Source of the DNA: a virus
Lineage: Duplodnaviria; Heunggongvirae; Uroviricota; Caudoviricetes
IMG/VR virus record: IMGVR_UViG_2541047680_000004
Reading direction: 5' to 3' (one strand)
Length of the DNA stretch: 64,000 nucleotides
Below, in pieces: positions 1-64,000 of the stretch. Under the pieces are notes generated by a model. That model had not been told where the DNA came from, did no database searches, and saw only the letters and a list, made by a program, of their open reading frames with translations. A program made the position numbers and the translations under genes. Each line of letters begins with the position of its first letter. Positions within the stretch are counted from its first letter, which is position 1.

Positions 1-263
1 ATGAACCTATTAATGTCACTTACTTTTACATCGGCAATGTGCGGCAAAACATGTATCAAAATACAATGAACAGCGATCTCTGGCCGACGTCTGGTTATCA
101 GCAGAGATAAGCGAGTGAATAACAGGAATGCGTCCGAGAATCTCATGTCATTGCTGACCTGGGAGATCATAACGGCCTGCATTTGAGATGCTCTTTCGAG
201 ATACTCTATCGCCTCTTTTGAGGTGTTCTCCGCAGCGCGTGCTCTGTCAAAGCTATTTTTCAT
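1..263 (-). CDS. hypothetical protein (N-terminal part only; gene runs off the left edge)
   Basis: Minus-strand ATG at 263 followed by open frame to window edge (MKNSFDRARAAENTSKEAIEYLERAS...). Confidence 0.25.
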   Translation of the reverse strand, partial: MKNSFDRARAAENTSKEAIEYLERASQMQAVMISQVSNDMRFSDAFLLFTRLSLLITRRRPEIAVHCILIHVLPHIADVKVSDINRF

Positions 264-473
264 ATGACAATCACCGAGTTACGCCGATGCACTGTATAAG
301 TAAACAGTATATTAGGCATAGATTCTTATAGGATCAAGAGTAAAAGTAACTCATTTTCAGCAATGATTCCATACATAGTAGGTATGGAATCATTTTGACG
401 TTGTTTTTTGAATTTTAAGGGAAATGGGAGTGAGTTTGGTGGGAATAAAAACGGCTCCTGTGAGCCGTTAAAA

Positions 474-719
474 TCAGAGGGTGCTGACGTATGCAGCCAG
501 TTCTGTGTATCCGCCAATCGGCTGGCCTTCGATCAGCACCTGGGGGATAGTCTCTACCGGTTTACCAACAATTTCACTTAGTTTTTCCTTGTCGATACCG
601 GCAGTGGTGATGTCGATGTACTCATAATCACCGTAGCCATGTCCCTTTAGTTGCTTCGCTAGCTCGACCGCACGTTTGCAGTATGAGCAGTTATCTCGTC
701 CGTAGATAGTGATCGTCAT
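474..719 (-). CDS. glutaredoxin-like protein
   Basis: MTITIYGRDNCSYCKRA... with CxxC redox motif and glutaredoxin-like length; track ORF 474..797 trimmed to the internal Met at 719. Confidence 0.65.
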   Translation of the reverse strand: MTITIYGRDNCSYCKRAVELAKQLKGHGYGDYEYIDITTAGIDKEKLSEIVGKPVETIPQVLIEGQPIGGYTELAAYVSTL

Positions 720-893
720 TGTTACCTCATAGAATTGATATGCAACTTTACTCACAAAGAAGATAGGTATGTGCATACTTATCTTTGCAGTCTGCATTAT
801 AAAGCTATTAAAGCCTCGATCAATCTATTAATTAAGGCATTGTTTGGTTAACATTACCCTAATATTTTATAGTTAGTAGAGTGAAATACATAC

Positions 894-2156
894 ATGCCTT
901 TTTTAATTTTCATTATTATACTACTGCTCACCGTGATTTTTTGGGATTGGGTTGTTTTAAATGGTCAAATTGTTGGAACATTGGCTACAGCATTTGCTTT
1001 TATAGCAACAGCATGGAATGCCTACGAAGCGAGAAAAAGTGCAAAAGCAGCTTTTTCAGCCCTTCAATTAACAACAGAATCATTGTTCGAAATGCGAAAG
1101 AGTGCATTTAAACAATGGTTTGATTCCTTATTAAATCAACATGATGAGCTATGTCTTCTTGCAAAACAAATTATCGATAAACGCAAAATTAATTTAAACA
1201 GCGATGAGTTACATAGACTATATTACCCATTGGTAAAACAGCATGAGGTAATACAGTATGTGAAGCATATTATTAATATTTTTGAGTATGTGGATAGTTC
1301 ATTTTATATTGATGGGGAATGTCTAAAGGAAAAAAGAGCGTATGTGTCACAATTAATTTTCAAAATCCCACCTCAGATGAAGTTGATCATTGCTATCTTT
1401 GGATTAAAGATCGATTATTGTGAACATATTAATTCGGGAAAACTGTGTTGTTTATTAAATAAATATGATTTTTTCAATGATGAAATATTTTTTGATGATG
1501 CTTATTCAGATATGCCTTATCTGGATGCATTCATAAACCTTAGATTCAACAAAATATTCAAATCTCGAATGATAAATTATTTTGATAATATCATTAAAAG
1601 TTATTATGTTCCATCGGACGTTAAAAGGGACTGGATGTTTCGAGACCCAAAGCTCGTACCGTCGGTTCTTATGAATTATAAAACTCCTTGTTCTCCTATA
1701 ATTAATGATTACTTTGAGAAGTTGCCTTTACATGTAAGAAACTACTTTGAGGAACTACTTAAAACCGCGAATGATAGAGTTACTCATTTTGACGTTTACA
1801 TCCCACGCCTTATTGGTTGTTCAATCGTGCAACATTACGAAGATGTGCCTTCCGAAAAAAACAGGTTAAATGACAGGAATGATGTAATAGCTATGGCTGA
1901 AGATTACATCGAGAAAAGAAAATCTAATCAACTAGATTACATACTTGAAGATATATACTTCAAGAGTGACGAAGATATAATCCCAGGCCACCATTTGATT
2001 GTGGCATTTGATGACTATGAATTTAAATTATCACTCATTAAGATAAATGAGAATAAAGATAGCGATAATCTTTTAAATCGAATTTATACTGAATCCAGTA
2101 GCATGGTTAAAGAATATAAGCGCGAAATATTAAAACTGGGCGACTATGTAAAGTAA
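894..2156 (+). CDS. hypothetical membrane protein (two N-terminal TM helices plus about 360-aa soluble domain), low-GC orphan
   Basis: 420-aa ORF, strongly AT-rich relative to surroundings, opposite strand to neighbours, own terminator downstream; N-terminus FLIFIIILLLTVIFWDWVV / IVGTLATAFAFIATAW hydrophobic. Confidence 0.6.
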   Translation: MPFLIFIIILLLTVIFWDWVVLNGQIVGTLATAFAFIATAWNAYEARKSAKAAFSALQLTTESLFEMRKSAFKQWFDSLLNQHDELCLLAKQIIDKRKINLNSDELHRLYYPLVKQHEVIQYVKHIINIFEYVDSSFYIDGECLKEKRAYVSQLIFKIPPQMKLIIAIFGLKIDYCEHINSGKLCCLLNKYDFFNDEIFFDDAYSDMPYLDAFINLRFNKIFKSRMINYFDNIIKSYYVPSDVKRDWMFRDPKLVPSVLMNYKTPCSPIINDYFEKLPLHVRNYFEELLKTANDRVTHFDVYIPRLIGCSIVQHYEDVPSEKNRLNDRNDVIAMAEDYIEKRKSNQLDYILEDIYFKSDEDIIPGHHLIVAFDDYEFKLSLIKINENKDSDNLLNRIYTESSSMVKEYKREILKLGDYVK

Positions 2157-2176
2157 ATTGCACTGTTCAACAAAAA

Positions 2177-2201
2177 AGGGGCCGAAGCCCCTTTGAATTT
2201 T
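2177..2201 (+). terminator. rho-independent terminator
   Basis: aggggccgaagcccct hairpin followed by T-rich tract immediately after the 894..2156 stop. Confidence 0.55.
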
Positions 2202-2348
2202 GCGCTGAAAAAAGTGTTGCTAGGATGTTAGCAAGCTATGGTTAAGAACGTCTGCCGTAATTATCTATCACAGCGTTGAGCGGTCTGGTTTATGTTAGCG
2301 GAGTCTTAATCGAGTTGATTAAAAGGCCAAACCGCTCAACGCTGTGTC

Positions 2349-2435
2349 TGGCGGAGAGTAATGGAATCGAACCATCATCGTTTGCACAATGGGACGGTTT
2401 TCAAGACCGCTTGAGCACCATGCTCCCTACTCTCC
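2349..2435 (-). tRNA. tRNA-Ser (anticodon UGA), class II
   Basis: Hand-folded: acceptor GGAGAGT/ACTCTCC, anticodon loop CTTGAAA, long variable arm, T-loop GGTTCGATTCC, discriminator G + encoded CCA; 87 nt. Confidence 0.75.
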
Positions 2436-2755
2436 AGCTATTGTGATGGTCGGTGCTGAACTCCGACACAGGGTTGTAGCAAGCCCCGCAAAGCGCGCAC
2501 TACTGTAGTTGCGGCACATCAGCCTGTGCATTCATCACAATGGTAAGATCACTACCTTTCGACCAGTCATTGTGCACATGAACGACGATTAACCGTAATG
2601 ATATTATCGTTGTGTTGTGAAGCCAGATGCTTATCTTCTGGTTGCTTCAAAGAGCTGCACTTCCTCACAACGGTAAGAGCACTGGTCTGACTCTATCGAT
2701 TTACGGCCTTGTGGGTCAGTATCGCCGATTCGCCCAATGCTCTTACCTGTTGTGT

Positions 2756-2831
2756 TGGTGCCGGTTAACGGACTTGAACCGCTGGCCATTCGCTTACAAA
2801 ACGACTGCTCTACCAACTGAGCTAAACCGGC
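2756..2831 (-). tRNA. tRNA-Thr (anticodon UGU)
   Basis: Acceptor GCCGGTT/AACCGGC, D-arm GCTCAGTTGGTAGAGC, anticodon loop TTTGTAA, T-loop GGTTCAAGTCC, encoded CCA; one mismatch at base of anticodon stem. Confidence 0.75.
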
Positions 2832-2835
2832 AATT

Positions 2836-2922
2836 TGGTGGGGAGTGATGGAGTCGAACCACCCGAGTCGCCATGACAGTAGATTTACAGTCTACACCGC
2901 TACCTCTACGGACTAACTCCCC
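2836..2922 (-). tRNA. tRNA-Tyr (anticodon GUA), class II
   Basis: Acceptor GGGGAGT/ACTCCCC, anticodon stem GTAGA/TCTAC with loop CTGTAAA, long variable arm, T-loop GGTTCGACTCC, encoded CCA; sequence differs from the E. coli host tRNA-Tyr. Confidence 0.8.
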
Positions 2923-2927
2923 TAAAT

Positions 2928-3002
2928 TGGCGATGGTGGGTGGATTCGAACCACCGACCAGTTGGTTAACAGCCAACTGCTCTACCGCTGAGCTACACCA
3001 TC
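2928..3002 (-). tRNA. tRNA-Asn (anticodon GUU)
   Basis: Perfect cloverleaf: acceptor GATGGTG/CACCATC, D-arm GCTCAGCGGTAGAGC, anticodon stem GTTGG/CCAAC with loop CTGTTAA, T-arm GGTGGTTCGAATCCACC, encoded CCA; differs from host tRNA-Asn. Confidence 0.85.
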
Positions 3003-3780
3003 AATTCAGCACTGCCAGTATTTATTACTCAACAGTGCCAATCGCGACGGTTTAGTTTCTGCCAGGAAACGCACCGCTACTTGCACTTTTCGTTAGTGCC
3101 AGACGCTTTCGACTTCGCTCAATAGTAGAAGGCAAAATCTTTAAGTAGATGATGTTTCTGAGGACAGCACCTACTTTGTAATTTATACAATGTGATGTAT
3201 GGAATCATTTGTTGTGAAAACAGGCACCAATGGCAACAGTGGTTAAACCTACACAACAATCCCGTCTTCACAACGTTGAGGCCACTACTCCGATTGAATG
3301 TTTGCCCAACATGTTACATATCAACGCTCGCCGGTATCTCTGTGAATAGAACCTTAGAATTGATAAAAATGTAATGGCCTCAACGTTGTGTGCTGGCTAA
3401 CCATACCAGCCGGGCTACGTCGCCGCTTTTTAACCCAGTATAAACGACATAATTGAACAAAATGACGTAACAGGATGGGCGGTCAGTGGCTAAGAATCCG
3501 GGAGTCATATGGAGTTGAAAATATACCAACCGCCCATTCTGTTACTTCATCGGAGGGAACATGAATGTTCCCTCCTGCGTTCTGCAATCACACTCGCTCA
3601 GTGTGTCCCATTTCGGTAACGAGGCTGGAAACTGACCTCGCTGGTGTTTGGCTTATTAGGCTACTGCCAGATAGACTTCTTCGTTTGCACTTGTATTTAA
3701 GTTCAAACAGTCGCGTCTCAACGAAAACAAAGTCATCTTATACACAAAAGATAAGTAAGTAAATACTTATCATTGTATTT

Positions 3781-4071
3781 TTATTCGGTTGTGACTTTTT
3801 TGATCAAGGCCACTCTACGACTAGGTGTTCTTGTGATGGTGGCAGTGAATCGTTTCGCCTGGATAGTAATGGTTTCGTTCTCCTTAAGTTGCCCGTAGCG
3901 AGTTTCCACCAGGGTGCCAAGACGCCACAGACCATCATCGATACGTTTATGACTAGCAAATTTAATCAGCAACAGTTTTACGACTAACTGACCTACGTAA
4001 AAGGCGAATGCGACTCCGGCCGCTAAGAAATAGGTGGCCAACCACCAGTCCCAAGAAGTTAAATTGCTCAT
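3781..4071 (-). CDS. hypothetical small membrane protein
   Basis: 96-aa ORF with N-terminal hydrophobic helix (WLATYFLAAGVAFAFYVGQLVV). Confidence 0.4.
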   Translation of the reverse strand: MSNLTSWDWWLATYFLAAGVAFAFYVGQLVVKLLLIKFASHKRIDDGLWRLGTLVETRYGQLKENETITIQAKRFTATITRTPSRRVALIKKVTTE

Positions 4072-4216
4072 TTTCTAACCTTTGTTTCATGAACTACCCG
4101 ATACACACGCTTTCCGATACACAGTGTTTTGGTTTTAAGTTCCTGCTTAATTAAATCACGACAGATGCCGAAGCCGATAAGGAAGCCACCCATAAAAGCT
4201 AATGAGATGTATGGAA

Positions 4217-4432
4217 TCATTTTAACACTCCTGATTCTACTAATTGCTGTAGCAATACTTTCCCTTTATCAGTTAACTGGTAGTTGGCCGAACACTTCGT
4301 TTCAGAAACGTTTGCAACCAACCCTAACCGCTCTAACTTAGCTCGCGTTTTAGGCTTCCAGTACTCAGGGAACTCCGGCCACTTACTGATTTCATGAAGC
4401 GTTTCCTTCTCCCGTTTACTTAATACGATCAT
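4217..4432 (-). CDS. hypothetical small protein
   Basis: 71-aa ORF in phage early-type region. Confidence 0.3.
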   Translation of the reverse strand: MIVLSKREKETLHEISKWPEFPEYWKPKTRAKLERLGLVANVSETKCSANYQLTDKGKVLLQQLVESGVLK

Positions 4433-4591
4433 CCTTAATCTCCTTCACGGTGTTGGTTATTTCTACAATGCGATAAATGCGACCTCGTCTTTCTATAACA
4501 CCGTTTTTAATGTAGTCATTAATGCAACTGGACATCACCACAATACCGATGAAAAAACCAACTGCTAAAAATGCAATCATCCAGCCGAGCA

Positions 4592-5914
4592 TCATTCTTT
4601 ATCTCCGATTCGATCTTCTGTATCGCGTAAGCAACGCGGCCATTTCAGTCGTGGGTGGCGTAAGCTGCCATCCGGCGTTTTCTCGTGACAATGAACCTCG
4701 ACAATACGACCACGGTACTTCTCTTTGTTGTTCCAGATCTCGTCCAGATATTTATGCTTAATGCCGCTCGCACGAACAATCACACCGTTTTCAAGGCGAA
4801 TAACAATTTTTCCAAGCGTGTTGGCAAAACCAGAGTCCGGGTCGCCCGGCTCAAAGTCGATAATTTCACCATCTTCTGAATCTTCGTCTTTTAACTTCCA
4901 CCAGCTGCGGGTACGTTTAAACTCGTAAACAGAGTTCGGATCTTTGCCCATCTCCCCTTCTTCGTTATCGTCCAGGCGTTTCATGAAGCGTTCGATGAAA
5001 TCTTCGTGGCTATGGATGATATAGAACGGATGCAGGTGAATGTCTTGTGCGTAGCCTTCACTGCGATCGTTTTTAAACAACGCCACCAGCATAGCCAGGC
5101 GCTCTTTCAGCTTCATACCTGTCTTTGCATACTCTTTGGATTTAGCCTGTGCCCGCCATTCCGGTAGGAAGAAGTCGAAAACATGATAAATAGCGCCAAT
5201 TGCCTGCACGTTCTTTTTGCGCAATGCAGATACGGACTGGTTAAATGAACCGGCTGTTCCTTCACCATCGAAGAAGATGTGTTTGTGGCCTGAAAGTTTG
5301 CCTAATTCGAGCATTGCTGGCTTTAGGTGATCGAGAGACGTGATTGGATTACCAGTACGAGAAAGGAAGTTAACCTCTTCCTCGTCAACAATAACCTCGC
5401 AAATTACTCGCAAACCATCGAGCTTAAGACTGCCAATCATCGGCCATTTTGCTTTAGGATTTGGCTTGAAGGGGTATTTGTCGCCTTTTTCTTTATACGG
5501 TGACGCCAGCTGCACCTCGAATTTCGGAATGGGATTTTCAAAAACCTTGTTGCATAGGCTAATCCCAACACCTGCTTTCGGGTCTTTTAAGAGGAAACGA
5601 CGGAACACGTCCTGCCCATCGGCGCACATTGACGCCACGATAGACTCAACAGCTGCTATTGCTGCGTTCCCCGTTAGCTCGCGAGAGGCCAGCTTATTCA
5701 GTATATCAATGGCTTTTTCGTCACTTGGGACGGACTCACTAAGCGGCTCTGCCACTTTGTATTTCTTTACCCCAAAACGGATGAAAGGGTTGAGCATCAA
5801 TGAAACCATGCTTTGTTCAAAGTCATCCATGTTGGCCAATGCCTCTTTTTTTGCATTGGTTCCCATAGCTTTCATTTCGTCCAGCTTATGCTTAAGTGCG
5901 ATCAACTTTTTCAT
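4592..5914 (-). CDS. ATP-dependent DNA ligase
   Basis: Adenylation motif I KxDG(x)R present as SLKLDGLRV; 440 aa, size and layout typical of phage ATP-dependent ligases. Confidence 0.8.
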   Translation of the reverse strand: MKKLIALKHKLDEMKAMGTNAKKEALANMDDFEQSMVSLMLNPFIRFGVKKYKVAEPLSESVPSDEKAIDILNKLASRELTGNAAIAAVESIVASMCADGQDVFRRFLLKDPKAGVGISLCNKVFENPIPKFEVQLASPYKEKGDKYPFKPNPKAKWPMIGSLKLDGLRVICEVIVDEEEVNFLSRTGNPITSLDHLKPAMLELGKLSGHKHIFFDGEGTAGSFNQSVSALRKKNVQAIGAIYHVFDFFLPEWRAQAKSKEYAKTGMKLKERLAMLVALFKNDRSEGYAQDIHLHPFYIIHSHEDFIERFMKRLDDNEEGEMGKDPNSVYEFKRTRSWWKLKDEDSEDGEIIDFEPGDPDSGFANTLGKIVIRLENGVIVRASGIKHKYLDEIWNNKEKYRGRIVEVHCHEKTPDGSLRHPRLKWPRCLRDTEDRIGDKE

Positions 5915-6381
5915 TGTTGTTTTGCCTCCATATGTTGATCGATTTGCTCATGTGTTTCTTTTGTTGTTTCTTCAAGCAACGCCGCATACACGTCAGTGAT
6001 CGCTGTTTGTGATGTGGCGCTCTTCTTAACCATGCTATTAATCGTTACACTGTCACGTTTTCGTTTTATAGTTCTGGCTTGTTTATTCCGTTCTTCAACC
6101 TCCTTAATGAGTGCGGTCATATCTTCAAAATACAGAGATTCTCCTTTACGAATCTCTTCAACCATCATTTTTAACGCCTTGCATTTGCCTGCTTTAATAG
6201 CGGTTGCGCACGACTGGAAAGAAGTTCGAGGAAGACGGTTTTCTTTGAAGGCAAGAATGGTGTGCTGGCAAACGGAATAGCTGCAATATGCCGACTCACC
6301 GTTTATCTTTACTTCCTCACAACGAAGTGAATAACTGTTATTTCCTGAAATAGAAGGGATTTTTGACAAATCAGCTTTCAC
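5911..6381 (-). CDS. hypothetical protein (Cys-rich N-terminus)
   Basis: 156-aa ORF overlapping ligase start (operon arrangement). Confidence 0.45.
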   Translation of the reverse strand: MKADLSKIPSISGNNSYSLRCEEVKINGESAYCSYSVCQHTILAFKENRLPRTSFQSCATAIKAGKCKALKMMVEEIRKGESLYFEDMTALIKEVEERNKQARTIKRKRDSVTINSMVKKSATSQTAITDVYAALLEETTKETHEQIDQHMEAKQQ

Positions 6382-6448
6382 AATTACCGCCAGAAATAAT
6401 CTTGTGCTTACCTATCATTATTTGCGTAAAAAACGACACACAGAGAGC

Positions 6449-7225
6449 TTACCAACTTCCCCAGCTAATCATCTTGCGCTGATCGCTTTCTAAGCGATAA
6501 GGGGCAAGAAGCTCTGTGACATGATTGGTGGCGTATGATTTAGCCTCTTGCTTAATCATCGGTAATTCGTTAGCAATCCTGACCATCTTCCCAGCAAATT
6601 CCGCCATTACGCCATCACAAGCCTTCCCCGCATCAACAACGATATGCACAAGATCCAACTGGCTTTTGCACATATCCCAAAGAGACGCGTATTCACTCTC
6701 TCTGATTACATTTACGGCACTATTAGCCCCTTTATTAATCAAAACTTCCAACAGATTTTTCGGGGTAACGAAATCTGCTTTCAGAGATAATGTCTTTTCA
6801 CCACTTATCGAACGCAAGTACTCTTCGTAGTTATTCTTCATCAAACCGCTGCTGCGCATTGCTAGAACTGCTTCTTGAATGGCCGCTTCAATAGTTTCGT
6901 CGTTTGAAAGACAAAAAACGGTATTTGTGTAGATCACTCTGCCATCAAGCCATGCTCCAACCTGCACTTTAAGACTGAGCGGGTTTTCTTTGCTAATAAA
7001 AACAACTAATGCAGAACGCCGTGCACAAGAAGGTTCGCCCCATACGTGTAACTCAACTTTCAGATAAGGCAACCCTGGTAGCGGGATCTCGTCCATACGA
7101 GCAGCGATATGATTCATTGCTGTATTGACGACCTTTCCAATGATGTCTAGTCGACTGCCCTCGCTGATTTCTAAACCTGTTTTATCAATGATGTCACAGG
7201 CCAATTTCTGAATTTCGTCTTTCAT
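6449..7225 (-). CDS. hypothetical protein
   Basis: 258-aa ORF with upstream conserved intergenic motif. Confidence 0.45.
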   Translation of the reverse strand: MKDEIQKLACDIIDKTGLEISEGSRLDIIGKVVNTAMNHIAARMDEIPLPGLPYLKVELHVWGEPSCARRSALVVFISKENPLSLKVQVGAWLDGRVIYTNTVFCLSNDETIEAAIQEAVLAMRSSGLMKNNYEEYLRSISGEKTLSLKADFVTPKNLLEVLINKGANSAVNVIRESEYASLWDMCKSQLDLVHIVVDAGKACDGVMAEFAGKMVRIANELPMIKQEAKSYATNHVTELLAPYRLESDQRKMISWGSW

Positions 7226-7350
7226 ACCAACTCCTAGCTAACAGATGAAAGTATTCTTACAAAAAACTAAGTATGTATCTACTTATCATTTTAGGCGCAA
7301 TAGTTCCCTATACGAAGATGCCGGGCTTATAGTCTGCCCGGCATTCACCA

Positions 7351-7764
7351 TTAATGAGCTACAGCCTCACTGTTGCACATCTTTCTGTAGACCTGCTTAT
7401 AACGCTGTAAGTCATGAGGATCATTAGGTGCCAACGACTTCGATAGGATTTTGTATACCACCCCTTTCGAAAACATGCCCTTTGGCTTCATTTCGAGTTC
7501 AACAACATATGAGTGATAGCCCACGTATGCACCAAAGCCATTTTTGGCGTTCAATTCTCCGCACACAAAGCCTGTCACACTCCCATCGTCATGATCAGTC
7601 CTGACAAACTTATCTTTCCTAAACATCACCGACGTGGGATCTTTCATATCATCCGCAATTGCTTGTTGGCCCAGAGCAATAGCCTTCTCGTCTGTAGGCT
7701 TACACCCCACTAAAGCAAACAAAGACAATAAAGCTCCTGTTAAAATCAGCTTATTTTTGCTCAT
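7351..7764 (-). CDS. putative lipoprotein
   Basis: Signal peptide with lipobox LSLFALVG-C near N-terminus; 137 aa. Confidence 0.55.
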   Translation of the reverse strand: MSKNKLILTGALLSLFALVGCKPTDEKAIALGQQAIADDMKDPTSVMFRKDKFVRTDHDDGSVTGFVCGELNAKNGFGAYVGYHSYVVELEMKPKGMFSKGVVYKILSKSLAPNDPHDLQRYKQVYRKMCNSEAVAH

Positions 7765-7996
7765 GTTGGCTTCCCTTTATTTATATTTATCGCAGGTATT
7801 AGTTAATCAAAACACGAGCAGTGCCACAATAATTAAATGGCGTACTATTTCTTATGGTTATTAGTTTCCCAGTAACTTTACCGACCATAAACTAAATCAA
7901 CAAAGCTGACATATTAACTAAATTTAAGTACCCTTTTTCGCACACTTGACGCTTGCCGCGTCTAAACTGTTCATCCTATATCAACAGAAAAAAAAC

Positions 7997-9142
7997 ATGA
8001 AATACATAAAATCTTCATCGTTGCTGGCATTAACTTTGCTTTTTAACTCTGGATTCGTTAACGCAGACAATAAACAAACGCTGATAGAAGCCGCTACCGC
8101 AGGGGATACCGCAGCACAAAGTGAGTTAGGTACAAATTATTTTGATGGTGTCAATGGTTTTGATAAGGATGTAGTTGAGGCCAAGAAGTGGATTGATCTA
8201 GCTGCAGAAAAGGGAGATAAAGTAGCATATTATGCACTTGGAGTTATGTACACATTTGGCGAGGGTGTAGATAAAGACCTAAATAAAGCTGTTGAGTACT
8301 ACAAACTTGCGGGGGATGCTCGTGAAGGTAGAGCCTACAACAATCTTGGTGCTATTTATCAAAAGGGGATGCTTGGTAAAGTAGATCATGCACTCGCCAT
8401 TAAATACTTCAAACTAGCCTCTGATGCCGGGTATGTTAAAGCAACTTCAGTTCTTGGGGCGTATTACCAATATGGTAAAGGCGTTAAAAAGAATTATAAA
8501 AAGGCTTTTACTTATTACAAAAAGGCGGCAGACCAAGGCAGTTCAGAAGCTATGATAGGATTAGGAATACTATACGATGATGGGTTAGGCGTTAAACGCA
8601 ATGATGCAGAAGCAGTTAAGTGGTATAAAAAGGCAGCGGAACTTGGAAACGCCGACGCCATAACCAATCTTGGCATTATGTATGAGAATGGGGAAGGTGT
8701 AAAAAAGGACTATAAAAAAGCAGCCGACCTTTATCAGACTGCTTGCGATAAAGGAGAAAAAAGAGGCTGCGATTACATTGCAGAACTGAAAGAAAGCGGC
8801 AAATATCGAGCGCCGGCTTCCAAAGCCAAAACAAAATCCGCCACCCAGCGACTTATTGCTAAATCCATTGATAAGGGCGTTAACGCTACATTTACCTGGC
8901 AGGGTGATGATGCTACCTTCACCGCTAATGATGGCAAAGTTGACTGCACCTTCCTGAAGGATTTTTCAGAGAAAGGAGGCAATCTGGCTACCTCGTTTGT
9001 TTGCACCGATAACGTTCAAATCATCCTGAAGCAATTCAGAGATACCAAGAATGCCTACCTCGCGGTAATGACTGACAACTTCAATACAGAAGTTAAATCA
9101 TTTTCGGTCAATGTGTATGTGACTAATACTGGTTCAAACTAG
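7997..9142 (+). CDS. secreted Sel1-repeat (TPR-like) protein
   Basis: Signal peptide MKYIKSSSLLALTLLFNSGFVNA followed by about 7 Sel1-type repeats (A..YxLGxxYxxGxGVxKDxxKAxxWYKKAA pattern); plus strand among minus-strand phage genes. Confidence 0.65.
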   Translation: MKYIKSSSLLALTLLFNSGFVNADNKQTLIEAATAGDTAAQSELGTNYFDGVNGFDKDVVEAKKWIDLAAEKGDKVAYYALGVMYTFGEGVDKDLNKAVEYYKLAGDAREGRAYNNLGAIYQKGMLGKVDHALAIKYFKLASDAGYVKATSVLGAYYQYGKGVKKNYKKAFTYYKKAADQGSSEAMIGLGILYDDGLGVKRNDAEAVKWYKKAAELGNADAITNLGIMYENGEGVKKDYKKAADLYQTACDKGEKRGCDYIAELKESGKYRAPASKAKTKSATQRLIAKSIDKGVNATFTWQGDDATFTANDGKVDCTFLKDFSEKGGNLATSFVCTDNVQIILKQFRDTKNAYLAVMTDNFNTEVKSFSVNVYVTNTGSN

Positions 9143-10387
9143 TGCTGCAATGCCTTTCACCTTGCTTAAGAGTTCAAGCTGTCGTGAATAAGGTTTTGCG
9201 CAATAGTAGGCTTTGATAATCTGCCCCGGTGTCGCATCGCCGGGGTCGAGTCCTTCCTCGCCCAAACACGCAACTTTGACATTAAGACCAATACTTGTGA
9301 GTCGCCTGGCTGCGGCCATAGTGTTGCGTATAGCTTGCTTTTCACTATCCCACATCATGATCACATTACGTAATCCACGCGCCTTGAGCGTCAGGAACGC
9401 GCCCAGCTGATCTTCTGCATCCTGAGTGGTGTTGCCAGATAGATGCATCCCGAACGTTCCTATTGGTTCCACGTAATCACGTAATGTTTCTTCGTCAAAA
9501 ATAGCTCGTTTAACTCCCATAACATCGAACGCCCCCTCACAGACAACTACAGTCTGTTTGCCAACTGCATTATGGCCGTTGTAGAGAAACTTACCTGAAG
9601 CTGGAAGCTGCATAGGAAAGAGGTAGCGGCGGTCTGCTGTACCGGTAATGTCTCGTCCCTGAAATGTCTTCATTACCCCATCCAGATCGTAAACCGGTAT
9701 CAGTACTCGCATATCGAATATCTGTCCTTTTACCTGATCTGTATACGGATCTACATAAGCGTGCTTGCCTTCGACGCAGTATCGTAGGTCAAAATACTTT
9801 GCCATTTCAGGCGATATGTTTCGTTCAACCAGATAGTCTGGAAGACGGCCATCTATAGGAAGTTCGTAATGACGAGGGAGTGCAAGTGGTCCCTCTAACT
9901 CGACTGTGCTTGTAAGCACTATCTCTTCTTTCTTTGGTGCCCACCCCTGGGAAAGAAGAGCGTTCTGCACATATTCCTCGAACTGTCGTCGTGATTTACC
10001 GCTGTAGTACTTGAGGAAGACCAGCTTATTGAACTGAATCTCTTCGGGATGATCACCAGCGAAGCATTTGCCGACGCCACTGGTCAGATTGAAATATACC
10101 TTCCAGTTGGAGCTGCCGCATACCGGACACTCCTTGATATTCACTTCACGACCGCGAGCACTCACGCCTCCACGTCGATAAACGATACCTTCAGTGTCCA
10201 ACCATTGTTCAAAATCTAATTCGGTAATTAGCTCTTTCAGCTCGCTCACGATAATTCCACTTTTAACAGGCAATATTGTGACCAACCTAAATGTTGATAT
10301 AACATAAAGGCTCATGTGTTTTTCTTTTGTGGTTTGGCAAAAGAAAAGTTGTTTCACCAATGAATCAAGCGTGGAGGTGTTCTCCAC
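9134..10387 (-). CDS. DNA primase (zinc-binding domain + TOPRIM), T7 gp4 primase-like
   Basis: CPVCGSS...C zinc ribbon and TOPRIM-like VVCEGAFD motif; immediately downstream of the helicase gene. Confidence 0.7.
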   Translation of the reverse strand: MENTSTLDSLVKQLFFCQTTKEKHMSLYVISTFRLVTILPVKSGIIVSELKELITELDFEQWLDTEGIVYRRGGVSARGREVNIKECPVCGSSNWKVYFNLTSGVGKCFAGDHPEEIQFNKLVFLKYYSGKSRRQFEEYVQNALLSQGWAPKKEEIVLTSTVELEGPLALPRHYELPIDGRLPDYLVERNISPEMAKYFDLRYCVEGKHAYVDPYTDQVKGQIFDMRVLIPVYDLDGVMKTFQGRDITGTADRRYLFPMQLPASGKFLYNGHNAVGKQTVVVCEGAFDVMGVKRAIFDEETLRDYVEPIGTFGMHLSGNTTQDAEDQLGAFLTLKARGLRNVIMMWDSEKQAIRNTMAAARRLTSIGLNVKVACLGEEGLDPGDATPGQIIKAYYCAKPYSRQLELLSKVKGIAALV

Positions 10388-10396
10388 GCTTATTTT

Positions 10397-11737
10397 TTAG
10401 GTAACGTCTAAGATCCGCTCAATGAAGCGCATTTGTTCGAGGTTTTGTTTAACACGAATGCTGATCCCTCCCTGCTGGTTACGTGAACCAGCAAAGTAGA
10501 GACGAGCCTCTCCTTTCGCTTCTTCTTCTTCGGTTTTGTTGATCGTTATTACCAGGTCAGCAATACGTACTTTTTCGATGTTGTCGGCGGCGTGCATCAT
10601 TGTGGCAACTTCTGACGCGCCACCTTCACGGTTTGTCTGCGATGCCGTGATTCCAGCAACGTTATGTTTGTCATAAAGAGCACGTAAATCGGTGTAGATA
10701 CTACGAATGTTGGCGCGATCATCACGAAGGTCATAACTGGCACGCATCAAATCTGCGTAGTCGACAACAAGCATGTCAGGCACCATGCCATTGGCTTTCA
10801 TACTGTTAAGCATACGGTCCAGATCTGCCGGTGACATACTTCCTGACGGACGCTCAACCACCCACAAACTACCAATCCCCTTCGTGGCTCCCAACTCTGC
10901 CAACTTACGATGAACCTCATCGCGCCGTTCCACCAGCTTGGACATTTCTGTCTCCGACAATCTTGCATCAAAACGGTCGGATAAAATGGTGGTGTGAACC
11001 TCCAGCGAAAGATACAGAACATTGTAGCCAGCAAGCGTTGCATTTATGGAAAATTCACCCATTGCGGTCGATTTACCGGATTTAGCGAACCCCATGAAGA
11101 GCACCATTTCACGCTTCGCCCAGCCTTTTTGGTACAGCAACCTATCGAGCAGAGGGAGTCCAGTTGTAATGCTGTTTGGCACATACTCCTCTGAAGCCTC
11201 ATATTCACGCGCTTTCAATCGCTCACTTGCGGAGGTGTAGTAGTCATAGATTCCGGTCGCTTCGTTCGATCCAATCTGCTGAACCTTGGCCATGATTGCC
11301 ATCGCCCCCTGAAAGTCGCCTTTCTCTTTCAGTTCAGCAGCCTTAATCAGAGCATCATCAAACGCTACACTTTTTGCGAAGGTTGATACCTGGTCAACCA
11401 TGTACGAGGTATCGGACAATTTTTCTGCAAGAATGCGCTTAAACGCAGCAACAACATCGGCGAATAGTTCCTCACGGATAGTCTTATCGCGTTTCGCACG
11501 CTTAAGCATATCCAGAATTGCAGATGAAGAGGGCGCGCTCTTGTACATACGGTAATAGCCCGAAACCATATTAACCAATATGGCATTGGCCGCATTGGCA
11601 AATTGGCTAGGCACAACCAGATCTCCCGCACGAGTAAGAAACTCGTGATCACGACAAAAATATGCCGTCAGTCTGTTCTGGAAATCTTCATCAAACTCTT
11701 CGGACAGCCCGCGTCCTGTATGGCAAAGTTCTGTCAT
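10397..11737 (-). CDS. replicative helicase, DnaB/T7 gp4 helicase-like (RecA fold)
   Basis: Walker A GFAKSGKST, Walker B LVVDYADL; 446 aa. Confidence 0.75.
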   Translation of the reverse strand: MTELCHTGRGLSEEFDEDFQNRLTAYFCRDHEFLTRAGDLVVPSQFANAANAILVNMVSGYYRMYKSAPSSSAILDMLKRAKRDKTIREELFADVVAAFKRILAEKLSDTSYMVDQVSTFAKSVAFDDALIKAAELKEKGDFQGAMAIMAKVQQIGSNEATGIYDYYTSASERLKAREYEASEEYVPNSITTGLPLLDRLLYQKGWAKREMVLFMGFAKSGKSTAMGEFSINATLAGYNVLYLSLEVHTTILSDRFDARLSETEMSKLVERRDEVHRKLAELGATKGIGSLWVVERPSGSMSPADLDRMLNSMKANGMVPDMLVVDYADLMRASYDLRDDRANIRSIYTDLRALYDKHNVAGITASQTNREGGASEVATMMHAADNIEKVRIADLVITINKTEEEEAKGEARLYFAGSRNQQGGISIRVKQNLEQMRFIERILDVT

Positions 11738-11756
11738 GTGCTTTCCTTTGTTTTTT

Positions 11757-11769
11757 AAACAAATTGTTT
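11757..11769. promoter_or_regulatory. palindromic operator-like site AAACA-N3-TGTTT
   Basis: aaacaaattgttt 20 bp upstream of the helicase start; same palindrome recurs at 10 sites. Confidence 0.5.
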
Positions 11770-11780
11770 TCTAGTATTAG

Positions 11781-12530
11781 TTAATTAGATAGGGGATCAA
11801 TAAACCGCCGTGCTTCTTCCAGTTCTTCTGGAAAGTGGGCGGAAATAAGGCGCTCTGGAACGATTTCCATTAGCCAGATAGCGGAGAAAATTGCGCGTAT
11901 GCGCTTGCTGCGAGGGATGGTGCGCAAACGCTCCAGAATCCACTCAAAATAGCTTTCCTGAATCGGGTTGAACTGCATGTCTCCCATATGCTTAAAGCTA
12001 ACAAGAGAGTCATCCAGACGGGTTGTTGCGCGTCTGGCTAATTTCTCTTCGAATATCTCAACCAGCTCTGGCTGCCACAAATGCTGTGGGCGCGGCAGCT
12101 TGTCCCACAGCCGTCGTGCAGCTGCGGAAAGAACGGTGGAGATAAAGTAGTCGTATGAGCAGCAATAGCGGTCAGCAAACTGGCGTGCTTTCCATAGAGA
12201 CGTTTTATTGGCAGTCGACAACTCCTGATAAGGCAGGCGTTTTAACCCGGTGGTGAACGGAGCTGTTTCAAAGTGTTCGCGACCGTGCGTCAGCATGATA
12301 TTTGAGTACTGACGTTTGTATGCCTCCGTAAACAGACAGGTGGCCATAAGAGGATGCATGTCTCGGTAATCAAACCACTTCGTCTCGAAGAGTTCAGCCT
12401 CGTCTTTACAGCGCGACAAACCAATGTTTTCAGCGACCCACTTGTCCATAACAGCGGTATTCCACTCTGTCATGAAGTCGTACTGGTCGTTGTCGATGGT
12501 ATCGAAAAAGATTTGGCTCATGTGGCTCAC
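11781..12530 (-). CDS. hypothetical protein (replication module)
   Basis: 249-aa ORF directly upstream of the helicase in the same operon. Confidence 0.45.
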   Translation of the reverse strand: MSHMSQIFFDTIDNDQYDFMTEWNTAVMDKWVAENIGLSRCKDEAELFETKWFDYRDMHPLMATCLFTEAYKRQYSNIMLTHGREHFETAPFTTGLKRLPYQELSTANKTSLWKARQFADRYCCSYDYFISTVLSAAARRLWDKLPRPQHLWQPELVEIFEEKLARRATTRLDDSLVSFKHMGDMQFNPIQESYFEWILERLRTIPRSKRIRAIFSAIWLMEIVPERLISAHFPEELEEARRFIDPLSN

Positions 12531-12637
12531 CTGGTAGGTAGTTACTTACTTATCACGATGGACGGATGATAGCGACTGGTGTCAGTTTTTGGAAGTGAAA
12601 ACGGAAGGGAGTTGTTCTGGTGGTGTCTTTTAAAAGA

Positions 12638-12683
12638 CCTGCTTCCGTATATATTTAATAAGTTACTTATTATTTATATACAG
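12638..12683. repeat. copy 1 of a 43-bp AT-rich repeat (second copy 45937..45984)
   Basis: cctgcttccgtatatatttaataagttacttattatttatata(c)ag, near-identical in both copies, each about 110 bp upstream of an operon start. Confidence 0.7.
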
Positions 12684-12795
12684 AAACAGGCTCCTAATGG
12701 ATACCAAGAACAACATAATTTGACTCCAACTCCAGATGCTATGTCATTGACAGATTTATCAAGGGAGATCATGTTAGAATTAGTGTTTTAGCCTC

Positions 12796-13869
12796 GTGGA
12801 TATTGTCACCATGCGCATGAATAGACTTCCAGGATATGGCCTTCCCGAACTGGCTTTTTGGCCTCAGCCTAAATATGAACGGAATAAATGGTCGATGTTC
12901 TGTCTGAAACTCCGTAATGATGGAACCCTTGCTTGGTATCGGCGATATGTTGATCGTGGTATGCCAAACCACGCTGTTGATGACGACTACGATAACTATC
13001 CTGAAGCAAGAAAAGCGGCATTAGAGCTGAATAAAAACGTGAGCTTTGACATTGAAAAACTTCCTCTATCTATGTTTCAAAAGAAGTCATTGCGTTTGAA
13101 AGTTGACAAAGCACTCAAAGCCAAATCACGTCTCATGGATGAAGAGTATATAATGCTCAACGAAGCAATTAAGGCACACGCCAACGATCCGCGAGTGACA
13201 TTAAATGAGTTAATAATTAACCCAGATTACGAAACTTTGCGTCAACCCCTTTTTGACGTGCTAAGCGAGATGCCTTACTTACATTTTGTTTTTCTTCCCA
13301 AATTCCAAGTTTCACTTCAACTCGTTGCTCCTAACACTTGGGAATGTTCATATAACAACAAAGCTAAGACAGCGAAGATCTGCTACCAAGAACGCATAGC
13401 CAGAGGTTTTGGTTTATCAGGTGCTGCACATTGGGGAAAAACAAAAGCGACTATTCGCTCAATGCTTCTGCCGCGTGCTAACCGGTTACTGCAACTCGCC
13501 AGCGTAAAAAGAATGCTGGATGAAGCTCTCAGGAATGGGCAAAAGGTACTGGTTGTTGGCAACTTTGTTTTCTGGTTTGAGGACAAAAATCAGGTAGGTT
13601 GGAGTGTTAAAGTTGCTAGCGAAAGCGAAACCACCTCAAGAGGCAATACGCTCTGGAAAGAAGGAACTATCATTTCAAAAAATCACGGTCGAATTGTCGT
13701 GCTGCCGTATACAAAAGAAAACGGTAAACATGTAAAAGGTTATACCAAGAATGCCCCTAACGACGGCAATGCAATTCCTAGACATAAGGATGAGTATGTT
13801 GAGTTGCCCTTTGAAATTTTGGATGGTGACTTGATGTTCAGTCTGTTCGGTGAGCTTAACTACGAATAG
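12796..13869 (+). CDS. hypothetical protein (plus-strand orphan)
   Basis: 357-aa ORF with bidirectional hairpin terminator at 13,880-13,920. Confidence 0.45.
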   Translation: MDIVTMRMNRLPGYGLPELAFWPQPKYERNKWSMFCLKLRNDGTLAWYRRYVDRGMPNHAVDDDYDNYPEARKAALELNKNVSFDIEKLPLSMFQKKSLRLKVDKALKAKSRLMDEEYIMLNEAIKAHANDPRVTLNELIINPDYETLRQPLFDVLSEMPYLHFVFLPKFQVSLQLVAPNTWECSYNNKAKTAKICYQERIARGFGLSGAAHWGKTKATIRSMLLPRANRLLQLASVKRMLDEALRNGQKVLVVGNFVFWFEDKNQVGWSVKVASESETTSRGNTLWKEGTIISKNHGRIVVLPYTKENGKHVKGYTKNAPNDGNAIPRHKDEYVELPFEILDGDLMFSLFGELNYE

Positions 13870-13929
13870 CTTTCATAGAACGAAATATTTCTAAGGCTGT
13901 CCAATGCAGACCAGCCTTAGAGATTTATA

Positions 13930-14289
13930 TCAACCTTTCTTCATTAACTCGCGTTTAATTTCATCGGTACGCATCGTGACATCGGCAGCAGTGATCGCCT
14001 CGTTCAGCTTCACGATGTCCTCGATTTCCTGCGGTGTCTTCTCCGCAAGATGGAAAATAGCAGCACGAATCACATCAGAGCGGGTGAATTTCTCGAAGCG
14101 AGGGATGAACTTCATCATCTCCAGCAGTTCGAAGTATTCGTCTTCCAGTGACATTGTGCGGCTTTTAATTTTCTCTTTGCCACGAGTCGGGCGTCCCTGT
14201 GGTCTGACTGGTTGGCGCAAAGGAGTTGTGTTCTTAGCCGGTGCATCAGGCTCTTTGCGCTTTGCTAGGTCACCCATTTTCATGGACAT
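13930..14289 (-). CDS. putative ribbon-helix-helix centromere-binding protein (ParG-like)
   Basis: Small protein translationally coupled to parA; predicted beta-strand/helix/helix segment SRTMSLEDEYFELLEMM...RSDVIRAAIFHLAEK. Confidence 0.4.
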   Translation of the reverse strand: MSMKMGDLAKRKEPDAPAKNTTPLRQPVRPQGRPTRGKEKIKSRTMSLEDEYFELLEMMKFIPRFEKFTRSDVIRAAIFHLAEKTPQEIEDIVKLNEAITAADVTMRTDEIKRELMKKG

Positions 14290-14957
14290 TATTCTTCTTC
14301 CTCCAGACTCAACAGATAATCTACAAATTCTTCAAACTCGGCTTCCGCCTTTTTGTCGCGCTCGCTACCGGTCATTTCAAAGATAGAACGACCAGACTCT
14401 TCCGCATCATCATAGACGTTGCGGTTATATAGATTGACTGGCGCAGACTCGATGCCAAACGTCTCAACAATCTCTTTAGCCGCCAGAATGCGAGACACTT
14501 GTGATGGCAAAGCCGGGCACTGGTTCATGACCGCGCGGACCTTCACTTTATCGTTTACATTACGAACATTGTCGATAATAGGATCGATGTCACGCAGAGA
14601 TTTCAAATCACGACGCTTAGGACGAAGCGGGATAATGATAACGTCGGCCATCAGCATCGCTTGTCGCTGAATTTCGGAGTCAAAGCCACCAGCATCTACC
14701 ACTACATACTCAGCTCTACCCTGAAGCGATTTTAGGTGCTTAATGATGTCATCCTGAACGTATGCAAAAGGAATCAGCTCAAGGTCTTCGTTCTGTCGAC
14801 GGTCTTCACACCAGCTCGTTGTCGTGCGCTGAATATCTATATCGGTGATATAAACCTTCTTCTTCTTTTTGACTTTCAGGCAAACGGCAATTTGCTGGGC
14901 TACGGTGGATTTGCCTGGCCCGCCCTTTGTGCCGCCAACCACAAAGATCTTGGTCAT
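14289..14957 (-). CDS. parA: ParA-family partition ATPase (short, type Ib-like)
   Basis: Deviant Walker A GGTKGGPGKST, Walker B-like VVVDAGG; 222 aa. Confidence 0.75.
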   Translation of the reverse strand: MTKIFVVGGTKGGPGKSTVAQQIAVCLKVKKKKKVYITDIDIQRTTTSWCEDRRQNEDLELIPFAYVQDDIIKHLKSLQGRAEYVVVDAGGFDSEIQRQAMLMADVIIIPLRPKRRDLKSLRDIDPIIDNVRNVNDKVKVRAVMNQCPALPSQVSRILAAKEIVETFGIESAPVNLYNRNVYDDAEESGRSIFEMTGSERDKKAEAEFEEFVDYLLSLEEEE

Positions 14958-14992
14958 TGGAGAGTTCCCTTTGCGTATATAATTATCGTCTG

Positions 14993-15005
14993 AAACAACT
15001 TGTTT
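14993..15005. promoter_or_regulatory. palindromic operator-like site AAACA-N3-TGTTT upstream of parA
   Basis: aaacaacttgttt 36 bp upstream of parA start. Confidence 0.5.
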
Positions 15006-15105
15006 TCTTATATGTGATATAGCCTAAATGCCTACGGCTGTGGTGTAAAGGTTTAATGATAGGTACATAGGTGGGCTTAATAACAAAAAACCCGCCGTAG
15101 CGGGT

Positions 15106-15879
15106 TTATTGATTCATAGATCGTTTACTCAGAATGTTCACTATATGAGTACAAGCACCTGGGGTGAGATTGATTTTATTAGTCCCCCACTCTTCACGTC
15201 TTCGCATCTGGCCTCCGTCAGACTTACCGATATCCCACGGAATAAAACCACTTACGCCACAGGCATCCTCACCCAATTCCTCTATAAAATTTTCGTTCTT
15301 CGTATCGTAAATTTCGACCAGTCCATGTTTGCGCATACTCACAGCCCAAAGAGTTGCGCCTTTTATCGTCTGTAACGTATCGCAAACCAAGTACTGATAC
15401 TTATCTACGAGATAAAGGTAAGCAAAACTTGCGATGCCTAATCCCATATAATCAGCATGAGTAAAAACCCCTCTAATCTGCTTGGCGCTGACTTTTACTC
15501 CAGATTTATCCTTGATTGGAAACTCGCAGTAGGCCACGCGGAAGACTGTTTGGACTGGCTGCCCCACATGCAACTTGTAGGATTCAATTTCTGCTCCTAT
15601 CTCAAGAGGTGTGTAACCAGCACGTTTGAGTCGCTTAACTTCCTGCTCTTGGTAATCAGGATCACATGACTCAAGACACTCGCCAACAATACAGCGTTCA
15701 TAGGCCGAATCAACAAGCTCGTATTCGGTAAATCGAATTAGATCGAAACCTCGGGAGATAAAATAGAACTCACCGAGAGCGATAATTCTCGTCGCTCTCG
15801 GCATTTCAGACAAGACCTTGCTGTAGTCTTCTATTTCAGGGATTAATCTGTTCGCCTGACCAATTAGAGATGGTGCCAT
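15106..15879 (-). CDS. hypothetical protein
   Basis: 257-aa ORF followed by bidirectional terminator (cccgccgtagcggg). Confidence 0.4.
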   Translation of the reverse strand: MAPSLIGQANRLIPEIEDYSKVLSEMPRATRIIALGEFYFISRGFDLIRFTEYELVDSAYERCIVGECLESCDPDYQEQEVKRLKRAGYTPLEIGAEIESYKLHVGQPVQTVFRVAYCEFPIKDKSGVKVSAKQIRGVFTHADYMGLGIASFAYLYLVDKYQYLVCDTLQTIKGATLWAVSMRKHGLVEIYDTKNENFIEELGEDACGVSGFIPWDIGKSDGGQMRRREEWGTNKINLTPGACTHIVNILSKRSMNQ

Positions 15880-16283
15880 GAAGTATTCTGTGCCGTTGAT
15901 GGTTCCATATCATCGATTTTACAGAATTTCTTCATAAAAGACTCTACAACTTGTTTGATTCGTGAAGAAATATCACGATCTAAACACTTCAAGTCAGGAT
16001 ATTGTTCAGCAACATCTAAAACAAAAGAGGTTCGTTTACCGTTAGCGACAACCTCGGCCAACGGTTTAACCAGTGACGTAGAATTAGAGACCTTTTCGGC
16101 ACGCGCCACATCGCTCTTAAAAGTGACGATGAAGTGCTGGCGGTTAGCTGATTCACGGCACAACATACGTCGCACTTCTACTGCGTCTTCACTGTTGTGA
16201 ATACGCATAGGAAAGCTGTCGATAACCGCAGTATTGGTGCGGATCGTCTGCATAGAACGCGTATTGTCATGATAATTTAGCAT
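15864..16283 (-). CDS. hypothetical protein
   Basis: 139-aa ORF. Confidence 0.4.
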   Translation of the reverse strand: MLNYHDNTRSMQTIRTNTAVIDSFPMRIHNSEDAVEVRRMLCRESANRQHFIVTFKSDVARAEKVSNSTSLVKPLAEVVANGKRTSFVLDVAEQYPDLKCLDRDISSRIKQVVESFMKKFCKIDDMEPSTAQNTSWHHL

Positions 16284-16492
16284 ATATCCACCTTAGCCGT
16301 TAACACAAGTGTCATTGCGGCACCCCTCTCGGGGTTGAAGGCTACGAGAATGCGTAGCCTGTATGTGCCCACTTACGTGGATGCCTAATAAATCTACATC
16401 AAATTACTAAATGATTCAACATGAGCTTGAGTGAACAGGCGTGTATATGAGTGAAGATGCCATCTTTAGGATAAAAGGTAAACTGAGATCAA

Positions 16493-16717
16493 TCATCGAC
16501 TCAGTTCAGGTGCCCCCCACTCACACAGCCTTTCACCTATCGTATTGTGGATAAGCAACTGTCGCTCCGTTTCCTCAGTCATAAAATCCTCTCTACTCAC
16601 ATAGATAGGATTTGCAGCATCGCAGAATAGCACGCCTGGAGCCTGCGTCTTAATCACGCACCCATTTATCAAACAGCTCGCGATGAACACCAGAGGCATC
16701 TTTTTGCCGCACTTCAT
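16493..16717 (-). CDS. o-spanin lipoprotein (Rz1-like), starting inside Rz in another frame
   Basis: MKCGKKMPLVFIAS-C lipobox; ORF begins within the Rz-like gene and extends past its stop. Confidence 0.45.
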   Translation of the reverse strand: MKCGKKMPLVFIASCLINGCVIKTQAPGVLFCDAANPIYVSREDFMTEETERQLLIHNTIGERLCEWGAPELSR

Positions 16718-16901
16718 TAACCGTTTCATTTTTGACATCCACTGTGCTTTGAAGTCGTTTTCTGTCTTCCTGTTTTGCCTTCTCTTCCATTGCTCGTCGC
16801 GCCGCATTCCCGCCCATCGTGTAAGCGCCGACCAGAACGAAAAGAACGGCAGCCAGCGTAATCAAAGCAACTTTTAGCTTTGTCATCAGGCTGCCTAGCA
16901 T
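16650..16901 (-). CDS. i-spanin (Rz-like)
   Basis: N-terminal TM helix then charged coiled-coil region; adjacent to endolysin. Confidence 0.55.
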   Translation of the reverse strand: MLGSLMTKLKVALITLAAVLFVLVGAYTMGGNAARRAMEEKAKQEDRKRLQSTVDVKNETVNEVRQKDASGVHRELFDKWVRD

Positions 16902-16902
16902 A

Positions 16903-17622
16903 TTAGACCATCCCTTTCTGGTGTTTTCTTACCTGCGACCAGGCAATGAATCCTGCCACAACAATAGTGGCAATACCGAAGATGATGCGTACTGTATCCC
17001 CGCTAGAGATATGACCTTGTGCTTTATCCATAGCAGCGGAAACCTGTGGCATAACATCGGCCAGCTGTGCCAGACCAATACCTGCTGTAACAGTTGCGCC
17101 TGCGGTTTCTTTAGTTACAGGAACAGCCTTCACGGTTTTCACCGGCTTAACGACGCCAGCTCGACGCAGACCTTCCTCAATAACTTCTGCCGCATACCAG
17201 GTGTTCAGCGTTTTTAGCGGACCTCGCCCATTCTCATGGCGAATGATTGCCTCAACCAAAGGTCGAAGGATGTCGTAATCATGCAGATCGATGATCATGT
17301 CTGCGGTTACACCAACGGCTTTAGACACCTCATTAATGTAGGCGTCAGTGTTGTTTTCATTCGGCGGTGCCCAACGTTCAATAACTTCACGAATGGTATC
17401 GATACTTGAGCCGTCTTTTGCGCGACGTTTGTCGTGGTAGGTAATTAGAGTCACCGCCAGCGCACGAATCCCCCAAACAGGGTCTTTAAACGTGCAAAAG
17501 CGCGGTTCGTCTGGATTCGCAACCAGACCTTGCCACGGTGATCCTTTATCAAGATTACCGGGGTTATTATTACGAATGCCTCTCGGAGTCTTCATCCTTG
17601 ATCTCCTGTTATTGCAGTCCAT
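16903..17622 (-). CDS. putative endolysin with C-terminal hydrophobic segment
   Basis: Position between holin-like and spanin genes; GIRNNNPGN motif region; C-terminal IIFGIATIVVAGFIAW helix. Confidence 0.45.
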   Translation of the reverse strand: MDCNNRRSRMKTPRGIRNNNPGNLDKGSPWQGLVANPDEPRFCTFKDPVWGIRALAVTLITYHDKRRAKDGSSIDTIREVIERWAPPNENNTDAYINEVSKAVGVTADMIIDLHDYDILRPLVEAIIRHENGRGPLKTLNTWYAAEVIEEGLRRAGVVKPVKTVKAVPVTKETAGATVTAGIGLAQLADVMPQVSAAMDKAQGHISSGDTVRIIFGIATIVVAGFIAWSQVRKHQKGMV

Positions 17623-17944
17623 TTTTTACGCCATACGCGGCTAACCCCAAAAGCAGTGCAGTAATAATGAACGACGTTATTTTAGAAACAATGCCGCCAA
17701 AGAACCCACTGGAGATGGAATCTAACCGGTTAAGGAGTTTGTCCAGATTGGAGTGTTGAATACTATGTTGCGCCGGGGTCATATCACCAAAGTAGGTTTT
17801 CAGCTGATCATTGACCTCTTGGCCAATTTCTTCACGTAGCTCTTTACCTAATTTACCAACAACCTCCCGAGCAACGATCGCGGCAATACGCTCAACTTGC
17901 TCTGTTGTAACGCCCGCCATCTCGTTCGACATATTTTCCTCCAT
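17609..17944 (-). CDS. putative holin / lysis membrane protein
   Basis: 111-aa protein with C-terminal TM helix (ITSFIITALLLGLAAYGV) immediately upstream of endolysin. Confidence 0.4.
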   Translation of the reverse strand: MEENMSNEMAGVTTEQVERIAAIVAREVVGKLGKELREEIGQEVNDQLKTYFGDMTPAQHSIQHSNLDKLLNRLDSISSGFFGGIVSKITSFIITALLLGLAAYGVKNGLQ

Positions 17945-18013
17945 GAAAAGTCAAATCGGGATGGCGGATTTATATCACATTTCACCCTTTTGTTGTAGGT
18001 GTGTGCTTACCTA

Positions 18014-18244
18014 TCATTCAGCATTGCAACGGACTGATGAGAAAGCACCTACTCCAACCCATCGCCAGTTATAGATGCTACCCGCTTTGTATAAGGTATA
18101 GTCGTTCACTTTTTTAACAGCATATATGGGTATGACTGTCTCCTGTCCACCAATGATAGCCTCACCATAACATATAGGTGTCGGCAATTTCTGGCAGCCA
18201 GTAAGAGAGAGAACAACAGCTATTGTTAGAAATAATCTTTTCAT
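18014..18244 (-). CDS. small lipoprotein, Cor/Llp-like superinfection-exclusion candidate
   Basis: 76 aa, lipobox LSLTG-C, located between the tail fiber genes and the lysis cassette as cor/llp are in T1/phi80/T5-type phages. Confidence 0.5.
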   Translation of the reverse strand: MKRLFLTIAVVLSLTGCQKLPTPICYGEAIIGGQETVIPIYAVKKVNDYTLYKAGSIYNWRWVGVGAFSSVRCNAE

Positions 18245-18254
18245 CGTTTACTCA

Positions 18255-18863
18255 TCAGTTATACAGATTTCTATTTATTACCGGTACTCTGCCATTTACA
18301 CTAAAACTATGGCCGCCATTAAGTTGGTTTACGAATATAGAGCTAACAGTATTTCCATATGCCGCATATCCATAAACCATTGTCATGGCCCCGCCCGGTA
18401 CTGGAACCGCGAACACATTTGCATATGTTGGGATTATCGCTGGCGGGTAATCAAAAACATGCCCTCCAGAACTGTTCCACTCCGTATTATTAAGAAAGGT
18501 AAATGAAAGTGGGATATTTGCCGTATTATAGATCTCCTCTCCTCGCGCATTGAAAAAACTCATGCCCCAAGTTTCTTTTTTGGCTATACCTTTCGAAAAT
18601 ACGTATATCGTGGCACTAGAGTCGCTACCCTGACCTCCGAAACTGTAAATCACCTGGTTGTTACGCACTATTCTGTTGGCTATTAATGAAACAGCTTTCG
18701 AATAGGCAACAAAAATCATCGGTGAACGATCTGGAGATATTTGGGTGTTAAACTCTGTCCCGCCGGACAAAGAAACAACCTGCTTTCTCTGAAAAACGAT
18801 AGGAGACAAAGAAGGAGACATCCAGACCTTCCCGTCAGATCGATATATCTTGCTTCCGTACAT
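18255..18863 (-). CDS. hypothetical tail-fiber-associated protein
   Basis: 202-aa ORF, start overlaps stop of the upstream gene (TAATG). Confidence 0.4.
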   Translation of the reverse strand: MYGSKIYRSDGKVWMSPSLSPIVFQRKQVVSLSGGTEFNTQISPDRSPMIFVAYSKAVSLIANRIVRNNQVIYSFGGQGSDSSATIYVFSKGIAKKETWGMSFFNARGEEIYNTANIPLSFTFLNNTEWNSSGGHVFDYPPAIIPTYANVFAVPVPGGAMTMVYGYAAYGNTVSSIFVNQLNGGHSFSVNGRVPVINRNLYN

Positions 18864-19117
18864 TATTTTTGAAAAACCAATATGTTTAAATTACCACTAG
18901 CTCCAGACCACGAAATGGTATTTCCAGAAACCGTAAGACTTGTGTATTTTCCATTGGTTACGTCCATTATGTAATAGTCGATTCCCAATCCCGCCTCAAC
19001 CTCATATGTTCTACTTCCTGAACCAGAGGGAGTAAAATAATCGAGGTAATAAACAGGGGCCAACGCATCGACCATCTCCTGTCTTGATGGCGACCAAACC
19101 TGTGCACCATAGCTCAT
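18863..19117 (-). CDS. hypothetical protein (tail-fiber-associated)
   Basis: 84-aa ORF directly downstream of the long tail fiber gene. Confidence 0.4.
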   Translation of the reverse strand: MSYGAQVWSPSRQEMVDALAPVYYLDYFTPSGSGSRTYEVEAGLGIDYYIMDVTNGKYTSLTVSGNTISWSGASGNLNILVFQK

Positions 19118-19177
19118 AAATATATCCTTATACTTTTAAGCAGGGGCTGGTTTAGTTCCAGCCCCGATTGAAGTTGT

Positions 19178-22100
19178 TTATTCTTTAGGTGAATTTAACT
19201 TCGTTTCAAGCTCCTCAACCCTTTTGGTCAATTGCTGAATATGATGAATGAGTGGTACAACCAAACGCTCATACATCACTCCTTCAGCGACCATACCATT
19301 TGAGGAAATATCTCCTGGAGAATCATTATTTGTTGGTTCACGCCAATGGACATATTGCGGGGCAATCTCACCAACCTCTTCAGCAATAAGGCCGTAATAC
19401 CCCCAATCCTTTCGGTCACCTCGACAAATTGAACGATACCAAACAGGTCTTAATGACAAAAGTTCATCAGCATATCGATCTTGTAATGTTTCAATATCCT
19501 TTTTATAGCGCCTTGAAGATGTTGAACGCCAAACTGTATTGATACCTGGGTTTGGATCAATGTACATATTGGCACCGCTAGTAGTTGTGCCAATATCCCA
19601 TATAGCAAACCCTCCACTACCGCCTGATTTGACAACCAGTGTTTCAGCAATAATATCCAGGTTGCCACTATAGCCTGTCAGTGATGATCTGCTTGCATAG
19701 GAACTTAGAAGGTTTGTTACCTCTGTTTTCGTATAAGCATTAAGGTTAGCCGCAGTCAAAGTAATATCGGCAGAGCCATCAAACGCCACACCAGCAATTT
19801 TCCTTGCTGTCTGCAATTTTGTGGCTGTTGCGGCATTACCAGTAGTATTCTGATTACCGGTTGTATTCACACCAGGGATTGAATCCTTAGCGGTATATAC
19901 CTGCGCCCACGCTGACCATGCCGCATCAGTGGTATCTCTTCTGGAGCGAATGAAAACCGGCGCATGTGCACCGCTCGTACCACTCCAGCCAATAAGCAAC
20001 TCGCCCTCACCAGCAGCACTCGCACCTTTCATGTGCAATACGTTGCCATACGTGGTCGGGTAGCTATTGTTGTACGCCTCGTACATTTGAATGCCAGCAG
20101 TACCTTGAGTAGAACCGCTTAAAGCCGTAACTCGACCACGAGAAACCAATGTATTAATATTGATATCACCTGAACCATCAAACTTAACACCATTGATGTT
20201 TCTCGCTGTTTGCAACTTCGTAGCTGTTGAAGCATTGCCATTCAAGCTACCATTTACGCCACCAGTAACATTTAGTCCATTACCAATAGACACAACACCG
20301 CTGCTATTATTAATTATAATCGGTCGCAAACTGTTCCATGAACCTAACGTATCTCCTGATGCTGTTAGCATGAAATATGTGCTGCCGCCGTCATTACGGA
20401 TAAAGAACCCGTAGTTACCGTAAGCAATGCGGAAACCATTTGCATATTTTGAAACGATCTCACCAGAAGACGTCAACCCTCCAGATAATGTGCCACCTGA
20501 AAGCGGTAATGCTCCTACATCAGAAGCTGTTGGTTTGTTTCTAGTGTTATAAGAACGACGCCAGCCTGGCGCATAATCACTCCCATTGTACACATAAATA
20601 AATTCCGCATTATTAACACCACCATGACCTGATGTTGTTGCCGTTGTAACACGAATAGTGTAGTGGCTTGTTGCCTTATTACTAAACACCTCAATCACGG
20701 AACCAGATAGATCGATCCTACCGCAACCAGTGTCGTCTATATAATTATTGTTGGCGTAAGTCCATGAGCACCGTGCGATCCAATGTTTGTTTGTAAATGC
20801 CCCCTGATTGTTTAGCCAAGTTATAAATTGAGCAGTCGTAAATGCCGTTCCGTTACCACTATTTAACCATCCAGCGGCAGCGGTTGGTGCGTTTATATCA
20901 GCCGGCTGAGGCATAAATCCAGTCGTGTAAACCTGCTCCCAACCACTTTCAAAACCATAGCCATCTCTTGAGGAACGGTAGAACAGACCACCATTTTTAT
21001 AGTGAGCTTTAATTTGAAGCGTACGGCAACTACCTACACCGGTATAAAAGTTGGCAAGAATATAACTGGCGCCTGTTCTAGTTACATTGTAAGCACCAGA
21101 TTCAGCATTCCACGGCACGCCACCATCAGCATCCGCATATGACCCTGTTGCCCTTCTTGCGAAAGCGGCAACATGCGCAGCGGTTAAAGTGATATCAGTA
21201 GAACCATCAAATGGAACACCGGATATTTTTCTTGCAGTCTGAAGTTTTGTAGCAGTTGCAGCATTACCAGTGGTGTTCTGATTACCCGTAGTGTTTACAC
21301 CTGGAAGGTTGATATTTGCAGAACCGTCGAAACCAACTCCACCGATAGATCTTGCCGTCTGCAATTTCGTTGCTGTACTTGCATTACCATTTAATGTTCC
21401 GGTGATCCCACCAGTAACAGACAACGGACCTGAAACTGTTCCTCCGGTTGTTGGCAGTGCTCCAATATCTAACGGCGTCGGTTTCTGATGTGTGCTATAC
21501 ATCGTATAAACAACACCATCGGTAACGCTGGAAGGCTTACTCGCTGAATATGTTGGCGATGTATAAACAGAAACTGACGCATTTGCAGTACAATCCCAAT
21601 GGATATTTACACTCGTCGCATAATTGCCAATTTCAACGTAAATATCATATGTATCGCCGGATGTGTTGATCCAGGCGAAATTCGTTAATCCGACAGCTGT
21701 ACGCTTCCACAAAGCACCTGTAATCCCTTTGGGGTTTCCATTGCCTGCTCGTAGAACCAGTTCTGAAATGCCTGCCTGATGTGGGGAGCCGACGTTGTAA
21801 CCAGCGCCACCAATCAATGCGATGTAAACGATGGAACTCGCTTGTGGCATTGTAACAGTAGCCAGTTTGAACCACCCGGCCCCGCCAGAGAAAGACATCG
21901 TTATTGAATTTAAAGTACCAATATCTTTCGGCGTTAATGTGATATCCGCAGTCAGTGCTTTCCCGTTAATTTTTCGGTTAGATGGCACCCTGCTGTTCGC
22001 ATTGTCATTGACTACTTTAACTGCTTTTGGCGTTGCGGCCAGCGATTCACTGGTGCTGTCGACAGCACTGCTAAGTTTCACAACACCTTTAGTTGTAAGG

Positions 22101-23476
22101 CTTGCGTCTTCCATCGCAACTGCACCGGCAATCTCTTCAGCACGATCAGCAGCAGCTTCCGCACGGGTCGCAGCGGATTCAGCAGCAGTTTTGCTCTGAG
22201 ATGCTGCCGTCGCACTGCCTGCCGCCTCTGTTGCTTTCGTGGATGCCGTCGTGGCGCTGCCCTTCGCTGCTGACGCCTGTCTGGTCGCCTCATCTTTTGA
22301 AGCAGACGCAGATGATGCCGATGACGCTGCCGAACTGGCGGACGATGCGGCTGCCGTTTTTGAGGATTCTGCACGGGTTTCCGACGCTTTCGCGTTCGTT
22401 TCGGATGTCTTCGCTGCGGAAGCAGACCTCGCTGCTGCGCTGGCCTGTTCAGTGGCTTCGCCAGCCTTCGTTGTGGCTGTTGAAGCAGATGATGCGGCAC
22501 TTTCTGCCGATTTTCCGGCGGCGGTGGCACTGGCTGAGGCCTGCCCGGCACTTGTTGACGCGGCACTGGCAGACGACGCAGCCGCTGTTTTTGAGCCTGC
22601 CGCAGCCGAGGCGCTCTGTCCCGCTGCCGTTTCAGAAGACCTGGCGTTCGTCTCGGACGTTTTTGCCGCCTTCGCGGAATTTCCTGCCGCCGTTGCCGAG
22701 GAAGCGGCATTACTGGCGCTCGAGGCTGCGCTCGTTTCTGATGATTTCGCTGCCTCTTTTGAGGCCGCCGCATCCCGGGCTGAGGTGGCAGCTTCTGACG
22801 CCTTCGTGGTCGCGGTGGATGCAGAAGTGGCTGCAGATTTTTGTGACGCTGCAGCATTCGTTTCAGACGTTTTCGCGGCACCGGCACTGGTGGCCGCCGC
22901 GCTTTTTGAGGACTCTGCAGCGGATGCACTTTGAGACGCTTGAGAGGCTTTTTCTCCAGCGGTATTGGCGCTTTCTGCTGCTGCGGCAGCACTGGCCGCC
23001 GCCTCACGAGCTTTGTCGCCAGCAGCATCAATCGCGTCAGTGTTATTTTTATACCACTCAACGTTTTCGTTGTGCTCGTTGACGATCTGCATTAGCGGCT
23101 TAACGGTCACTTCTGTACCGTCTTCACGCTCGATTGTCACCTCATCCAGAGCAGTCAACCAACTGCGCATGGACTTGGAATCAGCCGACATACGCGACAT
23201 TAGTGCTGTAAAGCGCGCGCTAAACTGTGTTAAGTCGCCTTCATAGGTCGTAATGATTCGGCACGGAACTTCAGACTGAGTTTCGCCGGTATAGGGTTCT
23301 GAGAGAACAATGTTCGTATCACTGGTTACGCGCTTGATCTCATACAGCTTATTGTCGGGGCCAATGACGATCATCCCCGGCAACACACCATTAGCTGTTA
23401 CGTTCCAGGCTGTCCCTGCCCCAACCAGAGTATTGCTGCCCTGTGTAAATGTGATAGTACCTTCCCTGTACCACAT
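19178..23476 (-). CDS. long (side / L-shaped) tail fiber with C-terminal S74 intramolecular chaperone domain
   Basis: 1432 aa; Ala/Ser-rich stalk; four GNAATATKLQTAR-type fibre repeats; C-terminal auto-processing chaperone-like segment. Confidence 0.8.
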   Translation of the reverse strand: MWYREGTITFTQGSNTLVGAGTAWNVTANGVLPGMIVIGPDNKLYEIKRVTSDTNIVLSEPYTGETQSEVPCRIITTYEGDLTQFSARFTALMSRMSADSKSMRSWLTALDEVTIEREDGTEVTVKPLMQIVNEHNENVEWYKNNTDAIDAAGDKAREAAASAAAAAESANTAGEKASQASQSASAAESSKSAAATSAGAAKTSETNAAASQKSAATSASTATTKASEAATSARDAAASKEAAKSSETSAASSASNAASSATAAGNSAKAAKTSETNARSSETAAGQSASAAAGSKTAAASSASAASTSAGQASASATAAGKSAESAASSASTATTKAGEATEQASAAARSASAAKTSETNAKASETRAESSKTAAASSASSAASSASSASASKDEATRQASAAKGSATTASTKATEAAGSATAASQSKTAAESAATRAEAAADRAEEIAGAVAMEDASLTTKGVVKLSSAVDSTSESLAATPKAVKVVNDNANSRVPSNRKINGKALTADITLTPKDIGTLNSITMSFSGGAGWFKLATVTMPQASSIVYIALIGGAGYNVGSPHQAGISELVLRAGNGNPKGITGALWKRTAVGLTNFAWINTSGDTYDIYVEIGNYATSVNIHWDCTANASVSVYTSPTYSASKPSSVTDGVVYTMYSTHQKPTPLDIGALPTTGGTVSGPLSVTGGITGTLNGNASTATKLQTARSIGGVGFDGSANINLPGVNTTGNQNTTGNAATATKLQTARKISGVPFDGSTDITLTAAHVAAFARRATGSYADADGGVPWNAESGAYNVTRTGASYILANFYTGVGSCRTLQIKAHYKNGGLFYRSSRDGYGFESGWEQVYTTGFMPQPADINAPTAAAGWLNSGNGTAFTTAQFITWLNNQGAFTNKHWIARCSWTYANNNYIDDTGCGRIDLSGSVIEVFSNKATSHYTIRVTTATTSGHGGVNNAEFIYVYNGSDYAPGWRRSYNTRNKPTASDVGALPLSGGTLSGGLTSSGEIVSKYANGFRIAYGNYGFFIRNDGGSTYFMLTASGDTLGSWNSLRPIIINNSSGVVSIGNGLNVTGGVNGSLNGNASTATKLQTARNINGVKFDGSGDININTLVSRGRVTALSGSTQGTAGIQMYEAYNNSYPTTYGNVLHMKGASAAGEGELLIGWSGTSGAHAPVFIRSRRDTTDAAWSAWAQVYTAKDSIPGVNTTGNQNTTGNAATATKLQTARKIAGVAFDGSADITLTAANLNAYTKTEVTNLLSSYASRSSLTGYSGNLDIIAETLVVKSGGSGGFAIWDIGTTTSGANMYIDPNPGINTVWRSTSSRRYKKDIETLQDRYADELLSLRPVWYRSICRGDRKDWGYYGLIAEEVGEIAPQYVHWREPTNNDSPGDISSNGMVAEGVMYERLVVPLIHHIQQLTKRVEELETKLNSPKE

Positions 23477-23567
23477 GTTGAATATGCTCCTTGATTTGGT
23501 GGGCTATCCTTGCCCCCATTAAGTGTGTACCTACTTATTTTTACCGATATAAATATTTTTTTCTACA

Positions 23568-26500
23568 TTACAGAAGGCCAATTCTTACTCGTAGGACGTT
23601 GTTATCGTCATAAACGTCAATCCGCTGACCATTTATGACCAGTCGCCCATTACCCCCGCTATTACCGTTGATCTCAAGCGTTCCATTTTTGCCGAACCGC
23701 CATCCAGATCTACCGCTAACAAAATTGGTAGATTGCAGATCGCCTACTTTTGCATTGGTGATTGTGCCATCCTTGATATACGCACCATTCATATAGGCGA
23801 TACTGTTTTCGATAACAAATGGCGTGGTGATCTTCCCGTTAACAGAGTTGACCAAACCAAACCTGTCAGCCTGCACCAAAAACTGAGAAAGGCCAGTGGT
23901 GTCGATACCAAGCGCAATACCAGCAACATACTTCTGCCCTCCGCTCGTTGAAGTTTCCATTTTCAACGTCCACGCGGTTGACACTTTTTTGTTGGTATCA
24001 GCAATAGCTGTTGCCTGCTGTTGAATTGTCGCGGTATTTCCATCCACCTCTGCTTTCAGAGTATCGATTCGCCCACTCAGAGCATTATCTGCCTGCGTTC
24101 TCGCTGTCGTTTCAGTTGTTACCGCCGCGGAAATGTTGGCTGCCGTTTGAGACTCTAAGTTTGTGATTTGAGTCGCCAATGCAGCATCTTGCTCTGTACG
24201 CGTTTTCGTTTCGGTTGCTACAGCCGCTTTAATATCCTCTTTGTATTGAGAGGTCAGCTTGGTGATCTGAGACGACAACGCCGAGTCAGCATCAGTTCGA
24301 GCCTGCGTTTCAACTGCAACGGCCGCACTAATATCTTTCGCTGTCTGTGCTTTTAAACTTGAAACCTCTTTTGTTAAAGCGGTATCACCATCAGCACGAG
24401 CCGTTGTTTCTCTGGCAAGAGATGCCTCGAGATCATTAGCTTTTGCTGTAAGAGACGAAATCTGAGTGGACAATGCACTATCGGCATCAGTCCTTGCCTT
24501 TGTCTCTACAGCAACCGCTGCGGCAATATCAGTTCCGGTTTGTGCTCGCAGGCTGTTAATTTCTCGTGAGAGCGCCTGGTCAGCACTTGCTCTGGCCTCC
24601 TGCTCCTGAGTGATGGCAGCGGATATATCACCGTCAACCTTTGACTGAAGCTGGTTTATTAGTTTGGCTAACGCAGAGTCCCCGCTTGCTCGGGCCTCCT
24701 GCTCACTACGTATTGCAGCAGAAATATCATCATCAACCTTTGCCTGAAGTTGGGTGATCTGGCTTGCCAGAGCCGAATCTTCCGTTGCTCGGGCTTCTTG
24801 CTCTTCCTTAATAGCTGCGACGATATCGTTGCTTACTTTCGACTCAAGCTGAGTGATCTGTGTCGTCAGAGCTTCATCGGCAGATGTGCGAGCCTCCTGC
24901 TCTGTACTAATCGCCGCGCTGATATCTCCTTCAAACTTAGATTGCAGCTGAGTGACACGCTTTGCCAACGCTTCATCGCCATCGGCACGAGCGGTGGACT
25001 CTTCCAGAATACTGGCCTTAATGTCTTCGCCAATTTCTACGCGAATTTCCTCAACCTTCGTGGCCATTGCAGACATATCATCAGCAAAGGTTTTCTGTGT
25101 TGTTGCGATCTTCGCGTTATTGACCATCTGCTTGTGCTGGTCTTCATCTTGACGAAGAGCCAGGTCAATATTTGTTTTGGCTAACGCCTCAATGTTCGTA
25201 GTCAGTTCTGCACTGGCACGATCGACCTCTGCAACCGTCTTTTTCATTTCTTCAACGGCAGCGGAGCTTTCCTCTACCGTTGACTGCAACACTTCCAGTT
25301 GTTTAGCGTTTGCAGCATCGCCTTCAACACGAGCCTCGCTTTCCTTAGCAATAAGAGCCGCCGCTTCATCTCTTGCAGCCTTTATTGCCTCGACTGTATT
25401 AGCGAGAGCTTTATCGTGTTCAGATACGGTGTTTTCGATTTCAACAATTGCAGCATCAGTGGCATCAATTTTTTCAAACGCTTCATTGACCTTGTCGATC
25501 GTTGCCGAAACCTCACCTTTAAGCTCGGTTTGTGCGTTCTCCAAAGCATCGCTACGCTCGTTGAATTTTATTTCAAAACCCGCGAGGTTATCGCTGAACT
25601 GCTTATCTAATTCAGCTATATCTTCCTTAACGTCGTTTACCGACCCCTCCAAAGATTCGACGCTCTGGTTGATATGCTCATTTAACTCGTCAACTGCTTC
25701 TTGAGAGGCTTTGCTGTTGATGTCCTCAAGCAGAGCCTGACCAAGCTCGGAAGATGTAATTTTGCCAGCCAGGAACGACAGTACATCGCGAGTTGTCGCC
25801 TCTGTACCCAAGTTTGAGTTCGGAGGGCTTAACATACCTCGCTTGTTCGATGCTCGAACCCAGTAATACCACGTTTCGCTATCCCCAAGACCAGCATGTG
25901 TAAAGGTGGTGCTTGCAGACTCTGCGATCAGTTTCGCCGTATCCAGATTGTTGGTCTGGGATGCGTAAACATTAATGTGATCAAGGTCTACCGAATCTGG
26001 ATTAACCCAATTCAGTATCACATTACGATAGTCTCCAACGGCCGTTAATGACGTTGGGGCATCCGGCGGTGTCATTGTGCCCAACACCTGATAAACGGTA
26101 CTGATAATCTCTGTTTTTTTACCGTTGAATGAAACCGCATACAGTTGGAAGTCGTAGCGTCCATTCTCCGCGACATTAACGATTTCGTATTGCTCTTCGG
26201 TTACACGCGCCGATTGCCAGTTCGATACATTGTTTTCATCAGAACGTCGCCAACTGATCCAATACTCTGGAGATTTTCCTTCCCATGTTGCAGTCAGTTT
26301 TACTGACAGGTTGCCCGGGCTTGAGAGATAAGTCCCTTCAGTGATTTGCAGATTAGATGGCTTGGAGTAAGTTGGGTCCAATACCGTCGTATTCTGCGGG
26401 ATCAGCGTTGCACCATTGTCGATTGCCTCATATTTAGACGGATTGTTCTCAACAGCGGTGATGTCAAAGCTACCCGGCGTTTCCCCCTGCGCGATGTTAA

Positions 26501-28298
26501 CGATGCGAACGCGCATAGGTTCGAGATCTGGTTCTGTAATTGTCCAGACACCGTTCAAAACAGGCGTTTCCGCTGACGACAGGGCTTTTGAAAACGTAAC
26601 CTTTGTTATGTTTTCGCCAGTTTCAAGAACATCGCGTTCAACGATTTTGCCTTCCTGATTCAATATCCGAATAAAGCTGCCGCTTTTAGCTAACGACACA
26701 GGCGCATCGAGAGTGATGCTGTTTTTGGTAAACTCCACAATTCGACCGGAGTTACGTTTACCTGCACGATATTTGTTCTGAATCAGAACGGTTTCACCGG
26801 GCATCAGAAATGAGGCGTCTAAGCCGGCAGTAAATGTAATTACATCCGACTCCATTCTGGCGGTATACAAAAGCCACAAACCAACTCGGTGAGCCTGGCC
26901 TCGGCTTGTACATCCAAATGCTACGACTTCTGTTTTACGCTCACCATAACGGCGCATTGCGTCCTGATCTTCAACGTACTCGATGTTTTGCTTATAACCG
27001 TCCTCCTTGTTGTTGTAGGTTACGAGCGCAACGGATGGGCGATCTTTACGCGCAGAACCTTTATAGGTAAACAGTCCATCTTTGACGTTGGAGTTGGTAA
27101 ACATCATTACCGGATCTGATGGGCTATCCTGCATGATGTTAACCATGCCACCAGCCCAAAACACCATGCCGCGGAATGCACCGGCAATATCCTGAATTAA
27201 TCGGTATGCGTCTTGTCGACTGGTGATCTGCGTATTGATTGCAAAGCGTTTCTCTTTACCCCCAAAGCCATCATCGACCTCTTCGTCACAATATCGACCA
27301 ATCTGGTAGAGCTGGCCGAGGTCAATCATGGATTCCGACACAAATTGCCCAAGACCATACCGAGTATTGGTAAGCAAATCGTAGAGAATCCACGCAGGGT
27401 TTGAAGAAGACAACAGCTTAAAAGTACCGTCCCATACGCCGACATAAGTATTGGTGTATTCGTTGTAGTTTGACGGTACTCGGATTTTGATACCGCGCAC
27501 CAAATACGAACGGGAAGGCATTGTGCTACCAAACTGCTCTGAATTGACCTTCAAGCCAACAAGAGCAGAGTTAGGGTAGTTCATTGGCGTGTCGACAATC
27601 TCACCGATGGAATCAACCCATGTGTCGTTGTAGAGGTACTGGCTACTATTATCATCTGTAAGACGAATCACCCTAACCTTGTATGCACGACCAGGCTTAG
27701 GCAGTTTCAGCTCATAGCTACGGTAATACACGCCGGTTTTCTTTGCCGTTAGCGTGATATCAACGCTTTTCTCACCTTCTGCCACTACATCAGAAAATGT
27801 TGCGTCTGCGTTGGCGATCTGGAATTTGTACTTCACCGTAGTGCCATTTGTATCGCCAGAGCTTTTATCAACGCTACGTAAAGAGGGGAATTTCATGATG
27901 ACACGAACGCGATCAGCTTCATCGTTATCGATTGAAACCGTAACGTCGTGTGTTTTTTTAAGCTGAATATTTACGGACTTAGGCGTTTCGACAAAATCAA
28001 AACCAGCCATTGGCGTCTGATCTTGTGAGCCGTCACGAAAATCCCATGTAATACCGCTGAAGTTGGAAGAGCCATCTTCATTCAAGATCGGTAAATCGTC
28101 GATGAAGATCGACTTTGCGCCATTTACCAGGCCACCGATAACCCCCTCGCCAAGAAGGTCGAGGATGGCTGCCATAGCACGAGAATTGACAGTATCATCA
28201 GCTTCAACCGGGGTACGGCTGGAGCTTTTACTTTTCTTGCCACCAGCACCGGCAATAAGAAGCGGTAATTTTTTCTTCTTGAACTGTTCCATGTCCAA
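23568..28298 (-). CDS. central tail fiber / host specificity protein (lambda J-like) with expanded coiled-coil repeat insert
   Basis: 1576 aa; blocks matching lambda J (PNSALVGLKVNSEQFGS, FGCTSRGQAHRVGLWL, C-terminal VAGIALGID...FLV region); about 14 tandem 28-aa repeats. Confidence 0.85.
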   Translation of the reverse strand: MDMEQFKKKKLPLLIAGAGGKKSKSSSRTPVEADDTVNSRAMAAILDLLGEGVIGGLVNGAKSIFIDDLPILNEDGSSNFSGITWDFRDGSQDQTPMAGFDFVETPKSVNIQLKKTHDVTVSIDNDEADRVRVIMKFPSLRSVDKSSGDTNGTTVKYKFQIANADATFSDVVAEGEKSVDITLTAKKTGVYYRSYELKLPKPGRAYKVRVIRLTDDNSSQYLYNDTWVDSIGEIVDTPMNYPNSALVGLKVNSEQFGSTMPSRSYLVRGIKIRVPSNYNEYTNTYVGVWDGTFKLLSSSNPAWILYDLLTNTRYGLGQFVSESMIDLGQLYQIGRYCDEEVDDGFGGKEKRFAINTQITSRQDAYRLIQDIAGAFRGMVFWAGGMVNIMQDSPSDPVMMFTNSNVKDGLFTYKGSARKDRPSVALVTYNNKEDGYKQNIEYVEDQDAMRRYGERKTEVVAFGCTSRGQAHRVGLWLLYTARMESDVITFTAGLDASFLMPGETVLIQNKYRAGKRNSGRIVEFTKNSITLDAPVSLAKSGSFIRILNQEGKIVERDVLETGENITKVTFSKALSSAETPVLNGVWTITEPDLEPMRVRIVNIAQGETPGSFDITAVENNPSKYEAIDNGATLIPQNTTVLDPTYSKPSNLQITEGTYLSSPGNLSVKLTATWEGKSPEYWISWRRSDENNVSNWQSARVTEEQYEIVNVAENGRYDFQLYAVSFNGKKTEIISTVYQVLGTMTPPDAPTSLTAVGDYRNVILNWVNPDSVDLDHINVYASQTNNLDTAKLIAESASTTFTHAGLGDSETWYYWVRASNKRGMLSPPNSNLGTEATTRDVLSFLAGKITSSELGQALLEDINSKASQEAVDELNEHINQSVESLEGSVNDVKEDIAELDKQFSDNLAGFEIKFNERSDALENAQTELKGEVSATIDKVNEAFEKIDATDAAIVEIENTVSEHDKALANTVEAIKAARDEAAALIAKESEARVEGDAANAKQLEVLQSTVEESSAAVEEMKKTVAEVDRASAELTTNIEALAKTNIDLALRQDEDQHKQMVNNAKIATTQKTFADDMSAMATKVEEIRVEIGEDIKASILEESTARADGDEALAKRVTQLQSKFEGDISAAISTEQEARTSADEALTTQITQLESKVSNDIVAAIKEEQEARATEDSALASQITQLQAKVDDDISAAIRSEQEARASGDSALAKLINQLQSKVDGDISAAITQEQEARASADQALSREINSLRAQTGTDIAAAVAVETKARTDADSALSTQISSLTAKANDLEASLARETTARADGDTALTKEVSSLKAQTAKDISAAVAVETQARTDADSALSSQITKLTSQYKEDIKAAVATETKTRTEQDAALATQITNLESQTAANISAAVTTETTARTQADNALSGRIDTLKAEVDGNTATIQQQATAIADTNKKVSTAWTLKMETSTSGGQKYVAGIALGIDTTGLSQFLVQADRFGLVNSVNGKITTPFVIENSIAYMNGAYIKDGTITNAKVGDLQSTNFVSGRSGWRFGKNGTLEINGNSGGNGRLVINGQRIDVYDDNNVLRVRIGLL

Positions 28299-28309
28299 AA
28301 AATCCTTGA

Positions 28310-28900
28310 TTACATAAGCTGGTCGATGGTGATAGAAGAACTCACGACCTGTGAGCCAACTAAAATTTCCTCGCCATAGATAAGCTGTACAGGGTTCCCC
28401 TGGTTTGTTGTGTTTTGAGGTCCATCAAAGTAATAAGAGTTCGAGTTATCCGCCTGCCTCACACTTTCGTTAGTGGCTTGCGGAGATATGATTTGCGCTA
28501 TACCGCCCATCATCAGTGACAAACCGAGAGGCGCAAGAGCGGGCACCCATATCGAGGCAACCATTAATACTGCTCCAACAACCGTCTGAAACCATCCAAA
28601 AGCAGATCCACCACTTCCTCGCGGAACAGGGGTAATGCGGATTTTTGCAATATTGTCAGACTGCCCCATCATCTGATATTCACTCTCGTCCACAGACCAC
28701 TTGTGGCCCTGTTTATTGGTGATCTGGATGTGGTATCTGTCATAGGTTTTGATATTGCGCTTCATCCATGCTTTAAACCCAGGCTTGTTGGCCTCAATTA
28801 AATCCAGAGCCTGTTTTGTATTACGCACCTTTAGATGCCAGTGGCGGCCAAAATGTTTGGCCATAGGGCCGCCAAGCTGCACATGAACTAACTCAGACAC
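28310..28900 (-). CDS. tail assembly protein I-like
   Basis: 196 aa, hydrophobic central segment, lambda I-like position between K and J. Confidence 0.75.
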   Translation of the reverse strand: MSELVHVQLGGPMAKHFGRHWHLKVRNTKQALDLIEANKPGFKAWMKRNIKTYDRYHIQITNKQGHKWSVDESEYQMMGQSDNIAKIRITPVPRGSGGSAFGWFQTVVGAVLMVASIWVPALAPLGLSLMMGGIAQIISPQATNESVRQADNSNSYYFDGPQNTTNQGNPVQLIYGEEILVGSQVVSSSITIDQLM

Positions 28901-29712
28901 GTCTCATCTCCCTTGAGCAAGTCTCTGTGACGCAAGTGATGCGTCGTATGTTTCTGATACATCCCGCCGTAATAAGCACGACAACTAAGGCGGTCGATCT
29001 GGTGATGAAGAATCATTCCATCGCCGATATAAACCGCACAGTGGTCAGGCATTTTTCCGTATTGGATAAAGAAGACGTCCCCACGTTGAGGTTCTGTTCC
29101 GGGCGCAAGCCGTACCAATCCTTCGTTTCGGTAGTTCTGATCGAGAATGTCGTTATCGCCGGTGTACCACGATGGAATATGCAGGTGTGCGTTCGGGTTT
29201 AGTTCGACGTTAAACTCACGCTTCAAATAGTCCCGACACAACATCCAGCAATCAAATACGCCAAATACATACGGTCTGCCCAGGTATGGCATTTCGAAAC
29301 CATCAGGTGTGATCACATTCATCTCGCTAAAATGGAAAGGGGCATCTCCCTCAACATTCTTGCGAATAGCCAGAATCATCCACGGAACTTCCGTCGCTTC
29401 GCAGCCTGCACGATCGGCATAAGATGCTTCTGCTGATTCATCAGTATGTGAATGCCAGATTGCGATAACATCACCCGCATCCTCTGCCGCCATAATGTCG
29501 TCAACGTGCATTACAAAAGTGTTCTGCGGGTTCTCCGAAACATTCCGCGCTTCCATAAAGCGATATTTGTCGCCATTAGTTCTAACCAGAAAGCCACACG
29601 CTTCATTAGGGTAGCGATTTATGGCGCAGAGATAGATTTGCTGCATAACGTCAGAGCCAAGCTCAGGGATTGCTTTATTACCCATACCGCGTAGCTCCAA
29701 TAAATCCGCCAA
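28888..29712 (-). CDS. minor tail protein K-like (MPN/JAMM + NlpC/P60)
   Basis: HSHTDE metal-binding motif and Cys/His NlpC-P60-type segment (DCWML...H); lambda K position. Confidence 0.8.
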   Translation of the reverse strand: MADLLELRGMGNKAIPELGSDVMQQIYLCAINRYPNEACGFLVRTNGDKYRFMEARNVSENPQNTFVMHVDDIMAAEDAGDVIAIWHSHTDESAEASYADRAGCEATEVPWMILAIRKNVEGDAPFHFSEMNVITPDGFEMPYLGRPYVFGVFDCWMLCRDYLKREFNVELNPNAHLHIPSWYTGDNDILDQNYRNEGLVRLAPGTEPQRGDVFFIQYGKMPDHCAVYIGDGMILHHQIDRLSCRAYYGGMYQKHTTHHLRHRDLLKGDETCLS

Positions 29713-30409
29713 AATGGATCACACCGTCGGCAAAATAATTCCGACGCGCATTACAGGCGTCATAACGTTTTGTGCAGTAATCCGCACCAGACATAGACGT
29801 CTGCTGGTTATTTTTGTCGAAATATGGACCGGTATAGCCGCATTCTGGCCCTCGGTATTTCCACGGGCAGGTGTTTTTAATGATCTGACGATACGGCAGT
29901 TGCACCCCCATCAAATCGAACACACTGGACAATTCAAACTCGACAACCTGATGAGTTTCGAGAGTTTTCTGTTCGATAAACCACATTTCATCCGGGAAAT
30001 GTTGGTTTGGATCTGCTGTTGGGTTGCCGTCTTTAAAATTAACGGCATCGAGGAAGCGAGCCAGCGTCATCTTGCGAATAATGCGGCAGCCAACAAGATC
30101 GTCGTTCGCCTGAACTTCCGCAGAGACGGTTCCGGCAAAGTTCGATACCTGAATTTTTGGACGTGGCAACGTTCCCTGGCCAGTTTTGTCAAAGCCTGAT
30201 GCTTTGATTGGCCACGGCTCGTATGTCACTCCTTGCCAGACGACCGGTTGCATCAGTTCGTTTGTTCCGGCGTGGAAGAATAGCTTCCCCCCTGAAGTTG
30301 TGTTCGACATATCCAGTACGAACAACTCAATGAGTGCAGAGGGAGATAAGCTCTGAATATCAGCTTTAATTCCCATTGTTTCATCCTTGAAATAAGTAGG
30401 CGCTAACAT
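29678..30409 (-). CDS. minor tail protein L-like
   Basis: 243 aa with C-terminal Cys cluster (CPWKYRGPECGYTGPY...C..C), lambda L position. Confidence 0.8.
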   Translation of the reverse strand: MLAPTYFKDETMGIKADIQSLSPSALIELFVLDMSNTTSGGKLFFHAGTNELMQPVVWQGVTYEPWPIKASGFDKTGQGTLPRPKIQVSNFAGTVSAEVQANDDLVGCRIIRKMTLARFLDAVNFKDGNPTADPNQHFPDEMWFIEQKTLETHQVVEFELSSVFDLMGVQLPYRQIIKNTCPWKYRGPECGYTGPYFDKNNQQTSMSGADYCTKRYDACNARRNYFADGVIHFGGFIGATRYG

Positions 30410-30458
30410 CCTGTCAGCGCCACAATGATAGTAAATTAGTACTTACTTATCCAGATAC

Positions 30459-30794
30459 TTAAGCCTCAAATACTTGTCTGAATGTAGCAGTTAAGACACA
30501 GTACCCCTGATATCGCTTGACCGTATGACTGTCACATACAACTACAATCTGCTTGCCTCTTGGATTAACCCAATAGAACGATTCAACACCTGATCGCTCA
30601 GTCAGGAAGTCATCGATTGCATTAATTTCGTTGTATGATCTGGTAAAGGTTAACGACCATTCTTCTTTAATACGATTAAGACCTTGAGCCTGTCGCTGCT
30701 CGTAGTCATCACCAAAATTAAGTACCGTTACATTCGGTTTTACGCTCTTTTCAGATTCGTAATCTGGATACCAATTAAACGTTTGTCTTTCCAT
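30459..30794 (-). CDS. minor tail protein M-like
   Basis: 111 aa, immediately downstream of tape measure gene as in lambda. Confidence 0.7.
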   Translation of the reverse strand: MERQTFNWYPDYESEKSVKPNVTVLNFGDDYEQRQAQGLNRIKEEWSLTFTRSYNEINAIDDFLTERSGVESFYWVNPRGKQIVVVCDSHTVKRYQGYCVLTATFRQVFEA

Positions 30795-30836
30795 CTCACA
30801 TCCTTGTGAGACTGCCCCGGTCGGGGCAGTCGATAG

Positions 30837-33800
30837 TTAGTTACGTTGAGTGTTTGGGTTGAGTGATCCGCCAGGGCGTTTCTCTTGAGCGATAGTCTCA
30901 AGCGCGATTGCTTTCATCCGTTGAGCGGCATTGTTCCATATGCTTTCTGTATCGCCGGATTCTGTCGTGCTACCGTCACTATGGACGTTGATCTCAATTG
31001 ATACAGGAGAAAGAACATTTCCGCCTCCACTCATACCATCGGTACTGAGCGTTACAGGGATTGTTCGGCCATCAGGCAATGGAACATACGCCTCATTCAT
31101 AGAACCTTCCCCAAACAACGCTAATTGAGGCGAGTTAGCAATACCGCCTTTCTGGTATGCCCCGAGCGGGATCACGCCGTCTTTTCCGAATATTCCTCCA
31201 TTTGCAAACTTCGGGATTGCAGGAATGCCTTTAGTTCCGTCAGCCACACTGCTGGTTGCGGTTTTAGCAGAGCTTGATGTCACGCTGTCGAAACCACCGC
31301 CAGCCCAAGCTGAAACAAGACCAGATGCAACCGTTGCTCCAAAACTCAACCACTTATTACCAGAGCCGGAAGCATTAGCTCCAAGCATTGCAAACGCGGC
31401 AGACAGCGCGCCGGTAACAGAGCTGAGGTTCTGCATCGAGAAGATGGAGTCCTTCACGGCTTTTGTCTCGGCATCTTTGGCTTCAGTGCTATCAAATAGC
31501 CCTGATACCCAGCTACCAATCGCATTTGTTGCAGTGCCAATTGCGCTGGTGGTCTGCTGTGTTGTTTGCCCCAATCCAGTTACCGAACTGGACGTCTCCT
31601 TCGTGGCTTCTCCTACCGACTTGTCGCCGTTAACAGTGTTGCCCATTCGTACCCCTTGATTGGCAACGGCGGAAGCAACCCCGGTCAGCAAATTACCACT
31701 CTGTGAACTACCAGCTGCGGTGGTTCCCATCCCCAACATGTTCATTAGAGGCAGCGTGATTTGCGACTTCACGACCATATTGGTGATATCTTTCAAAATG
31801 GACTGAGATAGGCTGGAGAAGCTCATCTTCCCGTTAATAACGAAATCAGTCAGGACATCAGTTAAGCCACTAAACAAATCAGTCCAGGTGCTTTCGATCT
31901 GCTCTGCCAAGTTTTCGTATTCCAGTGCCAACTTCTGCGTCGCAGTCCCCGTCTCTTTAATAAGCGCGGTATTGCCAGCAGCAATCAGTTGATTGATTTT
32001 CTTTGTATAAAGCGCCACAACTTTAGGATCAGACGCCTTATCACGAAGTTCTATCAACGCTTTGAGATTGCGGTTGTAGGTGTCTTCGAAATCAGCAACT
32101 TTCTCTTCGCGAGACGGCGTATAGCCAGCACTAATAATGGAATCCGCCTCCGGTGCCCAAGTGGAGATCATCTGCTCAACATTGCGGCGATTAAACATCT
32201 CGCGATATTCAGGTGTCGCATTTTTGAGGTCTTCAAGACGTTTTTTCGCCTTGTCGATCATCTCTTGAGTGATGAACTCGTTAGGAACCGCATTAGCCAA
32301 ATCTGTCAGCGATTTCGTTGTATCGCGAAGAGACTGATCAAACGATACCGTAGCCTTAGAGCTTTCACCCATTTGCCCCATAAGCTGATCGGCTTTGTCC
32401 AGAGCCTTCTGGTATCCGGCTGCCAGTTTCTGTTGCGCTGCCTGTTCCTTCTTGGCCGCACGCTGCGAGGCGTTAGCTGATCGTTGGGCTGCTTTCTCGG
32501 CAGCTGCTGCATCCTGTTCACGAGCTTTAGTTAGTGCAGCAATGGCTGCGGCACGCTCTTCATCGCTCATTTTCTCCAGAGAGCTGGCGCTGGATGCTTT
32601 CTGCAAATTAAGCTGCGTCTTGAGTTGTTTAGGCCCAATAATCGGCTTACCTTCGAAGTCCATCATCGGAGTGCCGTCAGGCAAAGTACGCTGATAAGTC
32701 GCAGAATCCATCTGGTTTCGCATATATTGCGCCAACGCCTTCTGAGCAGCTTTATCAGTTGTACCTAACCCAAGAACAGTCCCCTGGTTTGACATTACGC
32801 CCTTACCAGTTTTGGCCGCGTTATCTCTCTCGAACTCTGCCTGAGTAAGTTCCTGAGCAACGGCTTCCAAATGCTCCTGATAACCACGAATACTGCCTTG
32901 CAGTTTCTGGATTTGCTCGGTATTGCCATCCTTTTTGGCTTTTTCAAGCTGATCATTAAGAGTCGCGATTTGCTTCTCGGTCGCATTCTTACGAGAAGAA
33001 AGTGAATCAACCAGTTTTTGCGCAGGCTCCAGATAGCTTTTGTTTACCGTTTCACGTAACGGTGCCAATAGCTTGTTCTTTTCGTCATCTGAAAGTGAAC
33101 CGTCATCATTGATTTTCTGAATCTTATCCAGAGCCTCCTGCCGGGCTTTCACGAATGTTGCCGCGAAAATCTGGTTTTCCTCTCGAATTTTCTCAATCTG
33201 AGATTCGGCAGCCTCTTTAGCCAAACGCTTTGCTACAGCGCCGTCACCAAGAGCTATCGTGCCGGTTATCTTTTGATACTCTTCCTGATTTTTTTTCAGG
33301 CGTGCTTCGATGTCAGCCTTCGACTCTTTGTGAGTAATAACACCGGCAGAGTTAGATACGTAATTAACGCCCTCACCATTTTTTAATGCTCGTTGATCAG
33401 CGAGAATCTGCTTTTCGAGCTTTTCTGCGCGATCGGCCATCTGTGCTCGTTTGGCCGCTGTCATCGCCTCTGGTATTTTCCTAATCTCGTCAACGACCTT
33501 TGAAGTTTCGCTGCGGAGCATGGTCATGTACGTGATTAGGCCAGCAACAGCTACAGTGGCAACTGTAAATGCTGCCCCTATAGGGTTTGCTGCAATGAAC
33601 GCCGTTAATCCCGCAAAAGCGCCTTTAAGCCCCGTAATCGCCCCACGGATGGCGAAAATAAGAGAGGGGATCGGAGCCAGCCCCATACGTGCCGCACGAT
33701 TGAATCGAGTTACTGCTGTAGCACCGAGATTAAATGGAGTCTGTATGGCGGTCGCCATCGTGGCAAAGGTGCTAACCATCTGGCTCCCAGCGCCAACTAC

Positions 33801-35411
33801 CCCCATGATCCCTGCTCGCATCAGTTTGAACGCAACCATCGCGGCCACGACCTTACCGAGATTAATTACCAGCTCTTGGTTCTTTGCTAACCATTGAGCA
33901 AGCTGACGCAACCCATCGATTGCCGTTGTTAACCCCGAACCTAAAGAATTGGCAAACGAAATCCCTTCGGCGCTATTCATGATTGAAGCCAGTTCTTTCA
34001 TCCCCTTCGATAGAGAATCCAGATATCCGGCCTGACCAACCCGATCAGCAAATAACGTGAATGACGTCTGAAGTTGCGCCAGCGCACCTGTGTAGGTTTG
34101 CATCATGTCTTTCGCTGCGTTCTCATTCTCCGCACGCAGACCAACAAACATCAGAGACAACGCCTGTTTTGCCTCAACCGTACCGCTGGCAACGGCTTTA
34201 GTCAGTTCCCCCATAGTGATGCCTGCGGCGTCTGCCATTGCCTGCATCGCGTTAGGAACGGCTTCACCTAATTGCTGACGTAGCTCTTCCATTGACACAA
34301 CGCCCTTACCGGACATCTGCTGAACGGCCACAGCCGCACGTTTCAACAGCTCACTATCACCACCAAAACGAGCAACGGAGTCCACCAGCGCCTTCAGAGA
34401 ACCATCGGTTGGATCTAAGCCAGCAGAACGAAACTTCACGAAGGAGTCTGTTAACGCCTGCATCGCGAACGGCGCATTTTGAGCCATGTCTACGATGTAC
34501 TTCATATCATCAGCGGCAGCCTGGCCCGGGTTGGACTTCTCCTTATTCAACCCTCGAAGCATCACCCGCATACGTTCCATTTCGGCCGCAGCTTCAACAA
34601 TAGGCTTCTGCCACCCAAACATGATGTCAGTAACCGTTCTGGCTGCATCTCCGATCTCGCCAAGCAGGAAAATGTTGCCACGAAGGCCAGAGAACATACC
34701 TCCTTCGTTACTTTTACCGCTATGGCCAGAAGCGCCGCTACGCCGCCCGCTACCACCATCGCCACTTCCAGATGTACGAACGCGTACCGGCTTGCTAATC
34801 AGTTGCTGACGTCCGATAACTTCGTCCATCTGCTCACGAACCTTTTTCAGTCCCTCGGCAGCCTGACTCGTTGTGACACCCCAATTACTGAGTCGCTTCG
34901 TCGTGGTATTAAGGCGCGTATTCATGCCACTCACGGACGCAGAGGCTTCTTTGACCTCCGTACCAAAGCGGCTTGCGCTTTTGCTTGCATAGGTCGCCCA
35001 ATCAGAGAAATCATTTAGCTCTGATTGCACTTTACGTAATGACGCGGTGAGTTTATCTACTGAAGAAGTTGTCGTATCGACGCGCTCAATCAGGGCTTTA
35101 AGACCAGAATTGAGGCTGGTGATGTTGCCACGCATTTTACGCGTAGCATCTGAAGCAAGCTCAAAACCGGCAGCTACATCCTGTAGTTTATCTGCAGTAG
35201 AATCGAGCTTGCTTTCCAGAACGCCAATGATACGGGCGACCGAACCCAAAGAGCGTTCAAAGGTTTGGATTTTTTGAGCAGGCTTTGTTACCTGCTCACC
35301 AAATCGAGTAAGCAGTTTCCCCGCACGATCGATTGACGCTGTAAACTGTTTGTCTTCCAGCGACAGGATAAACTCTACGTTTTGTGACATTCCCTTGTCA
35401 TCCTCTGCCAA
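30837..35411 (-). CDS. tail tape measure protein
   Basis: 1524 aa, extensive coiled-coil/helical repeats, hydrophobic central segments, Gly-rich C-terminus; located between G/T chaperones and M. Confidence 0.85.
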   Translation of the reverse strand: MAEDDKGMSQNVEFILSLEDKQFTASIDRAGKLLTRFGEQVTKPAQKIQTFERSLGSVARIIGVLESKLDSTADKLQDVAAGFELASDATRKMRGNITSLNSGLKALIERVDTTTSSVDKLTASLRKVQSELNDFSDWATYASKSASRFGTEVKEASASVSGMNTRLNTTTKRLSNWGVTTSQAAEGLKKVREQMDEVIGRQQLISKPVRVRTSGSGDGGSGRRSGASGHSGKSNEGGMFSGLRGNIFLLGEIGDAARTVTDIMFGWQKPIVEAAAEMERMRVMLRGLNKEKSNPGQAAADDMKYIVDMAQNAPFAMQALTDSFVKFRSAGLDPTDGSLKALVDSVARFGGDSELLKRAAVAVQQMSGKGVVSMEELRQQLGEAVPNAMQAMADAAGITMGELTKAVASGTVEAKQALSLMFVGLRAENENAAKDMMQTYTGALAQLQTSFTLFADRVGQAGYLDSLSKGMKELASIMNSAEGISFANSLGSGLTTAIDGLRQLAQWLAKNQELVINLGKVVAAMVAFKLMRAGIMGVVGAGSQMVSTFATMATAIQTPFNLGATAVTRFNRAARMGLAPIPSLIFAIRGAITGLKGAFAGLTAFIAANPIGAAFTVATVAVAGLITYMTMLRSETSKVVDEIRKIPEAMTAAKRAQMADRAEKLEKQILADQRALKNGEGVNYVSNSAGVITHKESKADIEARLKKNQEEYQKITGTIALGDGAVAKRLAKEAAESQIEKIREENQIFAATFVKARQEALDKIQKINDDGSLSDDEKNKLLAPLRETVNKSYLEPAQKLVDSLSSRKNATEKQIATLNDQLEKAKKDGNTEQIQKLQGSIRGYQEHLEAVAQELTQAEFERDNAAKTGKGVMSNQGTVLGLGTTDKAAQKALAQYMRNQMDSATYQRTLPDGTPMMDFEGKPIIGPKQLKTQLNLQKASSASSLEKMSDEERAAAIAALTKAREQDAAAAEKAAQRSANASQRAAKKEQAAQQKLAAGYQKALDKADQLMGQMGESSKATVSFDQSLRDTTKSLTDLANAVPNEFITQEMIDKAKKRLEDLKNATPEYREMFNRRNVEQMISTWAPEADSIISAGYTPSREEKVADFEDTYNRNLKALIELRDKASDPKVVALYTKKINQLIAAGNTALIKETGTATQKLALEYENLAEQIESTWTDLFSGLTDVLTDFVINGKMSFSSLSQSILKDITNMVVKSQITLPLMNMLGMGTTAAGSSQSGNLLTGVASAVANQGVRMGNTVNGDKSVGEATKETSSSVTGLGQTTQQTTSAIGTATNAIGSWVSGLFDSTEAKDAETKAVKDSIFSMQNLSSVTGALSAAFAMLGANASGSGNKWLSFGATVASGLVSAWAGGGFDSVTSSSAKTATSSVADGTKGIPAIPKFANGGIFGKDGVIPLGAYQKGGIANSPQLALFGEGSMNEAYVPLPDGRTIPVTLSTDGMSGGGNVLSPVSIEINVHSDGSTTESGDTESIWNNAAQRMKAIALETIAQEKRPGGSLNPNTQRN

Positions 35412-35667
35412 ATATTTGCATCAGTTGCTCTTTGGCGTCAGGGTCTGCCTTATCCTGGCTTGGATCGTAGACTTTATCTGTTACGACTGGTCTTCCAATC
35501 CTGAGTTGCAAACCCTCCATGAACGCCTTCACAGCCTCGCCATCCGCCTGGGACGCACGAGCGACTTGTAAGTTGCGGACATCCTCTTCCGCACGCAGAC
35601 GGTCTATATTGCGACTGAGCATCCAGAACATCGTGAGAGGAACGTTCAGTAGCTCTAATGGCGACAC
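35398..35667 (-). CDS. tail assembly chaperone T-like segment (expressed as G-T fusion by -1 frameshift)
   Basis: Frame is open upstream to 35,784 overlapping the 3' end of the G-like gene in the -1 frame; track ORF starts at GTG. Confidence 0.5.
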   Translation of the reverse strand: MSPLELLNVPLTMFWMLSRNIDRLRAEEDVRNLQVARASQADGEAVKAFMEGLQLRIGRPVVTDKVYDPSQDKADPDAKEQLMQIFGRG

Positions 35668-35747
35668 GGCGTAGTGAGCAACTACACGACTGAAATAGAA
35701 TCCGAGATCTATTGAGACGGTCCTTGTCCCGGATTCATCGCGGGAAA

Positions 35748-36065
35748 TTACTTTGCCCCTTCGCCAGCCGCTTTTTCGTTTTCTTCATCAATCACTTCCA
35801 TAGCGAAGGTGAAGATCTGCTGGAGTTGCGGAACAGTCAGTTTTTCAAGAACTTCGTCAGGTACTGAAGGGATAACCTTACGAACCAGATCTGCATAAGC
35901 TGTCACTTGCTCAACAGGAGACATGTTCATGAGATCTTTACCTTCCATCTGCTTGATGGAAACGAACAGACCTACCGTCATTTCAACGATGGGATATTCC
36001 TGACCGCCAAATTTGATGCTTTTCTTCGGAGGCAGAATGGAATCGAGATCGAGTAATTTGGTCAT
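35748..36065 (-). CDS. tail assembly chaperone G-like
   Basis: 105 aa acidic protein between major tail and tape measure genes with overlapping -1 frame ORF. Confidence 0.6.
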   Translation of the reverse strand: MTKLLDLDSILPPKKSIKFGGQEYPIVEMTVGLFVSIKQMEGKDLMNMSPVEQVTAYADLVRKVIPSVPDEVLEKLTVPQLQQIFTFAMEVIDEENEKAAGEGAK

Positions 36066-36120
36066 TGGTTAAAATCCTTTTAAAAGAGAGGCCCATCCTG
36101 AGCCTCTGCTTAATTACTGA

Positions 36121-36903
36121 TTAATCTGCGGGGTTAATCGTTACTGACTTAGTTGCCTTCTTACCACCGCTATTGCTGGTGAAGGAGATATTTGTAGAAC
36201 CCTGCGCCACACCACGTACCAGACCCGTTTGATCTACCGTGGCCTTTTCCTGGTCTTCGGATTCCCAAACACCGGTTTTGTCTGCGGCATCAGCTGGAGT
36301 GATTTCGGCTGTCAGTTGCACAGTTTCTCCAGCTTTTACGGTTGGAGATTCCGGTGAGATCGACACAGTTTTTACCGGTTTAGGACCGCTCATTTTGCCC
36401 AGAACGCCTTCATCATCCGGGTATGCGCTGAACTGAACAGAGAACACACGAACATCATCAGACTGGTAGGTCATAGTGAAGTTGCCCGCGGTTGCCGCTT
36501 TCGGGATGGTCAACACATAGTCGGTGGTGTCCTGCGGAGTCAGAACCAGCTCCTTCGCCACATCAATCAGGTTAACGCCCTGTGCAGATGTGATCGTGAC
36601 AGAGTTGTCATCTTCGCTCAGAGTAGAACCAGGCATCAGGTCAACCATGTTTTGGAGTACAGACTCAGCCAGAGGCGCGGTGATGGTAATGTTGCGCCCC
36701 TGAACTAATTCGGAAATTACGGTCTGCCCCAACTGATCGACGGTGACTTTCAGCGTTTCAGTGGCTACTTCAACCTGAACACCACCTTTGGTGTAACCCA
36801 AATCCACACCACCAAACGACACCTTACAGGCACCAAGTTTGATGTTTTTTACATGGGTATTAGACATTGATGGAAAACTCCTTTTTCCGTTAATTCTACG
36901 CAT
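36121..36903 (-). CDS. major tail protein (V-like) with C-terminal Ig-like (Big_2) domain
   Basis: 260 aa; C-terminal segment VSISPESPTVKAGETVQLTAEITPADAADKTGVWESEDQEKATVDQTGLVRGVAQGS typical of Big_2. Confidence 0.75.
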   Translation of the reverse strand: MRRINGKRSFPSMSNTHVKNIKLGACKVSFGGVDLGYTKGGVQVEVATETLKVTVDQLGQTVISELVQGRNITITAPLAESVLQNMVDLMPGSTLSEDDNSVTITSAQGVNLIDVAKELVLTPQDTTDYVLTIPKAATAGNFTMTYQSDDVRVFSVQFSAYPDDEGVLGKMSGPKPVKTVSISPESPTVKAGETVQLTAEITPADAADKTGVWESEDQEKATVDQTGLVRGVAQGSTNISFTSNSGGKKATKSVTINPAD

Positions 36904-36941
36904 TCATTGCGCTAATAGTAAGTATATACTTACTAATTGAG

Positions 36942-37298
36942 TTAATTCAATAAATAGCCAGCAAATTCAACAGGAATGCCTGCTTCTATTAATGCCCCAT
37001 CATTTTTGGGATAAATGATTGGCATCGCCATCGGTCGTACAAGTCGAAAATAAACACCACCAGATTCCGTTTCCTCTACTGGAAACATCTCAATGATTTT
37101 ATTGGCTTTCTCAACCGTCGTAGTAATTGACGAACCACGCACAATGATTGTGAATGATTCGAGATAAAAGCCCTGTAGCTCATGATCGATGCTGATACCG
37201 GTATTTGGGTTAATAAGCAGGACGCCAGATTTCACATTGGCAGGCAAGTAGTGACAGAAAATGTCAGTCCCGACCGTGCCAATCTTTGCCTTCTGCAT
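36942..37298 (-). CDS. tail terminator/completion protein (U-like), start trimmed
   Basis: Position upstream of major tail gene; track ORF 36942..37448 overlaps the upstream gene, internal Met at 37298 used. Confidence 0.4.
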   Translation of the reverse strand: MQKAKIGTVGTDIFCHYLPANVKSGVLLINPNTGISIDHELQGFYLESFTIIVRGSSITTTVEKANKIIEMFPVEETESGGVYFRLVRPMAMPIIYPKNDGALIEAGIPVEFAGYLLN

Positions 37299-37326
37299 CA
37301 AACTTGCAAACGCTTCAATAAACACA

Positions 37327-37800
37327 TTAACCTCTCGTAAATCCGGCTTTTCTGGCAGCCTCAAGAATCGCTTCTGAGAACTGCTTCTCGCTAATTTCCA
37401 CCGCTCTTTCCAGAAAGTGTGGCCCAACACGGGGTTTAACACCGGCAATTGGTGGGTTTGTCACGTTCTTCATTCGAGAAAGATAACCGAGTCGGTATTT
37501 ACCCAGCTCCATGTACTTAGCATAGTCACCTACTTCTACGCCCGGATGCCCCTGACGTGGTTTTGCTCCAGACACAGAAAGCTCAATACGCAGCCCTGAA
37601 TAACCTTCTTTAATCACCCTGGCAAAGATGGCTGTCTCCAGAGATCCGGTTTCCAGCGGGGCCATTGCACGGCTGAGACGCTCAACCAAACGCGCCAGCT
37701 TTTCCATGTCCCGAATAAGATATCGCTTAAATGCTTTCTGGCTGTTGTTGAGTCGATTCCCCGCACGTTTGAACTGATGCGCATCGTATTTCAGACCCAT
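37327..37800 (-). CDS. head-tail joining / tail component protein
   Basis: 157-aa ORF in connector region. Confidence 0.45.
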   Translation of the reverse strand: MGLKYDAHQFKRAGNRLNNSQKAFKRYLIRDMEKLARLVERLSRAMAPLETGSLETAIFARVIKEGYSGLRIELSVSGAKPRQGHPGVEVGDYAKYMELGKYRLGYLSRMKNVTNPPIAGVKPRVGPHFLERAVEISEKQFSEAILEAARKAGFTRG

Positions 37801-38135
37801 ATATTCGCCCCTACTTCAAGATGCCCAGGTCTTCCTCGTAGCCCCCAGCGGCGATGAACACTGGACACCTTTAATTTTTGACCTTCAAGGATCAGTACAT
37901 CATCAAGTTGTACAGCCGCTTCCAAAGGGACAACTAACACAGCATCAAACAGCTCCAGACTCGCCTTACCACGACTACCAGAGCTATCAGCACGAACTGA
38001 CGATTTCTCATTACTCTGTTCGAACTTAACCACGCCGACATTCGTCTTCCTGACGAATTGTAATTGCGCCTCACCGTAAACGTTCTTTGCGCCAAAGCGG
38101 TAGATCGCAATTTCTGTTTGCCATGAAATATTCAT
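37791..38135 (-). CDS. head-tail connector protein (start trimmed)
   Basis: Connector-region ORF; internal Met chosen to avoid overlap with upstream gene. Confidence 0.35.
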   Translation of the reverse strand: MNISWQTEIAIYRFGAKNVYGEAQLQFVRKTNVGVVKFEQSNEKSSVRADSSGSRGKASLELFDAVLVVPLEAAVQLDDVLILEGQKLKVSSVHRRWGLRGRPGHLEVGANIWV

Positions 38136-38214
38136 GCTCTCTCCCTGTTGTTGTCGGTCGCTCTCATTACTGGCCAAAAACCCTTTAGACCAAAAGTAAA
38201 TAATGCGACTGGCG

Positions 38215-39048
38215 TTACGCACGGCGAACAATCATACGGTTGTTGATGTAACTGACCAGCAAGCGCCAGGTACTACGAGCCACATGCACGTTTGCAGCTT
38301 TACCGGTACGGTACATGTTGGTTGTTTCACCGATGGACTCTGACAAAATGCCATCCTCTCGTGCTGCGGCTACATCATTGCCATTTGCGATCTCACACGC
38401 TTCGTTGACAACGGCAAGCATCAACGCTTCTTTGAAGTAGTCAGGGAACTCTTCAAACTTCTCCTGCGTCATCTTTTCCCAATCGACTAAATCATGCCGG
38501 TACGCTCCATCTGCTCCCCACGGAATATCATACACATTCAGCATATTTTGAGGGCGATCGTATCGGTCAAAGTCGATACGTAGAATTTTGCGGATTGAGA
38601 ACGGTAAAGTTTTAATTCGTCTGGTAGCCTCAATGAGACGCTTGCGCATTAAGCCTTCACCATCCGACAGCAAAGTGTCCCCATTCAGCATATCGATCGC
38701 CTGCATTTGAGCATCAGCGACAGTTGCAAACGACTGTTCTGGTATCGACAGTTCAAAACTATTCAGCAGAACATACATTTGCCGCTCTTCATGCGTCAGA
38801 CCCGATGCAACAGCCTTCACAATGACGTACCGCAGATCTCGCTCTTTCTCAGAGAGCTGGTTATATTCAGCCGACACGACGACCGGAATCGACATTTGAC
38901 CGCTGGTAATTTCTAGCGGCTCGCCATCAACGAGAATAGCCCCGGTGCTGTCCTTTACTGTGTAGGTGGCAGATTCGATATCCAGCACGTTGAAGGCAAA
39001 TGAAAGAGAAACAGCTTCACCGCTACGATACGAGTCGATCTGCGCCAT
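38215..39048 (-). CDS. hypothetical structural protein
   Basis: 277-aa ORF between capsid and tail modules. Confidence 0.4.
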   Translation of the reverse strand: MAQIDSYRSGEAVSLSFAFNVLDIESATYTVKDSTGAILVDGEPLEITSGQMSIPVVVSAEYNQLSEKERDLRYVIVKAVASGLTHEERQMYVLLNSFELSIPEQSFATVADAQMQAIDMLNGDTLLSDGEGLMRKRLIEATRRIKTLPFSIRKILRIDFDRYDRPQNMLNVYDIPWGADGAYRHDLVDWEKMTQEKFEEFPDYFKEALMLAVVNEACEIANGNDVAAAREDGILSESIGETTNMYRTGKAANVHVARSTWRLLVSYINNRMIVRRA

Positions 39049-39482
39049 TACTCACCGCCTTGTGCTTTCAGGATGCCGTCAATCATTTCGACAATTCCTT
39101 TCGCTTTGACACCAACCTGATTACCAATAACTCGTAGACCGGCAATACCTTCGTTGTCTGCAATTGACTCCAGCTCTTCTCGTGTGAAAGTCTGGATCTG
39201 TTTGGCCGGTTCATCTGGTGTCCCACGTTTCATTGGCACAATGTCAGGCGCTGCTGGCTCGGTAATCAGGTCTGCTGTCAATTCACCACGATCACTGTAT
39301 GCGGCAGACGGAGAAACATTTTTGCCCTCTACTGTTGACGCTCGCATTGAAGCACAAATCCTCTGCTGATCGATAAAAGGCAACTCCGCTACGGATACCC
39401 CGTTCTCGAACTGAACGCCACACAGCATTCCCGAATAACCGGAAAATTGCGGTTCTAATAAAACAATTTTTGCTGGTTTCAT
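39048..39482 (-). CDS. hypothetical structural protein
   Basis: 144-aa ORF translationally coupled to the downstream gene. Confidence 0.4.
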   Translation of the reverse strand: MKPAKIVLLEPQFSGYSGMLCGVQFENGVSVAELPFIDQQRICASMRASTVEGKNVSPSAAYSDRGELTADLITEPAAPDIVPMKRGTPDEPAKQIQTFTREELESIADNEGIAGLRVIGNQVGVKAKGIVEMIDGILKAQGGE

Positions 39483-39526
39483 AACGCTTTCTCTCTACAT
39501 GGGCGGCTTTCGCCGCCCAATATTGA

Positions 39527-40447
39527 TTATTCCTGTGCAGCAGTGACTTCTACGGTCGCTGTCGCTTTGTGGCTACCATCTTGGGTAGTAACCTCGATTG
39601 TGGCAGTACCAGCCGCAACGCCAGTTACAACACCGGTTTCGCTATCCACCGTTGCAAACTCGGTATTTTTGGATTCCCAAGTAACGGTTTTATTTGTTGC
39701 TCCTGCCGGCTCGACATTTGCGGACAGCTGAACAGTTTTGTTTGCCTCAACGGTTGTGCTATTTGGGTCGATTTCGACGCCGGTAACAGCCACAACAGGC
39801 GCAGTTACTTCCACCGTTGCAGTTGCCTTTTTGCTGCCATCTTGGGAAACGATCTCAATCGTCGCAGTGCCAACTTCTACACCAGTAACGTTCCCGCTCT
39901 GGTCTACCGTTGCCTTATCTTCATTTTTGGAAGACCAGGTAACAGCCTTATTCGTCGCATTTGACGGCTGAACATTCGCTTTCAGACTGACTGATTTCCC
40001 TTTCTCAACAGACGTTGATTCTGGCGTTACCGTTACGGATTGAACGGCTACCGGATTTACGGTGACTTCCACTGAAGCGGAAAGCTGGGTTTCCTGATCA
40101 GTTGCAGTAATTTTTACTTTGCCTGGTGCTACGCCAGTTACTAATCCAGTGCCGTTAACGGTTGCAATTTGGTCATTTGCTGACTTCCAGGTGAATGAAC
40201 TGGCACTCTTACCCATACTAATACCTGCACTAAGTTGAACAGTTTTCCCAACCAAAACTGACGGTGAAGCCGGGGTTATGTTTACGGATTGGGAGAGGGG
40301 AACCGCCTGCAAACAAGCAGATAGCTGACTTTGTTGCCGCTCGGTTAAAGGTTCATCGGAGATAGAATTGGTAAATCCGGCACGGCACATATGCCCCGTA
40401 AAATCCGAAAATGCCTCTTCCGTAATCTTCATCTTTTGTTCTGGCAT
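39527..40447 (-). CDS. Ig-like (three Big_2 domains) protein, putative head decoration
   Basis: Three repeats of ..TV.P.S.TV..GKTVQLSA.V.P..ATNK.VTW.S.N...ATVD..G.VTGV..G.ATI.. directly downstream of major capsid gene. Confidence 0.6.
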   Translation of the reverse strand: MPEQKMKITEEAFSDFTGHMCRAGFTNSISDEPLTERQQSQLSACLQAVPLSQSVNITPASPSVLVGKTVQLSAGISMGKSASSFTWKSANDQIATVNGTGLVTGVAPGKVKITATDQETQLSASVEVTVNPVAVQSVTVTPESTSVEKGKSVSLKANVQPSNATNKAVTWSSKNEDKATVDQSGNVTGVEVGTATIEIVSQDGSKKATATVEVTAPVVAVTGVEIDPNSTTVEANKTVQLSANVEPAGATNKTVTWESKNTEFATVDSETGVVTGVAAGTATIEVTTQDGSHKATATVEVTAAQE

Positions 40448-40520
40448 TTCTCGCTCCTACAAAAAGGGTGGGCGTATAGCCCACCCTTTAACATAGATAA
40501 CTACTTATCTACTACACTGA

Positions 40521-41396
40521 TTAAATTTTTACATTGGTCAGTGCAGCGATAGCCTTATCATGCTTATTCGCCAGAGAGCAGTACCACTTCACACGGGTAC
40601 GTACTGCGTCTTTGTTCTGTACAGTACCAATGTTTTCAACAACGATACCTGCGTTATCGCCGCCATACAGACCAGTAACGCCGTTCTCTTCTGACAGATG
40701 CAGGCAGTAGATGCTTGCTTTGCCAGCATCGGTCGGGATGAAGTCGTTGATGATGAACGGAACGCCGTTATGACACAGCATCGGACGACCAAAGTTCTCC
40801 ATCATGATTTCAGACGGACCTACGTTTACTGTACGCAGCAGCGCACGATAAGCACGCAGGTGCTCTGAACGCATCATGATGCAGTCAGCACCAAGATCTT
40901 TCACCGCATCGACCAGTTCGTCGAACATAGAGAAAGTCATAGATGCACCGGCGATATCGATCTTCTGATCTGCGTGCATCAGGCGTGGAATGCCGTCAAA
41001 CGCCTTGTTGTTGGAGCTGGAGTCACCCAAAATCAGGTTGCGACGGAACGCACGAGCCAGACCTTTAACTTTCTGACGAACCTGAATAGCCAACTGGTTG
41101 TTGGTGTCGGCCATAGTGGTCGCCAGGAATTTATCAACGTCTACGTCACCAGCCAGAATACGCAGTTTCGCAACGCATTCTTCGAAGGTTGCTGCACCTT
41201 CAGGGATGGTGTCGTTAACGTCGATGAAGGTAGCTTCACTCAGCGTTTTTTCACGGTTGTACAGATATGCCTTTGAATTAATTTTCATAAAAGGCAGGAT
41301 GGCAAACAGGTCATCGCGATCGATGATAGTTTCGATCACACCCTGTTCAAGTTCGTTGTTAGACAGCTTTTCAGCTTCTTCACGCAGTAATGGCAT
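40521..41396 (-). CDS. major capsid protein
   Basis: 291-aa ORF between scaffold and decoration genes; strong terminator hairpin after stop. Confidence 0.7.
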   Translation of the reverse strand: MPLLREEAEKLSNNELEQGVIETIIDRDDLFAILPFMKINSKAYLYNREKTLSEATFIDVNDTIPEGAATFEECVAKLRILAGDVDVDKFLATTMADTNNQLAIQVRQKVKGLARAFRRNLILGDSSSNNKAFDGIPRLMHADQKIDIAGASMTFSMFDELVDAVKDLGADCIMMRSEHLRAYRALLRTVNVGPSEIMMENFGRPMLCHNGVPFIINDFIPTDAGKASIYCLHLSEENGVTGLYGGDNAGIVVENIGTVQNKDAVRTRVKWYCSLANKHDKAIAALTNVKI

Positions 41397-41421
41397 CTAT
41401 CAATTCCCTTTGATTTAGATG

Positions 41422-42309
41422 TTACTTAAGTCCAATTTTCCCCAGACCGGAGGCCAACTTATCCATAGTCGACTTGTTCTTCGGTTGGGATATTGTGTAG
41501 GTCGATTTGGAATGTGAGCCTACACCCTGCTTGGCTTCGCTACGCATCAATGCGTCAGCTTCCGGATCTGCCCGCACAATGCGTTCAATCGCGGATTCAA
41601 ACGGCAACGGCTTACCTTCACCGTCAACCAGAACAGCTCGTTCTTTGTGACCTGCCGGTTTGTCATAACCCACTACGCTACCGTCTTCACCCACTTCAAA
41701 ATGAGAACCGTAGATCACGCGGGCTTTTGCCGGGGTCATCAGAACTTTGTCACGTAGGAAGAGAGAGTTACTGAAGGAAGCGCCCACGGTCATCTCGACT
41801 AATTGAGATTTCAGTGATGCGTTTTCACTTTCCAGTGCTGCATAACGTTCGTCACGCTGTGCCAGCTCTGCCTGGTGTGCTTCGATCATCTGTTTTTTAA
41901 CAGCATCGAACTCACCACGACGCTCCAGTTCAGCTTGCTCCGCCTCACGACGTGCGTTTTCTGCGGCCTGTTCAGCTTCTAAAAGCTGGCGAGCACGAGC
42001 CGGATCGATATCACCGTACTGAGCAAGCTGATCGGCCAATGTGCGCTCTTTCTCTTTGCGCTTCATGTTCTCCTTCAGCAGTTCAGCACCAGCTTTCTTG
42101 GTTTTACGAAGTTCGGCCAGTAACTCTTCCTGAGTCATGCCAGCGTATTCGTCATCGCCCTTCGGCTGCTCTTTTTGTTCACCCTGTTTGTCAGGATCTT
42201 GTGTACTCTGCTCATTATCAGCAGCTACACCGCCAGCGCCTCCACGCTCATGCGCTTCAGCGACATCCATCAGACCACGACGGGCCAAAAGCATTTGCCA
42301 CAGATTCAT
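41422..42309 (-). CDS. scaffolding protein
   Basis: 295 aa, highly charged helical/coiled-coil (EAEQAAENARREAEQAELERR), between portal and capsid. Confidence 0.6.
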   Translation of the reverse strand: MNLWQMLLARRGLMDVAEAHERGGAGGVAADNEQSTQDPDKQGEQKEQPKGDDEYAGMTQEELLAELRKTKKAGAELLKENMKRKEKERTLADQLAQYGDIDPARARQLLEAEQAAENARREAEQAELERRGEFDAVKKQMIEAHQAELAQRDERYAALESENASLKSQLVEMTVGASFSNSLFLRDKVLMTPAKARVIYGSHFEVGEDGSVVGYDKPAGHKERAVLVDGEGKPLPFESAIERIVRADPEADALMRSEAKQGVGSHSKSTYTISQPKNKSTMDKLASGLGKIGLK

Positions 42310-42330
42310 AAAAATTCCTTTTGTTACTTA

Positions 42331-43905
42331 TCACTCGTTCTCTTGAGTAGATGAGTCCCCATTCCCTCGGGGTTGATCTTGCCCTCTTTCTTGGGCTGCA
42401 CCACGATCATAAGTAAGTGCTGACTTATTTTCAAGGGTATTTAGATCATTTTTTGGAGGAAAATTCAAGAGATCTTTATCAAATTCCTTTTTCATCGCCT
42501 CAGTAATGTTCGGGAAAATCTTCTCAATAAGCATTTCCATCTGGTGACGACGTACAGAGTCCGGTGCCTGAAGTAATGACAGTTTCTCGGCAACAGAAAA
42601 TTCATCAGTAAGGCCACGAATATCGAAACTTTCTGGATACGCAATTAAAGAGTGGTCTTCGTCCAGATCTACCCCCATCCATTTCGCAACCAGTAGCATG
42701 ATTTGGCGTTCAGCCCTTTCCAGACGCTCTGCTTTTGTGACAAGCAAGCTATTTACACGCTGGAAGTCATACATTTTTGCGGCACCAGATGAGTTATCGA
42801 TTCCCTGTGCGTTGTCCTGCTTCGTTCGCTCACCAGCTACACCAACTGAATGGTAGATTTCGTTAATCACCGTCTTAATCGTAGTGATGATCATCTGAGC
42901 TTGTTTCGGGTCTGGTGACAGATAAAACGGCTGGTTTCCACCTTCAGAATCGTAGGTGAAGACTCGCTTTGTGCCCATTTCAAGCACTTTAGTGTGGTTT
43001 TCATCACCAGGTAAAAGCGACTGTACTGGTATAGCCAACTGGCTAAATGTCTGATCCTGAATAATGGCATCAAGGTTTGACAGATAGTTTGCAACCGCAC
43101 GATCAAGATAAGCGATATCATCGATCAACGATGGGCTGAAATACGGTGATTCACTTTCTCCAATACAATCAACAGGAAACACAGGAACTACGCTGAGATT
43201 ATGCTCACCGCTATCCTCTAAAATAACTTTTGCCTGACGGCGACCTGCTCCACCAGCGCCCTTCTTCACTTCCTCACGGAACAGATACCACTCGTTTTGT
43301 GTCCACAGACGATAACGTTGGTATTCCTGACCTGTAGAAGTAAAAGGATCTGCGTCATCGCGAGCGACTTCCACAATTAACGCCCATAACATATTCCCGT
43401 CGTCGTCCCATGCCACATCCAGCATTTGCTGAGGTGAAATCCAGTAGGCGTAGGCGCGAGCATCTTTCTTTTTCTCGTCAGCTACTGACTCAACATCACC
43501 ACTCATCGTGCTATCGACAACAACCCATATGCGACCGTAAATAGACGACTGCAAATCAATAGCGGCCATAAATGAGTCAATAGAGGCATTCTGGCGAGTC
43601 GCACGTTTCCAGAAATTGCGGATCTGCTCTGGTGCCTCTTCGATATTTCTATGAATGTCTTCTTTAAAGAGATATTTGTTGATGAGGTTTACCACCTCAC
43701 GAGTGTGGTTGAAGCGATAAGCACGTTCAACTCGCTCCTTAAACTCCTGATCTCCCTCTTTAAAGTAACGAAAGATATTGTCTGTAAACCAACCACGCCC
43801 GCCAGCGTAAGTGCTGGCGAGGAAGTCCCAATGTTCTTTTTTCTTTTCGTATTCCGGGTGGCGTCGCGCCACCAGATCCTTAATTTGTTTGTCGTTCAAT
43901 TCCAT
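42331..43905 (-). CDS. portal protein
   Basis: 524 aa directly downstream of terminase large subunit. Confidence 0.65.
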   Translation of the reverse strand: MELNDKQIKDLVARRHPEYEKKKEHWDFLASTYAGGRGWFTDNIFRYFKEGDQEFKERVERAYRFNHTREVVNLINKYLFKEDIHRNIEEAPEQIRNFWKRATRQNASIDSFMAAIDLQSSIYGRIWVVVDSTMSGDVESVADEKKKDARAYAYWISPQQMLDVAWDDDGNMLWALIVEVARDDADPFTSTGQEYQRYRLWTQNEWYLFREEVKKGAGGAGRRQAKVILEDSGEHNLSVVPVFPVDCIGESESPYFSPSLIDDIAYLDRAVANYLSNLDAIIQDQTFSQLAIPVQSLLPGDENHTKVLEMGTKRVFTYDSEGGNQPFYLSPDPKQAQMIITTIKTVINEIYHSVGVAGERTKQDNAQGIDNSSGAAKMYDFQRVNSLLVTKAERLERAERQIMLLVAKWMGVDLDEDHSLIAYPESFDIRGLTDEFSVAEKLSLLQAPDSVRRHQMEMLIEKIFPNITEAMKKEFDKDLLNFPPKNDLNTLENKSALTYDRGAAQERGQDQPRGNGDSSTQENE

Positions 43906-43931
43906 TTGAATAACCTTAGATAATTACTTAC

Positions 43932-45188
43932 CTATCGAGAACCACCAAGAATAACACGGTTTTTGACTGGATACCTACGATGTACTGGATAGCCCAATGC
44001 GTCTGCACTATGCTCAATGCCACCTGTCTTATCCATATCTCGTGTTCCAGGCTTGTAGATGACTTTTTCCAGTGAATCAATCAAATGCTTGCACTTCGGA
44101 TCGATATACAGCCGGATATCTCCAGATGCGGTCATCAGCATTCGGTTAACAGCATTAACACGATCCGCAATTGGCGGGTGCTTTTTCGAATAATCGACAC
44201 GTAAGAATCCCTTCTCTTTGAATATGTCGACGTCAGACTCCCCGCGAGCATGTTGGCGATAAGCACCTGCCGGATCTGGAAATATCGTTATCTGTGATTT
44301 CCAGCGCCAGAAGCGTCTCTCAAGCTCATCACAAACCTCTGCCGTGTTAGAGGAAAAGAGCACCAATTCATCAATTGCCCATAGCTCACCATTTGGCTGA
44401 GGTTGCAAAATTACGGAAGACATCGGGTCAATGTTGAAGTCCTGCCCTACCCATATAGGTAACCGAGGGTTGAACTGAAGCGGTTTTACATGCACGTTAC
44501 GATCGAACGGGTAGTAAACGCGCCCGGACATGTTCTCAAAGCTGGCCAGGTACTCCTGAGCGAACGATTTGGGGTCCATATCGTTCTTAGCAGCTTCAAT
44601 TTCCGCCGTAGGTACAAACGGAGAATCGGCAGTTACAAACTGCCAGCTCTTCCACTGTCCCTTTCTTTGCAGCTCTACGTTCTGGCCTATAGTCCACAGT
44701 TTGTGAAATTCCGAGAAGCCTTTTGGCGTACCAATGATCAGTGCACCGCCGCGTGTCGATGAAAGAGTAGGTCGTAACACCTTGTACCAAGTGTCAGCCT
44801 TCATATCCTGAAATTCATCAAGCACTACAAAATGCAACGCTACGCCGCGCAGAGTGTCAGGCTTATCAGCACCTTTGAGGGCGATCTCCGAACCGTTCTT
44901 CAACACGATTGTCATCGTGGTGTCGTTCTTTTTCCTAACCCACTTACGAGGCAGAACTTCCTGTAGATCGTCCCACAAAATCTGGCGAGCCATCTGGTAA
45001 GTAGGAGCGACATACCAGACCCTTTGCTTTTTTTCCTTTGCCGCCGCACGAATAATAGTGGAGATCGACAACCGGGATTTTCCCCAGCGTCGACCAGCAC
45101 AAACAACTTTAAATCGATGCGGAGACTGGAAGACTTTCATCTGTCCAGAATGCAGTTGCACAAGACTGAGCGAGGACGGGATTGCCAT
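43932..45188 (-). CDS. terminase large subunit
   Basis: N-terminal Walker A (CAGRRWGKSR), Walker B-like VVLDEF, C-terminal nuclease-type acidic residues. Confidence 0.8.
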   Translation of the reverse strand: MAIPSSLSLVQLHSGQMKVFQSPHRFKVVCAGRRWGKSRLSISTIIRAAAKEKKQRVWYVAPTYQMARQILWDDLQEVLPRKWVRKKNDTTMTIVLKNGSEIALKGADKPDTLRGVALHFVVLDEFQDMKADTWYKVLRPTLSSTRGGALIIGTPKGFSEFHKLWTIGQNVELQRKGQWKSWQFVTADSPFVPTAEIEAAKNDMDPKSFAQEYLASFENMSGRVYYPFDRNVHVKPLQFNPRLPIWVGQDFNIDPMSSVILQPQPNGELWAIDELVLFSSNTAEVCDELERRFWRWKSQITIFPDPAGAYRQHARGESDVDIFKEKGFLRVDYSKKHPPIADRVNAVNRMLMTASGDIRLYIDPKCKHLIDSLEKVIYKPGTRDMDKTGGIEHSADALGYPVHRRYPVKNRVILGGSR

Positions 45189-45820
45189 TATTCGTCCTCC
45201 CCTTCACTTCCATCATCTGTCGCATCAAATTCGCTTAGAGCTTCTTCTTCCAACGTCTCAAGCAATTCGTCATCGATGATTTCAGGCTCGTCGTCTTCCT
45301 GACGTAATTTCGCCACCTGGGAAGGCGTAAGCTCACCAAATACCAGATTCGGAATTTCTTCCTCGTCATTTTCCGCATGATCCATGCCCAATGCTTTGGA
45401 CGAAACTTCAAAGCATTTTGCAAGGGTATTACTGGCTCTCTGTAAGCTCTTGAGAGAATCCTCAATCGCCCCTAAAGGCTTACCCTCACGTTTGGCCGTA
45501 GTGACTTCGACCATCACCATCTGCCCCAACGCATACGCCCAGCCGTCATAACGTGTACGACGTTCTTCTATCTTTTCCGCACGGGCTTTAGCGCGAAGCT
45601 CTGCGTCAGATTTAAGAGACTCACGAACCATCTTCCCAACAGAGTCCGCGCCTTTCTCTAATCCTCGCTTTTTGAAATGTCTGGAGAGTGTTTCACGACG
45701 AATGCCGTACTCTTCCTCCAGCTTTGAGAGTGTATATTCGCCTGACGTCCATTTGGCTTCAGCTTCGGCCCACTCCGCTGGTGTCAGGCGAGTTTTTACC
45801 TCGTCTTTTTCGACCGTCAT
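45188..45820 (-). CDS. terminase small subunit
   Basis: 210 aa with N-terminal HTH-like segment (TLSKLEEEYGIRRETLSRHF) and acidic C-terminus; stop overlaps TerL start. Confidence 0.6.
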   Translation of the reverse strand: MTVEKDEVKTRLTPAEWAEAEAKWTSGEYTLSKLEEEYGIRRETLSRHFKKRGLEKGADSVGKMVRESLKSDAELRAKARAEKIEERRTRYDGWAYALGQMVMVEVTTAKREGKPLGAIEDSLKSLQRASNTLAKCFEVSSKALGMDHAENDEEEIPNLVFGELTPSQVAKLRQEDDEPEIIDDELLETLEEEALSEFDATDDGSEGEDE

Positions 45821-45860
45821 AGATCCCTCTAAAACACACAGAGCGCGTCCATGCGCTCTA

Positions 45861-45898
45861 AAACAACTTGTTTACTGCATCTGCTAACCAACTTGTTT
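45861..45898. promoter_or_regulatory. two tandem AAACA-N3-TGTTT operator-like palindromes upstream of terminase operon
   Basis: aaacaacttgttt (45861-45873) and aaccaacttgttt (45886-45898), 40-80 bp upstream of TerS start. Confidence 0.5.
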
Positions 45899-45936
45899 TC
45901 TGGGGTGTTTAATTAGGTCTGGCATGTCTTACGAAG

Positions 45937-45984
45937 CCTGCTTCCGTATATATTTAATAAGTTACTTATTATTTATATATACAG
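45937..45984. repeat. copy 2 of the 43-bp AT-rich repeat
   Basis: Near-identical to 12638..12683. Confidence 0.7.
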
Positions 45985-46015
45985 ATGCAGGTCTTTAAAT
46001 AAGCTCCCAGACCGA

Positions 46016-46282
46016 TTACATCACCAGTAACTTCGCTTTGGCTCGACCTAAAGTGGTTAACCCAAGAGTTCGGCGGTGATAGCGATTGTCACTGCGTTGG
46101 CGCGTATGCCCTTTCTCCACCAGCCCCTTTTTTATCAGAGCGCGAATTGAGAACTGGATACTTTGCTTGGTTGTCTTGTACGGCAAAACTTCAAGCAATT
46201 CGTCCAGGTCAAGTAGATGACCTCGCTCATAACCGAGATTGAGCGTTTTGATGATGTCCTTTTGTTTATCGGTTAACGTCAT
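46016..46282 (-). CDS. small winged-helix-like protein
   Basis: 88 aa, basic C-terminus; helix-turn-helix-like segment. Confidence 0.35.
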   Translation of the reverse strand: MTLTDKQKDIIKTLNLGYERGHLLDLDELLEVLPYKTTKQSIQFSIRALIKKGLVEKGHTRQRSDNRYHRRTLGLTTLGRAKAKLLVM

Positions 46283-46291
46283 GGCAAATCC

Positions 46292-47182
46292 TTATGCCGG
46301 TAAAGCAATTTCTAACGGTTTATCCAAAGGTTGTTTGTCGAATGCCAGCAGTGGCAGCGTGTCAGGCAGTCGACGGCCAAAGTCAGGGTTTCGGTACACA
46401 CCATACAACGGAGACGTAAAGCTCAGGTTGTGAATGTCCTTGAGCAGCTTCACAATGCTGGCCTCGTCCACCAGACTGTCGGCAATGTCCTGAATCGTCG
46501 TGCCACGATTCCGCCCAGCTTTTGCCAGGGAACTGTTCTTGTGGTAGTCCGCCACCAGATCACGCAGTGCACGGCGACGACGAGACTCGCTCATTGCGAA
46601 CAATTCTTTGACGATCGCCTCGTTATCACCCGGGTCGGAACGGAAATGGCGCTGGAATACACGCAGTGCACTTTCATAGCTCTTCGGTCGCTCAGGGCGG
46701 ATGAACTTAAACCCTGCTTTCATGGCGAAGGGATTGTATTTGCTCATCGAGGACTGGATCTCAATGATTGGCCGGTCATGCATCCTGCTAACCAGGTTAA
46801 TCATTCGATAAGAGACGCCTACGCCACGATACTGAGTATCCACAACTGAGCGACTGATCACCGCAAAGTTGTTATTCACGTACCGACCCCAGTACTGGTT
46901 AGCCACGGTGGTATTAGTGGTTGGTTTCAACTTAGGAAACATGCGGTGGCGAGGTGCCAGCAGTAGTTTCGGGTAAGCCATAACCACGACGCCCACCAGA
47001 CGGTCATCAAGTTCGCAGCGATAGTAAGTTGGCGCGAAAGGTTTGCCGTCTGTTTTGTAGTGAAGCGACTTAAGAGCGTGCCAGTCCTCTACAGTTCCCT
47101 TTGTGACAGTCATTCGCTCCAGAAAGTCCAGATGACGCGGAAACTCTTCAGGGCGGTAGCGTTTAATGATGATGTCCGTCAT
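46292..47182 (-). CDS. GNAT-fold acetyltransferase-like protein
   Basis: CoA-binding-type motif VVDTQYRGVGVSYRMINLV (R-G-x-G-x-S) in a 296-aa protein. Confidence 0.4.
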   Translation of the reverse strand: MTDIIIKRYRPEEFPRHLDFLERMTVTKGTVEDWHALKSLHYKTDGKPFAPTYYRCELDDRLVGVVVMAYPKLLLAPRHRMFPKLKPTTNTTVANQYWGRYVNNNFAVISRSVVDTQYRGVGVSYRMINLVSRMHDRPIIEIQSSMSKYNPFAMKAGFKFIRPERPKSYESALRVFQRHFRSDPGDNEAIVKELFAMSESRRRRALRDLVADYHKNSSLAKAGRNRGTTIQDIADSLVDEASIVKLLKDIHNLSFTSPLYGVYRNPDFGRRLPDTLPLLAFDKQPLDKPLEIALPA

Positions 47183-47844
47183 AAATGAACCTCATCATGA
47201 CTACCATTGTGATATTCCACCTTCACGCGTTCTTTGTAGTGCTTGGTGATCTGCATATCCGGGCGCAGCGCGTTCTTCAGGTCTTCGTGAGTCGTCGCCA
47301 CCATTACCGTCGCACCAACCTTTCGAGCGGCACGCTGGAGGTTAGATGCCACAACCTGAGCGGTTACACGGTCTAGAACAGCACCGAACTCGTCAGCAGC
47401 CCACACTTTAGCGCCTGACTCAATCAGTTTGGCAATCTTGAGACGATATTTCTGACCGTCTGACATTTCAGAAGGCTTGCGAACAAACAGATATGCATCG
47501 TTCAGACCAGCCATAGATAACAACCCAAGCGCATCGCTGGTCGTTTTGCCCAACTGATCGATGACGTTAACCTCATTATCGAAGGTAAAATCATCGATGG
47601 AGGCTACAGACAGCCCTTCATCCTTCATCTGTCGTTGCAACTCGCGCAGCACAACGGATTTGCCGGAACCGGATTGGCCGGTGATGTACACCACATCGCC
47701 CTGCTTCACTTCCAGCTCCAGATTGTCGTAAAGCGTCCACTCTTTTTCGTCCAGGCCAAGCCCGAACGACTCAGCGATTTCCAACGTGCGCGTGGTTTTA
47801 TTTACGCGTGTCTGAAACGATACGTTGATGATGTATTTGCTCAT
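47179..47844 (-). CDS. stand-alone ABC-type ATPase (nucleotide-binding domain only)
   Basis: Walker A GQSGSGKS, signature-like MSDGQKYR, Walker B VWAADEF, H-loop TTHED. Confidence 0.65.
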   Translation of the reverse strand: MSKYIINVSFQTRVNKTTRTLEIAESFGLGLDEKEWTLYDNLELEVKQGDVVYITGQSGSGKSVVLRELQRQMKDEGLSVASIDDFTFDNEVNVIDQLGKTTSDALGLLSMAGLNDAYLFVRKPSEMSDGQKYRLKIAKLIESGAKVWAADEFGAVLDRVTAQVVASNLQRAARKVGATVMVATTHEDLKNALRPDMQITKHYKERVKVEYHNGSHDEVHL

Positions 47845-48542
47845 ACAGCCATCTCCCCGGAAGAGATCTTCTCCGCATATGCCACAAATGCGTCTACCCC
47901 GCTTTCTCCCGTCATTTCTTCCATGTGGGCAAGCAAATCACCAACAACAATGGCAGAGCCAGCAGGAAGCGTTTTAAAGCCCAATACGTCGACAACACGT
48001 ACTTCTTCCGCTGCAACTTCACGACTGATCTCGGTGTGTTCATCCTTCTGTCGTTTAGTTTCTTCGCCAAGATCGATAACTAGCGAGTCGGTGTCCATTT
48101 CTTCTGTCATGCTGCCAACGAGAACATTCAACTCACGCTCTTCAAAGCCGAAAACCTCGATATCGTCCAGAACAAGCGACTCAAGCTCTTTCTGTAGCTT
48201 AATTGCATCGTAATCAATGCTGGCAAGTCGGTTATCTTCAAGGCGCTTCGCACGAACCTCGTCATCACTGAGATCATCGCGAACAATAACCGGTACGCGC
48301 TCAAGTCCAGCAAAAATTGCAGCCTCACGGCGGCCGTGGCCAGTAATAATTACGTCGTTCTTATCGACCGTAATTGGCTGGTCAAATCCGCGCTTTTTAA
48401 TGGCTGCGGCTAGATCTCGGATCTGCTGTTCATCATGCTTTTTGGCATTCATCTCATAGGGAATAAGATCTGCCGGGTCGCGATATACGATTTCAAACTT
48501 TTTGGTCATTACATACGCTCCTTGTAGTAGTCGACCAGCCAC
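47841..48542 (-). CDS. ParB N-terminal domain (ParB/Srx-like) protein
   Basis: ITGHGRREAA motif resembling the ParB GxxRxxA box. Confidence 0.6.
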   Translation of the reverse strand: MAGRLLQGAYVMTKKFEIVYRDPADLIPYEMNAKKHDEQQIRDLAAAIKKRGFDQPITVDKNDVIITGHGRREAAIFAGLERVPVIVRDDLSDDEVRAKRLEDNRLASIDYDAIKLQKELESLVLDDIEVFGFEERELNVLVGSMTEEMDTDSLVIDLGEETKRQKDEHTEISREVAAEEVRVVDVLGFKTLPAGSAIVVGDLLAHMEEMTGESGVDAFVAYAEKISSGEMAV

Positions 48543-49207
48543 ACCAGAGCCTCACCAGCGTTCTCCATTTCATTACCGGTGTTAATAGCCTGCTCTTTGA
48601 TGATGTTTTTTATGGTTTCTGCAACACGATCTGACGCATCGAAAGTTACTTTGAAGCGCATGGTCTGATGTTCCGCCCCCACACGTTCGGTTTTCTCTCG
48701 TTTGTCGGTATCGACAGGCTCATCACTACCACGAGACAACGCCTCCAGTGCTTCAAGGTCGATTGCCGCCTCTTTTGCTAAAACCATCGAGATTTCGTCG
48801 TCATACGGGGCGATTTCAGACAGTTGATAGTCAAGTTCTGACTGAATTTCTTCAATGAAGCGTTGCAATGCGATTTGGTCGTCTTCACCGTATCGCTCGT
48901 TGTCCACCAGTGACATCTGTTTAGCTACGACATCGCTAATTTTGCCCACAGAAAGCACTGGAACCGTTGAAATTCCTTGCTCAATAGCGGCACGCCAGCG
49001 ATGTTCGCCGCCGAGGATTTCAAAAAATCCATCTTCAAGTTCACGAGCCAAAATTGGCTTAAAAAAGCCCAATTTTTCGATAGAACCTTTCAGTTTTTCA
49101 AAATTCTGCGCACCAACCGAATTGGTGTTCCAGGTATTCGGGCGAAGGTTGGCAACATCAACCTGCAAAATCGTGATTTTTACATCCATTTTATTGCTAC
49201 AATCCAC
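48509..49207 (-). CDS. ParB N-terminal domain (ParB/Srx-like) protein
   Basis: ILGGEHRWRAA motif resembling the ParB GxxRxxA box. Confidence 0.6.
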   Translation of the reverse strand: MDCSNKMDVKITILQVDVANLRPNTWNTNSVGAQNFEKLKGSIEKLGFFKPILARELEDGFFEILGGEHRWRAAIEQGISTVPVLSVGKISDVVAKQMSLVDNERYGEDDQIALQRFIEEIQSELDYQLSEIAPYDDEISMVLAKEAAIDLEALEALSRGSDEPVDTDKREKTERVGAEHQTMRFKVTFDASDRVAETIKNIIKEQAINTGNEMENAGEALVWLVDYYKERM

Positions 49208-49271
49208 TAAGTAATCACTTACTTATTATAATAGCCAAATAACATACAAAAGGCACTAAGGAAAGAGGTTT

Positions 49272-50831
49272 ATGACTGTTCGGATTGTATCTAACGCAGT
49301 TAATGCGCTTATTTCTGGCGCAGATGACAAGGTAAAGCAACTGGTGCAACAGATGTTGAGCTACGAAGTCGAGACTGGCGACTGGAAGGGCACAAGCACA
49401 ATGTTCAACTGGAGTAAAAACTCGTTCCCTGCAGGCTTTGCCAAGCCTGTAGCGGCGAACTTGAACAAGGCGGGCATCAAATGTGTTCATATCCGCAAAG
49501 ACAAAGCCCCGGCGCTTGGAAAACCAAATCCGGCGGTTAACCCATTCCCATACAATCCTGATTATGCGTATCAGGATCAGACTGTGGAAACACTGGTTCG
49601 AGAGGGAATGATGATTGCGCAGATCGCTACTGGTGGCGGGAAATCTAACGTTGCCTGCAAAGCAGCTGCACGTATCGGTCGAATGACATTATTTTTAACA
49701 ACCCGCTCTGTTCTGATGTTTCAAATGGCCGAAAACTTCCAGAGATCCATCGACTACCGCGCCGAAAATGGCGAACCGTGGTTAAAAGACCAAAAGGTTG
49801 GAGTCATTGGCTCGGGTGAGTTCCAGGTATCACGACATATCAACGTCGCTACAGTTCAAACTCTTGCAAGTTTCCTCGAAGAACCACCACGCGATGCAAC
49901 ACCAGATAAGAAAAGCTACCACCTCAAACGTCGGGAGTTGGTGAAACGCTTCCTTTCAAGTGTCTCTCTTCTTATTCTGGAAGAGGCGCATGAGTCTTCA
50001 GGCTCAAATTTCTATGACATCGCCAGATTATGTGTGAACGCAGACTATCGTCTGGCGCTTACAGCCACGCCGTTCATGAAGGATTCGACGGAAGCCAACA
50101 TGCGCCTGATGGCGGTGGCCGGGCGAATTGAAATTAAAGTCACAGAAAAGTACCTGATTGATCGAGGCATTCTGGCAAAGCCGTACTTCCTTTATCATAA
50201 AGTTGCCTACAAGCCAGACGAGGCCAGAATCAAGGCCGAACTTGCCAACAAACACCTCAATTTTAGAGTTGGTATGAGCACCGCCTACCAAAAGGCTTAT
50301 CAGTTGGGGATCGTGTATAATTTGGGACGTAACGAGGCCATTGTTCGCGAAGCATTGCTCTATAAGCAACATTCTCTCAATTGTATGACTCTGGTTCGTC
50401 TTAAACGCCACGGGCAAATCCTGATGGAAATGATGAAAGAGTCCGGCCTTAGAGTTGACTTCATCTATGGGGAATCTAACCAGGCGACAAGGCAAGCAAA
50501 GCTGAACAGTTTAGCGTCTGGAGAAATAGATGTTTTAATAGGCTCGACTATTCTGGATGTCGGTGTTGATGTGCCAAGCGTTGGTGCGGTCATTCTTGCT
50601 GGTGGTGGGAAAGCAGAAGTTGAAATGAGGCAGCGTGTCGGTCGTGGCTTACGAGCAAAAAAAAATCAGGCAAACGTGTGTTTTATCACTGATTTCATTG
50701 ACATTAGCAACAAATACCTGTTGTCTCACTCTTATGAGCGAAAACACATCATCGACACCACACCTGGCTTTGCAGAAGGTGTATTGCCTATTGATGGAGC
50801 ATTCGATTTTGGAGTTCTGAAACGAGATTAG
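49272..50831 (+). CDS. superfamily 2 DEAH-box helicase
   Basis: Motif I ATGGGKS, motif II LILEEAHE, motif III TATP, motif VI QRVGRGLR. Confidence 0.8.
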   Translation: MTVRIVSNAVNALISGADDKVKQLVQQMLSYEVETGDWKGTSTMFNWSKNSFPAGFAKPVAANLNKAGIKCVHIRKDKAPALGKPNPAVNPFPYNPDYAYQDQTVETLVREGMMIAQIATGGGKSNVACKAAARIGRMTLFLTTRSVLMFQMAENFQRSIDYRAENGEPWLKDQKVGVIGSGEFQVSRHINVATVQTLASFLEEPPRDATPDKKSYHLKRRELVKRFLSSVSLLILEEAHESSGSNFYDIARLCVNADYRLALTATPFMKDSTEANMRLMAVAGRIEIKVTEKYLIDRGILAKPYFLYHKVAYKPDEARIKAELANKHLNFRVGMSTAYQKAYQLGIVYNLGRNEAIVREALLYKQHSLNCMTLVRLKRHGQILMEMMKESGLRVDFIYGESNQATRQAKLNSLASGEIDVLIGSTILDVGVDVPSVGAVILAGGGKAEVEMRQRVGRGLRAKKNQANVCFITDFIDISNKYLLSHSYERKHIIDTTPGFAEGVLPIDGAFDFGVLKRD

Positions 50832-50833
50832 TT

Positions 50834-51112
50834 ATGAGTGAAAAGAAAACAACTTACTGTCAGGTAGCATTGTCTGATAAGGCCAATGACAAACTTGGAA
50901 AGTTTCAAGTGAAACTAAAAGAAAAAAATATCAAAATGTCTAAGGCTGAAGTCATAAATACCATTCTGGAACAATTGACAATGGCCGACTTTGACAAGGT
51001 TATATCTTCTGTCGGGGCTTCCGCTAAGACTCGTGAGAAAATCATGCGTATCTATGAGAACTCTAATATGACAAAGGAAGATCTCGAAACGCTATTAAGC
51101 AGATTAAAATAA
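50834..51112 (+). CDS. small ribbon-helix-helix-like protein
   Basis: 92 aa; beta-strand/helix/helix pattern TYCQVALSDKANDKLGKF...SKAEVINTILEQL. Confidence 0.35.
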   Translation: MSEKKTTYCQVALSDKANDKLGKFQVKLKEKNIKMSKAEVINTILEQLTMADFDKVISSVGASAKTREKIMRIYENSNMTKEDLETLLSRLK

Positions 51113-51180
51113 TCACGCTATCAATTAGGGAGACAAAGATGAAGTCTCCCATACTGTTCACTTTCTGTTCTAAAACTATC

Positions 51181-51603
51181 ATGAAATACTCGCTTCTCCC
51201 TCTACTAACGTTACCAGTGTTGATGCTTACCGCGTGCCAATCACGCCCAATATCAATCCATGACGCCAAACCAGCACCGCAGGCCAAAGTGTTCAAGTAT
51301 CAAAGCGCAGCGCCAGCTACGTTGGTGGTAATGAGAGACACAGGTTTTGTAGGAGCTGGATGTGATGCTTCCATTTTCATCAACGGCGAAACTGTCGCAA
51401 AACTGGCTACAGGCGAAAAAGCGACTTTCCATTTAAATGCCGGAGAATTAATTGTGGGTGCATCTCTTGAAGGTGCAGGTTTATGTGCTCTAAACCCCGC
51501 TCGTCAAGAGCGAGAAACGACTCTGAAGAATGGAGACACAAAAGCGTTCAGGGTGTTCACCAGCAATTCTGGTGACATCGACATTCTGCCAACAACTCTG
51601 TGA
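51181..51603 (+). CDS. lipoprotein
   Basis: Signal peptide MKYSLLPLLTLPVLMLTA-C lipobox. Confidence 0.55.
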   Translation: MKYSLLPLLTLPVLMLTACQSRPISIHDAKPAPQAKVFKYQSAAPATLVVMRDTGFVGAGCDASIFINGETVAKLATGEKATFHLNAGELIVGASLEGAGLCALNPARQERETTLKNGDTKAFRVFTSNSGDIDILPTTL

Positions 51604-51607
51604 TGAC

Positions 51608-52132
51608 ATGACAACCAAAGATATTACCTACGGTATCCAAGCTGAACTCTGGCCGCGAGATTACACTAACGTTGAAAAACTACTGATGTTCTGGCGCAGA
51701 GAACAAATTCCTGTAAGGGTCACTCTCGAAGATGGCCAGGCGTTTTGCATGTACGTTTATGGCCTCATGCCATCTCGTAACAAAGTTGACCTTTGCCCAG
51801 CCCCTTTTGACAAAGAAAATCGTATAAGGCTCCCACTTGAACGCATTAGTACAATTGAATCAGGTGTGGTTGACAGTATCGCTCACGATTTCAAAGGTCG
51901 ACTAACAGTTCACCCTGATTATGTCGATAATCGGCCATCACGCCGCGATTTTTTTGCAATTTGCAACCAAGCCTACAAAGCAAACAAATCTATAAGGGTG
52001 TACATGGCGGATGGCCGTGAAATTGAGGGGGTGTCAGCAGGCGCAGATGCTTGTCAGGTTACACTACGTGTCGAGAACGGTAGAAAAATAGTTGTTTTGT
52101 TCGATTGGGTTGAACGAATTTTGCCTTTTTGA
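51608..52132 (+). CDS. hypothetical protein
   Basis: 175-aa ORF (internal Met with reasonable spacing after lipoprotein stop). Confidence 0.45.
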   Translation: MTTKDITYGIQAELWPRDYTNVEKLLMFWRREQIPVRVTLEDGQAFCMYVYGLMPSRNKVDLCPAPFDKENRIRLPLERISTIESGVVDSIAHDFKGRLTVHPDYVDNRPSRRDFFAICNQAYKANKSIRVYMADGREIEGVSAGADACQVTLRVENGRKIVVLFDWVERILPF

Positions 52133-52135
52133 GTT

Positions 52136-52444
52136 ATGAAATCGATATTGTTACCACCATTATTTTTACTTTGCTCAGTTGCGGCAAATGCAATGGACTA
52201 TAAGCCTGTCATTCAGTCGCTGATGAATGACGTGTGCTCAACGTCTCAGAATGTATCAGTTTGCATGTATCAATTTTCGGCAGCCGTAAAAGCAGGAAAA
52301 GCGATAGGTGAGAATGTGGAACTGTGTAAGAAAGTGGCAAATGAAGAACGGGCAATGTTGGATTGCGAATCTAGCGAGTCATCGGCACAGTTCGTTGATG
52401 CGCTATTTGACACCAATCGTAAGGCTGTAGAGTCTGTTCAATAA
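52136..52444 (+). CDS. small secreted Cys-containing protein
   Basis: Signal peptide MKSILLPPLFLLCSVAANA; four Cys in mature part. Confidence 0.5.
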   Translation: MKSILLPPLFLLCSVAANAMDYKPVIQSLMNDVCSTSQNVSVCMYQFSAAVKAGKAIGENVELCKKVANEERAMLDCESSESSAQFVDALFDTNRKAVESVQ

Positions 52445-52458
52445 ATCTATAAGGTTAA

Positions 52459-52486
52459 TAACCGGCTAAGTCCGGTTATTATTTTT
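52459..52486 (+). terminator. rho-independent terminator
   Basis: aaccggctaagtccggtt hairpin followed by T-tract. Confidence 0.55.
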
Positions 52487-52726
52487 CACATCACTTCTTT
52501 ATATCTATAAATCAAATAATCTAAATATATAAGGTCGAAAGCCGGAATCGATTATTTATTTAGGGAACACCTTCGACGATCTCGCTTTTATTTCTAGGAC
52601 TTTCATCCCTGCAAAAAAAACTTAAAAAAACACTTGCAATCTTTTTTCGCGTATCGATAATTGAACTCGTCGAAAGCGAAGACGCTAACGACAATAAATT
52701 TTAAATTTACATAAGGAAAAATTATC

Positions 52727-53377
52727 ATGGCTAACATTATCATTTCTAAAAAGTCCATCATTGAAGCTGCATCTATTGTATCCGACGAGCTGCGCGAAAA
52801 AGCAGATCTGGCAACTCAAACATATAACGAACATTATAAAAATGGTACGCACACTAAAGCAGACAAAGCAAATATGCAAGCTGCGACCACTAAACTTGCT
52901 TACTTCATCAACAACGTCGTAAACGCAGTAGAAGACGAAAAATTATGCTCTGTTTTCTACTATGCGATTAAAGCAAGCAAACAAGCGCCAGAAGTATTTT
53001 TCCGTGATGCAATGACTAATAGTTATTCTCTGGAAAAACTGGTTTATCTGGTTAAATCAATTAAATCTGGTAAATGCGTTTATTCCGTCGCTGATATGTC
53101 TGGATCTCGTGTATTCGCTTTAATCGATATGATTAACGACGAGATCGACACGTTCACTAATGGCGCTGTTTTCGATTTAATGAATGAAGCTAAAAAAGCG
53201 TGTGAAATTAAATTGGACGCTGGCTATACTCAAGCCAACCAGTTGATCAATCTTTGCGAACGTCTTGGACTTGTTGAAAAAGTCAAAGGAGCTGGGAGTG
53301 CGAAAGCTGGTACTCAGCAATATCGCTTTATTAAAAATGATTTCTACAATTATTTAGCTGATGCTTTCAAAGCGTAA
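52727..53377 (+). CDS. hypothetical protein (AT-rich cassette gene 1)
   Basis: 216-aa ORF with AT-rich codon usage, strong RBS-like aaggaaaaa upstream. Confidence 0.5.
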   Translation: MANIIISKKSIIEAASIVSDELREKADLATQTYNEHYKNGTHTKADKANMQAATTKLAYFINNVVNAVEDEKLCSVFYYAIKASKQAPEVFFRDAMTNSYSLEKLVYLVKSIKSGKCVYSVADMSGSRVFALIDMINDEIDTFTNGAVFDLMNEAKKACEIKLDAGYTQANQLINLCERLGLVEKVKGAGSAKAGTQQYRFIKNDFYNYLADAFKA

Positions 53378-53425
53378 TTAATGGAATCAAGCGCCCACTA
53401 TGGGCGCTTTAAAGGAGCTTTAAAG

Positions 53426-53629
53426 ATGGTCAGCTATGACAAGATCCGCGCGGAATATCGCGCAAAGTATCGCGCTTATAAACTGGAATTAATCGATGAT
53501 TTGATCGCGCAACGCGACCAATTAAATTTTACGTTTTCTGATTTGCTTAACAACAAGCGAGATTGCAAGCGTAAACGTGAATACTTACGTTTAAGCGCAT
53601 TAATCGGAAAACTTCAAAATTCTATTTAA
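53426..53629 (+). CDS. hypothetical small protein (AT-rich cassette gene 2)
   Basis: 67 aa; start chosen at Met with aaggag RBS; track ORF 53381..53629 begins inside a hairpin. Confidence 0.4.
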   Translation: MVSYDKIRAEYRAKYRAYKLELIDDLIAQRDQLNFTFSDLLNNKRDCKRKREYLRLSALIGKLQNSI

Positions 53630-53648
53630 TTTTTTAAGGAGCTTAATC

Positions 53649-53879
53649 ATGTTTGTTCTTATCGCTGGCGTTAACGTCCATAATGAATATTATGTTAATC
53701 GCATCGCTGGGATCGCTGGTTACGCTGGGCGCGCAGTCGAGCTTATAGATGAAACGACGCGCAAAATTGACTTATTGAGCGACCAGGAGCGAAAAAAAGC
53801 AGACGTGAACGACGCTGATATATTTTTAATGTTAAAAGCGTTTGTAGAAATGGGATTTGAAATCAGTCTACATAAATAA
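53649..53879 (+). CDS. hypothetical small protein (AT-rich cassette gene 3)
   Basis: 76-aa ORF followed by terminator. Confidence 0.4.
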   Translation: MFVLIAGVNVHNEYYVNRIAGIAGYAGRAVELIDETTRKIDLLSDQERKKADVNDADIFLMLKAFVEMGFEISLHK

Positions 53880-53883
53880 AATC

Positions 53884-53908
53884 GAGCGCCCACTATGGGC
53901 GCTTTTTT
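53884..53908 (+). terminator. rho-independent terminator
   Basis: gagcgcccactatgggcgc hairpin + TTTTTT; same hairpin without T-tract at 53,389-53,410. Confidence 0.6.
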
Positions 53909-53930
53909 CGTTTCCAATACTCCCACCAAA

Positions 53931-53956
53931 ACGCGCCAATGATGGCGCGTTTTTTA
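53931..53956 (+). terminator. rho-independent terminator (second in tandem)
   Basis: acgcgccaatgatggcgcgt hairpin + TTTTTT. Confidence 0.55.
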
Positions 53957-54370
53957 TTGTCTTTAACTCACTCCAACAACATAAAAATAAGCGCCAAAAT
54001 AACGCCATAGACGCGCTTTTATATCCTTACCAGTACATACCCATTACTTAACACATTAACGCGCTTAAAACGCGTTATATTGCGCTATAGAGTATGGTTA
54101 ATCATTGGCTTTTAGTCTTGCTTTATGATCCGCGTTTATTTGTCGGCGCGGATCGGCATTTTGTTTTGTTCCGTATCCGCTCGCGTATTATGTGCGCGTG
54201 ATTTTTCACATAATCACACCACTTAATCACGTATGTGATTATGCTACGAAAGAAATCTGGATGTCTCAGGCGACGAAAGTCATCATAATTTTCCCCGCTC
54301 ACCTGTCCGACAACCGCTGGTTGGATTCCACCAGCTTCCCGATGTTTTTTCTACACAAAGGCGAATGCAG

Positions 54371-54450
54371 CCGTTTCCCGAAAAAATCCTGGCCGTTCCC
54401 CGTCGGCTCATGAATACGTTCCTCGCCGTTTCTGAAAATTTCCCTGCGGC
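54371..54450. repeat. iteron cluster A (3-4 direct repeats, consensus CCGTTTCCCGAAA)
   Basis: ccgtttcccgaaaa / ccgttccccgtcgg / ccgtttctgaaaat / ttccctgcgg spaced about 22-33 bp. Confidence 0.6.
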
Positions 54451-54495
54451 AGCTGGTGGCTATAGAGAAAGGGCCGTTTCTGGCCCTCTTCTCAG

Positions 54496-54978
54496 TTACA
54501 CGCCATCAAGGATGTGGATGCGGTTGCTTGCGTATACATTCAGCATAAAGTTAGCGCAAAACAGTTTCCATGTATCAACGCCAGCGGTATACGTAATGTT
54601 TTTGCATTTAATCGCATTGTTGGCGATCCGCATCCCCTGCGATACTGCTTCATCGTCGGAAAATTTGAACGACGATTGAGTTTTAATCCAGACAGAAATC
54701 TGCGTAGCAAACTCAATCAGCTTAGACTGGCAGAATCGCCCGGAGCGTACCGGGAAGACGAACGTTCCGAATCCAGAATTAACCACATATGCTTTCTCAA
54801 ATACCCTCGAGTAACGACGATTGCCAATGATGTCGCGTGCAATAATGCATTTTTCTTGTGCTGACAGTTCTACCGTCTCATTGTCGCGCCATGCACCAAG
54901 TACTCGTTTTTCAATGTCAGAGAACGTTACAGCGATATTGCCATGTGCGGGTGCGTTTACAGTAGCGATAAAATTCAT
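54496..54978 (-). CDS. hypothetical protein (small-gene cassette 1)
   Basis: 160-aa ORF; operator palindrome at 54,999-55,011 upstream. Confidence 0.45.
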   Translation of the reverse strand: MNFIATVNAPAHGNIAVTFSDIEKRVLGAWRDNETVELSAQEKCIIARDIIGNRRYSRVFEKAYVVNSGFGTFVFPVRSGRFCQSKLIEFATQISVWIKTQSSFKFSDDEAVSQGMRIANNAIKCKNITYTAGVDTWKLFCANFMLNVYASNRIHILDGV

Positions 54979-55328
54979 GATTAATTCCTTATCGTAAATA
55001 ACAAATTGTTTTCTTGTTGGTGTTAATTATCGTTGTACGAATAAGGCGTCAAAGTGGAAAGTTGCGGTAGCCGGACGGGAACAGGTGGGTTTGTCGGTTG
55101 CCTGGAGGTAAGAGGTTGGTGTTTTTAGCCTGCGGGAAACAGGATGGTCATTTAAGGCCACCAATGCTGATGGCCTTAATAATTATCGACCGATTACGCT
55201 AAGGATCTTTTCCTCAACTGATTTGTTGTTGCGACTAAACTGCCTTGCGTATCTGATGACAGAAGAGGCGTTTTGCTTTCTGACCATCTCGGCTCTTTCC
55301 TTCAGGCGTTTCTTGAAATCGCCCATAT

Positions 55329-55703
55329 TTACCACCAGGCGCAGAAGGTCAGTCTGTTATTGTGAAAGTCGTGGTTCCTGATCAGGTCTTCCACAAGTTT
55401 TTTCAGCTTATCCACGTCATGCCAGTAACCTTCGTCGTACTCCTGACTGCCGAAGAAAAAACCTTCCCGAGTAGGCAAGTACTCTTCGCAATTGCTTTCG
55501 TTTATGTGCATCAAATGAGCTTTCAGAAGACAAATGTCATTCATCGTTAATTCTAAAAGCTCACAATTTTCGACTTCACCTACGTTGCGCTCCATCCACC
55601 CAACGAGCGCATTGAACTTACGGAAGTAAGCAACCTGCTTTCTGGATGCCTCGTTATTCAGATCGTTTTTAGGCTGTGTCTCGATATAGATATCAAGTCC
55701 CAT
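55329..55703 (-). CDS. hypothetical protein (small-gene cassette 2)
   Basis: ORF with AAGGAA RBS before ATG at 55,703; operator-like palindrome at 55,763-55,775. Confidence 0.4.
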   Translation of the reverse strand: MGLDIYIETQPKNDLNNEASRKQVAYFRKFNALVGWMERNVGEVENCELLELTMNDICLLKAHLMHINESNCEEYLPTREGFFFGSQEYDEGYWHDVDKLKKLVEDLIRNHDFHNNRLTFCAWW

Positions 55704-55820
55704 GATGGTTTCCTTATTAAGTTGCTTCAGTGAAATCATTTTCACAAATCAGATAAGGCAGAAAACAAATTGTTATCGGGCATAATAAAATGGCGCGGTT
55801 TACGCGCCATTTAAAGAGGA

Positions 55821-56216
55821 TTAAGCGAATACGCTTTCAGGGATTAAGGTGTCGGCAGGAATGCCAGAGGTAATGCGCAGACCGTACTGGCCAATCCAGG
55901 TGGTGCTGGTGTTCAGGCTGGAGGCGAATACGGTGTTAACCATATTCATCATGGTTTCAAACACCTCTTCATCAACCTGGCGGAAGTAGTTCTCGATTTT
56001 CAGCAGCAGCGGGTCAGTTGCATCGAGAATGGACTGGTATTGAGTCGCGTACTCGCCGTCGGAGGCATCACCTTTACGCACGATCGTACTGGCCTGTACT
56101 TCGGCACCAGTTTCGGTGTTGTACGTAACAACGGTGATTTTTGCCACATTCTTACCTTCGGCGGTTTCAGAGGCATAGTAAACATCAACTGTCAGTTTTT
56201 CGCGTTTAACGGTCAT
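55821..56216 (-). CDS. hypothetical protein (small-gene cassette 3)
   Basis: ORF with GGAGAG RBS before ATG at 56,216. Confidence 0.45.
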   Translation of the reverse strand: MTVKREKLTVDVYYASETAEGKNVAKITVVTYNTETGAEVQASTIVRKGDASDGEYATQYQSILDATDPLLLKIENYFRQVDEEVFETMMNMVNTVFASSLNTSTTWIGQYGLRITSGIPADTLIPESVFA

Positions 56217-56342
56217 TTCACTCTCCGTAGTGTATTGGTTATTTTTATATTCTATGATCGTAAGTATGTACTTACAATACAAAAAAGCCCCGTAAGGATG
56301 GCGGGGCTGTCGTACTGTCGACTAATTACCACTTGCACATTA

Positions 56343-56654
56343 TCAGGCTATTGCCATCACTGATGCTCTCTGAATTTCTTGCTGGGCCACGCGGTTAACT
56401 TCCATCAAGGCCAGTTCGAGCTGATGTTCCGGCCACATTCTTTGAAACGCCATCCAGCCTTTTCCACGCTGGCGACGAACATTCATTACATAACGAGTAA
56501 AGGTGTTTTTATCGAAAGACACCGCTGTTTCACGGAACAGACGAATAGAGGTTCCATTGGCAACGATGTCCAGCAAAGTTAATTGAGCAACCAGCGCAGG
56601 CTTCTCTTTTCTCTTCTGGTCTTTGTCCAGACCAAGAACCAATGATTTTTTCAT
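56343..56654 (-). CDS. hypothetical protein, possible DNA-binding regulator (small-gene cassette 4)
   Basis: ATG at 56,654 lies 12 bp downstream of palindrome 56,666-56,678; terminator hairpin after stop. Confidence 0.45.
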   Translation of the reverse strand: MKKSLVLGLDKDQKRKEKPALVAQLTLLDIVANGTSIRLFRETAVSFDKNTFTRYVMNVRRQRGKGWMAFQRMWPEHQLELALMEVNRVAQQEIQRASVMAIA

Positions 56655-56665
56655 CACAACTCCGT

Positions 56666-56678
56666 AAACAACTTGTTT
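56666..56678. promoter_or_regulatory. palindromic operator-like site AAACA-N3-TGTTT
   Basis: aaacaacttgttt immediately upstream of gene start 56,654. Confidence 0.5.
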
Positions 56679-56808
56679 TCTCAATGGCGTAAATAATACC
56701 AGTAAGAAAACGGCTACAAAGCATAATGATCAGGTGTATGAGCGATATGCAGGTTCTTCCCTGCGGCTACAGATGAAGTTAAGCCAGCATTGCTGGCTTT
56801 GGTTGGGT

Positions 56809-57138
56809 TTACTCGAATACTTCAAGAAACTCCTGAACGTCCCAATGCTGGACGAGGTGAAGATAGACCTTAGAAATCACGTCATTTTCGCTATCGCATG
56901 TGAAGTAGTACTTCTGGCTGCGGTTGTATGTGTCCACACAAAATTCGCTCATATCCATAAAGTCAGCATCTTCACCCATGTCGCAAATCATCAAAGCAGG
57001 TGCATCATCACGAGTCATCAGCTCCAGCACCCATCTTGAATTAATCAGAGTGGAAGACCAACCTTCCAGCTCATAGAACTGGTCAAACTCTTTTTGAGTT
57101 AATTTCTTGATTTGGTTGATGTCGATATTTGCAAACAT
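56809..57138 (-). CDS. small acidic protein (small-gene cassette 5)
   Basis: 109 aa with about 22 Asp/Glu; ATG at 57,138 is 13 bp downstream of palindrome 57,151-57,163. Confidence 0.45.
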   Translation of the reverse strand: MFANIDINQIKKLTQKEFDQFYELEGWSSTLINSRWVLELMTRDDAPALMICDMGEDADFMDMSEFCVDTYNRSQKYYFTCDSENDVISKVYLHLVQHWDVQEFLEVFE

Positions 57139-57150
57139 AAAGCAATCCTT

Positions 57151-57163
57151 AAACAACATGTTT
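57151..57163. promoter_or_regulatory. palindromic operator-like site AAACA-N3-TGTTT
   Basis: aaacaacatgttt. Confidence 0.5.
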
Positions 57164-57499
57164 TCTTGATGGTGTTATTATCGCAATAACGCACAGGCGA
57201 AAAAGGATTTTATTCCGGTGAATATGGTTTTGGCAGTGAGTTTTCAGGTTCAGTACCGAGTATACTTTTTACATTATTCTGATTTAGTGGCCGAAGGTGG
57301 CTGGTGGGCAGAATAATCCTCTCCCCGAAAACCTACTGAAATCGATTGTGACCCGTTGGCTGTCTGGCACAATTACGCTGTAGCTGGGCATTCAGAGGGA
57401 ATCCAGCGGTAAGCAAGTCCGCCTACGTGAGCGCCTCTCTTCTTCCCGCACATTACAGGTGGGTAGCCGCAACTCTCCCTCTCGCTATACCGGTACGCC

Positions 57500-57635
57500 G
57501 CCGTTCCTGAACCGGCATCGAGCCTTTTCCCGAAATCCACACAGGCAACTCGACCGTTTCCCTGAAAACCTCCAGCCGTTCCCCGAAGGCAACCCAGCCT
57601 TTTCTGTAGCGGGATGCAACCTTTTCCCTGTATGG
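57500..57635. repeat. iteron cluster B (6 direct repeats, about 22-bp period, consensus CCGTTTCCCGAAA)
   Basis: gccgttcctgaacc, gccttttcccgaaa, accgtttccctgaaaa, gccgttccccgaagg, gccttttctgtagc, accttttccctgta at about 57,501, 57,524, 57,555, 57,576, 57,598, 57,621. Confidence 0.65.
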
Positions 57636-57749
57636 ACCGAAGGCTGACCGTAGGGGTTTTACGGGGGATAAAATCAGGAGTTGAATAAATACGAAAAAGG
57701 AGGCGACACCCCTCCTTCCCTCCCCACTTATACATACCTGGCTTCTTCG

Positions 57750-58600
57750 CTATACATGTTGTGTTTTCTTCGTGTTTTATCTGTCTCAACCTCTCTATAG
57801 GCGTTAATGCTCACTCCTTCCAGAACCTTCTATACGGCGACTATTTCTGTTGGTGAATTGGGTGTGTTGTTCTCTCTGTCGGTGTATGTGGTTTCGTTCG
57901 TTTTGCGGTGGTTCTTCTATGGGGTGTTCTCGTCGTTTTGGTGATTGTTCTTCTCCGTGTATGGAGTAATGGCAGGTGGGCGATTCCTTTCGTTATTGTG
58001 TTTGAGTTGTTTGTCTGGAGTGTGTGAAAGGCTTTTGTAGTTATTCGTGTATTGGGTAATGGCGTTTCCCGTGATTGTTATGTTTCGTGTCTTTTGGGAT
58101 TGAGAGAAACCTTGCGGTTACAGGCTTCGTTGGGGTTTCAGTGATTCTGGTGTTTCTTCGCTGTTTGGGTAATGGCGTGTCGTGGGTATCGCGCGTATGA
58201 ATGTTTTCGGATTGCCTGTGAAAGTTAGGTTGGTTGTCCGGTAGCCTGGGGAGAAGAGGTGGGTCTTTTCGGTAGCCTGCCATAAAGAGGTTGGTTGTTT
58301 TGGGTAATGGTATATGTGTTATTTAGTTGTTTTGTTATGCCTGAAAATAAGTTGTTTATATGGTTGTGTAACGCAACGGGAGCGATTTTGAGCGTGTGTT
58401 TTTGTTGGTAGTGTGTTGAGTCGTCTGTGGTGAAAATTGGACGCTGTGGCGCTATCTGCTGCGTAGAATTACGGGTATAAGAAGTGATGTGTGATAACGT
58501 CAATTTTTTAGACCAAATCGGGAGAAAGCGTTGATGTTTCGTTGATCTGTTATTTAGTTGTTTTCTTATTGGTATAAACAACCATAACCTATTGATATTT
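57750..58600. repeat. GT-skewed non-coding tract with short dispersed repeats
   Basis: Plus strand almost devoid of C-runs, rich in G/T; repeated tgggtaatgg (x4), gttatttagttgtttt (x2), ggtagcctg...agaggttgg (also at 55,060-55,130). Confidence 0.55.
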
Positions 58601-58700
58601 AATGATGTGATTGCTGGTATGGGAGGGGAGTAGTGGCGATCAACGGGTTCTTATAGAAAAGAATCAAATTGTGACCGCCATTATCAATAAGTTGCAACCG

Positions 58701-59306
58701 TTAGTTGTTCAGATAAACATTTGGAACACGGACGTAGAACTTACTGTTACCGGTAAGTTCCAGAGTAATGTTAATGTCATTACCATTGTCTAGTGTAGCC
58801 GTCGCTCTATAGAACTTATCAGTTACCTTTTCGTCAATATTAACCTTGATGCATTTCGCCGCAGTAGAACCATTATGCTCTTTCAGAATAGTTGTCACGA
58901 CAGGACATGCGGCTTCCTCAATGACGCCATCTTCCTGTTTCGGTATTACAATGAAGAATACGTAAGCCAGCAAGGTAACGACTATAATAAATGGCAGTCT
59001 ACTGCTCTTTGTTATAGTCGCACGCTTCCATAGGTAGATTGGCATGAAAACTATTCCCCATAAAATAGCAGGTGGCTCATAGCCGGATTCCGAAATCGCC
59101 ATTCTGTCAGCCACTAATAATCCGATGGCAGCTAAACTTCCAATTAATACAGCATAATTTGCATACTCTTCGTTCGGAATGCCGAAGCAAATTGGAATAA
59201 AAGCTAAAATCCACGCATAAGTGTTATTCAAAGGTTTTTTTTGTTGGTTATTGGTTTCCATCACATCCATCTCATCACTTAAATTACTTGTATATATTAT
59301 CAACAT
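58701..59306 (-). CDS. hypothetical integral membrane protein
   Basis: About 4 predicted TM helices then soluble C-terminal domain; 201 aa. Confidence 0.45.
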   Translation of the reverse strand: MLIIYTSNLSDEMDVMETNNQQKKPLNNTYAWILAFIPICFGIPNEEYANYAVLIGSLAAIGLLVADRMAISESGYEPPAILWGIVFMPIYLWKRATITKSSRLPFIIVVTLLAYVFFIVIPKQEDGVIEEAACPVVTTILKEHNGSTAAKCIKVNIDEKVTDKFYRATATLDNGNDINITLELTGNSKFYVRVPNVYLNN

Positions 59307-59382
59307 TTAACAAACATAACCTAAACACACAGCAGATATAGCATTACAAACTCATTGTGAAAACCATTATCATAGGAAACGA

Positions 59383-59568
59383 TTAGATGAGATGGTCTAA
59401 TTCATCATCTATCATGGCTTTGACGCTGGAGTCATTCACTCCATATTTATTTATGAGCTGTTTCAGCTCTGGCGAAAACTGAAGGTAGATATCGTGAGCG
59501 TTTTTCACTGTAGGTTCAACGCCACGCATTTCAAGCGCCTTTAGTAGATATGAGTCTTCTTTAAGCAT
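59383..59568 (-). CDS. hypothetical small protein
   Basis: 61-aa ORF. Confidence 0.3.
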   Translation of the reverse strand: MLKEDSYLLKALEMRGVEPTVKNAHDIYLQFSPELKQLINKYGVNDSSVKAMIDDELDHLI

Positions 59569-59604
59569 AAATTCTCCGTTATCTAGTATGAAGCGATTGC
59601 CGGA

Positions 59605-59904
59605 TTACCATTGCCAGCACTCAAGCCCTTCAACGACCGGTGCGCCACAATCAAAATGTACAGAGTCAAAGCCTACATCAAGTACTTTCTGAATGTTCGC
59701 AATCGCGCCCTCGGATATACCATATCGACGCAACTCATCTATCCAGTCATCGTCCTGTAACCCGGCGTGGACAATGCAACCGTACTCAATTTGTGAAACC
59801 CAATCCAGCTCATTGCTTGCGATCATGAATCGGCGAGCATCTTCCTCTGATGTATGAGATGAGCTGATCAATGCCACCTGGTAGGCTTGGGTAATGTTCA
59901 ACAT
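59605..59904 (-). CDS. hypothetical protein
   Basis: ORF with ATG at 59,904 located 14 bp downstream of operator palindrome 59,918-59,930. Confidence 0.4.
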   Translation of the reverse strand: MLNITQAYQVALISSSHTSEEDARRFMIASNELDWVSQIEYGCIVHAGLQDDDWIDELRRYGISEGAIANIQKVLDVGFDSVHFDCGAPVVEGLECWQW

Positions 59905-59917
59905 TTCAACCACTCCA

Positions 59918-59981
59918 AAACAAGTTGTTTTCTTATGTGGTTTATTATCTCCATCAACAAAAGGCAGAAAACATATTGTTT
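59918..59981. promoter_or_regulatory. two AAACA-N3-TGTTT operator-like palindromes at the right edge of the element
   Basis: aaacaagttgttt (59,918-59,930) and aaacatattgttt (59,969-59,981). Confidence 0.5.
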
Positions 59982-60015
59982 TAGGTACTGTGTAAATCAG
60001 AAGGGATTGTGTCTA

Positions 60016-60045
60016 TATGAAAATGCCCGGCGTGTTGCCGGGCAT
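60016..60045 (-). terminator. rho-independent terminator of metG
   Basis: atgcccggcgtgttgccgggcat hairpin followed by T-tract on the minus strand, about 20 bp past the metG stop. Confidence 0.6.
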
Positions 60046-60065
60046 TGCGAAGAGAGGTTGTTTAA

Positions 60066-62099
60066 TTACTTAACCTGGTGGCCAGGTTTAGCACCAGCAT
60101 CCGGGCTTAACAGGAAGATATCTTTCCCGCCGGGGCCAGCAGCCATCACCATGCCTTCAGAGATACCGAAGCGCATTTTACGCGGAGCCAGGTTAGCCAC
60201 CATAATTGTGTGACGACCAATCAGTGCCTGTGGGTCTGGATAAGCAGAACGGATGCCTGAGAAGACATTACGCTTTTCACCACCGAGATCCAGCGTCAGG
60301 CGCAGCAGCTTGTCAGAACCTTCAACAAACTCTGCGTTTTCAATCAGCGCCACGCGCAGGTCAACTTTAGCGAAGTCGTCAAAGGTGATGGTTTCCTGAA
60401 TCGGGTCGTCTGCCAGTGGGCCAGTTACCGGTGCGGCTGTGGCTTTCACTTCTTCTTTGGATGCTTCCACCAGTGCTTCCACCTGTTTCATATCGATACG
60501 GTTATACAATGCCTTGAACGGATTCACTTTATGGCCCAGCAGCGGTTGCTGGATACCATCCCAGGTCAGTTCTGTATTCAGGAATGCTTCTGCACGTTCA
60601 GTCAGTTTCGGCAGTACCGGTTTCAAGTAAGTCATCAGCACGCGGAACAGGTTAATGCCCATAGAGCAAATCGCCTGCAGATCGGCATCGCGTCCTTCCT
60701 GCTTCGCCACCACCCACGGAGCCTGTTCATCAACATAGCGGTTAGCCAGGTCAGCCAGTGCCATGATTTCACGGATAGCTTTACCAAATTCGCGGCTTTC
60801 CCATGCTTCGCCAATCACTTCAGCGGCATCAGTAAAGGTTTTGTACAGTTGCGGGTCAGCCAGTTCGCTTGCCAGCACGCCGTCAAAACGCTTGTTGATA
60901 AAGCCTGCATTACGGGAGGCCAGGTTAACCACTTTGTTCACGATATCGGCATTCACGCGCTGAACGAAATCCTCCAGGTTGAGATCGATATCATCAATGC
61001 GCGAAGAGAGTTTCGCAGTGTAGTAGTAACGCAGGCTGTCGGCGTCAAAATGATTCAGCCAGGTGCTGGCTTTAATAAAGGTACCGCGAGACTTAGACAT
61101 CTTCGCGCCGTTCACCGTCACATAGCCATGAACAAACAGGTTGGTCGGCTTGCGGAAGTTGCTGCCTTCCAGCATTGCTGGCCAGAACAGACTGTGGAAG
61201 TAAACAATATCTTTACCGATGAAGTGGTACAGCTCGGCGGTGGAGTCTTTCTTCCAGTATTCATCGAAGCTTACGCTGTCGCCGCGCTTGTCGCACAGAT
61301 TCTTGAAAGAACCCATATAGCCAATCGGCGCATCTAGCCAGACGTAGAAATATTTACCCGGCGCGTTCGGAATTTCAAAACCGAAATACGGCGCGTCGCG
61401 GGAGATATCCCACTGTTGCAGGCCAGATTCAAACCACTCCTGCATTTTATTTGCCACCTGCTCCTGCAACGCACCGCTGCGGGTCCATGCCTGCAACATT
61501 TCGCTGAAAGAGGGCAGATCAAAGAAGAAGTGTTCAGAATCACGCATTACCGGCGTAGCGCCAGAAACCACCGATTTCGGCTCGATCAATTCAGTCGGGC
61601 TGTAGGTCGCGCCGCAGACTTCGCAGTTATCGCCGTATTGATCCGGGGATTTACATTTCGGGCAGGTGCCTTTCACAAAACGATCCGGCAGGAACATGCC
61701 TTTTTCCGGGTCGTACAACTGAGAGATAGTGCGATTTTTAATAAAACCGTTCTCTTTCAGGCGAGTATAGATAAGCTCAGACAACTGACGGTTCTCTTCG
61801 CTGTGCGTCGAGTGATAGTTGTCATAGCTGATGTTAAAGCCTGCGAAATCAGTCTGGTGTTCCTGACTCATTTCGCCAATCATCTGCTCCGGTGTGATAC
61901 CAAGTTGCTGTGCTTTCAGCATGATCGGCGTACCGTGGGCATCGTCGGCACAGATGAAATTAACCTCGTGGCCGCGCATTCGCTGGTAACGAACCCAGAC
62001 ATCAGCCTGGATGTGCTCCAGCATATGGCCGAGGTGGATTGAGCCGTTAGCGTACGGCAGCGCGCACGTCACCAGAATTTTCTTCGCGACTTGGGTCAT
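60066..62099 (-). CDS. metG: methionyl-tRNA synthetase
   Basis: 677-aa product beginning [26 protein letters not shown] (HIGH motif) with KMSKS motif, matching enterobacterial MetG as recalled from memory; track ORF 60066..62228 has a spurious N-terminal extension. Confidence 0.95.
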
Positions 62100-62256
62100 A
62101 GTAGGCATTACTTCTTTGTAGTGAAAAGGGGCTTGATAGTAACAAAATGGCCTTATGTCTGCCATGTGATAACAGCATTTCTCATAAATGATTAAATGTC
62201 GCAGCTGGAGTACACTACAAGGCGACAATTGCGCAAATTAAAATAAAGGAGACGGG

Positions 62257-63357
62257 ATGAGCGAGTCCAAATCGCCGGATGCCCTGAGAGCAATGGTAGC
62301 CGGTACGCTGGCTAATTTTCAGCACCCAACCCTGAAACACAACCTGACTACGCTTAAAGCGTTACACCATGTTGCGTTGATGGATGACACACTGCATGTC
62401 GAACTAATCATGCCTTTCGTGTGGAATAAGCCTTTTGAAGACCTGAAAGAGCAATGTAGTGGTGATCTGCTCCGTATCACTGGCGCAAAGGCTATTGACT
62501 GGAAGCTGTCGTACAACATTGCCACGCTTAAGCGCGTCAAAAACCAACCAGGCATTAATGGTGTTAAGAATATTATCGCCGTAAGCTCAGGCAAGGGCGG
62601 TGTAGGCAAATCGTCCACAGCAGTAAACTTGGCACTGGCTTTGGCTGCTGAAGGTGCGAAAGTTGGTATTTTGGATGCCGATATCTATGGTCCATCAATT
62701 CCAACCATGCTGGGCGCGGAAAACCAACGTCCAACCTCACCGGACGGTACTCACATGGCACCTATCATGTCTCATGGCCTGGCAACCAACTCTATTGGTT
62801 ATCTGGTCACCGACGACAATGCAATGGTGTGGCGTGGACCGATGGCCAGCAAGGCGCTGATGCAGATGTTGCAGGAAACACTGTGGCCTGATCTGGACTA
62901 TCTCGTTCTCGATATGCCGCCGGGCACTGGTGATATTCAATTGACGCTGGCGCAGAACATTCCTGTAACTGGTGCGGTTGTGGTAACTACGCCGCAAGAC
63001 ATCGCGCTGATCGATGCGAAGAAAGGCATTGTGATGTTCGAAAAAGTCGAAGTGCCGGTACTAGGTATCGTCGAAAACATGAGTGTGCATATTTGCAGTA
63101 ACTGCGGTCATCACGAGCCAATTTTTGGCACCGGTGGCGCACAGAAACTGGCCGAGAAATACAACACGCAGTTGTTAGGCCAAATGCCACTTCATATCTC
63201 TCTTCGTGAAGATCTGGATAACGGAACACCAACCGTTATTAGTCGTCCAGATAGCGAATTTACGGCTATTTATCGTGACCTCGCAGATCGCGTTGCTGCC
63301 CAAATGTATTGGCAAGGTGAAGTAATACCTGGCGAAATCGCATTCCGCGCAGTGTGA
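62257..63357 (+). CDS. apbC: Fe-S cluster carrier ATPase Mrp/ApbC
   Basis: Product ...SPDALRAMVAGTLANFQHPTLKHNLTTLKALHHV... with P-loop SGKGGVGKSS and CxxC (CSNCGHH); divergent from metG as in E. coli. Confidence 0.9.
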   Translation: MSESKSPDALRAMVAGTLANFQHPTLKHNLTTLKALHHVALMDDTLHVELIMPFVWNKPFEDLKEQCSGDLLRITGAKAIDWKLSYNIATLKRVKNQPGINGVKNIIAVSSGKGGVGKSSTAVNLALALAAEGAKVGILDADIYGPSIPTMLGAENQRPTSPDGTHMAPIMSHGLATNSIGYLVTDDNAMVWRGPMASKALMQMLQETLWPDLDYLVLDMPPGTGDIQLTLAQNIPVTGAVVVTTPQDIALIDAKKGIVMFEKVEVPVLGIVENMSVHICSNCGHHEPIFGTGGAQKLAEKYNTQLLGQMPLHISLREDLDNGTPTVISRPDSEFTAIYRDLADRVAAQMYWQGEVIPGEIAFRAV

Positions 63358-63394
63358 TAAAAAGGTGGTGCAATGCACCACCTAAACAGTTCTC

Positions 63395-63784
63395 CTACAT
63401 CACAGGACAATCATCAAACTCGCCACTTCTTGCGTCGTTGATAATGTGAGTGATCACACCAAACACGGCATTGCTGCCCGTGCATCCATCATCATCCTTT
63501 GGCAATGCTTCCTTCTTACCAGTTCTTAAATCCTCCAGATGCTGACGTGGATACTTCCGGTATCTTTTTACGCGATATTCCCCATCCAGAGCACATACAA
63601 GAAGAGATCCATCAACAGGAGTCAGTGAGGAATCGACCACCAGCAATGCACCCTGCAATATTCCCTCACGATGATGACTATCAGCCGCCCTCATGAAGTA
63701 GGTCGCTGAAGGATGTCTAATTATCTGCTGATCAAGAGAAATACGGCTCTCAGCATAATCCGCCGCAGGAGAAGGGAAGCCCAT
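63395..63784 (-). CDS. UmuD-prime-like S24 peptidase-family protein (natively lacks the N-terminal arm)
   Basis: Begins MGFPSPAADYAE, matching UmuD from Gly25 onward (GFPSPAADY...HPSATYF); in-frame stop 4 codons upstream of ATG. Confidence 0.7.
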   Translation of the reverse strand: MGFPSPAADYAESRISLDQQIIRHPSATYFMRAADSHHREGILQGALLVVDSSLTPVDGSLLVCALDGEYRVKRYRKYPRQHLEDLRTGKKEALPKDDDGCTGSNAVFGVITHIINDARSGEFDDCPVM

Positions 63785-63802
63785 AATACTCGCCTCTTAA
63801 TG

Positions 63803-63818
63803 CTGTATATGCATACAG
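63803..63818. promoter_or_regulatory. LexA (SOS) box
   Basis: CTGTATATGCATACAG = CTGT-N8-ACAG, 19 bp upstream of the UmuD-prime-like start. Confidence 0.75.
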
Positions 63819-64000
63819 TATATGTTGAAGCTATATATTTTTGAACTCTATCTCTTAAAAAAGATGTTAATAAGATGCTAACTATTGAAAGGCATAAATA
63901 TATACAATTCCAACAAACGTTATTTTTAACAAATTTTTACTTCCCATTGACTTTCCCAGACTCCTTGTCTGAACTAATGTCCGCGGAAACCACTTTTTCC

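What the first reader, a model, noticed from the sequence alone, without database searches (positions are those of the whole stretch)
12638..45984. Near-identical 43-bp AT-rich repeat placed about 110 bp upstream of both the replication and the packaging operons
cctgcttccgtatatatttaataagttacttattatttatata(c)ag occurs at 12,638-12,683 and 45,937-45,984, same orientation and same distance from the first start codon of the helicase-side operon (12,530) and of the terminase operon (45,820). Identical long promoter-region repeats 33 kb apart suggest a shared strong promoter or activator site, or a recombination hot spot that could invert or delete the intervening structural region.
Basis: seen in the sequence. 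Interest (0 to 1): 0.4.

Follow-up and report, generated by a model that had tools for sequence, protein, structure and literature searches.

The report
Three-copy palindrome punctuating phage-plasmid operons
The repeat is real, but it is one half-plus-centre of a 55-bp AT-rich palindrome that every SSU5/pHCM2-type phage-plasmid carries three times, at the borders between its big gene blocks, where it most likely stops and controls transcription and also serves as a joint at which gene modules are swapped.

Summary
Observation confirmed and enlarged. The 43-nt exact repeat (12638-12680 / 45937-45979; 0 expected by chance) is part of a 53-55-bp GC-clamped, AT-rich palindrome (CCTGCTTCYG-TATATA-[AT centre, TAAGT-N-ACTTA]-TATATA-CRGAAGCAGG), itself the core of a ~100-bp dyad with outer TTCTGG/CCAGAA boxes. 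The window is an SSU5-like phage-plasmid. Relatives (about 800 plasmids; 257 of 5426 complete E. coli genomes) carry the element at three syntenic intergenic sites only: before terS (T), before the loader-helicase-primase operon (H), and after a Dam-like methylase gene (M, outside this window). In the window both copies lie exactly 117 nt from the start codon. In published RNA-seq of a lysogen, all three downstream blocks are silent, and RNA falls about 9-fold across the H copy. No sigma-70 consensus promoter is present. The H copy is an exact mosaic junction in several lineages, but the deletion product expected from recombination between the copies was found in 0 of about 500 replicons. Arm sequence co-varies between H and T within distant lineages. 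Best reading (about 0.4): a transcriptional punctuation and control cassette, i.e. hairpin terminator/insulator plus the regulated start region of the next lytic block, which doubles as a recombination joint. Rivals: pure protein operator, multiple lytic origins, cos/pac, centromere. The function is untested, and I found no paper describing the element.

The parts
12638..12690 (.).
   Evidence: The DNA hairpin has z = -4.5 to -6.0.
12614..12711 (.). Extended H element with outer inverted boxes (GTTCTGG at 12614-12620; CCAAGAAC at 12704-12711)
   Evidence: Unrelated cargo flanks in other genomes still carry a TTCTGG box 20-30 nt from the dyad.
45937..45991 (.).
45916..46013 (.). Extended T element with outer inverted boxes (GGTCTGG at 45916-45922; CTCCCAGACC at 46004-46013), each 14 nt from the core
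   Evidence: The outer helix shows compensatory changes: 4 pairs / 11 cells, reached by 0 of 500 shuffles.
12657..12671 (.). Perfect central 15-bp palindrome AATAAGT-T-ACTTATT of the H copy
45956..45970 (.). Perfect central 15-bp palindrome of the T copy
11781..12521 (-). First gene downstream of the H dyad (246 aa, phrog_2500). All-alpha; weak fold resemblance to the T4 gp59 helicase-assembly protein.
9134..11737 (-). DnaB-like helicase (10397-11737) and primase (9134-10387) of the same operon
12566..12594 (-). Conserved promoter-like pair downstream of the H dyad: TTCCAA (12589-12594), a 17-nt spacer, then TATCAT (12566-12571). This is inferred, and it falls below the scan's threshold.
   Evidence: Alignment (CACTTCCAAAAA ... 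CCAGTCGCTATGAT is conserved across lineages). The scan was negative.
45188..45820 (-). Small-terminase-position gene (210 aa, phrog_867 'DNA binding domain'), first gene downstream of the T dyad
43932..45188 (-). Large terminase subunit
45839..45860 (-). Terminator-like GC hairpin plus T-run, between the T dyad and the terS ribosome-binding site
   Evidence: Compensatory stem changes are seen in relatives.
45861..45901 (-). Two AGAAAACAAnTTGTT operator-like boxes in the terS leader
   Evidence: 10 boxes in the window, 0.04 expected
46016..46282 (-). 88-aa winged-helix DNA-binding protein encoded immediately upstream of the T dyad. Candidate trans factor.
   Evidence: MarR/MepR-type wHTH, Foldseek E about 3e-4, TM 0.68-0.76
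12796..14386 (+). Variable cargo slot abutting the H dyad (352-aa phrog_22329 gene starting at ATG 12811, plus a 160-aa ORF). It is replaced by unrelated genes in close relatives.
13930..14957 (-). Type Ib ParA (14289-14957) and a 119-aa partner (13930-14289). Their operon is the transcription unit that ends at the H dyad in relatives without divergent cargo.

Best explanation
The repeat is the core of a family-specific 'punctuation and control' cassette of SSU5-like phage-plasmids. Each genome has three copies. Each sits in the gap between the end of one long co-directional gene block and the first gene of the next: morphogenesis (terS), loader-helicase-primase, and the block after the Dam-like methylase. 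Proposed mechanism: (1) When transcribed from upstream, the GC-clamped AT-rich palindrome, extended by the outer boxes, folds into a long hairpin. That hairpin terminates read-through, or is cut by RNase III, and so insulates the lytic blocks from upstream transcription such as the par operon, which is expressed in the lysogen. (2) The sequence-conserved, gene-proximal arm (TATATA-CGGAAGCAGG) and the outer box belong to the regulated start region of the next block. That region lacks a -35, is silent in the lysogen, and is probably recognised by an element-encoded DNA-binding protein; the winged-helix protein encoded just upstream of the T copy is the nearest candidate. (3) Because the cassette is an island of near-identity inside otherwise divergent DNA, homologous recombination between co-resident or co-infecting elements resolves there. 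This makes it a module joint and keeps the copies within one genome alike. What is shown: the anatomy, the three-site synteny, the conservation, the RNA drop at H, the silence of the downstream genes in a lysogen, and the mosaic junction at H. What is inferred: termination by the hairpin itself, promoter activity, and the identity of any binding protein.
For: The element occurs at three syntenic intergenic sites only. All 99 IMG/VR palindromes map to sites M, T and H of PhiR41_1. There are exactly three copies in PhiR41_1 and in a C. freundii plasmid. The element is present in 798 plasmids at 2396 places. The distance to the start codon is identical (117 nt) at both window copies and is 109-119 nt elsewhere. 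Strong hairpin potential is seen. A U-tract directly follows the stem in the gene direction and is conserved at H (GCAGG-TCTTTT) and mostly at M. In Morganella and Xenorhabdus, the same arm motif at H forms a canonical GC hairpin plus T-run. In the lysogen transcriptome, ParA/CYRAN_29/CYRAN_30 read 50-89 and CYRAN_31 reads 6.2 across an intergenic region whose only hairpin is the dyad. terS, CYRAN_31 and CYRAN_80 are all at background. Mismatches on the gene-orientation strand are mostly G.U rather than A.C at T and H (about 49:8 cells), as expected if pairing matters in the RNA. The outer helix at T shows compensatory changes. The gene-proximal arm is the best-conserved part at T and H, and its lineage-specific version is shared by H and T of the same genome: Morganella has TATGGGAGCACGGCTTAGA at both, and the Raoultella and Xenorhabdus types behave likewise. 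Identity breakpoints fall exactly at the H dyad. A published analogue exists in which composite terminator/promoter repeats act as recombination joints (PeSLs, PMC2839356 and PMC4122927).
Against: There is no direct 5'- or 3'-end mapping. The U-tract is weak at T, where a separate canonical terminator lies 70 nt downstream. The arms are nearly invariant in sequence, with no compensatory pairs at H and M. That fits sequence-specific protein recognition better than a purely structural RNA. At M the G.U/A.C bias and the arm-conservation asymmetry are neutral or reversed. The G.U excess could partly reflect strand-biased C-to-T mutation. No sigma-70 consensus promoter was found. Symmetry of the outer boxes, even where no divergent gene exists, is not required by a terminator-promoter model.
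Confidence: 0.4

Rival explanations
1. Pure protein operator or activator site. In this reading the dyad is the binding site of an element-encoded dimeric or tetrameric DNA-binding protein (repressor in the lysogen or activator in lytic growth; e.g. the 88-aa winged-helix protein). The protein co-ordinately controls three lytic blocks, and the RNA hairpin is irrelevant. The RNA drop at H would then be a roadblock effect.
For: Arms are conserved in sequence rather than by covariation. The three-tier symmetry with conserved outer boxes persists even in unrelated cargo flanks. Lineage-specific arm sequence is shared by H and T of one genome, as expected for co-evolution with a trans factor. A winged-helix gene adjoins the T copy in all lineages examined. 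Downstream genes are silent in the lysogen. No -35 element is present, which is typical of activator-dependent phage promoters.
Against: The spacing between arms varies from about 23 nt to 75-105 nt in distant relatives, which is awkward for a single oligomer. The G.U over A.C bias on the transcribed strand at T and H, and the conserved U-tract at H and M, are unexplained. The winged-helix gene is itself silent in the lysogen (7.8), so it cannot be the lysogenic repressor. No binding data exist.
Confidence: 0.25
2. Multiple lytic replication origins. In this reading the AT-rich centre is an unwinding element clamped by inverted initiator-binding boxes, as in the palindromic oriS/oriL of herpes simplex virus (three copies, in divergent promoter regions), SPP1 oriL/oriR, or T4 promoter-plus-DUE origins.
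For: The architecture fits: an AT-only centre of variable length between conserved inverted boxes. One copy lies directly upstream of the loader-helicase-primase operon. The Cyrano authors' annotation lists T4-like recombination/replication genes (UvsW, UvsY, gp32-like, RecA/UvsX-like, SbcCD-like). Cruciform potential is present. The three copies are spread around the circle at 32, 29.5 and 46 kb apart. The herpesvirus, SPP1 and T4 parallels come from my own knowledge.
Confidence: 0.13
3. Packaging signal: the T copy is the cos or pac site, i.e. a terminase recognition and cleavage site.
For: The T copy lies 117 nt upstream of the small-terminase-position gene. The linear SSU5 record begins and ends inside the T palindrome, 8 nt from its centre. 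Winged-helix and TerS-like DNA-binding proteins flank it.
Against: The element has three copies per genome, two of them far from the terminase genes. A cos site repeated at 30-46 kb intervals would give sub-genomic chromosomes. The SSU5 junction shows no duplication or loss relative to circular relatives. The Cyrano record was simply re-oriented to match SSU5. Draft assemblies of unrelated hosts also break contigs at these dyads, so the SSU5 'end' is probably an assembly break at a repeat or palindrome.
Confidence: 0.06
4. Dispersed centromere-like sites for the type Ib ParA/119-aa system, doubling as silencers of adjacent lytic operons, by analogy with the four dispersed SopB-binding inverted repeats of phage-plasmid N15.
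For: The H copy lies immediately downstream of the parA/partner operon when no cargo is inserted: in the Raoultella-type element the dyad starts about 10 nt after the stop codon. The par genes are expressed in the lysogen while the dyad-flanked lytic genes are silent. The N15 precedent comes from my own knowledge.
Against: Type Ib centromeres are normally short iterated repeats upstream of parA. The Cyrano authors annotate the 119-aa partner as RelE/ParE-like. pMT1 keeps a perfect T dyad without this par system, although pMT1 is evolutionarily young.
Confidence: 0.05
5. Target of a site-specific recombinase, or a cassette-integration site like attC, responsible for the variable slot at H or for rearrangements between copies.
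For: The mosaic junction lies exactly at the H dyad, with many unrelated cargo genes next to it. The size (53-57 bp imperfect palindrome) recalls attC. A tyrosine integrase is encoded elsewhere in the element.
Against: No attC core motifs (RYYYAAC / GTTRRRY) are present. T and M show little mosaicism. No deletion product between the direct copies was found in about 500 replicons. The other border of the slot is an ordinary gene end. Homologous recombination at a conserved island explains the junctions.
Confidence: 0.05

Closest known systems
PeSL motifs of T4-type phages (composite terminator/early-promoter repeats; Arbiol et al. 2010, PMC2839356; Comeau et al. 2014, PMC4122927)
   Same: Both are repeated intergenic stem-loop-containing regulatory cassettes placed at gene-module borders. 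Both serve as points of homologous exchange between otherwise unrelated sequences (here).
   Different: PeSLs are numerous, short, and carry a recognisable sigma-70 early promoter. This element has only three copies. It is a 53-55-bp AT-rich palindrome inside a ~100-bp three-tier dyad, it has no consensus promoter, and it heads lytic blocks that are silent in the lysogen.
Herpes simplex virus oriS/oriL palindromes; SPP1 oriL/oriR (own knowledge)
   Same: All have an AT-rich centre flanked by inverted sequence-specific boxes, two or three dispersed copies per genome, a location in regulatory regions next to replication genes, and a tendency to disturb cloning or assembly.
   Different: No initiator protein and no replication evidence are known here. 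The U-tracts and the fixed position relative to stop and start codons point to transcription.
Dispersed centromere inverted repeats of phage-plasmid N15, which also influence late-gene expression (own knowledge)
   Same: Both occur in a phage-plasmid, as a few palindromic sites scattered at regulatory positions including the late region, with one next to the par operon.
   Different: N15 sites are about 16-bp SopB boxes of a type Ia system. Here the par system is type Ib and the dyad is about 100 bp. No binding has been shown.
Phage P1 dispersed C1 operators and Lpa-dependent late promoters (own knowledge)
   Same: Both involve a phage-plasmid that controls scattered lytic operons, including a DnaB-like helicase operon, through one repeated cis-element. 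P1's late promoters lack a -35 and carry a palindrome.
   Different: P1 operators are 17-bp asymmetric sites present in many copies, and the Lpa palindrome is 9 bp at position -22. There is no sequence similarity.
Lambda-type cos site
   Same: Both are partly symmetric sites just upstream of the small terminase gene. One database record (SSU5) is linearised inside the site.
   Different: This element has three copies per genome, and there is no evidence of physical ends. See the rival explanation.

Membership tests
Rho-independent terminator | Short GC-rich stem-loop immediately followed by a U-tract | tested here: inconclusive
   The consensus scan does not call either dyad, because the stem is about 25 bp and mostly A-T. 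By eye, the base of the stem is a 10-bp GC clamp followed by TCTTTT at H and CTGTTTTG/CTTTTT at M, but only CTTCG/CTTAAT at T.
Rho-independent terminator | Transcripts end there | tested here: inconclusive
   Gene-level RNA-seq of the LF82 lysogen goes from 54.6 to 6.2 across the H dyad. No 3'-end mapping exists. T and M are uninformative because both sides are silent.
PeSL-like composite terminator/promoter cassette | Repeated at module borders and used as a recombination joint | tested here: met
   Three syntenic border sites. Identity breakpoints fall exactly at the H dyad.
PeSL-like composite terminator/promoter cassette | Recognisable sigma-70 early promoter next to the stem-loop | tested here: not met
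   0 promoter-like sites in 12450-12850 and 45780-46080. Only sub-threshold candidates exist (TTCCAA-17-TATCAT at H; TAATTA at T).
   Downstream genes are at background in the lysogen. Activity during lytic growth was not testable.
LexA (SOS) box | CTG-N10-CAG 16-bp palindrome | tested here: not met
   The arms contain CTGTATAT half-sites, but the two halves are about 35 nt apart and many variants read CCGTATAT. This is read directly from the sequence.
T4-type late promoter | TATAAATA at -10, recurring before late genes; a gp55-like sigma factor | tested here: inconclusive
   TATAAATA lies in the distal half of both window dyads in gene orientation. There are only 4 matches in 64 kb against 2.1 expected, and 16 of 100 shuffles reach 4. 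A gp55 homologue was not searched for.
cos/pac packaging site | Unique site next to the terminase genes at which virion DNA ends are made | tested here: not met
   There are three copies per genome. Physical ends are not testable here. The SSU5 record end inside the dyad is matched by contig breaks in draft assemblies.
Replication origin (palindromic, initiator boxes plus AT-rich unwinding element) | AT-rich core between inverted conserved boxes | tested here: met
Replication origin (palindromic, initiator boxes plus AT-rich unwinding element) | Initiator binding and initiation of DNA synthesis | not testable with these tools
   Needs marker-frequency analysis, 2D gels or binding assays.
Integron attC / site-specific recombination site | Conserved core motifs (RYYYAAC ... 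GTTRRRY) and recombination products between copies | tested here: not met
   The motifs are absent, as read from the sequence. The chimeric T/H junction is found in 0 of 250 plasmids and 0 of 257 genomes.
Plasmid centromere (parS-like) | Adjacent to the par operon and bound by its centromere-binding protein | tested here: inconclusive
   The H dyad directly follows the par operon in the Raoultella-type element. In the window it is separated from the operon by cargo. Binding is not testable. pMT1 keeps the T dyad without this par system.
Any Rfam RNA family | Covariance-model match at gathering score | tested here: not met
   Only three tRNAs matched in the window, and nothing at the dyads.

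The most novel reading that the evidence does not exclude
The three dyads are bidirectional lytic replication origins of a T4-like replication/recombination machinery carried by a plasmid-prophage. In this reading, herpesvirus-oriS-like palindromes (an AT-rich unwinding core clamped by inverted initiator boxes) are embedded in the control regions of the lytic blocks. Firing of replication and release of transcription would then be coupled at the same sites, and these sites would also define the units of modular exchange.
Probability: 0.12. Interest if true: 0.65.

Novelty: new variant of a known kind. Interest (0 to 1): 0.42.

Why it matters
SSU5/pHCM2/pMT1-type phage-plasmids are common in clinical Enterobacteriaceae: about 800 PLSDB plasmids, 4.7% of complete E. 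coli genomes, and Y. pestis pMT1. They also carry resistance genes, yet their lysis-lysogeny and gene-expression circuitry is essentially unstudied. A single conserved cis-element sits at the head of the packaging, replication and third gene blocks. That gives an immediate experimental handle for finding the regulator, for mapping transcription units or origins, and for explaining where accessory cargo is exchanged. It also gives a practical warning, because the element breaks assemblies and has been used as an arbitrary genome 'end'.

Tried and rejected
- **Chance repeat:** rejected.
- **Independent mobile element (MITE-like):** the short palindrome-only hits in non-SSU5-looking plasmids (H69-H71) turned out to be the H or M copies of SSU5-derived segments.
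- **More than three copies per genome:** the '5-6 places' per record did not reflect extra palindromes. The C. freundii plasmid has exactly three.
- **Sigma-70 promoter:** scans were negative.
- **LexA box:** half-sites only, at the wrong spacing.
- **T4 late promoter:** TATAAATA is not enriched.
- **Rfam:** nothing at the dyads.
- **Clean RNA covariation in the arms:** not found. The arms are sequence-conserved, and position 9 shows all four states. Only the outer helix at T shows compensatory changes.
- **Deletion between copies:** not found.
- **Defence-system identity for the cargo genes:** no PADLOC hit.
- **Sequence-level PDB matches for the two flanking proteins:** none. The fold search gave a clear winged helix for the 88-aa protein but only weak hits for the 246-aa protein.
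- **Literature:** searches for SSU5 with cohesive ends, PhageTerm, palindrome, inverted repeat or promoter, and for pHCM2 TSS, found no description of the element. The SSU5 genome paper could not be retrieved.

Full report
**1. What the window is.**
The window is about 60% of an SSU5/pHCM2-type phage-plasmid of E. coli. Megablast of both repeat regions gives 95-99.6% identity to 'Escherichia phage CMS-2020a', PhiR41_1 and Cyrano (pLF82). Identity is about 77-80% to Klebsiella phage-plasmids and about 86% to Salmonella phage SSU5. Genes run mostly on the minus strand.
- Downstream of copy 2 lie a TerS-position DNA-binding protein (45188-45820) and TerL (43932-45188).
- Downstream of copy 1 lie a 246-aa protein (11781-12521), a DnaB-like helicase and a primase.

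**2. The observation.**
The 43-mer occurs exactly twice, at 12638-12680 and 45937-45979, with none expected by chance. With the correct ATG at 12521, both copies are 117 nt from their start codons.

Each copy is really an imperfect palindrome of 53/55 bp: CCTGCTTCCG-TATATA-TTTAATAAGT-T-ACTTATTATT-TATATA(TA)-CAGA(AA/TG)CAGG. The central 15 bp are a perfect palindrome. Folded as single strands, the copies give z-scores of -4.3 to -6.0 against shuffles.

Alignment with relatives shows a further inverted pair, TCTGG(G) ... (C)CCAGA(C/A)C, about 14-20 nt outside each arm. This pair is present at every site, so the symmetric unit is about 100 bp.

**3. Copy number and distribution.**
- The complete relative PhiR41_1 has three copies, at record positions 13435, 45582 and 75115. 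They lie after a Dam-like methylase gene (site M), before terS (site T), and before the 246-aa/helicase/primase operon (site H).
- A C. freundii plasmid also has exactly three copies.
- A scan of IMG/VR with one arm returned at least 120 loci. 99 of them contain the palindrome, and all 99 map to M, T or H.
- In PLSDB a 301-bp probe hits 798 plasmids at 2396 places, in Klebsiella, Escherichia, Enterobacter, Yersinia, Salmonella and Citrobacter.
- 257 of 5426 complete E. coli genomes carry the element, always on a plasmid.
- Y. pestis pMT1 keeps only T, because the H and M regions are deleted there.
- Site M lies outside the present window.

**4. Distant relatives.**
I used homologues of the 246-aa and TerS-like proteins to reach more distant elements.
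- In a Raoultella-type element the arms read CCTGCTCCCCAT ... ATGGGAAGCAGG at H, and T shares the same lineage-specific features.
- In Morganella psychrotolerans the H and T sites of one contig share the 19-mer TATGGGAGCACGGCTTAGA.
- Xenorhabdus elements carry TATATTATGGGAGCA(C/A)GG at both sites. In X. hominickii the two inverted arms are about 75 nt apart.
- A 44%-identity relative has ACCTGCTTTCTATATA ... TATTAGAAAGCAGGT.

So the AT-rich core between inverted arms is universal and its length is variable. The gene-proximal 'TATATA + GG(R)AGCA(N)GG' arm is the most persistent part. Arm sequence changes together at different sites of the same genome, either by concerted evolution or by co-evolution with a trans factor. 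In Morganella and Xenorhabdus, the arm at H is one half of a compact GC hairpin followed by a T-run, which is a textbook intrinsic terminator.

**5. Structure versus sequence.**
Within the E. coli/Klebsiella/Salmonella/Citrobacter clade the arms hardly vary in sequence. Position 9 shows all four states (C-G, U-G, U-A, C-A). No compensatory pairs are seen at H or M.

At T the extended stem, including the outer boxes, is 97% paired. It has 4 pairs (11 cells) with changes on both sides, which 0 of 500 shuffles reached.

On the strand transcribed in the gene direction, one-sided changes are mostly G.U rather than A.C at T and H (about 49:8 cells). At M the bias is neutral or reversed. A U-tract directly after the stem is conserved at H, is mostly present at M, and is weak at T. 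These data fit an RNA hairpin whose arms are additionally constrained in sequence. They do not settle the question.

**6. Transcription evidence.**
No sigma-70 consensus promoter occurs near either copy, and Rfam finds nothing there.

The only transcriptome available is published RNA-seq of lysogenic E. coli LF82, whose plasmid pLF82 is 'Cyrano' (PMC9928086, supplementary file 2).
- At H, ParA reads 49.8, CYRAN_29 reads 89.1 and CYRAN_30 reads 54.6. After the H dyad, CYRAN_31 reads 6.2, the helicase 21.1 and the primase 10.6.
- The genes on both sides of T (5-9.5 before the dyad, 7.1 after) and of M (6.0 before, 9.5 after) are at background.

The 193-nt Cyrano intergenic region at H contains no hairpin other than the dyad. 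Two conclusions follow. In the lysogen the three downstream blocks are off. Transcription from the par operon does not cross H.

At T a separate terminator-like hairpin, kept by compensatory changes, sits between the dyad and the terS ribosome-binding site. Two AGAAAACAAnTTGTT boxes accompany it.

**7. Recombination.**
Identity profiles against PhiR41_1 change exactly at the H dyad. Three loci go from about 99% to about 80%. The window and two other loci go from unrelated (about 35%) to 97-100%.

The variable side is a cargo slot between the ParA-partner gene and the dyad. It holds unrelated genes in different elements. Those unrelated flanks still carry a TTCTGG box.

In contrast, the junction expected from recombination between the T and H copies, which would delete the 33-kb structural region, is absent. 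It was found in none of 250 matching plasmids and none of 257 matching E. coli genomes.

**8. The SSU5 'end'.**
The linear SSU5 and Cyrano records start and stop inside the T palindrome. Cyrano is pLF82 re-oriented, so SSU5 is the only independent case. Its joined ends reproduce the circular sequence exactly. Draft assemblies of Xenorhabdus and Photobacterium also break contigs at these dyads. An assembly break at a repeated palindrome is therefore the simplest reading. A physical end cannot be excluded.

**9. Neighbouring proteins.**
The 88-aa protein encoded just upstream of T is a winged-helix DNA-binding protein. Its model has pLDDT 82, and Foldseek matches MarR/MepR-type domains at E about 3e-4 with TM 0.68-0.76. 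It is conserved upstream of T in distant lineages.

**10. Interpretation.**
I favour a transcriptional punctuation and control cassette (confidence about 0.4). It would be a hairpin that insulates or terminates, fused to the regulated start region of the next lytic block. Being a conserved island, it would also act as a joint for homologous exchange. The nearest described analogue is the PeSL terminator/promoter motif of T4-type phages.

The rivals are:
- A purely protein-bound operator or activator site (0.25). This is compatible with much of the same evidence and may well co-exist with the hairpin function.
- Multiple lytic origins of the herpes-oriS/SPP1 type (0.13).
- A cos/pac site (0.06).
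- Centromere-like sites (0.05).
- A site-specific recombination site (0.05).

No paper in the searchable library describes the element.

**11. Verdict.**
The element is an uncharacterised, family-specific variant of a known kind of phage regulatory repeat. Interest is moderate.

Noticed in passing
window 11758-11772, 14994-15008, 45862-45876, 45887-45901, 55000-55014, 55760-55774, 56667-56681, 57152-57166, 59919-59933, 59966-59980: Ten AGAAAACAAnTTGTT boxes (palindromic core AAACAA-N-TTGTTT) against 0.04 expected. Most lie about 10 nt downstream of GATAAT-like -10 hexamers and 20-45 nt before start codons (parA, helicase, terS leader, and several small genes at 55-60 kb). They look like the operator of a global regulator overlapping transcription starts.
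   Followed up: partly
window 45839-45860 (- strand): A terminator-like GC hairpin plus T-run lies immediately before the terS ribosome-binding site and is conserved with compensatory stem changes in relatives. This implies that late-operon expression needs antitermination or read-through control.
   Followed up: partly
window 12796-14386 (+ strand): A hypervariable cargo slot lies between the ParA-partner gene and the H dyad. Here it holds a 352-aa phrog_22329 protein plus a 160-aa ORF. Close relatives hold unrelated genes at the same place. There is no PADLOC or Pfam hit, so the function is unknown.
   Followed up: partly
window 46016-46282 (- strand): An 88-aa winged-helix (MarR-type fold) protein sits directly upstream of the T dyad. 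In the macrophage 6-h RNA-seq columns of LF82, its Cyrano orthologue rises more than its upstream neighbours (log2 about 6.5 against about 3.6), which hints at its own promoter.
   Followed up: partly
window 2759-3002 (- strand); 2269-2346 and 3269-3390: Three tandem tRNA genes are flanked on each side by a 20-nt, 95% complementary inverted-repeat hairpin (CACAGCGTTGAGCGGTCTGG / CACAACGTTGAGGCCACTAC types).
   Followed up: no
window 24579-24974: There are three or more 99-nt (33-codon) tandem units at 64-72% identity inside the 1576-aa ORF 23568-28298 (tail-fibre/host-specificity region).
   Followed up: no
window 53377-53410 and 53872-53905: A 34-nt direct repeat at 88% identity contains a GC hairpin (GAGCGCCCACTATGGGCGCTTT). 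These are probably twin terminators after two small plus-strand genes.
   Followed up: no
L140 (Xenorhabdus sp. PR6a contig start), L141 (contig end), L150 (Photobacterium ganghwense contig start); SSU5 record ends (L003/L004): Draft-assembly contigs and one 'complete' linear phage record begin or end inside these dyads. The element is therefore a recurrent assembly breakpoint and should not be taken as a genome terminus without end mapping.
   Followed up: partly
Cyrano record 40268-40822 (CYRAN_43; outside the window's dyads): In the published LF82 RNA-seq this small minus-strand 'hypothetical protein' is expressed about 700-fold above the prophage background, next to the integrase and putative repressor. 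It may be an abundant regulatory RNA rather than a protein gene.
   Followed up: no

Follow-up and report, generated by a model that had tools for sequence, protein, structure and literature searches.

A probable type Ib partition operon with a candidate partner protein of a previously unnamed family in an SSU5-type phage-plasmid

The par operon and its host element

The window, which is the whole 64,000-nucleotide stretch of viral DNA analysed here, carries on its minus strand a two-gene locus consisting of parA, which encodes a small ATPase, and a second gene directly downstream, whose product we refer to as the partner (Table 1). Both open reading frames match PHROG families over their full length (2e-51 and 1.5e-79), and the locus, all within 13930–15105, goes well beyond what chance would produce. 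The parA stop codon and the partner ATG have one base in common (TAATG), an overlap that indicates translational coupling of the two genes. Coupling of ParA to a 119-aa protein had been proposed in the sequence-only reading, an earlier note on this DNA, and the proposal is borne out. Cyrano, SSU5 and two Klebsiella phage-plasmids have the same junction, and in more distant relatives the ParA and partner genes overlap by 8 nt or stand 2–3 nt apart. The RefSeq annotation starts the partner gene at the third codon (14283), as opposed to 14289 here. We favor the latter because a GGAGG box precedes the first ATG by 10 nt, and the choice between the two starts leaves the overall picture unchanged.

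The gene upstream of parA ends in an intrinsic terminator, which implies a separate promoter for the par operon. At the other end, a hairpin lies between the partner gene and a convergent open reading frame (12796–13869), and we infer that it probably marks the end of the par transcript. Terminator and hairpin thus appear to delimit a two-gene operon with a promoter of its own. A consensus promoter scan of the DNA upstream of parA gave no canonical sigma-70 match. The two hexamers listed in Table 1 are candidate −10 elements, proposed from the equivalent position of GATAAT and TATTAT hexamers at other promoters bearing the palindrome described below.

Table 1. Coordinates of genes and DNA elements at the par locus, numbered from the first letter of the window.
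Feature	Position	Strand	Description and basis
parA	14289..14957	minus	222-aa small Walker-type partition ATPase; open reading frame and motifs
Partner gene (putative centromere-binding protein)	13930..14289	minus	119 aa; open reading frame, family alignment
TAATG stop/start overlap, parA/partner	14287..14291	minus	plus strand reads CATTA
Intrinsic terminator of upstream gene (15106-15879)	15088..15107	minus	8-bp stem, 5 GC pairs, T tract
Hairpin	13887..13924		13-nt arms (92% complementary), 12-nt loop; inverted-repeat search
Candidate -10 elements, par promoter	TATATC 15021-15016 or TATAAG 15012-15007	minus	directly upstream of palindrome
Palindrome copy at par promoter	14990..15008		AGAAAACAAGTTGTTTCAG in gene orientation; 19 bp
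Non-coding 58-nt block, candidate par operator/centromere	15009..15066	minus	phylogenetic footprinting

The 7 kb around the par locus are 98.7% identical, over their full length, to the E. coli plasmids NZ_CP024271 and NZ_LR882992, with further matches to pECOH89, Cyrano (pLF82), PhiR41_1, SSU5 and several Klebsiella phage-plasmids. In NZ_LR882992, the RefSeq annotation runs collinear with the window and includes tail, capsid, portal, terminase and lysis genes together with a DnaB-like helicase, a primase, a RepB-family initiator and a tyrosine recombinase; no second ParA is annotated in this near-identical plasmid. Given the annotated virion, lysis, replication and plasmid genes and the near-identity to known members, we assign the window on sequence grounds to the SSU5/pHCM2/pECOH89-type E. 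coli phage-plasmids, a group well described as plasmid prophages (PMC7969092, PMC3999498). In PLSDB, 721 plasmid records match the par region (688 of them predicted to be non-mobilizable), and the related element Cyrano is present at ~5.5 copies per chromosome (PMC9928086). The earlier suggestion that the element can be kept as a low-copy plasmid agrees with its place in this known family of plasmid prophages.

ParA and the candidate partner protein

The ParA protein, which starts MTKIFVVGGTKGGPGKST, carries the deviant Walker A motif KGGPGKS at residues 11–17, with the signature Lys11, and a Walker B motif, YVVVD, at residues 84–88. It has no N-terminal helix-turn-helix (HTH) domain, and there is no room for one before a Walker A motif at residue 11. 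Its Pfam matches (AAA_31, MipZ, CbiA, VirC1) are all families of the ParA/MinD type, and its PHROG family, 164, is annotated as 'ParA-like partition protein' (2e-51). The best match in the PDB is ParF of TP228, the archetype of type Ib ATPases (3e-10, residues 9–199), and the aspartate equivalent to ParF Asp111, the role of which is described in PMC7308502, is kept. Among NCBIfam models, the best is NF041546 ParA_partition (E = 2.3e-33, profile positions 6–202 of 203), with a score of 115.5 bits that falls below the curated equivalog cutoff of 180. We accordingly place ParA by profile score as a relative of ParA_partition/ParF, not as an equivalog. The sequence-only reading had recognized a short ParA with a deviant Walker A, and the 222-aa protein is of just this kind: it lacks an HTH domain, lies within the type Ib size class for small ParAs (about 200–230 aa, following PMC5393062) and has ParF as its best solved relative.

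The partner gene stands immediately downstream of parA in the same operon, which is where the small partner of a type Ib system would be expected by position. The partner family is tiny, comprising 25 clusters at 90% identity. When 1.8 billion representatives were searched exhaustively with an HMM, only 18 members (at the 50% identity level) were recovered, with no link to any named family. Four distant members, with 26–40% identity, could be traced to contigs, and each is encoded directly downstream of a ParA of 221–229 aa. Three of these four loci lie beside tail-fibre genes, with at least one of lysis, DnaB and defence-type genes near, as in SSU5-like elements.

The partner can be divided into four parts. 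Residues 1–11 include MGDLAKR, the local form of an N-terminal motif, [MF]G[DG]L[AGT]K[KR], that is conserved across the family alignment. Residues 12–44 form a basic, Pro-rich disordered tail; in the family alignment, the N-terminal motif is followed by a variable linker and then by a conserved basic stretch, PVRPQGRPTRGK. The ribbon-helix-helix (RHH)-like core, residues 44–82, consists of a ribbon, SRTMSL, a helix at 48–59 and a second helix at 70–82 (FTRSDVIRAAI), and it contains the most highly conserved sequence, IKSRTMSLEDEY...FTRSDVIRAAI. Two further acidic helices occupy residues 86–118, and this helical C-terminus is less conserved. The calculated pI is 11.4 for residues 1–44 and 5.0 for the remainder. 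An AlphaFold2 model (monomer, 13-sequence alignment, pLDDT 66) predicts disorder for residues 1–47 and helices at 48–59, 70–82, 86–97 and 101–118. As an HTH recognition helix, neither acidic C-terminal helix is a good candidate. Peptides from the disordered N-termini of ParB/ParG proteins in type I systems dock in the cleft of the ParA dimer, where a basic residue stimulates ATP hydrolysis (PMC5393062, PMC7308502). The conservation of the MGDLAKR-type motif makes it an obvious candidate for such a ParA-stimulating peptide.

The partner belongs to PHROG 5111, to which no function is assigned, and it is 'hypothetical' in all records except that of Cyrano, where the orthologue is named 'RelE/ParE putative toxin'. 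Taken at face value, this label would make the locus a ParA gene beside a toxin-antitoxin remnant. We regard this reading as extremely improbable, since no toxin family in Pfam or NCBIfam matches the protein even at permissive thresholds, no antitoxin partner is present, and the model, with its disordered basic tail and four helices, does not resemble the alpha/beta sheet of RelE.

Whether the partner is RHH-like, as the sequence-only reading held, received a mixed answer. Pfam returned nothing relevant for the partner at E values up to 0.1 and nothing for 13 family members at E values up to 10. A PDB sequence search with the protein and a profile search with the family gave chance matches only, and fold searches with the monomer model gave no informative match. 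The NCBIfam family for aCcr1, an RHH transcription factor (PMC9976878), did match residues 54–79 (E = 2.3e-4), at 21 bits against a cutoff of 60. When the family profile was compared by hhalign with the N-terminal RHH domain of E. coli NikR, the two aligned from RTMSLEDEY through RSDVIRAA (E = 7.9e-4); the NikR sequence used was confirmed as real by a homologue search that gave PF01402 proteins. Comparison with a profile of PF01402-annotated proteins gave E = 0.01, the alignment containing a 3-residue insertion in the loop between the helices. In a column-shuffle control, the NikR score of 23.5 was reached by none of 200 shuffles (null mean 10.1, maximum 18.0), and the PF01402 score was reached by 3 of 200; both reference profiles are shallow, the homologue searches behind them having returned low-diversity sets. 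All three remote comparisons share the same segment and register, covering the ribbon (44–48), helix 1 and helix 2, and the AlphaFold2 helices at 48–59 and 70–82 coincide with RHH helices 1 and 2.

Profile comparison with ParG and CopG, which the earlier note had suggested as a check, gave a divided result, in each case with a single sequence. CopG produced a weak in-register match (E = 0.021), and ParG produced no similarity (E = 0.56 over 8 columns). The RHH-like character of the partner is thus supported by in-register alignment with aCcr1, NikR and PF01402, whereas its membership in the ParG family is not, there being neither sequence similarity to ParG nor a Pfam family. In the NikR alignment, Ser43, Thr45 and Ser47 of the partner occupy the places of NikR Arg3, Thr5 and Thr7. 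These NikR residues are the ones that read the DNA bases, and the three partner residues are therefore predicted to face DNA; they are the same in every family member except one. The ribbon and both helices align in register with RHH_1/CopG proteins (PF01402, the NikR N-terminal domain, aCcr1), and the partner shares their R-S-D/E-x-I-R-x-A signature at the start of helix 2. It differs from them in that its matches lie below every curated cutoff, its inter-helix loop is longer, and its N-terminal tail and C-terminal helices are specific to the family. Overall, this remote profile similarity argues that the core is probably RHH. The partner represents a distinct, previously unnamed family in which this probable RHH core has an extended loop between its helices and is joined by two additional helices.

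The element also encodes two proteins with a ParB_N domain (PF02195), at 47841–48542 and 48509–49207 on the minus strand, both of which match PHROG 'ParB-like partition protein' families. One or both of these proteins, acting on a parS site elsewhere, could be the true partner of ParA, with the 119-aa protein limited to regulating transcription of the operon or to an accessory role in it. Surveys have taken 'parB' as a marker gene for SSU5 (bioRxiv 10.1101/2025.09.12.675607), and we found no centromere adjoining parA, both of which would fit such an arrangement. We nevertheless consider it improbable. The ParB_N genes are 33 kb away from parA and share an operon with ABC-type ATPase genes beside the terminase/packaging module, and only the N-terminal ParB domain was detected in their products. 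Moreover, HTH-less small ParAs normally pair with a small protein encoded directly downstream (PMC5393062), and in every relative found the 119-aa gene is coupled to parA and keeps its place behind it. The parA-parG type Ib architecture named in the sequence-only reading holds for this locus, in the sense of an HTH-less short ParA followed directly by its likely partner.

Palindromes and conserved DNA at the par promoter

A palindrome, AAACAA-N-TTGTTT, with the extended form AGAAAACAAnTTGTTTTCT, recurs across the element. Its copy at the par promoter has the core AAACAAGTTGTTT at 14993–15005, centered ~42 nt upstream of the parA ATG. Allowing up to 2 mismatches, we counted 26 strand-matches in the window compared with 3.3 expected and a maximum of 7 in shuffled sequences. 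Strong sites number 11 in the window and 18 in the whole of the related plasmid NZ_LR882992. In gene orientation, every strong site in the window follows a −10-like hexamer (GATAAT, TATTAT, TAATTA or TATATC) at a distance of 8–11 nt (4 nt at one site), and most are 12–60 nt upstream of a minus-strand start codon. The palindrome is therefore located at the transcription start or slightly beyond it, where a repressor operator would lie. Within the window, it is found at the promoters of parA, the DnaB-helicase/primase operon, a terminase-adjoining operon and small genes without assigned function. Further copies of the palindrome in NZ_LR882992, outside the window, precede nrdB, CobT-related and TerB-family genes. 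The sequence-only reading had placed a global palindrome in the region upstream of parA. The palindrome is real, but this distribution marks it as a putative genome-wide, promoter-proximal operator and not as a par-specific centromere. Its occurrence at many promoters would place the par operon in a genome-wide regulon.

Which protein binds the palindrome bears directly on the role of the partner. It is conceivable, though in our view unlikely, that the 119-aa protein itself binds the ~18 dispersed copies of AGAAAACAAnTTGTTTTCT, acting as both centromere-binding protein and global repressor, with the palindromes jointly serving as the centromere. At the par promoter, the palindrome is the only strongly symmetric element, and it sits at the transcription start like an autoregulatory operator. 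Dispersed centromere sites in N15 reportedly affect late-gene expression. Autoregulation from a site upstream of parA is the norm for type Ib partners (PMC7308502), and neither Pfam nor PHROGs revealed a regulator among the ten small genes under palindrome control.

The comparative evidence on this point falls on both sides. Cyrano, SSU5, the Klebsiella elements and the distant contig L003 all keep the palindrome at P(parA) and P(dnaB); the L003 partner is only 32% identical and retains the SRTxS ribbon. Three other distant contigs, L006, L007 and L008, have no palindrome upstream of parA. L006 and L008 nevertheless carry the same ribbon residues, whereas the L007 protein (P0036) differs at two of the three predicted DNA-facing positions. 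A 19-bp palindrome with one central base would suit HTH dimers equally well, and a plausible candidate for the palindrome binder is a separate HTH regulator, which the annotation of the near-identical plasmid places just beyond the window.

Beyond the palindrome, a repeat search and TRF detected no iterated array of centromere repeats near the operon. Phylogenetic footprinting instead drew attention to the non-coding 58-nt block upstream of parA, which is nearly invariant among the E. coli, Salmonella and Klebsiella elements. Identity reaches 97.5–100% at 15001–15040, compared with ~80% in parA. Homology stops abruptly upstream of the block, and at P(dnaB) the corresponding stretch shows no such conservation. 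The block contains GTAGGC and TTAGGC spaced 8 bp apart, together with inverted CCTAC/CCTAT, and apart from the palindrome and one 11-mer it is unique in the window. One of its motifs, GCCGTAGGC, recurs upstream of parA in the distant contig L008. By footprinting, this block is the best candidate for a par operator or centromere. The 11-mer, TACCTATCATT, recurs at 6409 and 18008. We also considered an omega-like heptad, TATCACA, and dismissed it as coincidence because only one copy lies upstream of parA; another is found inside the parA coding sequence.

Partition, regulation and the phage-plasmid family

We interpret the locus as the active partition operon of an SSU5/pHCM2/pECOH89-type phage-plasmid with a type Ib (ParF/ParG-like) build, and we put the probability of this reading at roughly three in four. 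It builds on the gene structure and coupling, the family affinity of ParA, the conserved synteny, the domain layout of the partner and the distribution of the operator. In the mechanism that we propose, the short ParA would bind the nucleoid as an ATP dimer. The co-translated partner would dimerize through its RHH core and bind plasmid DNA with its ribbon and basic tail, while its N-terminal peptide, MGDLAKR, would reach ParA and stimulate ATP hydrolysis. This stimulation would move plasmid copies apart before division and so stabilize the plasmid. Expression from a par promoter that carries one copy of the genome-wide operator may in addition link par to the early-gene regulon.

The closest known parallel is ParF-ParG-parH of TP228. 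In both systems, a small ParA (222 aa here, 206 aa for ParF) is followed directly by the gene for a partner in which a disordered basic N-terminal tail precedes an RHH-like core, and regulatory DNA lies upstream of parA. A basic residue in the N-terminus of the partner could act as ParG Arg19 does (PMC5393062, PMC7308502). The partner differs from ParG in its length (119 aa compared with 76 aa), its two extra acidic C-terminal helices and an inter-helix loop that is 3–5 residues longer. The DNA differs as well, as no array of tetramer boxes with AT-rich spacers of the parH/parC kind is evident here, and the promoter carries an operator common to ~18 other promoters.

In this last respect, the locus resembles the delta-omega system of pSM19035 and IncC-KorB of RK2, which likewise combine a small ParA with a DNA-binding partner (putative here) and in which a short symmetric site upstream of par recurs at other promoters of the replicon. 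The sites are more numerous here (~18), and the partners of those systems are also global regulators. In layout, the partner resembles omega as well as ParG. The partner profile has no hhalign similarity to omega, and KorB is an HTH ParB, not an RHH protein. Scattered short sites are also known from the phage-plasmids N15 and P1, where SopAB sites and C1 operators, respectively, are distributed over the genome, including near replication and late genes. N15 SopA/SopB, unlike the system described here, belongs to type Ia and uses a large HTH ParB. The C1 operators of P1 differ from the present palindrome in being asymmetric 17-mers bound by the immunity repressor, and P1 par is not known to be under C1 control.

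That parA is annotated in these elements, and that the group is maintained as plasmids, was already established. The literature searched contained no experiments on this par locus and no functional study of SSU5-type partition. Our analysis adds the identification of the likely partner, the correction of its annotation as a toxin, an invariant cis block and the placement of the par promoter in a genome-wide operator network. In kind, the locus is the partition cassette that one would expect in a low-copy plasmid.

If the partner does bind the ~18 palindromes, the locus would be notably more interesting than a plain cassette. One small protein would then be both centromere binder and master repressor of early, replication and packaging-proximal promoters. 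Segregation would be tied directly to the lysogeny/lysis program, following a logic like that of omega, KorB or N15 SopB in a new protein family, and this would apply to a widespread family of clinical phage-plasmids. With the locus read as a type Ib partition operon, the practical consequences are more immediate. Phage-plasmids of the SSU5/pHCM2/pECOH89 type occur frequently in clinical E. coli, Salmonella Typhi, Shigella and Klebsiella, and the resistance genes found on them include CTX-M-15 and dfrA51. For this family, the likely partner, the 58-nt block and the operator at the par promoter are concrete targets for stability, incompatibility and curing experiments.

Cargo flanking the par operon

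Comparison of both flanks of the par operon in the window with L001 and L002 forms the basis for our assignment of this DNA as a variable cargo hotspot. Among related phage-plasmids, Cyrano has a KacT-type toxin-antitoxin pair on the upstream side of parA, and in SSU5 and the Klebsiella elements the interval from the partner gene to dnaB is occupied by different hypothetical genes. Separately, defence-type genes (ApeA/HEPN and Abi_2; 650-2059 (-) and 4591-5559 (+)) lie on both sides of the par operon in L008, a distant relative, in which a gene for a 120-aa S24 peptidase is divergent from parA.

Positions of features in the window
Feature	Position (strand)
par-flanking DNA	12531-13929; 15106-16283
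AGAAAACAAnTTGTTTTCT, 13-mers	11757, 14993, 45861, 45886, 54999, 55763, 56666, 57151, 58345, 59918, 59969
AGAAAACAAnTTGTTTTCT, weaker sites	10342, 15944, 18773, 18875, 52085, 61202
TACCTATCATT(A), conserved par upstream block	15054-15065 (-)
TACCTATCATT(A), further copies	6409-6420 (+); 18008-18018 (+)
Ser-TGA, Thr-TGT, Tyr-GTA and Asn-GTT tRNA genes	2349-3002 (-)
Tandem ParB_N-domain-only proteins (232 and 233 aa), then ABC-type ATPase-like genes	47179-49207 (-)
61-aa palindrome-region protein	59383-59568 (-)
metG, methionine--tRNA ligase (full-length, 1018 bits)	60066-62228 (-)
Iron-sulfur carrier ApbC	62257-63357 (+)
HumD-type UmuD' homologue	63395-63784 (-)

ParB_N-domain and housekeeping-type genes elsewhere

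The ParB_N and ABC-type ATPase-like genes constitute one operon that adjoins the packaging module, 33 kb away from parA; possible roles for the ParB_N-only proteins include partition, packaging or anti-defence. GC content is raised locally to 0.51 around the metG, ApbC and UmuD' genes, the first two of which look like housekeeping genes captured from the host. The window has a cluster of four tRNA genes, whereas only three, without Tyr, are annotated in the near-identical plasmid NZ_LR882992.

Repeated motifs and palindrome-associated genes

The 11-12-mer of the par upstream block contains a -10-like TATCAT, and both outside copies are preceded by TGTGCT. These two extra copies of TACCTATCATT compare with an expected ~0.03 occurrences per 11-mer.

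The palindrome AGAAAACAAnTTGTTTTCT is genome-wide and operator-like; across the whole of the related plasmid it occurs at 18 sites. At ~11 minus-strand promoters in the window, -10-like hexamers are positioned 8-11 nt upstream of it; these include the dnaB/primase and parA promoters, that of the terminase-proximal operon, and the promoters of numerous small genes of unknown function. The 61-aa protein matches the T7 gp5.9 RecBCD inhibitor weakly (E=0.006, below cutoff), a resemblance that hints at anti-defence functions among the palindrome-controlled small genes.

Follow-up and report, generated by a model that had tools for sequence, protein, structure and literature searches.

A T1/N15-type gene trio with a Cor-family lipoprotein behind the side tail fibre of an SSU5-like phage-plasmid

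Described relatives of the trio

Three gene families occur in the same order in N15 (genes 22, 23 and 24, the last being cor), T1 (ST32, ST31 and ST30, the last again cor), HK022, phi80 and ES18, and in phages of the N15/T1 type the trio lies directly after J, the gene of the central tail tip. T1 carries cor on the opposite strand, and in N15 the first two genes, hereafter the pair, precede the side fibre gene. The first family (N15 gp22, T1 ST32) is known as “Ig-like” or “outer membrane protein” and the second (N15 gp23, T1 ST31) as “hand-like” or “membrane associated”, and databases label the pair accordingly as “outer membrane” and “membrane associated” proteins. The authors of PMC13164509 obtained no fold match for the T1-type proteins and proposed that they act in exclusion. 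Elsewhere, the Ig-like and hand-like proteins have been modelled as tail-spike caps binding FhuA or BamA, and the small gp22-type protein is claimed to form an Ig-like beta-sandwich resembling the C-terminal domain of lambda J (PMC12309495). Receptor specificity correlates with the receptor-binding protein (RBP) loci that lie behind gpJ (PMC8594841; bioRxiv 10.64898/2026.04.02.716166).

The pair is also found in the Stx phages (VT2-Sakai orf62-63-64; phi24B type), which are podoviruses that encode it directly after the tail-spike protein and follow it with lom; these loci usually have no nearby cor, and four of 33 have one 3.2 kb upstream. According to a citation in PMC12309495, Stx phages use BamA. 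In the BtuB-type phage FritzSarasin (Bas04), the genes bas04_0025/0024/0023 form a locus with the lipoprotein first that converges on J, and the lipoprotein is a remote relative of Cor, scoring 18 bits, under the cut-off of the Cor family model NF047972. The herni-type Cor was considered as a marker of BtuB phages and rejected, as the herni locus is arranged like that of T1 and has an HK75-type protein.

Two further systems share part of this design. In T5, pb5 and Llp act on FhuA by a common logic, in which an RBP on the central fibre is accompanied by an adjacent receptor-disabling lipoprotein; Llp is small, contains an internal disulphide and inactivates FhuA from the periplasmic side by a mechanism that has been solved structurally (PMC9586334). 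The RBP of Oekolampad (Bas18) has 321 aa, lacks an Ig-like partner gene, is transcribed toward J and targets LptD, which is not a TonB-dependent transporter; its lipoprotein Rtp45 acts on LptDE by a mechanism that has been solved structurally (bioRxiv 10.1101/2025.07.07.663478).

The window studied here, the whole 64,000-nucleotide stretch that was analysed, is from an SSU5-like Escherichia coli phage-plasmid, 99.7% identical to pECOH89 over the 2.2 kb compared. The true orthologues of its trio are SSU5_023/024/025, which occupy the equivalent position between fibre and lysis genes at amino-acid identities of 69%, 75% and 59%. At the nucleotide level the SSU5 trio is 67.8% identical and diverges more than the adjacent holin-endolysin segment (84.5%). 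SSU5 additionally has a separate fibre adhesin gene (SSU5_022), after which its pair is located, and a different fibre C-terminus; it is reported to use the LPS core via the fibre adhesin gp22, as cited in PMC12312913. The sister element Cyrano lacks the trio at the fibre site; its one pair is located in the early region, some 55 kb away from the fibre gene.

Layout of the locus and membership in the Cor family

All three genes that the initial annotation had placed behind the long tail fibre are present, on the minus strand, as confirmed open reading frames: an 84-aa gene (18863-19117), a 202-aa gene (18255-18863) and the gene for a 76-aa lipoprotein, cor (18014-18244). The stop of the first and the start of the second overlap by one base as TAATG, within the coding-strand junction ...CAAAAATAATGTACGGA, an overlap also present in SSU5, N15 and T1. 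The cor start follows 10 nt downstream of the 202-aa gene, and 69 nt separate the end of cor from the holin gene (17609-17944, minus strand; phrog_5093, E=8e-69, and holin in the Cyrano and SSU5 annotations), which bounds the cassette downstream, where the lysis genes follow. A search for a promoter by which the lysogen could express cor gave nothing convincing, the 2 kb examined holding two weak promoter-like sites where 4.4 would be expected by chance. The trio has a GC content of about 41%, slightly under that of its neighbours, and shows no clear sign of foreign origin. Given the PHROG profile E-values reported below and the identical gene order in SSU5, N15 and T1, we regard the three as real genes rather than chance open reading frames.

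Upstream lie the side fibre gene (19178-23476, minus strand, 1432 aa) and the gene of the J-like central tail-tip protein (23568-28298, minus strand, 1576 aa). The 84-aa gene begins 60 nt past the stop of the fibre gene, and this spacer holds an 8-bp, G+C-rich hairpin without a U tract (19143-19165, minus strand) whose predicted fold has a minimum free energy of -18.4 kcal/mol (z=-3.5; 0 of 200 shuffles equally stable). A terminator scan did not call the hairpin; in T1, a terminator is annotated at the corresponding J/ST32 junction. Whereas the trio of N15/T1-type phages, like the RBP loci of small siphoviruses under the BASEL definition, lies directly after J, here the 4.3-kb side fibre gene separates J from the pair.

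The initial annotation had called the 76-aa protein Cor- or Llp-like. The first half of this proposal is borne out, since the protein passes the NCBIfam model NF047972 with 80.7 bits (cut-off 31; residues 1-74 against model positions 1-77 of 78) and is preceded by the same two genes as cor in N15 and T1; it also matches the phrog_1119 profile (E=2.2e-30). The alignment to Cor that had been proposed as a check showed the protein to be 42% identical to the Cor of N15 and 28% to that of T1, compared with 59% to SSU5_025 and 58% to the Cor of Stx phage phi367. We identified 193 homologues in phages, the majority of which are labelled Cor or superinfection exclusion, and the RefSeq (PGAP) name in near-identical plasmids is cor. 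The product starts MKRLFLTIAVVLSLTGC and has a signal peptide with a lipobox LTG|C (MKRLFLTIAVVLSLTG followed by C17) with Gln in position +2; it reaches 17.3 bits with Pfam LPAM_1, slightly under the cut-off of 20. Its mature domain is flanked by two further conserved cysteines, Cys25 and Cys73. In an alignment of five homologues C17, C25 and C73 are invariant, and among 59 homologues C17 and C25 remain invariant and C73 nearly so. On this sequence evidence, the 76-aa protein is a true member of the Cor superinfection-exclusion lipoprotein family.

The likeness to Llp holds as an analogy but not as sequence similarity. The single Cor sequence gave no match to T5 Llp at E up to 10, and the Cor profile reached Llp (8a60_B) with E=0.15 over residues 1-44, mainly the signal peptide, so the two are barely related in sequence; a homologue of pb5 is likewise absent here. 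An AF2 model of Cor (pLDDT 86.6) returned nothing below E 0.24 in a Foldseek search of the PDB. Its insignificant matches were Tudor/SH3-like barrels, with Rtp45 absent and Llp outside the top 50, although a TM-score of 0.69 against Llp has been reported for a T1-type Cor model (PMC13164509).

The pair and the central tail tip

A word-indexed homologue search recovered only five close relatives, and the depth of the comparisons below comes from a profile built from phage homologues. The 202-aa protein, all-beta, matches phrog_425 over nearly its whole length (E=5.5e-49; residues 1-201 against positions 3-223 of 224), and an alignment of seven family members has 13 invariant columns. The 84-aa protein, also a small beta protein, matches phrog_557 over residues 1-78 (E=1.3e-24) and is 69% identical to SSU5_023, 37.5% to bas04_0024, 34% to CYRAN_88 and 28% to N15 gp22. 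By sequence and synteny, the two are orthologues of N15 genes 22/23, T1 ST32/ST31 and SSU5_023/024, highly diverged from the N15/T1-type proteins (23-28% identity). The 202-aa protein is also 20-27 residues shorter than these, with a C-terminal half unlike the FhuA type. Outside SSU5, both pair proteins have their closest relatives in FritzSarasin.

The Ig-like gene stands immediately upstream of the hand-like gene in all 80 viral loci compared, and 50 of these 80 loci lack a Cor within 6 kb, which makes the pair independent of Cor. In pECOH89 as a whole, the pair, cor and the J tip are each present exactly once, and no second copy of the pair was found in the window or in the rest of pECOH89. 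An AF2 model of the 202-aa protein, of moderate confidence (pLDDT 73.7), has as its best fold match a solved siphophage receptor-binding protein (9rpt_C), with low TM-scores of 0.30/0.25. Structure comparison is the sole connection to the Oekolampad RBP, as the hand-like family profile shows no similarity to its sequence, and sequence searches of the PDB with each of the three proteins returned nothing meaningful.

The J-like protein is the proposed docking partner of the pair. It scores 231.7 bits against a J-tip HMM, is about 31% identical to N15 gp21, T1 gp33 and the FritzSarasin J over the last 200-300 residues, and is 99% identical to that of Cyrano over a C-terminal part of 919 aa. Without a lambda-type receptor domain of its own, it ends in ...LVINGQRIDVYDDNNVLRVRIGLL, a tip conserved among J proteins with separate RBPs. 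Over the final 24 residues it shares 58% identity with the C-terminal end of the Stx-phage tail spike whose gene directly precedes that phage's pair, and the motif is common to every J or spike examined that accompanies such a pair, Stx podoviruses included. Because this end motif is shared with the N15, T1 and Stx tips, we interpret the pair as a receptor-binding module of the tail tip rather than an accessory of the side fibre. Its place directly after J in N15 and T1, its distance from the fibre in Cyrano and the fibre's own chaperone domain also assign it functionally to the central J-like tip and not to the adjoining fibre. Of the earlier suggestions for the pair, that of “receptor-binding accessories” is supported.

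Taken together, we consider it likely that the trio represents in this element the cassette known from T1, N15, HK022 and phi80, in which the pair forms a tail-tip receptor-binding module and Cor excludes. The 84-aa and 202-aa proteins would be made late, in a fixed ratio set through the TAATG overlap, and would join the virion as soluble proteins by docking on the J-like protein at its conserved C-terminal tip. The role of terminal receptor-binding protein is predicted for the 202-aa protein; published support for such a role in the N15-gp23 type consists of correlation and modelling. The 84-aa protein is its predicted, translationally coupled adaptor or partner. The long side fibre would make the first cell-surface contact, after which the 202-aa protein would recognise a protein of the outer membrane, most probably a TonB-dependent transporter (FhuA or BtuB). 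Cor would be exported and lipidated at Cys17, sit on the periplasmic face of the outer membrane and there bind a receptor of this kind, which incoming phages could then no longer use, as has been shown for Llp with FhuA and Rtp45 with LptD. Points against this reading are the 4.3-kb fibre gene between J and the pair, the moderate model confidence and low TM-scores of the 202-aa protein, the exclusion role suggested in PMC13164509, and the case of SSU5, which is reported to use the LPS core and is not known to use a protein receptor.

Receptor specificity and alternative readings

The signals for the receptor conflict, since Cor resembles the Cor of FhuA phages and the C-terminal half of the 202-aa protein is closest to that of a BtuB phage. 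Although the FritzSarasin protein is only 28.6% identical overall, this rises to 40% in the C-terminal half, compared with 16-17% for the FhuA-type proteins of N15 and T1. A possible variant of our main explanation, rather than a full alternative to it, is therefore that Cor is not matched to its own pair: the pair would target a BtuB-like or other transporter, and Cor would be a lysogenic-conversion gene whose block of FhuA shields the plasmid-bearing cell from unrelated, FhuA-dependent phages. The 84-aa protein is likewise nearer to its BtuB-type partner (37.5% against 28%), and the nearest Cor outside SSU5, at 58%, comes from Stx phages, the users of BamA, in which cor lies 3.2-3.7 kb from the pair, behind a fibre adhesin gene. 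We nevertheless regard a mismatch as somewhat unlikely. Cor follows the pair directly in all 23 SSU5-type loci with enough flank, and the same linkage in T1, N15, HK022 and phi80 accompanies use of a common receptor (PMC13164509); moreover, 40% identity over 70 residues is weak ground for naming a receptor. The remote Cor relative at the BtuB-type locus (18-22 bits) implies that the specificity of the family can shift, and this Cor may have been retargeted.

More tentatively still, and with slightly less likelihood, the SSU5-type cassette may be a hybrid of a BtuB-phage-like pair and a FhuA-phage-type Cor, with host range and exclusion swapped as separable cassettes. Phage-plasmids that are otherwise 97-99% identical carry a single pair in one of two places some 55 kb from each other, either beside the fibre gene with cor or among the early genes without it, and identity to Cyrano (94.8% from 16522) ends at 18015, one base off the end of cor. 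If the hybrid were real, either Cor-family lipoproteins would have acquired another TonB-dependent transporter as their target, or the phage would keep out phages of a class other than its own.

It is very unlikely that the pair assists Cor-mediated exclusion from a position at the membrane, a role which the database names of the two proteins hint at and PMC13164509 proposes, and which their constant linkage to cor in FhuA-dependent phages (PMC13164509) would favour. Neither protein has a signal peptide, a lipobox or a hydrophobic segment (maximum Kyte-Doolittle values of 0.54 and 1.24), and a PADLOC search gave no defence-system match. The 50 pair loci lacking a Cor within 6 kb and the best fold match, a solved receptor-binding protein, also speak against such a role, as does the absence of the Cyrano pair from the genes reported as lysogen-expressed (PMC9928086).

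Least probable of all is that the pair encodes assembly chaperones or a tip adhesin, tfa- or gp38-like, of the preceding side fibre, the “fibre assembly” role also entertained in the initial annotation: a position 60 nt behind the fibre gene is the usual site of tail-fibre assembly genes and in SSU5 this junction is occupied by a fibre adhesin gene, but Pfam, PHROGs and NCBIfam gave no Tfa or adhesin family match for either protein, the fibre has its own C-terminal intramolecular chaperone domain (Peptidase_S74, 5.5e-6, alongside Gp34_trimer, 1.5e-29, both Pfam), and the pair directly follows J in N15 and T1, precedes the side fibre gene in N15, follows a separate adhesin gene in SSU5 and sits far from the fibre gene in Cyrano. 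The side fibre itself is a second host-range determinant with a mosaic C-terminal half, its gene being 98% identical to that of Cyrano solely from 21186 upward and patchy at 19696-21185.

Distribution and significance

SSU5-like phage-plasmids are common in Enterobacteriaceae. The trio occurs in 68 of 5,426 complete E. coli genomes, where it is always plasmid-borne, and in 126 plasmid records from Escherichia, Shigella, Enterobacter, Salmonella, Citrobacter and Kluyvera. The pair was seen in three forms: the E. coli type, the SSU5 type (about 68% nucleotide identity) and the Cyrano type at its different locus. The pECOH89 lineage carries blaCTX-M-15, located outside the window.

As a copy of a known T1/N15-type cassette the trio is ordinary, and these findings leave current concepts unchanged. 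The host-range requirements of SSU5-like elements are described as poorly understood (PMC9600943), and the trio is probably what sets their host range. The pair and its allelic forms offer a concrete target for predicting or engineering which strains are open to resistance-carrying phages, and expression of Cor could alter the sensitivity of carrier cells to other phages, colicins and siderophore-linked antibiotics.

Cor and its two coupled neighbours

On the minus strand of the window, three genes encoding proteins of 84 aa (18863-19117), 202 aa (18255-18863) and 76 aa (18014-18244) lie between the side tail fibre gene (1432 aa; 19178-23476) and the holin gene (17609-17944). The initial annotation placed and sized all three correctly, including the TAATG overlap, in which the 84-aa and 202-aa genes have one base in common. 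Matches to PHROG profiles (E-values of 2e-30, 5e-49 and 1e-24), together with conserved synteny in several phages, establish them as real genes. Further genes on the same strand encode the tape measure (30837-35411) and the J-like tail tip protein (23568-28298) before the fibre, and a 239-aa endolysin (16903-17622; phrog_873) followed by the Rz/Rz1 spanins after the holin. The cassette formed by the trio and the phage group are both known, and some of the annotation is already in place: the “cor cassette,” consisting of Cor and these two genes, has been described behind the tail-fibre cluster in T1, HK022, N15, ES18 and phi80 (PMC13164509, citing Wietzorrek 2006), and near-identical plasmids in RefSeq carry the lipoprotein gene under the name cor.

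The 76-aa product carries a signal peptide with lipobox LTG↓C, and its identification as Cor is well founded: NCBIfam NF047972 (“phage exclusion lipoprotein Cor”; cut-off 31 bits) gives it 80.7 bits, and it is 59% identical to SSU5_025, 58% to Cor of Stx phage phi367, 42% to N15 Cor and 28% to T1 Cor. Its lipid-attachment cysteine, C25 and C73 are kept across 59 homologues, in agreement with the internal disulphide described for the Cor/Llp group (PMC9586334). The proposed kinship with T5 Llp (8a60_B) fared less well, as the Cor profile reached it weakly (E=0.15), mostly via the signal peptide, and Foldseek with the confident model of the window Cor (pLDDT 86.6) did not retrieve Llp. A published T1-type Cor model gives a TM-score of 0.69 against Llp, and an AF3 complex confidently places T1-type Cor at the periplasmic face of FhuA (PMC13164509).

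Two features of neighbouring genes were also observed. Endolysin residues 213-231, at the C-terminus (IIFGIATIVVAGFIAWSQV), are strongly hydrophobic (Kyte-Doolittle 2.07), which suggests membrane anchoring with an unusual topology. The fibre gene contains an Ala/Ser-rich low-complexity stretch (22000-23100, minus strand; reaching 62-63% G+C against ~45% around it) that gives rise to long spurious ORFs in the other frames. Between cor and the holin gene, which are usually 60-80 nt apart, one SSU5-type viral contig (L027 6848-8034) has an additional ~1.2 kb.

The pair as candidate receptor-binding proteins

Orthologues of the 84-aa and 202-aa proteins (the pair) are SSU5_023/024, N15 genes 22/23 and T1 ST32/ST31. 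The TAATG coupling is also kept in SSU5, N15 and T1, which suggests that the two proteins are produced at a constant ratio to each other. For SSU5_024 (188 aa; L001 7788-7830, NC_018843.1), the RefSeq start is probably 14 codons short; read from the ATG in the TAATG overlap with the SSU5_023 stop, the protein has 202 aa and is collinear with that of the window.

The receptor-binding role that had been suggested for the pair gains support, as a candidate function, from a structural link to a solved receptor-binding protein and from a conserved tail-tip motif. The AlphaFold model of the 202-aa protein (65 sequences; pLDDT 73.7, pTM 0.74) has its best fold match in chain 9rpt_C, the Oekolampad receptor-binding protein caught on its receptor LptDE (bioRxiv 10.1101/2025.07.07.663478); a profile comparison found no sequence similarity between the two, so the link is structural only. 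A sequence scan detected no signal peptide or hydrophobic segment in either protein of the pair, and both share the N-terminal motif M-x-YG-x-x-[IVW]...(T/S/A)P. Residues 1-20 of the 202-aa model, which cover this motif, have low confidence, as might be expected of a segment ordered only upon docking.

The J protein of the window ends in ...LVINGQRIDVYDDNNVLRVRIGLL. Its last 200-300 residues are ~31% identical to the ends of N15 gp21, T1 gp33 and FritzSarasin J, and over its final 24 residues it shares 58% identity with the C-terminus of the tail-spike protein whose gene lies directly upstream of the pair in Stx phages. By these alignments, a conserved tip accompanies every pair examined, which fits published models in which Ig-like and hand-like proteins cap the tail spike (PMC12309495), as well as a reported co-variation of the GpJ tip domain with the receptor-binding protein that the locus encodes (bioRxiv 10.64898/2026.04.02.716166).

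In plasmid p2-S1-NGR-02-A (L093, NZ_CP145681.1), otherwise 99.6-99.9% identical to the window's element, IS2 interrupts the 202-aa gene (5-bp overlap, equivalent to window positions 18625-18629), so that the predicted receptor-binding protein is naturally knocked out.

Receptor signals and alternative roles

Cor and the relatives of the pair give conflicting indications of the receptor. The Cor family is linked to phages that depend on FhuA (PMC13164509), whereas among characterised proteins the nearest to the 202-aa protein (28.6% identity overall) comes from FritzSarasin (Bas04), a BtuB-using phage. The C-terminal half of the 202-aa protein is 40% identical to the FritzSarasin protein and 16-17% to the FhuA-type N15 and T1 proteins, and the 84-aa protein is likewise closer to its FritzSarasin counterpart. 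The FritzSarasin lipoprotein bas04_0025 (L005 4451-4720) scores 18 bits on NF047972, below the cut-off; this lipoprotein type (L005; also L036 and L037) is a remote relative of Cor that reaches 21-22 bits on our own Cor profile and has the same cysteine pattern. The FhuA and BtuB exclusion lipoproteins may form one diverged family. The bas04_0025 type ends in ...RCN, and the window Cor has this motif close to its own C-terminus (...VRCNAE). SSU5 is reported, in work cited in PMC12312913, to bind the LPS core via a fibre adhesin; this concerns the side fibre and names no terminal receptor. Since the signals conflict, we assign the predicted receptor no further than to a TonB-dependent transporter, most likely FhuA or BtuB. 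A serious variant is that the phages shut out by Cor are not those of the element's own kind but another set.

A role for the pair as an exclusion helper of Cor is argued against by a survey of 80 viral loci encoding a relative of the 202-aa protein, scanned with profiles for the three families and the J tip. The small gene lies directly upstream in 80/80 loci, and Cor is absent within 6 kb of the pair in 50/80, which indicates that the pair is independent of Cor. The order fibre, small gene, hand-like gene, cor, holin characterizes the window/SSU5 type (24 loci; cor in 23/23 with enough flank). Two loci of FritzSarasin type have the remote Cor relative and then the pair, converging on J; the Cyrano type (21 loci) has the pair alone, with neither cor nor J within 6 kb; and the Stx-phage type (33 loci) has a tail-spike ORF and then the pair, with cor 3.2 kb upstream in 4/33. 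The other suggestion, that the pair assists fibre assembly, is rejected on three grounds: a chaperone domain (Peptidase_S74) is built into the side fibre itself; Pfam, PHROGs and NCBIfam searches found no Tfa or adhesin resemblance in either protein; and in other elements the pair comes after J or on its own.

Cassette sites and distribution in phage-plasmids

The 2.2-kb region around the trio is 99.7% identical to E. coli plasmid pECOH89 and, likewise, to dozens of other non-mobilizable plasmids of 100-115 kb, and about 68-85% identical to Salmonella phage SSU5; these identities mark the window as a piece of an SSU5-like phage-plasmid. A 2.2-kb query (from the end of the fibre gene through the trio into the lysis genes) matched 377 plasmid records, 126 of which contain the trio: 73 at ≥95% identity, from Escherichia and Shigella, and 53 at 60-80% (SSU5 type), from Enterobacter, Salmonella, Citrobacter and Kluyvera. 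Among complete E. coli genomes, 68 of 5,426 carry it, always on a plasmid.

On both flanks of the cassette, the window matches Cyrano, a phage-plasmid of E. coli LF82, at 95-98% identity. Similarity ends at 18015, one base off the end of cor, and resumes fully only at 21186, inside the fibre gene (19696-21185 being mosaic); Cyrano has the holin gene right behind the fibre gene. Its only pair, the diverged CYRAN_88/89, sits ~55 kb away among early genes, without cor, in a 1040-bp segment (L003 5621-6660, OV696614.1) that replaces 121 bp of pECOH89 (L010 9120-9240) between a CYRAN_87 homologue (189-aa gene) and a DUF4942 gene. This pair is not listed among lysogen-expressed genes (PMC9928086). 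Across all of pECOH89, the small gene, the hand-like gene, cor and the J tip each occur exactly once, and the site used in Cyrano holds no pair. In these sister phage-plasmids, the cassette is thus seen to occupy either of two alternative sites, as judged by alignment, and the presence of a single pair per element, whichever the site, fits an essential virion function.

Another swappable accessory site lies at 15065-16521, between parA and the spanin genes. Of its two ORFs (15106-15879 and 15864-16283), SSU5 resembles only the second, and that only in part (16048-16353); Cyrano has no similarity to either and carries a KacT toxin-antitoxin pair in their place.

What we add to this known cassette is modest: a structural link that joins gp23-type proteins to a receptor-binding protein of solved structure, a conserved motif at the tail tip, and two alternative sites for the cassette. 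As pECOH89, near-identical to the window, bears ISEcp1-blaCTX-M-15 (L092 3703-6096, outside the window), the probable host-range module described here belongs to an ESBL-gene-carrying phage.

Follow-up and report, generated by a model that had tools for sequence, protein, structure and literature searches.

DpdB is known to activate or load DpdA. ParB-like proteins of phages are activators of DNA T-dioxygenases and are found together with terminases (PMC13229309). Adenine in DNA is modified by Mom, a GNAT protein (PMC13219725), and the same source cites TmcA, in which an ATPase is coupled to GNAT-type acetylation of cytidine at N4. A fused ABC-GNAT family is also already known: section 3.4.7 of PMC7824862, citing Iyer et al. 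2013 (Iyer, Zhang, Burroughs & Aravind), gives the computational prediction that its members acylate a DNA nucleobase, with pT24 as the example phage. A literature search on COG2401 or the fused ABC-type ATPase returned no reports.

The window analyzed here, a stretch of 64,000 nucleotides, comes from an SSU5-like E. coli phage-plasmid with 98–99% identity to phages Cyrano and CMS-2020a. A five-gene module heads the late operon of this phage-plasmid and is widely conserved in viruses. Its genes are encoded in the order ParB1, ParB2, ABC ATPase, GNAT-fold protein and winged-helix (wHTH) protein, between a UvsW-like helicase, whose counterpart in Cyrano is annotated UvsW, and the genes for TerS, TerL and portal, the last of which follows TerL. 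An earlier note, made from the letters of the window, had described five co-oriented, tightly packed genes with the helicase on one side and the terminase operon on the other. All of the ORFs were located, their starts and stops overlap or nearly touch (successive junctions are TAATG, ATGA, ATGA and then a 9-nt spacer), and both flanks were borne out by ORFs and Pfam domains. The TerS-like/TerL pair (43932..45820) contains a match to phrog_867. If read from the GTG at 48542, ParB2 has 233 aa (48542..47841); the ATG annotated in Cyrano gives the shorter form listed below, and Cyrano's annotation of ParB1 is 18 nt shorter than ours.

Features of the module and its flanks, in positions of the window
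Feature	Position	Strand	Description
ParB1	48509..49207	-	232 aa; ParB/Srx N-domain protein
ParB2	47841..48509	-	222 aa from ATG at 48509; paralogous second ParB/Srx N-domain protein
Soluble ABC-type ATPase	47179..47844	-	221 aa; Pfam ABC_tran
GNAT-fold acyltransferase (predicted)	46292..47182	-	296 aa
Small winged-helix protein	46016..46282	-	88 aa; profile match to wHTH
Module-TerS gap	45821..46015	no strand	195 bp
TerS-like protein	45820..45188	-	210 aa; conserved downstream partner
TerL	45188..43932	-	418 aa; Pfam Terminase_6N/6C; conserved downstream partner
UvsW-like SF2 helicase	49272-50831	+	Pfam ResIII, DEAD, Helicase_C; divergent, conserved upstream neighbor

The order Helicase<ParB>ParB>ABC>GNAT>wHTH>TerS>TerL>Portal was found in 30/30 related loci examined, with the UvsW-like helicase in 29/30 and ParB1 opening the conserved block in 29/30. 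With this order and hundreds of homologues for each gene, the genes are real beyond chance, and the absence of co-conservation that the earlier note had named as a possible refutation did not materialize; the module is a real unit, conserved beyond this element. It is present in 31/31 cultured phages whose TerL is at least 54% identical, a strict core trait of the lineage, and is absent from TerL relatives at 35-45% identity. Carriers include lytic ~110-kb phages of Pseudomonas, Rhizobium and Stenotrophomonas as well as integrated prophages.

This distribution effectively refutes a role in plasmid partition. The product names in databases ('ParB-like partition protein', 'ABC transporter') and the ParB_N domains would point to an additional system for plasmid partition or maintenance, or to a moron encoding an ABC transporter, readings to which we assign a negligible probability. 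Partition is ruled out because lytic ~110-kb phages carry the module, as do integrated prophages; the ATPase is moreover of the ABC and not the ParA type. The ParA-like gene of the window is a different one, at 13930-14957 with a small partner of its own, ~31 kb from the module, which agrees with the earlier distinction between the module and a parA/parG pair at 13.9-15.0 kb. With no adjacent ParA and an ABC-type neighboring ATPase, the ParB proteins were also rejected as ParABS-type. A transporter is ruled out by the lack of a permease and by the nature of the ATPase's partner: no permease domain was found in the module or the flanking genes (ORFs and Pfam), so the claim that there is no transporter partner stands, and in fused relatives the ATPase is joined to a GNAT domain.

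The fixed neighborhood bears differently on a packaging accessory complex, an explanation that we judge unlikely, in which the module, for instance as a nucleoprotein complex at the pac site, would assist terminase in recognizing concatemeric DNA, condensing it or handing it over, and the GNAT protein would play a structural or regulatory part instead of modifying DNA. The module adjoins TerS/TerL/portal in all 30 loci and is core to the whole ~110-kb lineage, as this explanation would have it, but TerL relatives at 35-45% identity manage without it, and genuine DNA-modification genes of phages also typically adjoin terminase (PMC13229309).

The ATPase scores 50.1 bits against Pfam ABC_tran (E 5.8e-13; cut-off 25 bits), and every catalytic motif expected from the earlier description of a complete ABC nucleotide-binding domain was located: Walker A GQSGSGKS (residues 56-63), Q-loop (95-99), signature MSDGQ (127-131), Walker B VWAADEF (147-153), D-loop (155-158) and H-loop TTHED (184-188). 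The domain is closer to transporter-type NBDs than to Rad50/SMC/MutS. The protein belongs with phrog_293 (6e-59) and the fusion family phrog_11143 (6e-24) and is homologous to gp038 of Tenacibaculum phage pT24. NCBIfam and PADLOC searches gave generic P-loop matches only (mad3/mad8, PtuA) and therefore imply no known defense system.

For the 296-aa protein, the GNAT fold proposed earlier was confirmed, and so was the acyl-CoA motif A; this CoA-pyrophosphate motif, conserved as R-G-x-G-x-[GS], reads R119-G-V-G122-V-S124 (nt 46811-46831). H41, Y42, E141 and Y260 are invariant, and these H-Y, E and Y residues are common to split and fused forms of the family. The protein carries a ~90-residue helical insert (residues ~169-254) and is basic (pI 9.8; family median 9.36). 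NCBIfam and PADLOC returned no specific family for it, and a PDB sequence search with the GNAT-like profile gave nothing real. With all motifs present, the catalytic sites of both the ABC and the GNAT proteins look competent.

By sequence comparison, the ATPase and the GNAT protein are together the split counterpart of a single enzyme, COG2401 "ABC-type ATPase fused to acetyltransferase", which JGI and the Cyrano record name COG2401/'MK0520'. Searching with a profile of the 296-aa family recovers proteins of 440-500 aa with an N-terminal ABC domain, to which the 221-aa ATPase is the counterpart, and the fused-family HMM (A2) detects the ATPase in all 30 loci. Homology of the split proteins to the fused family is given 94.5% probability by hhalign, and phrog_11143 matches both the ATPase and the GNAT protein. 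The two genes overlap by 4 nt (ATGA) in the window, and in a sister lineage with identical synteny the ABC-GNAT gene is fused. The earlier view that this pairing could not be assigned to any described system thus needs dividing: the pairing is the split COG2401/'MK0520' family, but no experimentally characterized system fits, and placement in a known pathway reaches the level of the prediction published in section 3.4.7 of PMC7824862.

Among bacterial viruses the fused form is found on at least 595 contigs, and more than 2,100 fused proteins are archaeal. A ParB gene lies directly upstream of ABC-GNAT in 55/71 loci from bacterial viruses, and no ParB is encoded within 8 kb of the archaeal versions. 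In 45/80 archaeal-type loci the gene immediately ahead of the fused one is TerL, and the two often overlap, an arrangement that speaks for a packaging role. TerL proteins of four Pfam families are nevertheless encoded within two genes downstream of ABC-GNAT, some copies lie among primase and helicase genes, and PolB-ABC-GNAT fusions exist; because the ParB and ABC-GNAT pair keeps company with four terminase families and also with replication genes, no specific terminase partner is implied. ABC-GNAT was also considered as a small terminase and rejected, given that a separate TerS-like gene is always present and that the archaeal gene follows TerL rather than preceding it.

Additional genes in some relatives bear on the chemistry. 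In Rhodococcus phage Jace and two further loci (L186 and L212), ABC-GNAT is followed by aspartate 1-decarboxylase (2e-33) and then CoA-transferase III; another locus (L191) has aspartate 1-decarboxylase only, and in Gordonia phage Axumite a formyltransferase gene separates ABC-GNAT from TerL. Because some phages add aspartate decarboxylase and CoA-transferase, or formyltransferase, these rider genes point to acyl-donor chemistry rather than packaging mechanics. Their presence inside the module argues for real acyl transfer and, with the conserved acyl-CoA motif and polar residues, against the packaging explanation. ASCH-domain neighbors were seen in 3 loci, two of them on the opposite strand, and are too weak a signal to assign a target base.

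Acyl transfer could be directed elsewhere than to DNA. It seems improbable that the module is an ATP-dependent protein acyltransferase, which would acetylate a viral or host protein late in infection (such as terminase, portal, capsid or a nucleoid protein) with the ParB proteins as substrates or regulators. Counter-defense, in which a small molecule or nucleotide would be acylated so as to disable an immune signal of the host or an antibiotic-like effector, or to use up a metabolite, has very little to recommend it. Small molecules are common GNAT substrates, and relatives carry known morons of anti-defense type (DUF2829, gp49/66-like) between genes of the module, but the lineage-wide conservation and fixed position are unlike patchy anti-defense genes, the PADLOC matches are the generic ones described above, and the linkage to ParB and terminase would be left unexplained.

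Both ParB proteins contain the GxxRxxA nucleotide-binding box of the ParB/Srx superfamily and exceed the Pfam ParB_N gathering score of 26.3 bits (ParB1, 49.9 bits, E 3.3e-13; ParB2, 35.0 bits, E 1.5e-8), in keeping with the earlier identification of two ParB N-terminal-domain proteins with GGEHRWRAA and GHGRREAA boxes. The former occupies residues 66-74 of ParB1 (nt 48986-49012) and the latter residues 57-64 of ParB2 (nt 48318-48341). The matching families are phrog_723 for ParB1 (2e-79) and phrog_930 for ParB2 (2e-112); the next-best matches of ParB2 are the ParB domains of ParB-DNA-methyltransferase fusions (phrog_498, 5e-32; PADLOC MTase_II, 2.7e-17). PDB matches are to the N-domains of Spo0J, ParB and Noc; by phmmer, residues 23-171 of Spo0J (1vz0) align with ParB1, and ParB2 aligns with the N-domain only. 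ParB1 is very acidic (pI 4.56), as is ParB2 (pI 4.53), which has an acidic C-terminal half; the net charges of the C-terminal halves of the two proteins are -14 and -19. No Pfam domain other than ParB_N, including HTH or dimerization domains, was found in either protein at E<=0.1. ParB1 and ParB2 may not bind DNA, because they are very acidic and Pfam recognizes no ParB HTH or dimerization domain in them.

The small wHTH protein claimed for the last gene is supported by a family profile (A8, 11 sequences) that matches the MarR-type wHTH structure 2eb7 (E=1.9e-4) and other wHTH proteins, with which weak matches to LexA, Sta1 and CARF-wHTH (Pfam, NCBIfam, PADLOC) agree. The protein is basic (pI 10.2) and falls in phrog_900. 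In this lineage its gene always separates the one for the GNAT protein from TerS, with HMM detection in 28/30 loci, and a homologue is found 3' of the fused ABC-GNAT gene in five loci (L195, L208, L218, L245, L251; E 1e-22 to 1e-30). HMM searches detect the homologue only in loci that also carry this TerS type, which would suit packaging, as would the palindromic element between the module and TerS. That gap contains a nested AT-rich palindrome at 45937-45991, two AAACAAGTTG repeats and a terminator-like hairpin at 45860-45839; an identical 31-mer is found again at 12649-12679. A promoter/terminator scan gave no more sites than expected by chance. The gap may be an operator, a promoter or a packaging-related site.

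Taking together the observed gene content, folds and motifs, the split-versus-fused relationship and the conserved neighborhoods, we tentatively favor ParB-assisted, ATP-driven acylation of phage DNA before packaging, a reading that stops somewhat short of probable. On this view the virus encodes, and expresses late, a machine for nucleic-acid acylation whose target is phage DNA about to be packaged. The ABC ATPase and the basic GNAT-fold protein would form one enzyme, because they are a single polypeptide in most relatives; driven by ATP, the ABC domains would dimerize and so engage or clamp DNA, and the GNAT domain would move an acyl group from acyl-CoA onto an exocyclic base amine. Both acidic proteins of the ParB/Srx fold may be nucleotide-regulated activators or loaders of the enzyme. 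The small wHTH protein may target or regulate the system, or belong functionally with the adjacent small terminase. That DNA is the substrate, where the acyl group comes from, what ATP does and the pay-off, packaged DNA shielded from host nucleases, are our inferences. The basic GNAT protein, the DNA-centered gene context, the likeness of ParB2 to methyltransferase-fused ParB, and the precedents and published prediction cited at the outset suggest acylation of DNA; the acidic ParB proteins without a recognized HTH, the archaeal versions without a nearby ParB and the transporter-like ABC domain count against it, and strict core status with a fixed place beside TerS fits a packaging role equally well. 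A search of the literature on DNA of RHEph10, Nickievirus and SSU5-like phages found no report of modified DNA.

More specifically, and more doubtfully, the product could be a so far undescribed ATP-dependent acyl or aminoacyl mark on a DNA base, such as N4-acyl-dC or N6-acyl-dA, with beta-alanyl-CoA as donor in phages that add aspartate decarboxylase and CoA-transferase, and with further formylation in others. Making this mark would belong to the core biology of the SSU5-like phage-plasmids found in Enterobacteriaceae and of their lytic relatives; hundreds of bacterial viruses would make it with the fused form, as would tailed viruses of Thermoproteota archaea, whose fused gene is welded to that of the large terminase.

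SSU5-like phage-plasmids, which carry resistance genes, are common in E. coli, Klebsiella and Salmonella, and a Yersinia pestis assembly has a copy, 99% identical, on a 108-kb contig. If DNA modification is a core trait, it would shape which hosts these elements enter and how restriction and other defenses see them. ABC-GNAT is one of few large virus-wide enzyme families predicted to modify DNA without a known product; the SSU5 version sits in a genetically tractable element of E. coli and Salmonella, and the link to aspartate decarboxylase and CoA-transferase supplies a concrete candidate acyl donor. With its ParB pair the module would also be a second system in which to examine whether ParB-fold proteins activate DNA-modifying enzymes, an idea that is now emerging.

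Among known systems, phage Mu Mom (PMC13219725) is likewise a GNAT-fold protein and modifies DNA adenine, but it shows no evident sequence-level relationship to the window GNAT, works alone without ATPase or ParB and uses Gly-tRNA, whereas the ABC-GNAT family keeps the CoA-pyrophosphate motif and is linked in some phages to CoA-transferase. TmcA/NAT10 shares the combination of P-loop ATPase and GNAT, which it uses to acylate the amine of a nucleobase within a structured nucleic acid, as is predicted for the module; its product is N4-acetylcytidine in RNA. The ATPase of TmcA is a RecD-like helicase and its substrate tRNA; that of the window is ABC-type, in a setting of DNA packaging and replication, and no helicase or tRNA-binding domain was found in the window ATPase or GNAT protein. 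The ParB-DNA methyltransferase fusions (phrog_498; PADLOC MTase_II N-terminal domain) match ParB2 over ~150 residues and also sit near terminase genes, but the module has no methyltransferase domain and the neighboring catalytic unit is ABC-GNAT. In 5mYOX with ParB (PMC13229309) and in DpdA/DpdB, as in the module, the gene next to that of a DNA-modifying enzyme (a predicted one here) codes for a protein of the ParB/CTPase fold with no obvious DNA-binding domain, often near terminase. In those systems ParB is needed to activate the enzyme, as it may be in the window module; the partner here is a predicted ABC-GNAT acyltransferase, not a dioxygenase or transglycosylase, and there are two ParB paralogues. 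The COG2401/'MK0520' ABC-ATPase-GNAT family, whose own function is only predicted, has the same two catalytic domains and conserved motifs, its fused-family profiles detect the window proteins, and it too is virus-encoded in a DNA-centered setting beside packaging or replication genes. The window enzyme differs from it in being split into two overlapping genes, with the ~90-residue helical insert in its GNAT protein, and the module adds two paralogous acidic ParB proteins and a wHTH protein, as a fixed-position core trait of a ~110-kb siphovirus and phage-plasmid lineage.

The window represents an E. coli phage-plasmid of the SSU5-like type. Over the 3.4 kb that hold its ParB1-to-wHTH module, it shares 98–99.5% identity with Escherichia phages Cyrano, CMS-2020a, and PhiR41_1 and 85% with Salmonella phage SSU5. 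An earlier note had described five tightly packed, co-oriented genes here, and all five open reading frames (ORFs) are present on the minus strand where it had placed them. In order from ParB1 to the wHTH gene, neighboring genes meet at TAATG, ATGA, ATGA, and a 9-nt spacer, an arrangement that indicates translational coupling. A UvsW-like SF2 helicase gene lies upstream of ParB1 and is transcribed divergently; downstream of the wHTH gene, a 195-bp gap is followed, on the strand of the module, by a small terminase (TerS)-like gene, the large terminase (TerL), the portal, and then head and tail genes that span ~30 kb.

Module genes of the window, with insertions and polymerase fusions in related loci (L) and homologous proteins (P)
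Feature	Location	Strand	Basis or context
ParB1	49207..48509	minus	ORF; Pfam ParB_N
ParB2	48509..47841	minus	ORF from the ATG annotated in Cyrano; Pfam ParB_N
ABC ATPase	47844..47179	minus	ORF; Pfam ABC_tran
GNAT-fold protein, 296 aa	47182..46292	minus	ORF
wHTH protein, 88 aa	46282..46016	minus	ORF
Junction insertion	L002 1235-1489		SSU5_128
Junction insertion	L004 6961-7999
Junction insertion	L174 3983-5898
Family-B DNA polymerase N-terminal to ABC-GNAT, 1,260–1,310 aa	P0205, P0181; L016, L033, L054, L055		archaeal-type viral contigs

The domain content proposed in the earlier note was also borne out, and its observation is thus confirmed as a whole. Both ParB proteins exceed the Pfam ParB_N gathering score, the ATPase exceeds the ABC_tran score and carries the full set of canonical ABC motifs, the secondary-structure order of the GNAT-like protein is that of a complete GNAT core, and a family profile search with the wHTH protein matched the MarR-type winged helix (E = 1.9e-4). 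Ahead of its last two strands, the GNAT protein carries a helical insert of ~90 residues (approximately 169–254). R119 and G122 of its acyl-CoA pyrophosphate motif, R-G-V-G-V-S, are invariant, as are H41, Y42, E141, and Y260.

Gene neighborhood comparison showed that the module recurs far outside the window. The order divergent helicase, ParB, ParB, ABC, GNAT, wHTH, TerS, TerL, portal is kept in 25 of 25 loci from species-representative genomes, with hosts that include Yersinia, Kluyvera, Xenorhabdus, Morganella, Halomonas, Sphingomonas, Methylocystis, Phyllobacterium, Magnetospirillum, and Paracoccus, and GNAT identity across these loci drops to 37–45%. Five more loci have the identical order (Ectothiorhodospira, a metagenome, Pseudomonas phage nickie, Rhizobium phage RHph_N1_15, and Stenotrophomonas phage BUCTxx99). 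Of 50,697 phage records, 31 encode the GNAT-like protein, and these are exactly the ones with a TerL at least 54% identical to that of the window; it is absent from the next TerL relatives in the same set (≤45% identity, 30–60-kb phages). The module is therefore a core trait of a siphovirus lineage of ~105–122 kb that comprises both lytic phages and phage-plasmids, and it is very likely to be real, conserved, and functionally coupled. Plasmid partition was rejected as its function because lytic phages of the lineage share the module and because, as the earlier note had held, the ParA-like gene and its small partner are separate (13930–14957).

Small unrelated ORFs (DUF2829, N4 gp49/Sf6 gp66-like, RyR domain, SSU5_128) lie between core genes of various relatives; the core-gene junctions, above all ABC/GNAT, are insertion hot-spots, and those of the window carry no inserted ORFs. 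The whole helicase-to-portal block is also found on 96–118 kb alphaproteobacterial contigs of Faunimonas, Phyllobacterium, Roseospira, Magnetospirillum, Ancylobacter, and Paracoccus (L275, L280, L282, L283, L285, and L286), which look like SSU5-type phage-plasmids or single-contig phage genomes well beyond the Enterobacteriaceae. On the Halomonas sulfidaeris chromosome (L288), the entire block is present with each gene fragmented, apparently an integrated copy undergoing decay.

A 31-bp AT-rich palindrome, ATATAAATAATAAGTAACTTATTAAATATAT, has exactly two identical copies in the window, where none is expected by chance: one in the wHTH/TerS gap (45948–45978) and one between divergent replication and partition-region genes (12649–12679). 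Each sits inside a ~48-bp element common to both sites, and the shorter core ATAATAAGTAA is present additionally at 49219–49229. The palindrome may act as a shared operator or promoter or have a role in packaging; its exact 27-mer core was found in only 22 of 80 near-identical IMG/VR loci (L093–L172). The GenBank records of SSU5 and Cyrano are linearized within the wHTH/TerS gap.

Several lines of evidence indicate that the ABC ATPase and the GNAT protein make up one enzyme. PHROG family 11143 hits both, and homologs in JGI and in the Cyrano record are named [quoted passage not shown] (the COG2401/MK0520 name). Of 1.84 billion representative proteins, 938 were related to the 296-aa family by profile search, many of them 440–500 aa long with ABC_tran in front and the GNAT part at ~residues 200–480. 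A profile built from the fusions matched >2,100 proteins, named mostly from Thermoproteota archaea. A shorter fused type is found in bacterial phages (Rhodococcus Jace gp86, Leptospira LE4 gp15, Gordonia Axumite gp2, Arthrobacter EastWest gp75, and Nonlabens P12024S gp24) and in at least 595 IMG/VR contigs. Five metagenomic viral contigs match the window's synteny with a fused gene in place of the two (helicase, ParB, ParB, fused ABC-GNAT, wHTH, TerS, TerL, portal); this is Rosetta-stone evidence that the window's ABC ATPase and GNAT protein act as a complex. The split and fused GNAT parts aligned in hhalign with 94.5% probability over the W..HY and motif-A region, and Tenacibaculum phage pT24 gp038 was matched both by the window ATPase and by a profile of the fused family. 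The module represents, in split and expanded form, an ABC-GNAT family that computational work had already flagged, with acylation of a DNA base as its predicted function (Iyer et al. 2013, as cited in PMC7824862). One fused homolog (P0164) has a LAGLIDADG intein inside its ABC domain; the TerL ORFs of L251, L268, and L273 (749–838 aa versus the usual ~420) may contain inteins too.

In 55 of 71 bacterial-virus loci with the fused gene, a custom HMM placed a co-oriented ParB-like gene immediately upstream (30/69 by Pfam ParB_N at E ≤ 1e-3). Large terminases occur within two genes downstream (Terminase_6N in 15 loci, Terminase_3 in 9, GpA in 5, and TerL_ATPase in 2), together with portals and small terminases of several families. 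The gene directly upstream of the fused gene is TerL, commonly overlapping it, in 45 of 80 archaeal-type loci, and archaeal-type contigs yielded no ParB-like ORF within 8 kb. The fused gene is also found near tail genes, ribonucleotide reductase, DnaB, or a primase and helicase, and several archaeal viral contigs encode family-B DNA polymerase-ABC-GNAT fusions. Because of the four TerL Pfam types, the replication-gene contexts, and the polymerase fusions, ABC-GNAT is linked broadly to the packaging and replication of DNA and to no single terminase family. In Enterococcus phage 9184 (L183), two DNA-polymerase fragments flank an ABC gene. Some Nitrososphaerota genomes (L006–L010) have giant baseplate-like (YQBQ) genes, the fused gene, and then a staphylococcal-nuclease-domain gene, with tRNA-intron endonuclease and aminoacyl-tRNA synthetase (tRNA-synt_2b) genes nearby, an arrangement that may mark a provirus end.

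Clues to the chemistry come from the neighbors of the fused gene. Rhodococcus phage Jace (L179 4447–7212) encodes a ParB, ABC-GNAT, aspartate 1-decarboxylase (PanD; Pfam 2e-33), and a family III CoA-transferase; the order from ABC-GNAT onward is repeated in L186 and L212, and L191 has PanD alone, so that the CoA-transferase follows the decarboxylase in three of four loci. This pairing suggests beta-alanyl-CoA as the GNAT donor. The first four genes of Gordonia phage Axumite (L176 1–4172) encode a ParB, ABC-GNAT, a formyltransferase-domain protein annotated as "tRNA-methyltransferase," which may perform a tailoring step, and a large terminase. We infer that the products of these genes provide or modify an uncommon acyl group, such as beta-alanyl-CoA. 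SSU5-like elements have no decarboxylase, CoA-transferase, or formyltransferase gene of that kind and would therefore need host acyl-CoA. ASCH-domain genes adjoin the ParB/ABC-GNAT pair in L189, L224, and L259, on the opposite strand in two of the three; ASCH proteins include an N4-acylcytosine amidohydrolase, and these neighbors could at most be a weak hint at the target base.

Our leading, still tentative, hypothesis is that the ATP-driven ABC-GNAT enzyme, helped by the ParB proteins, would acylate phage DNA before packaging. A packaging accessory role is a main rival that we consider unlikely. The putative acyl-supply genes beside ABC-GNAT are far more in keeping with hypermodification than with a factor that packages DNA mechanically. 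Acylation of proteins by the module, the other main rival, is judged improbable. The wHTH gene accompanies this lineage's TerS type, and its product may have a packaging or regulatory role instead of forming part of the enzyme.

ParB1 and ParB2 each have a strongly acidic pI of about 4.5, and their C-terminal halves bear net charges of −14 and −19; their partners are basic (GNAT pI 9.8, family median 9.36; wHTH pI 10.2). The next-best PHROG and PADLOC matches of ParB2 are ParB domains of phage DNA methyltransferase fusions (E = 5e-32 and 2.7e-17), and GTP-binding ParB-fold proteins fused to acetyltransferases are on record (PMC12704722). The window ParBs resemble the ParB-like activators of phage thymine dioxygenases, which are required for activity, have no obvious DNA-binding domain, and are found along with terminases (PMC13229309). 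The characterized experimental analogs of ABC-GNAT are Mom, a GNAT that uses Gly-tRNA to modify DNA adenine (PMC13219725), and TmcA, an ATPase-coupled GNAT acetylating cytidine N4 (as cited in PMC13219725).
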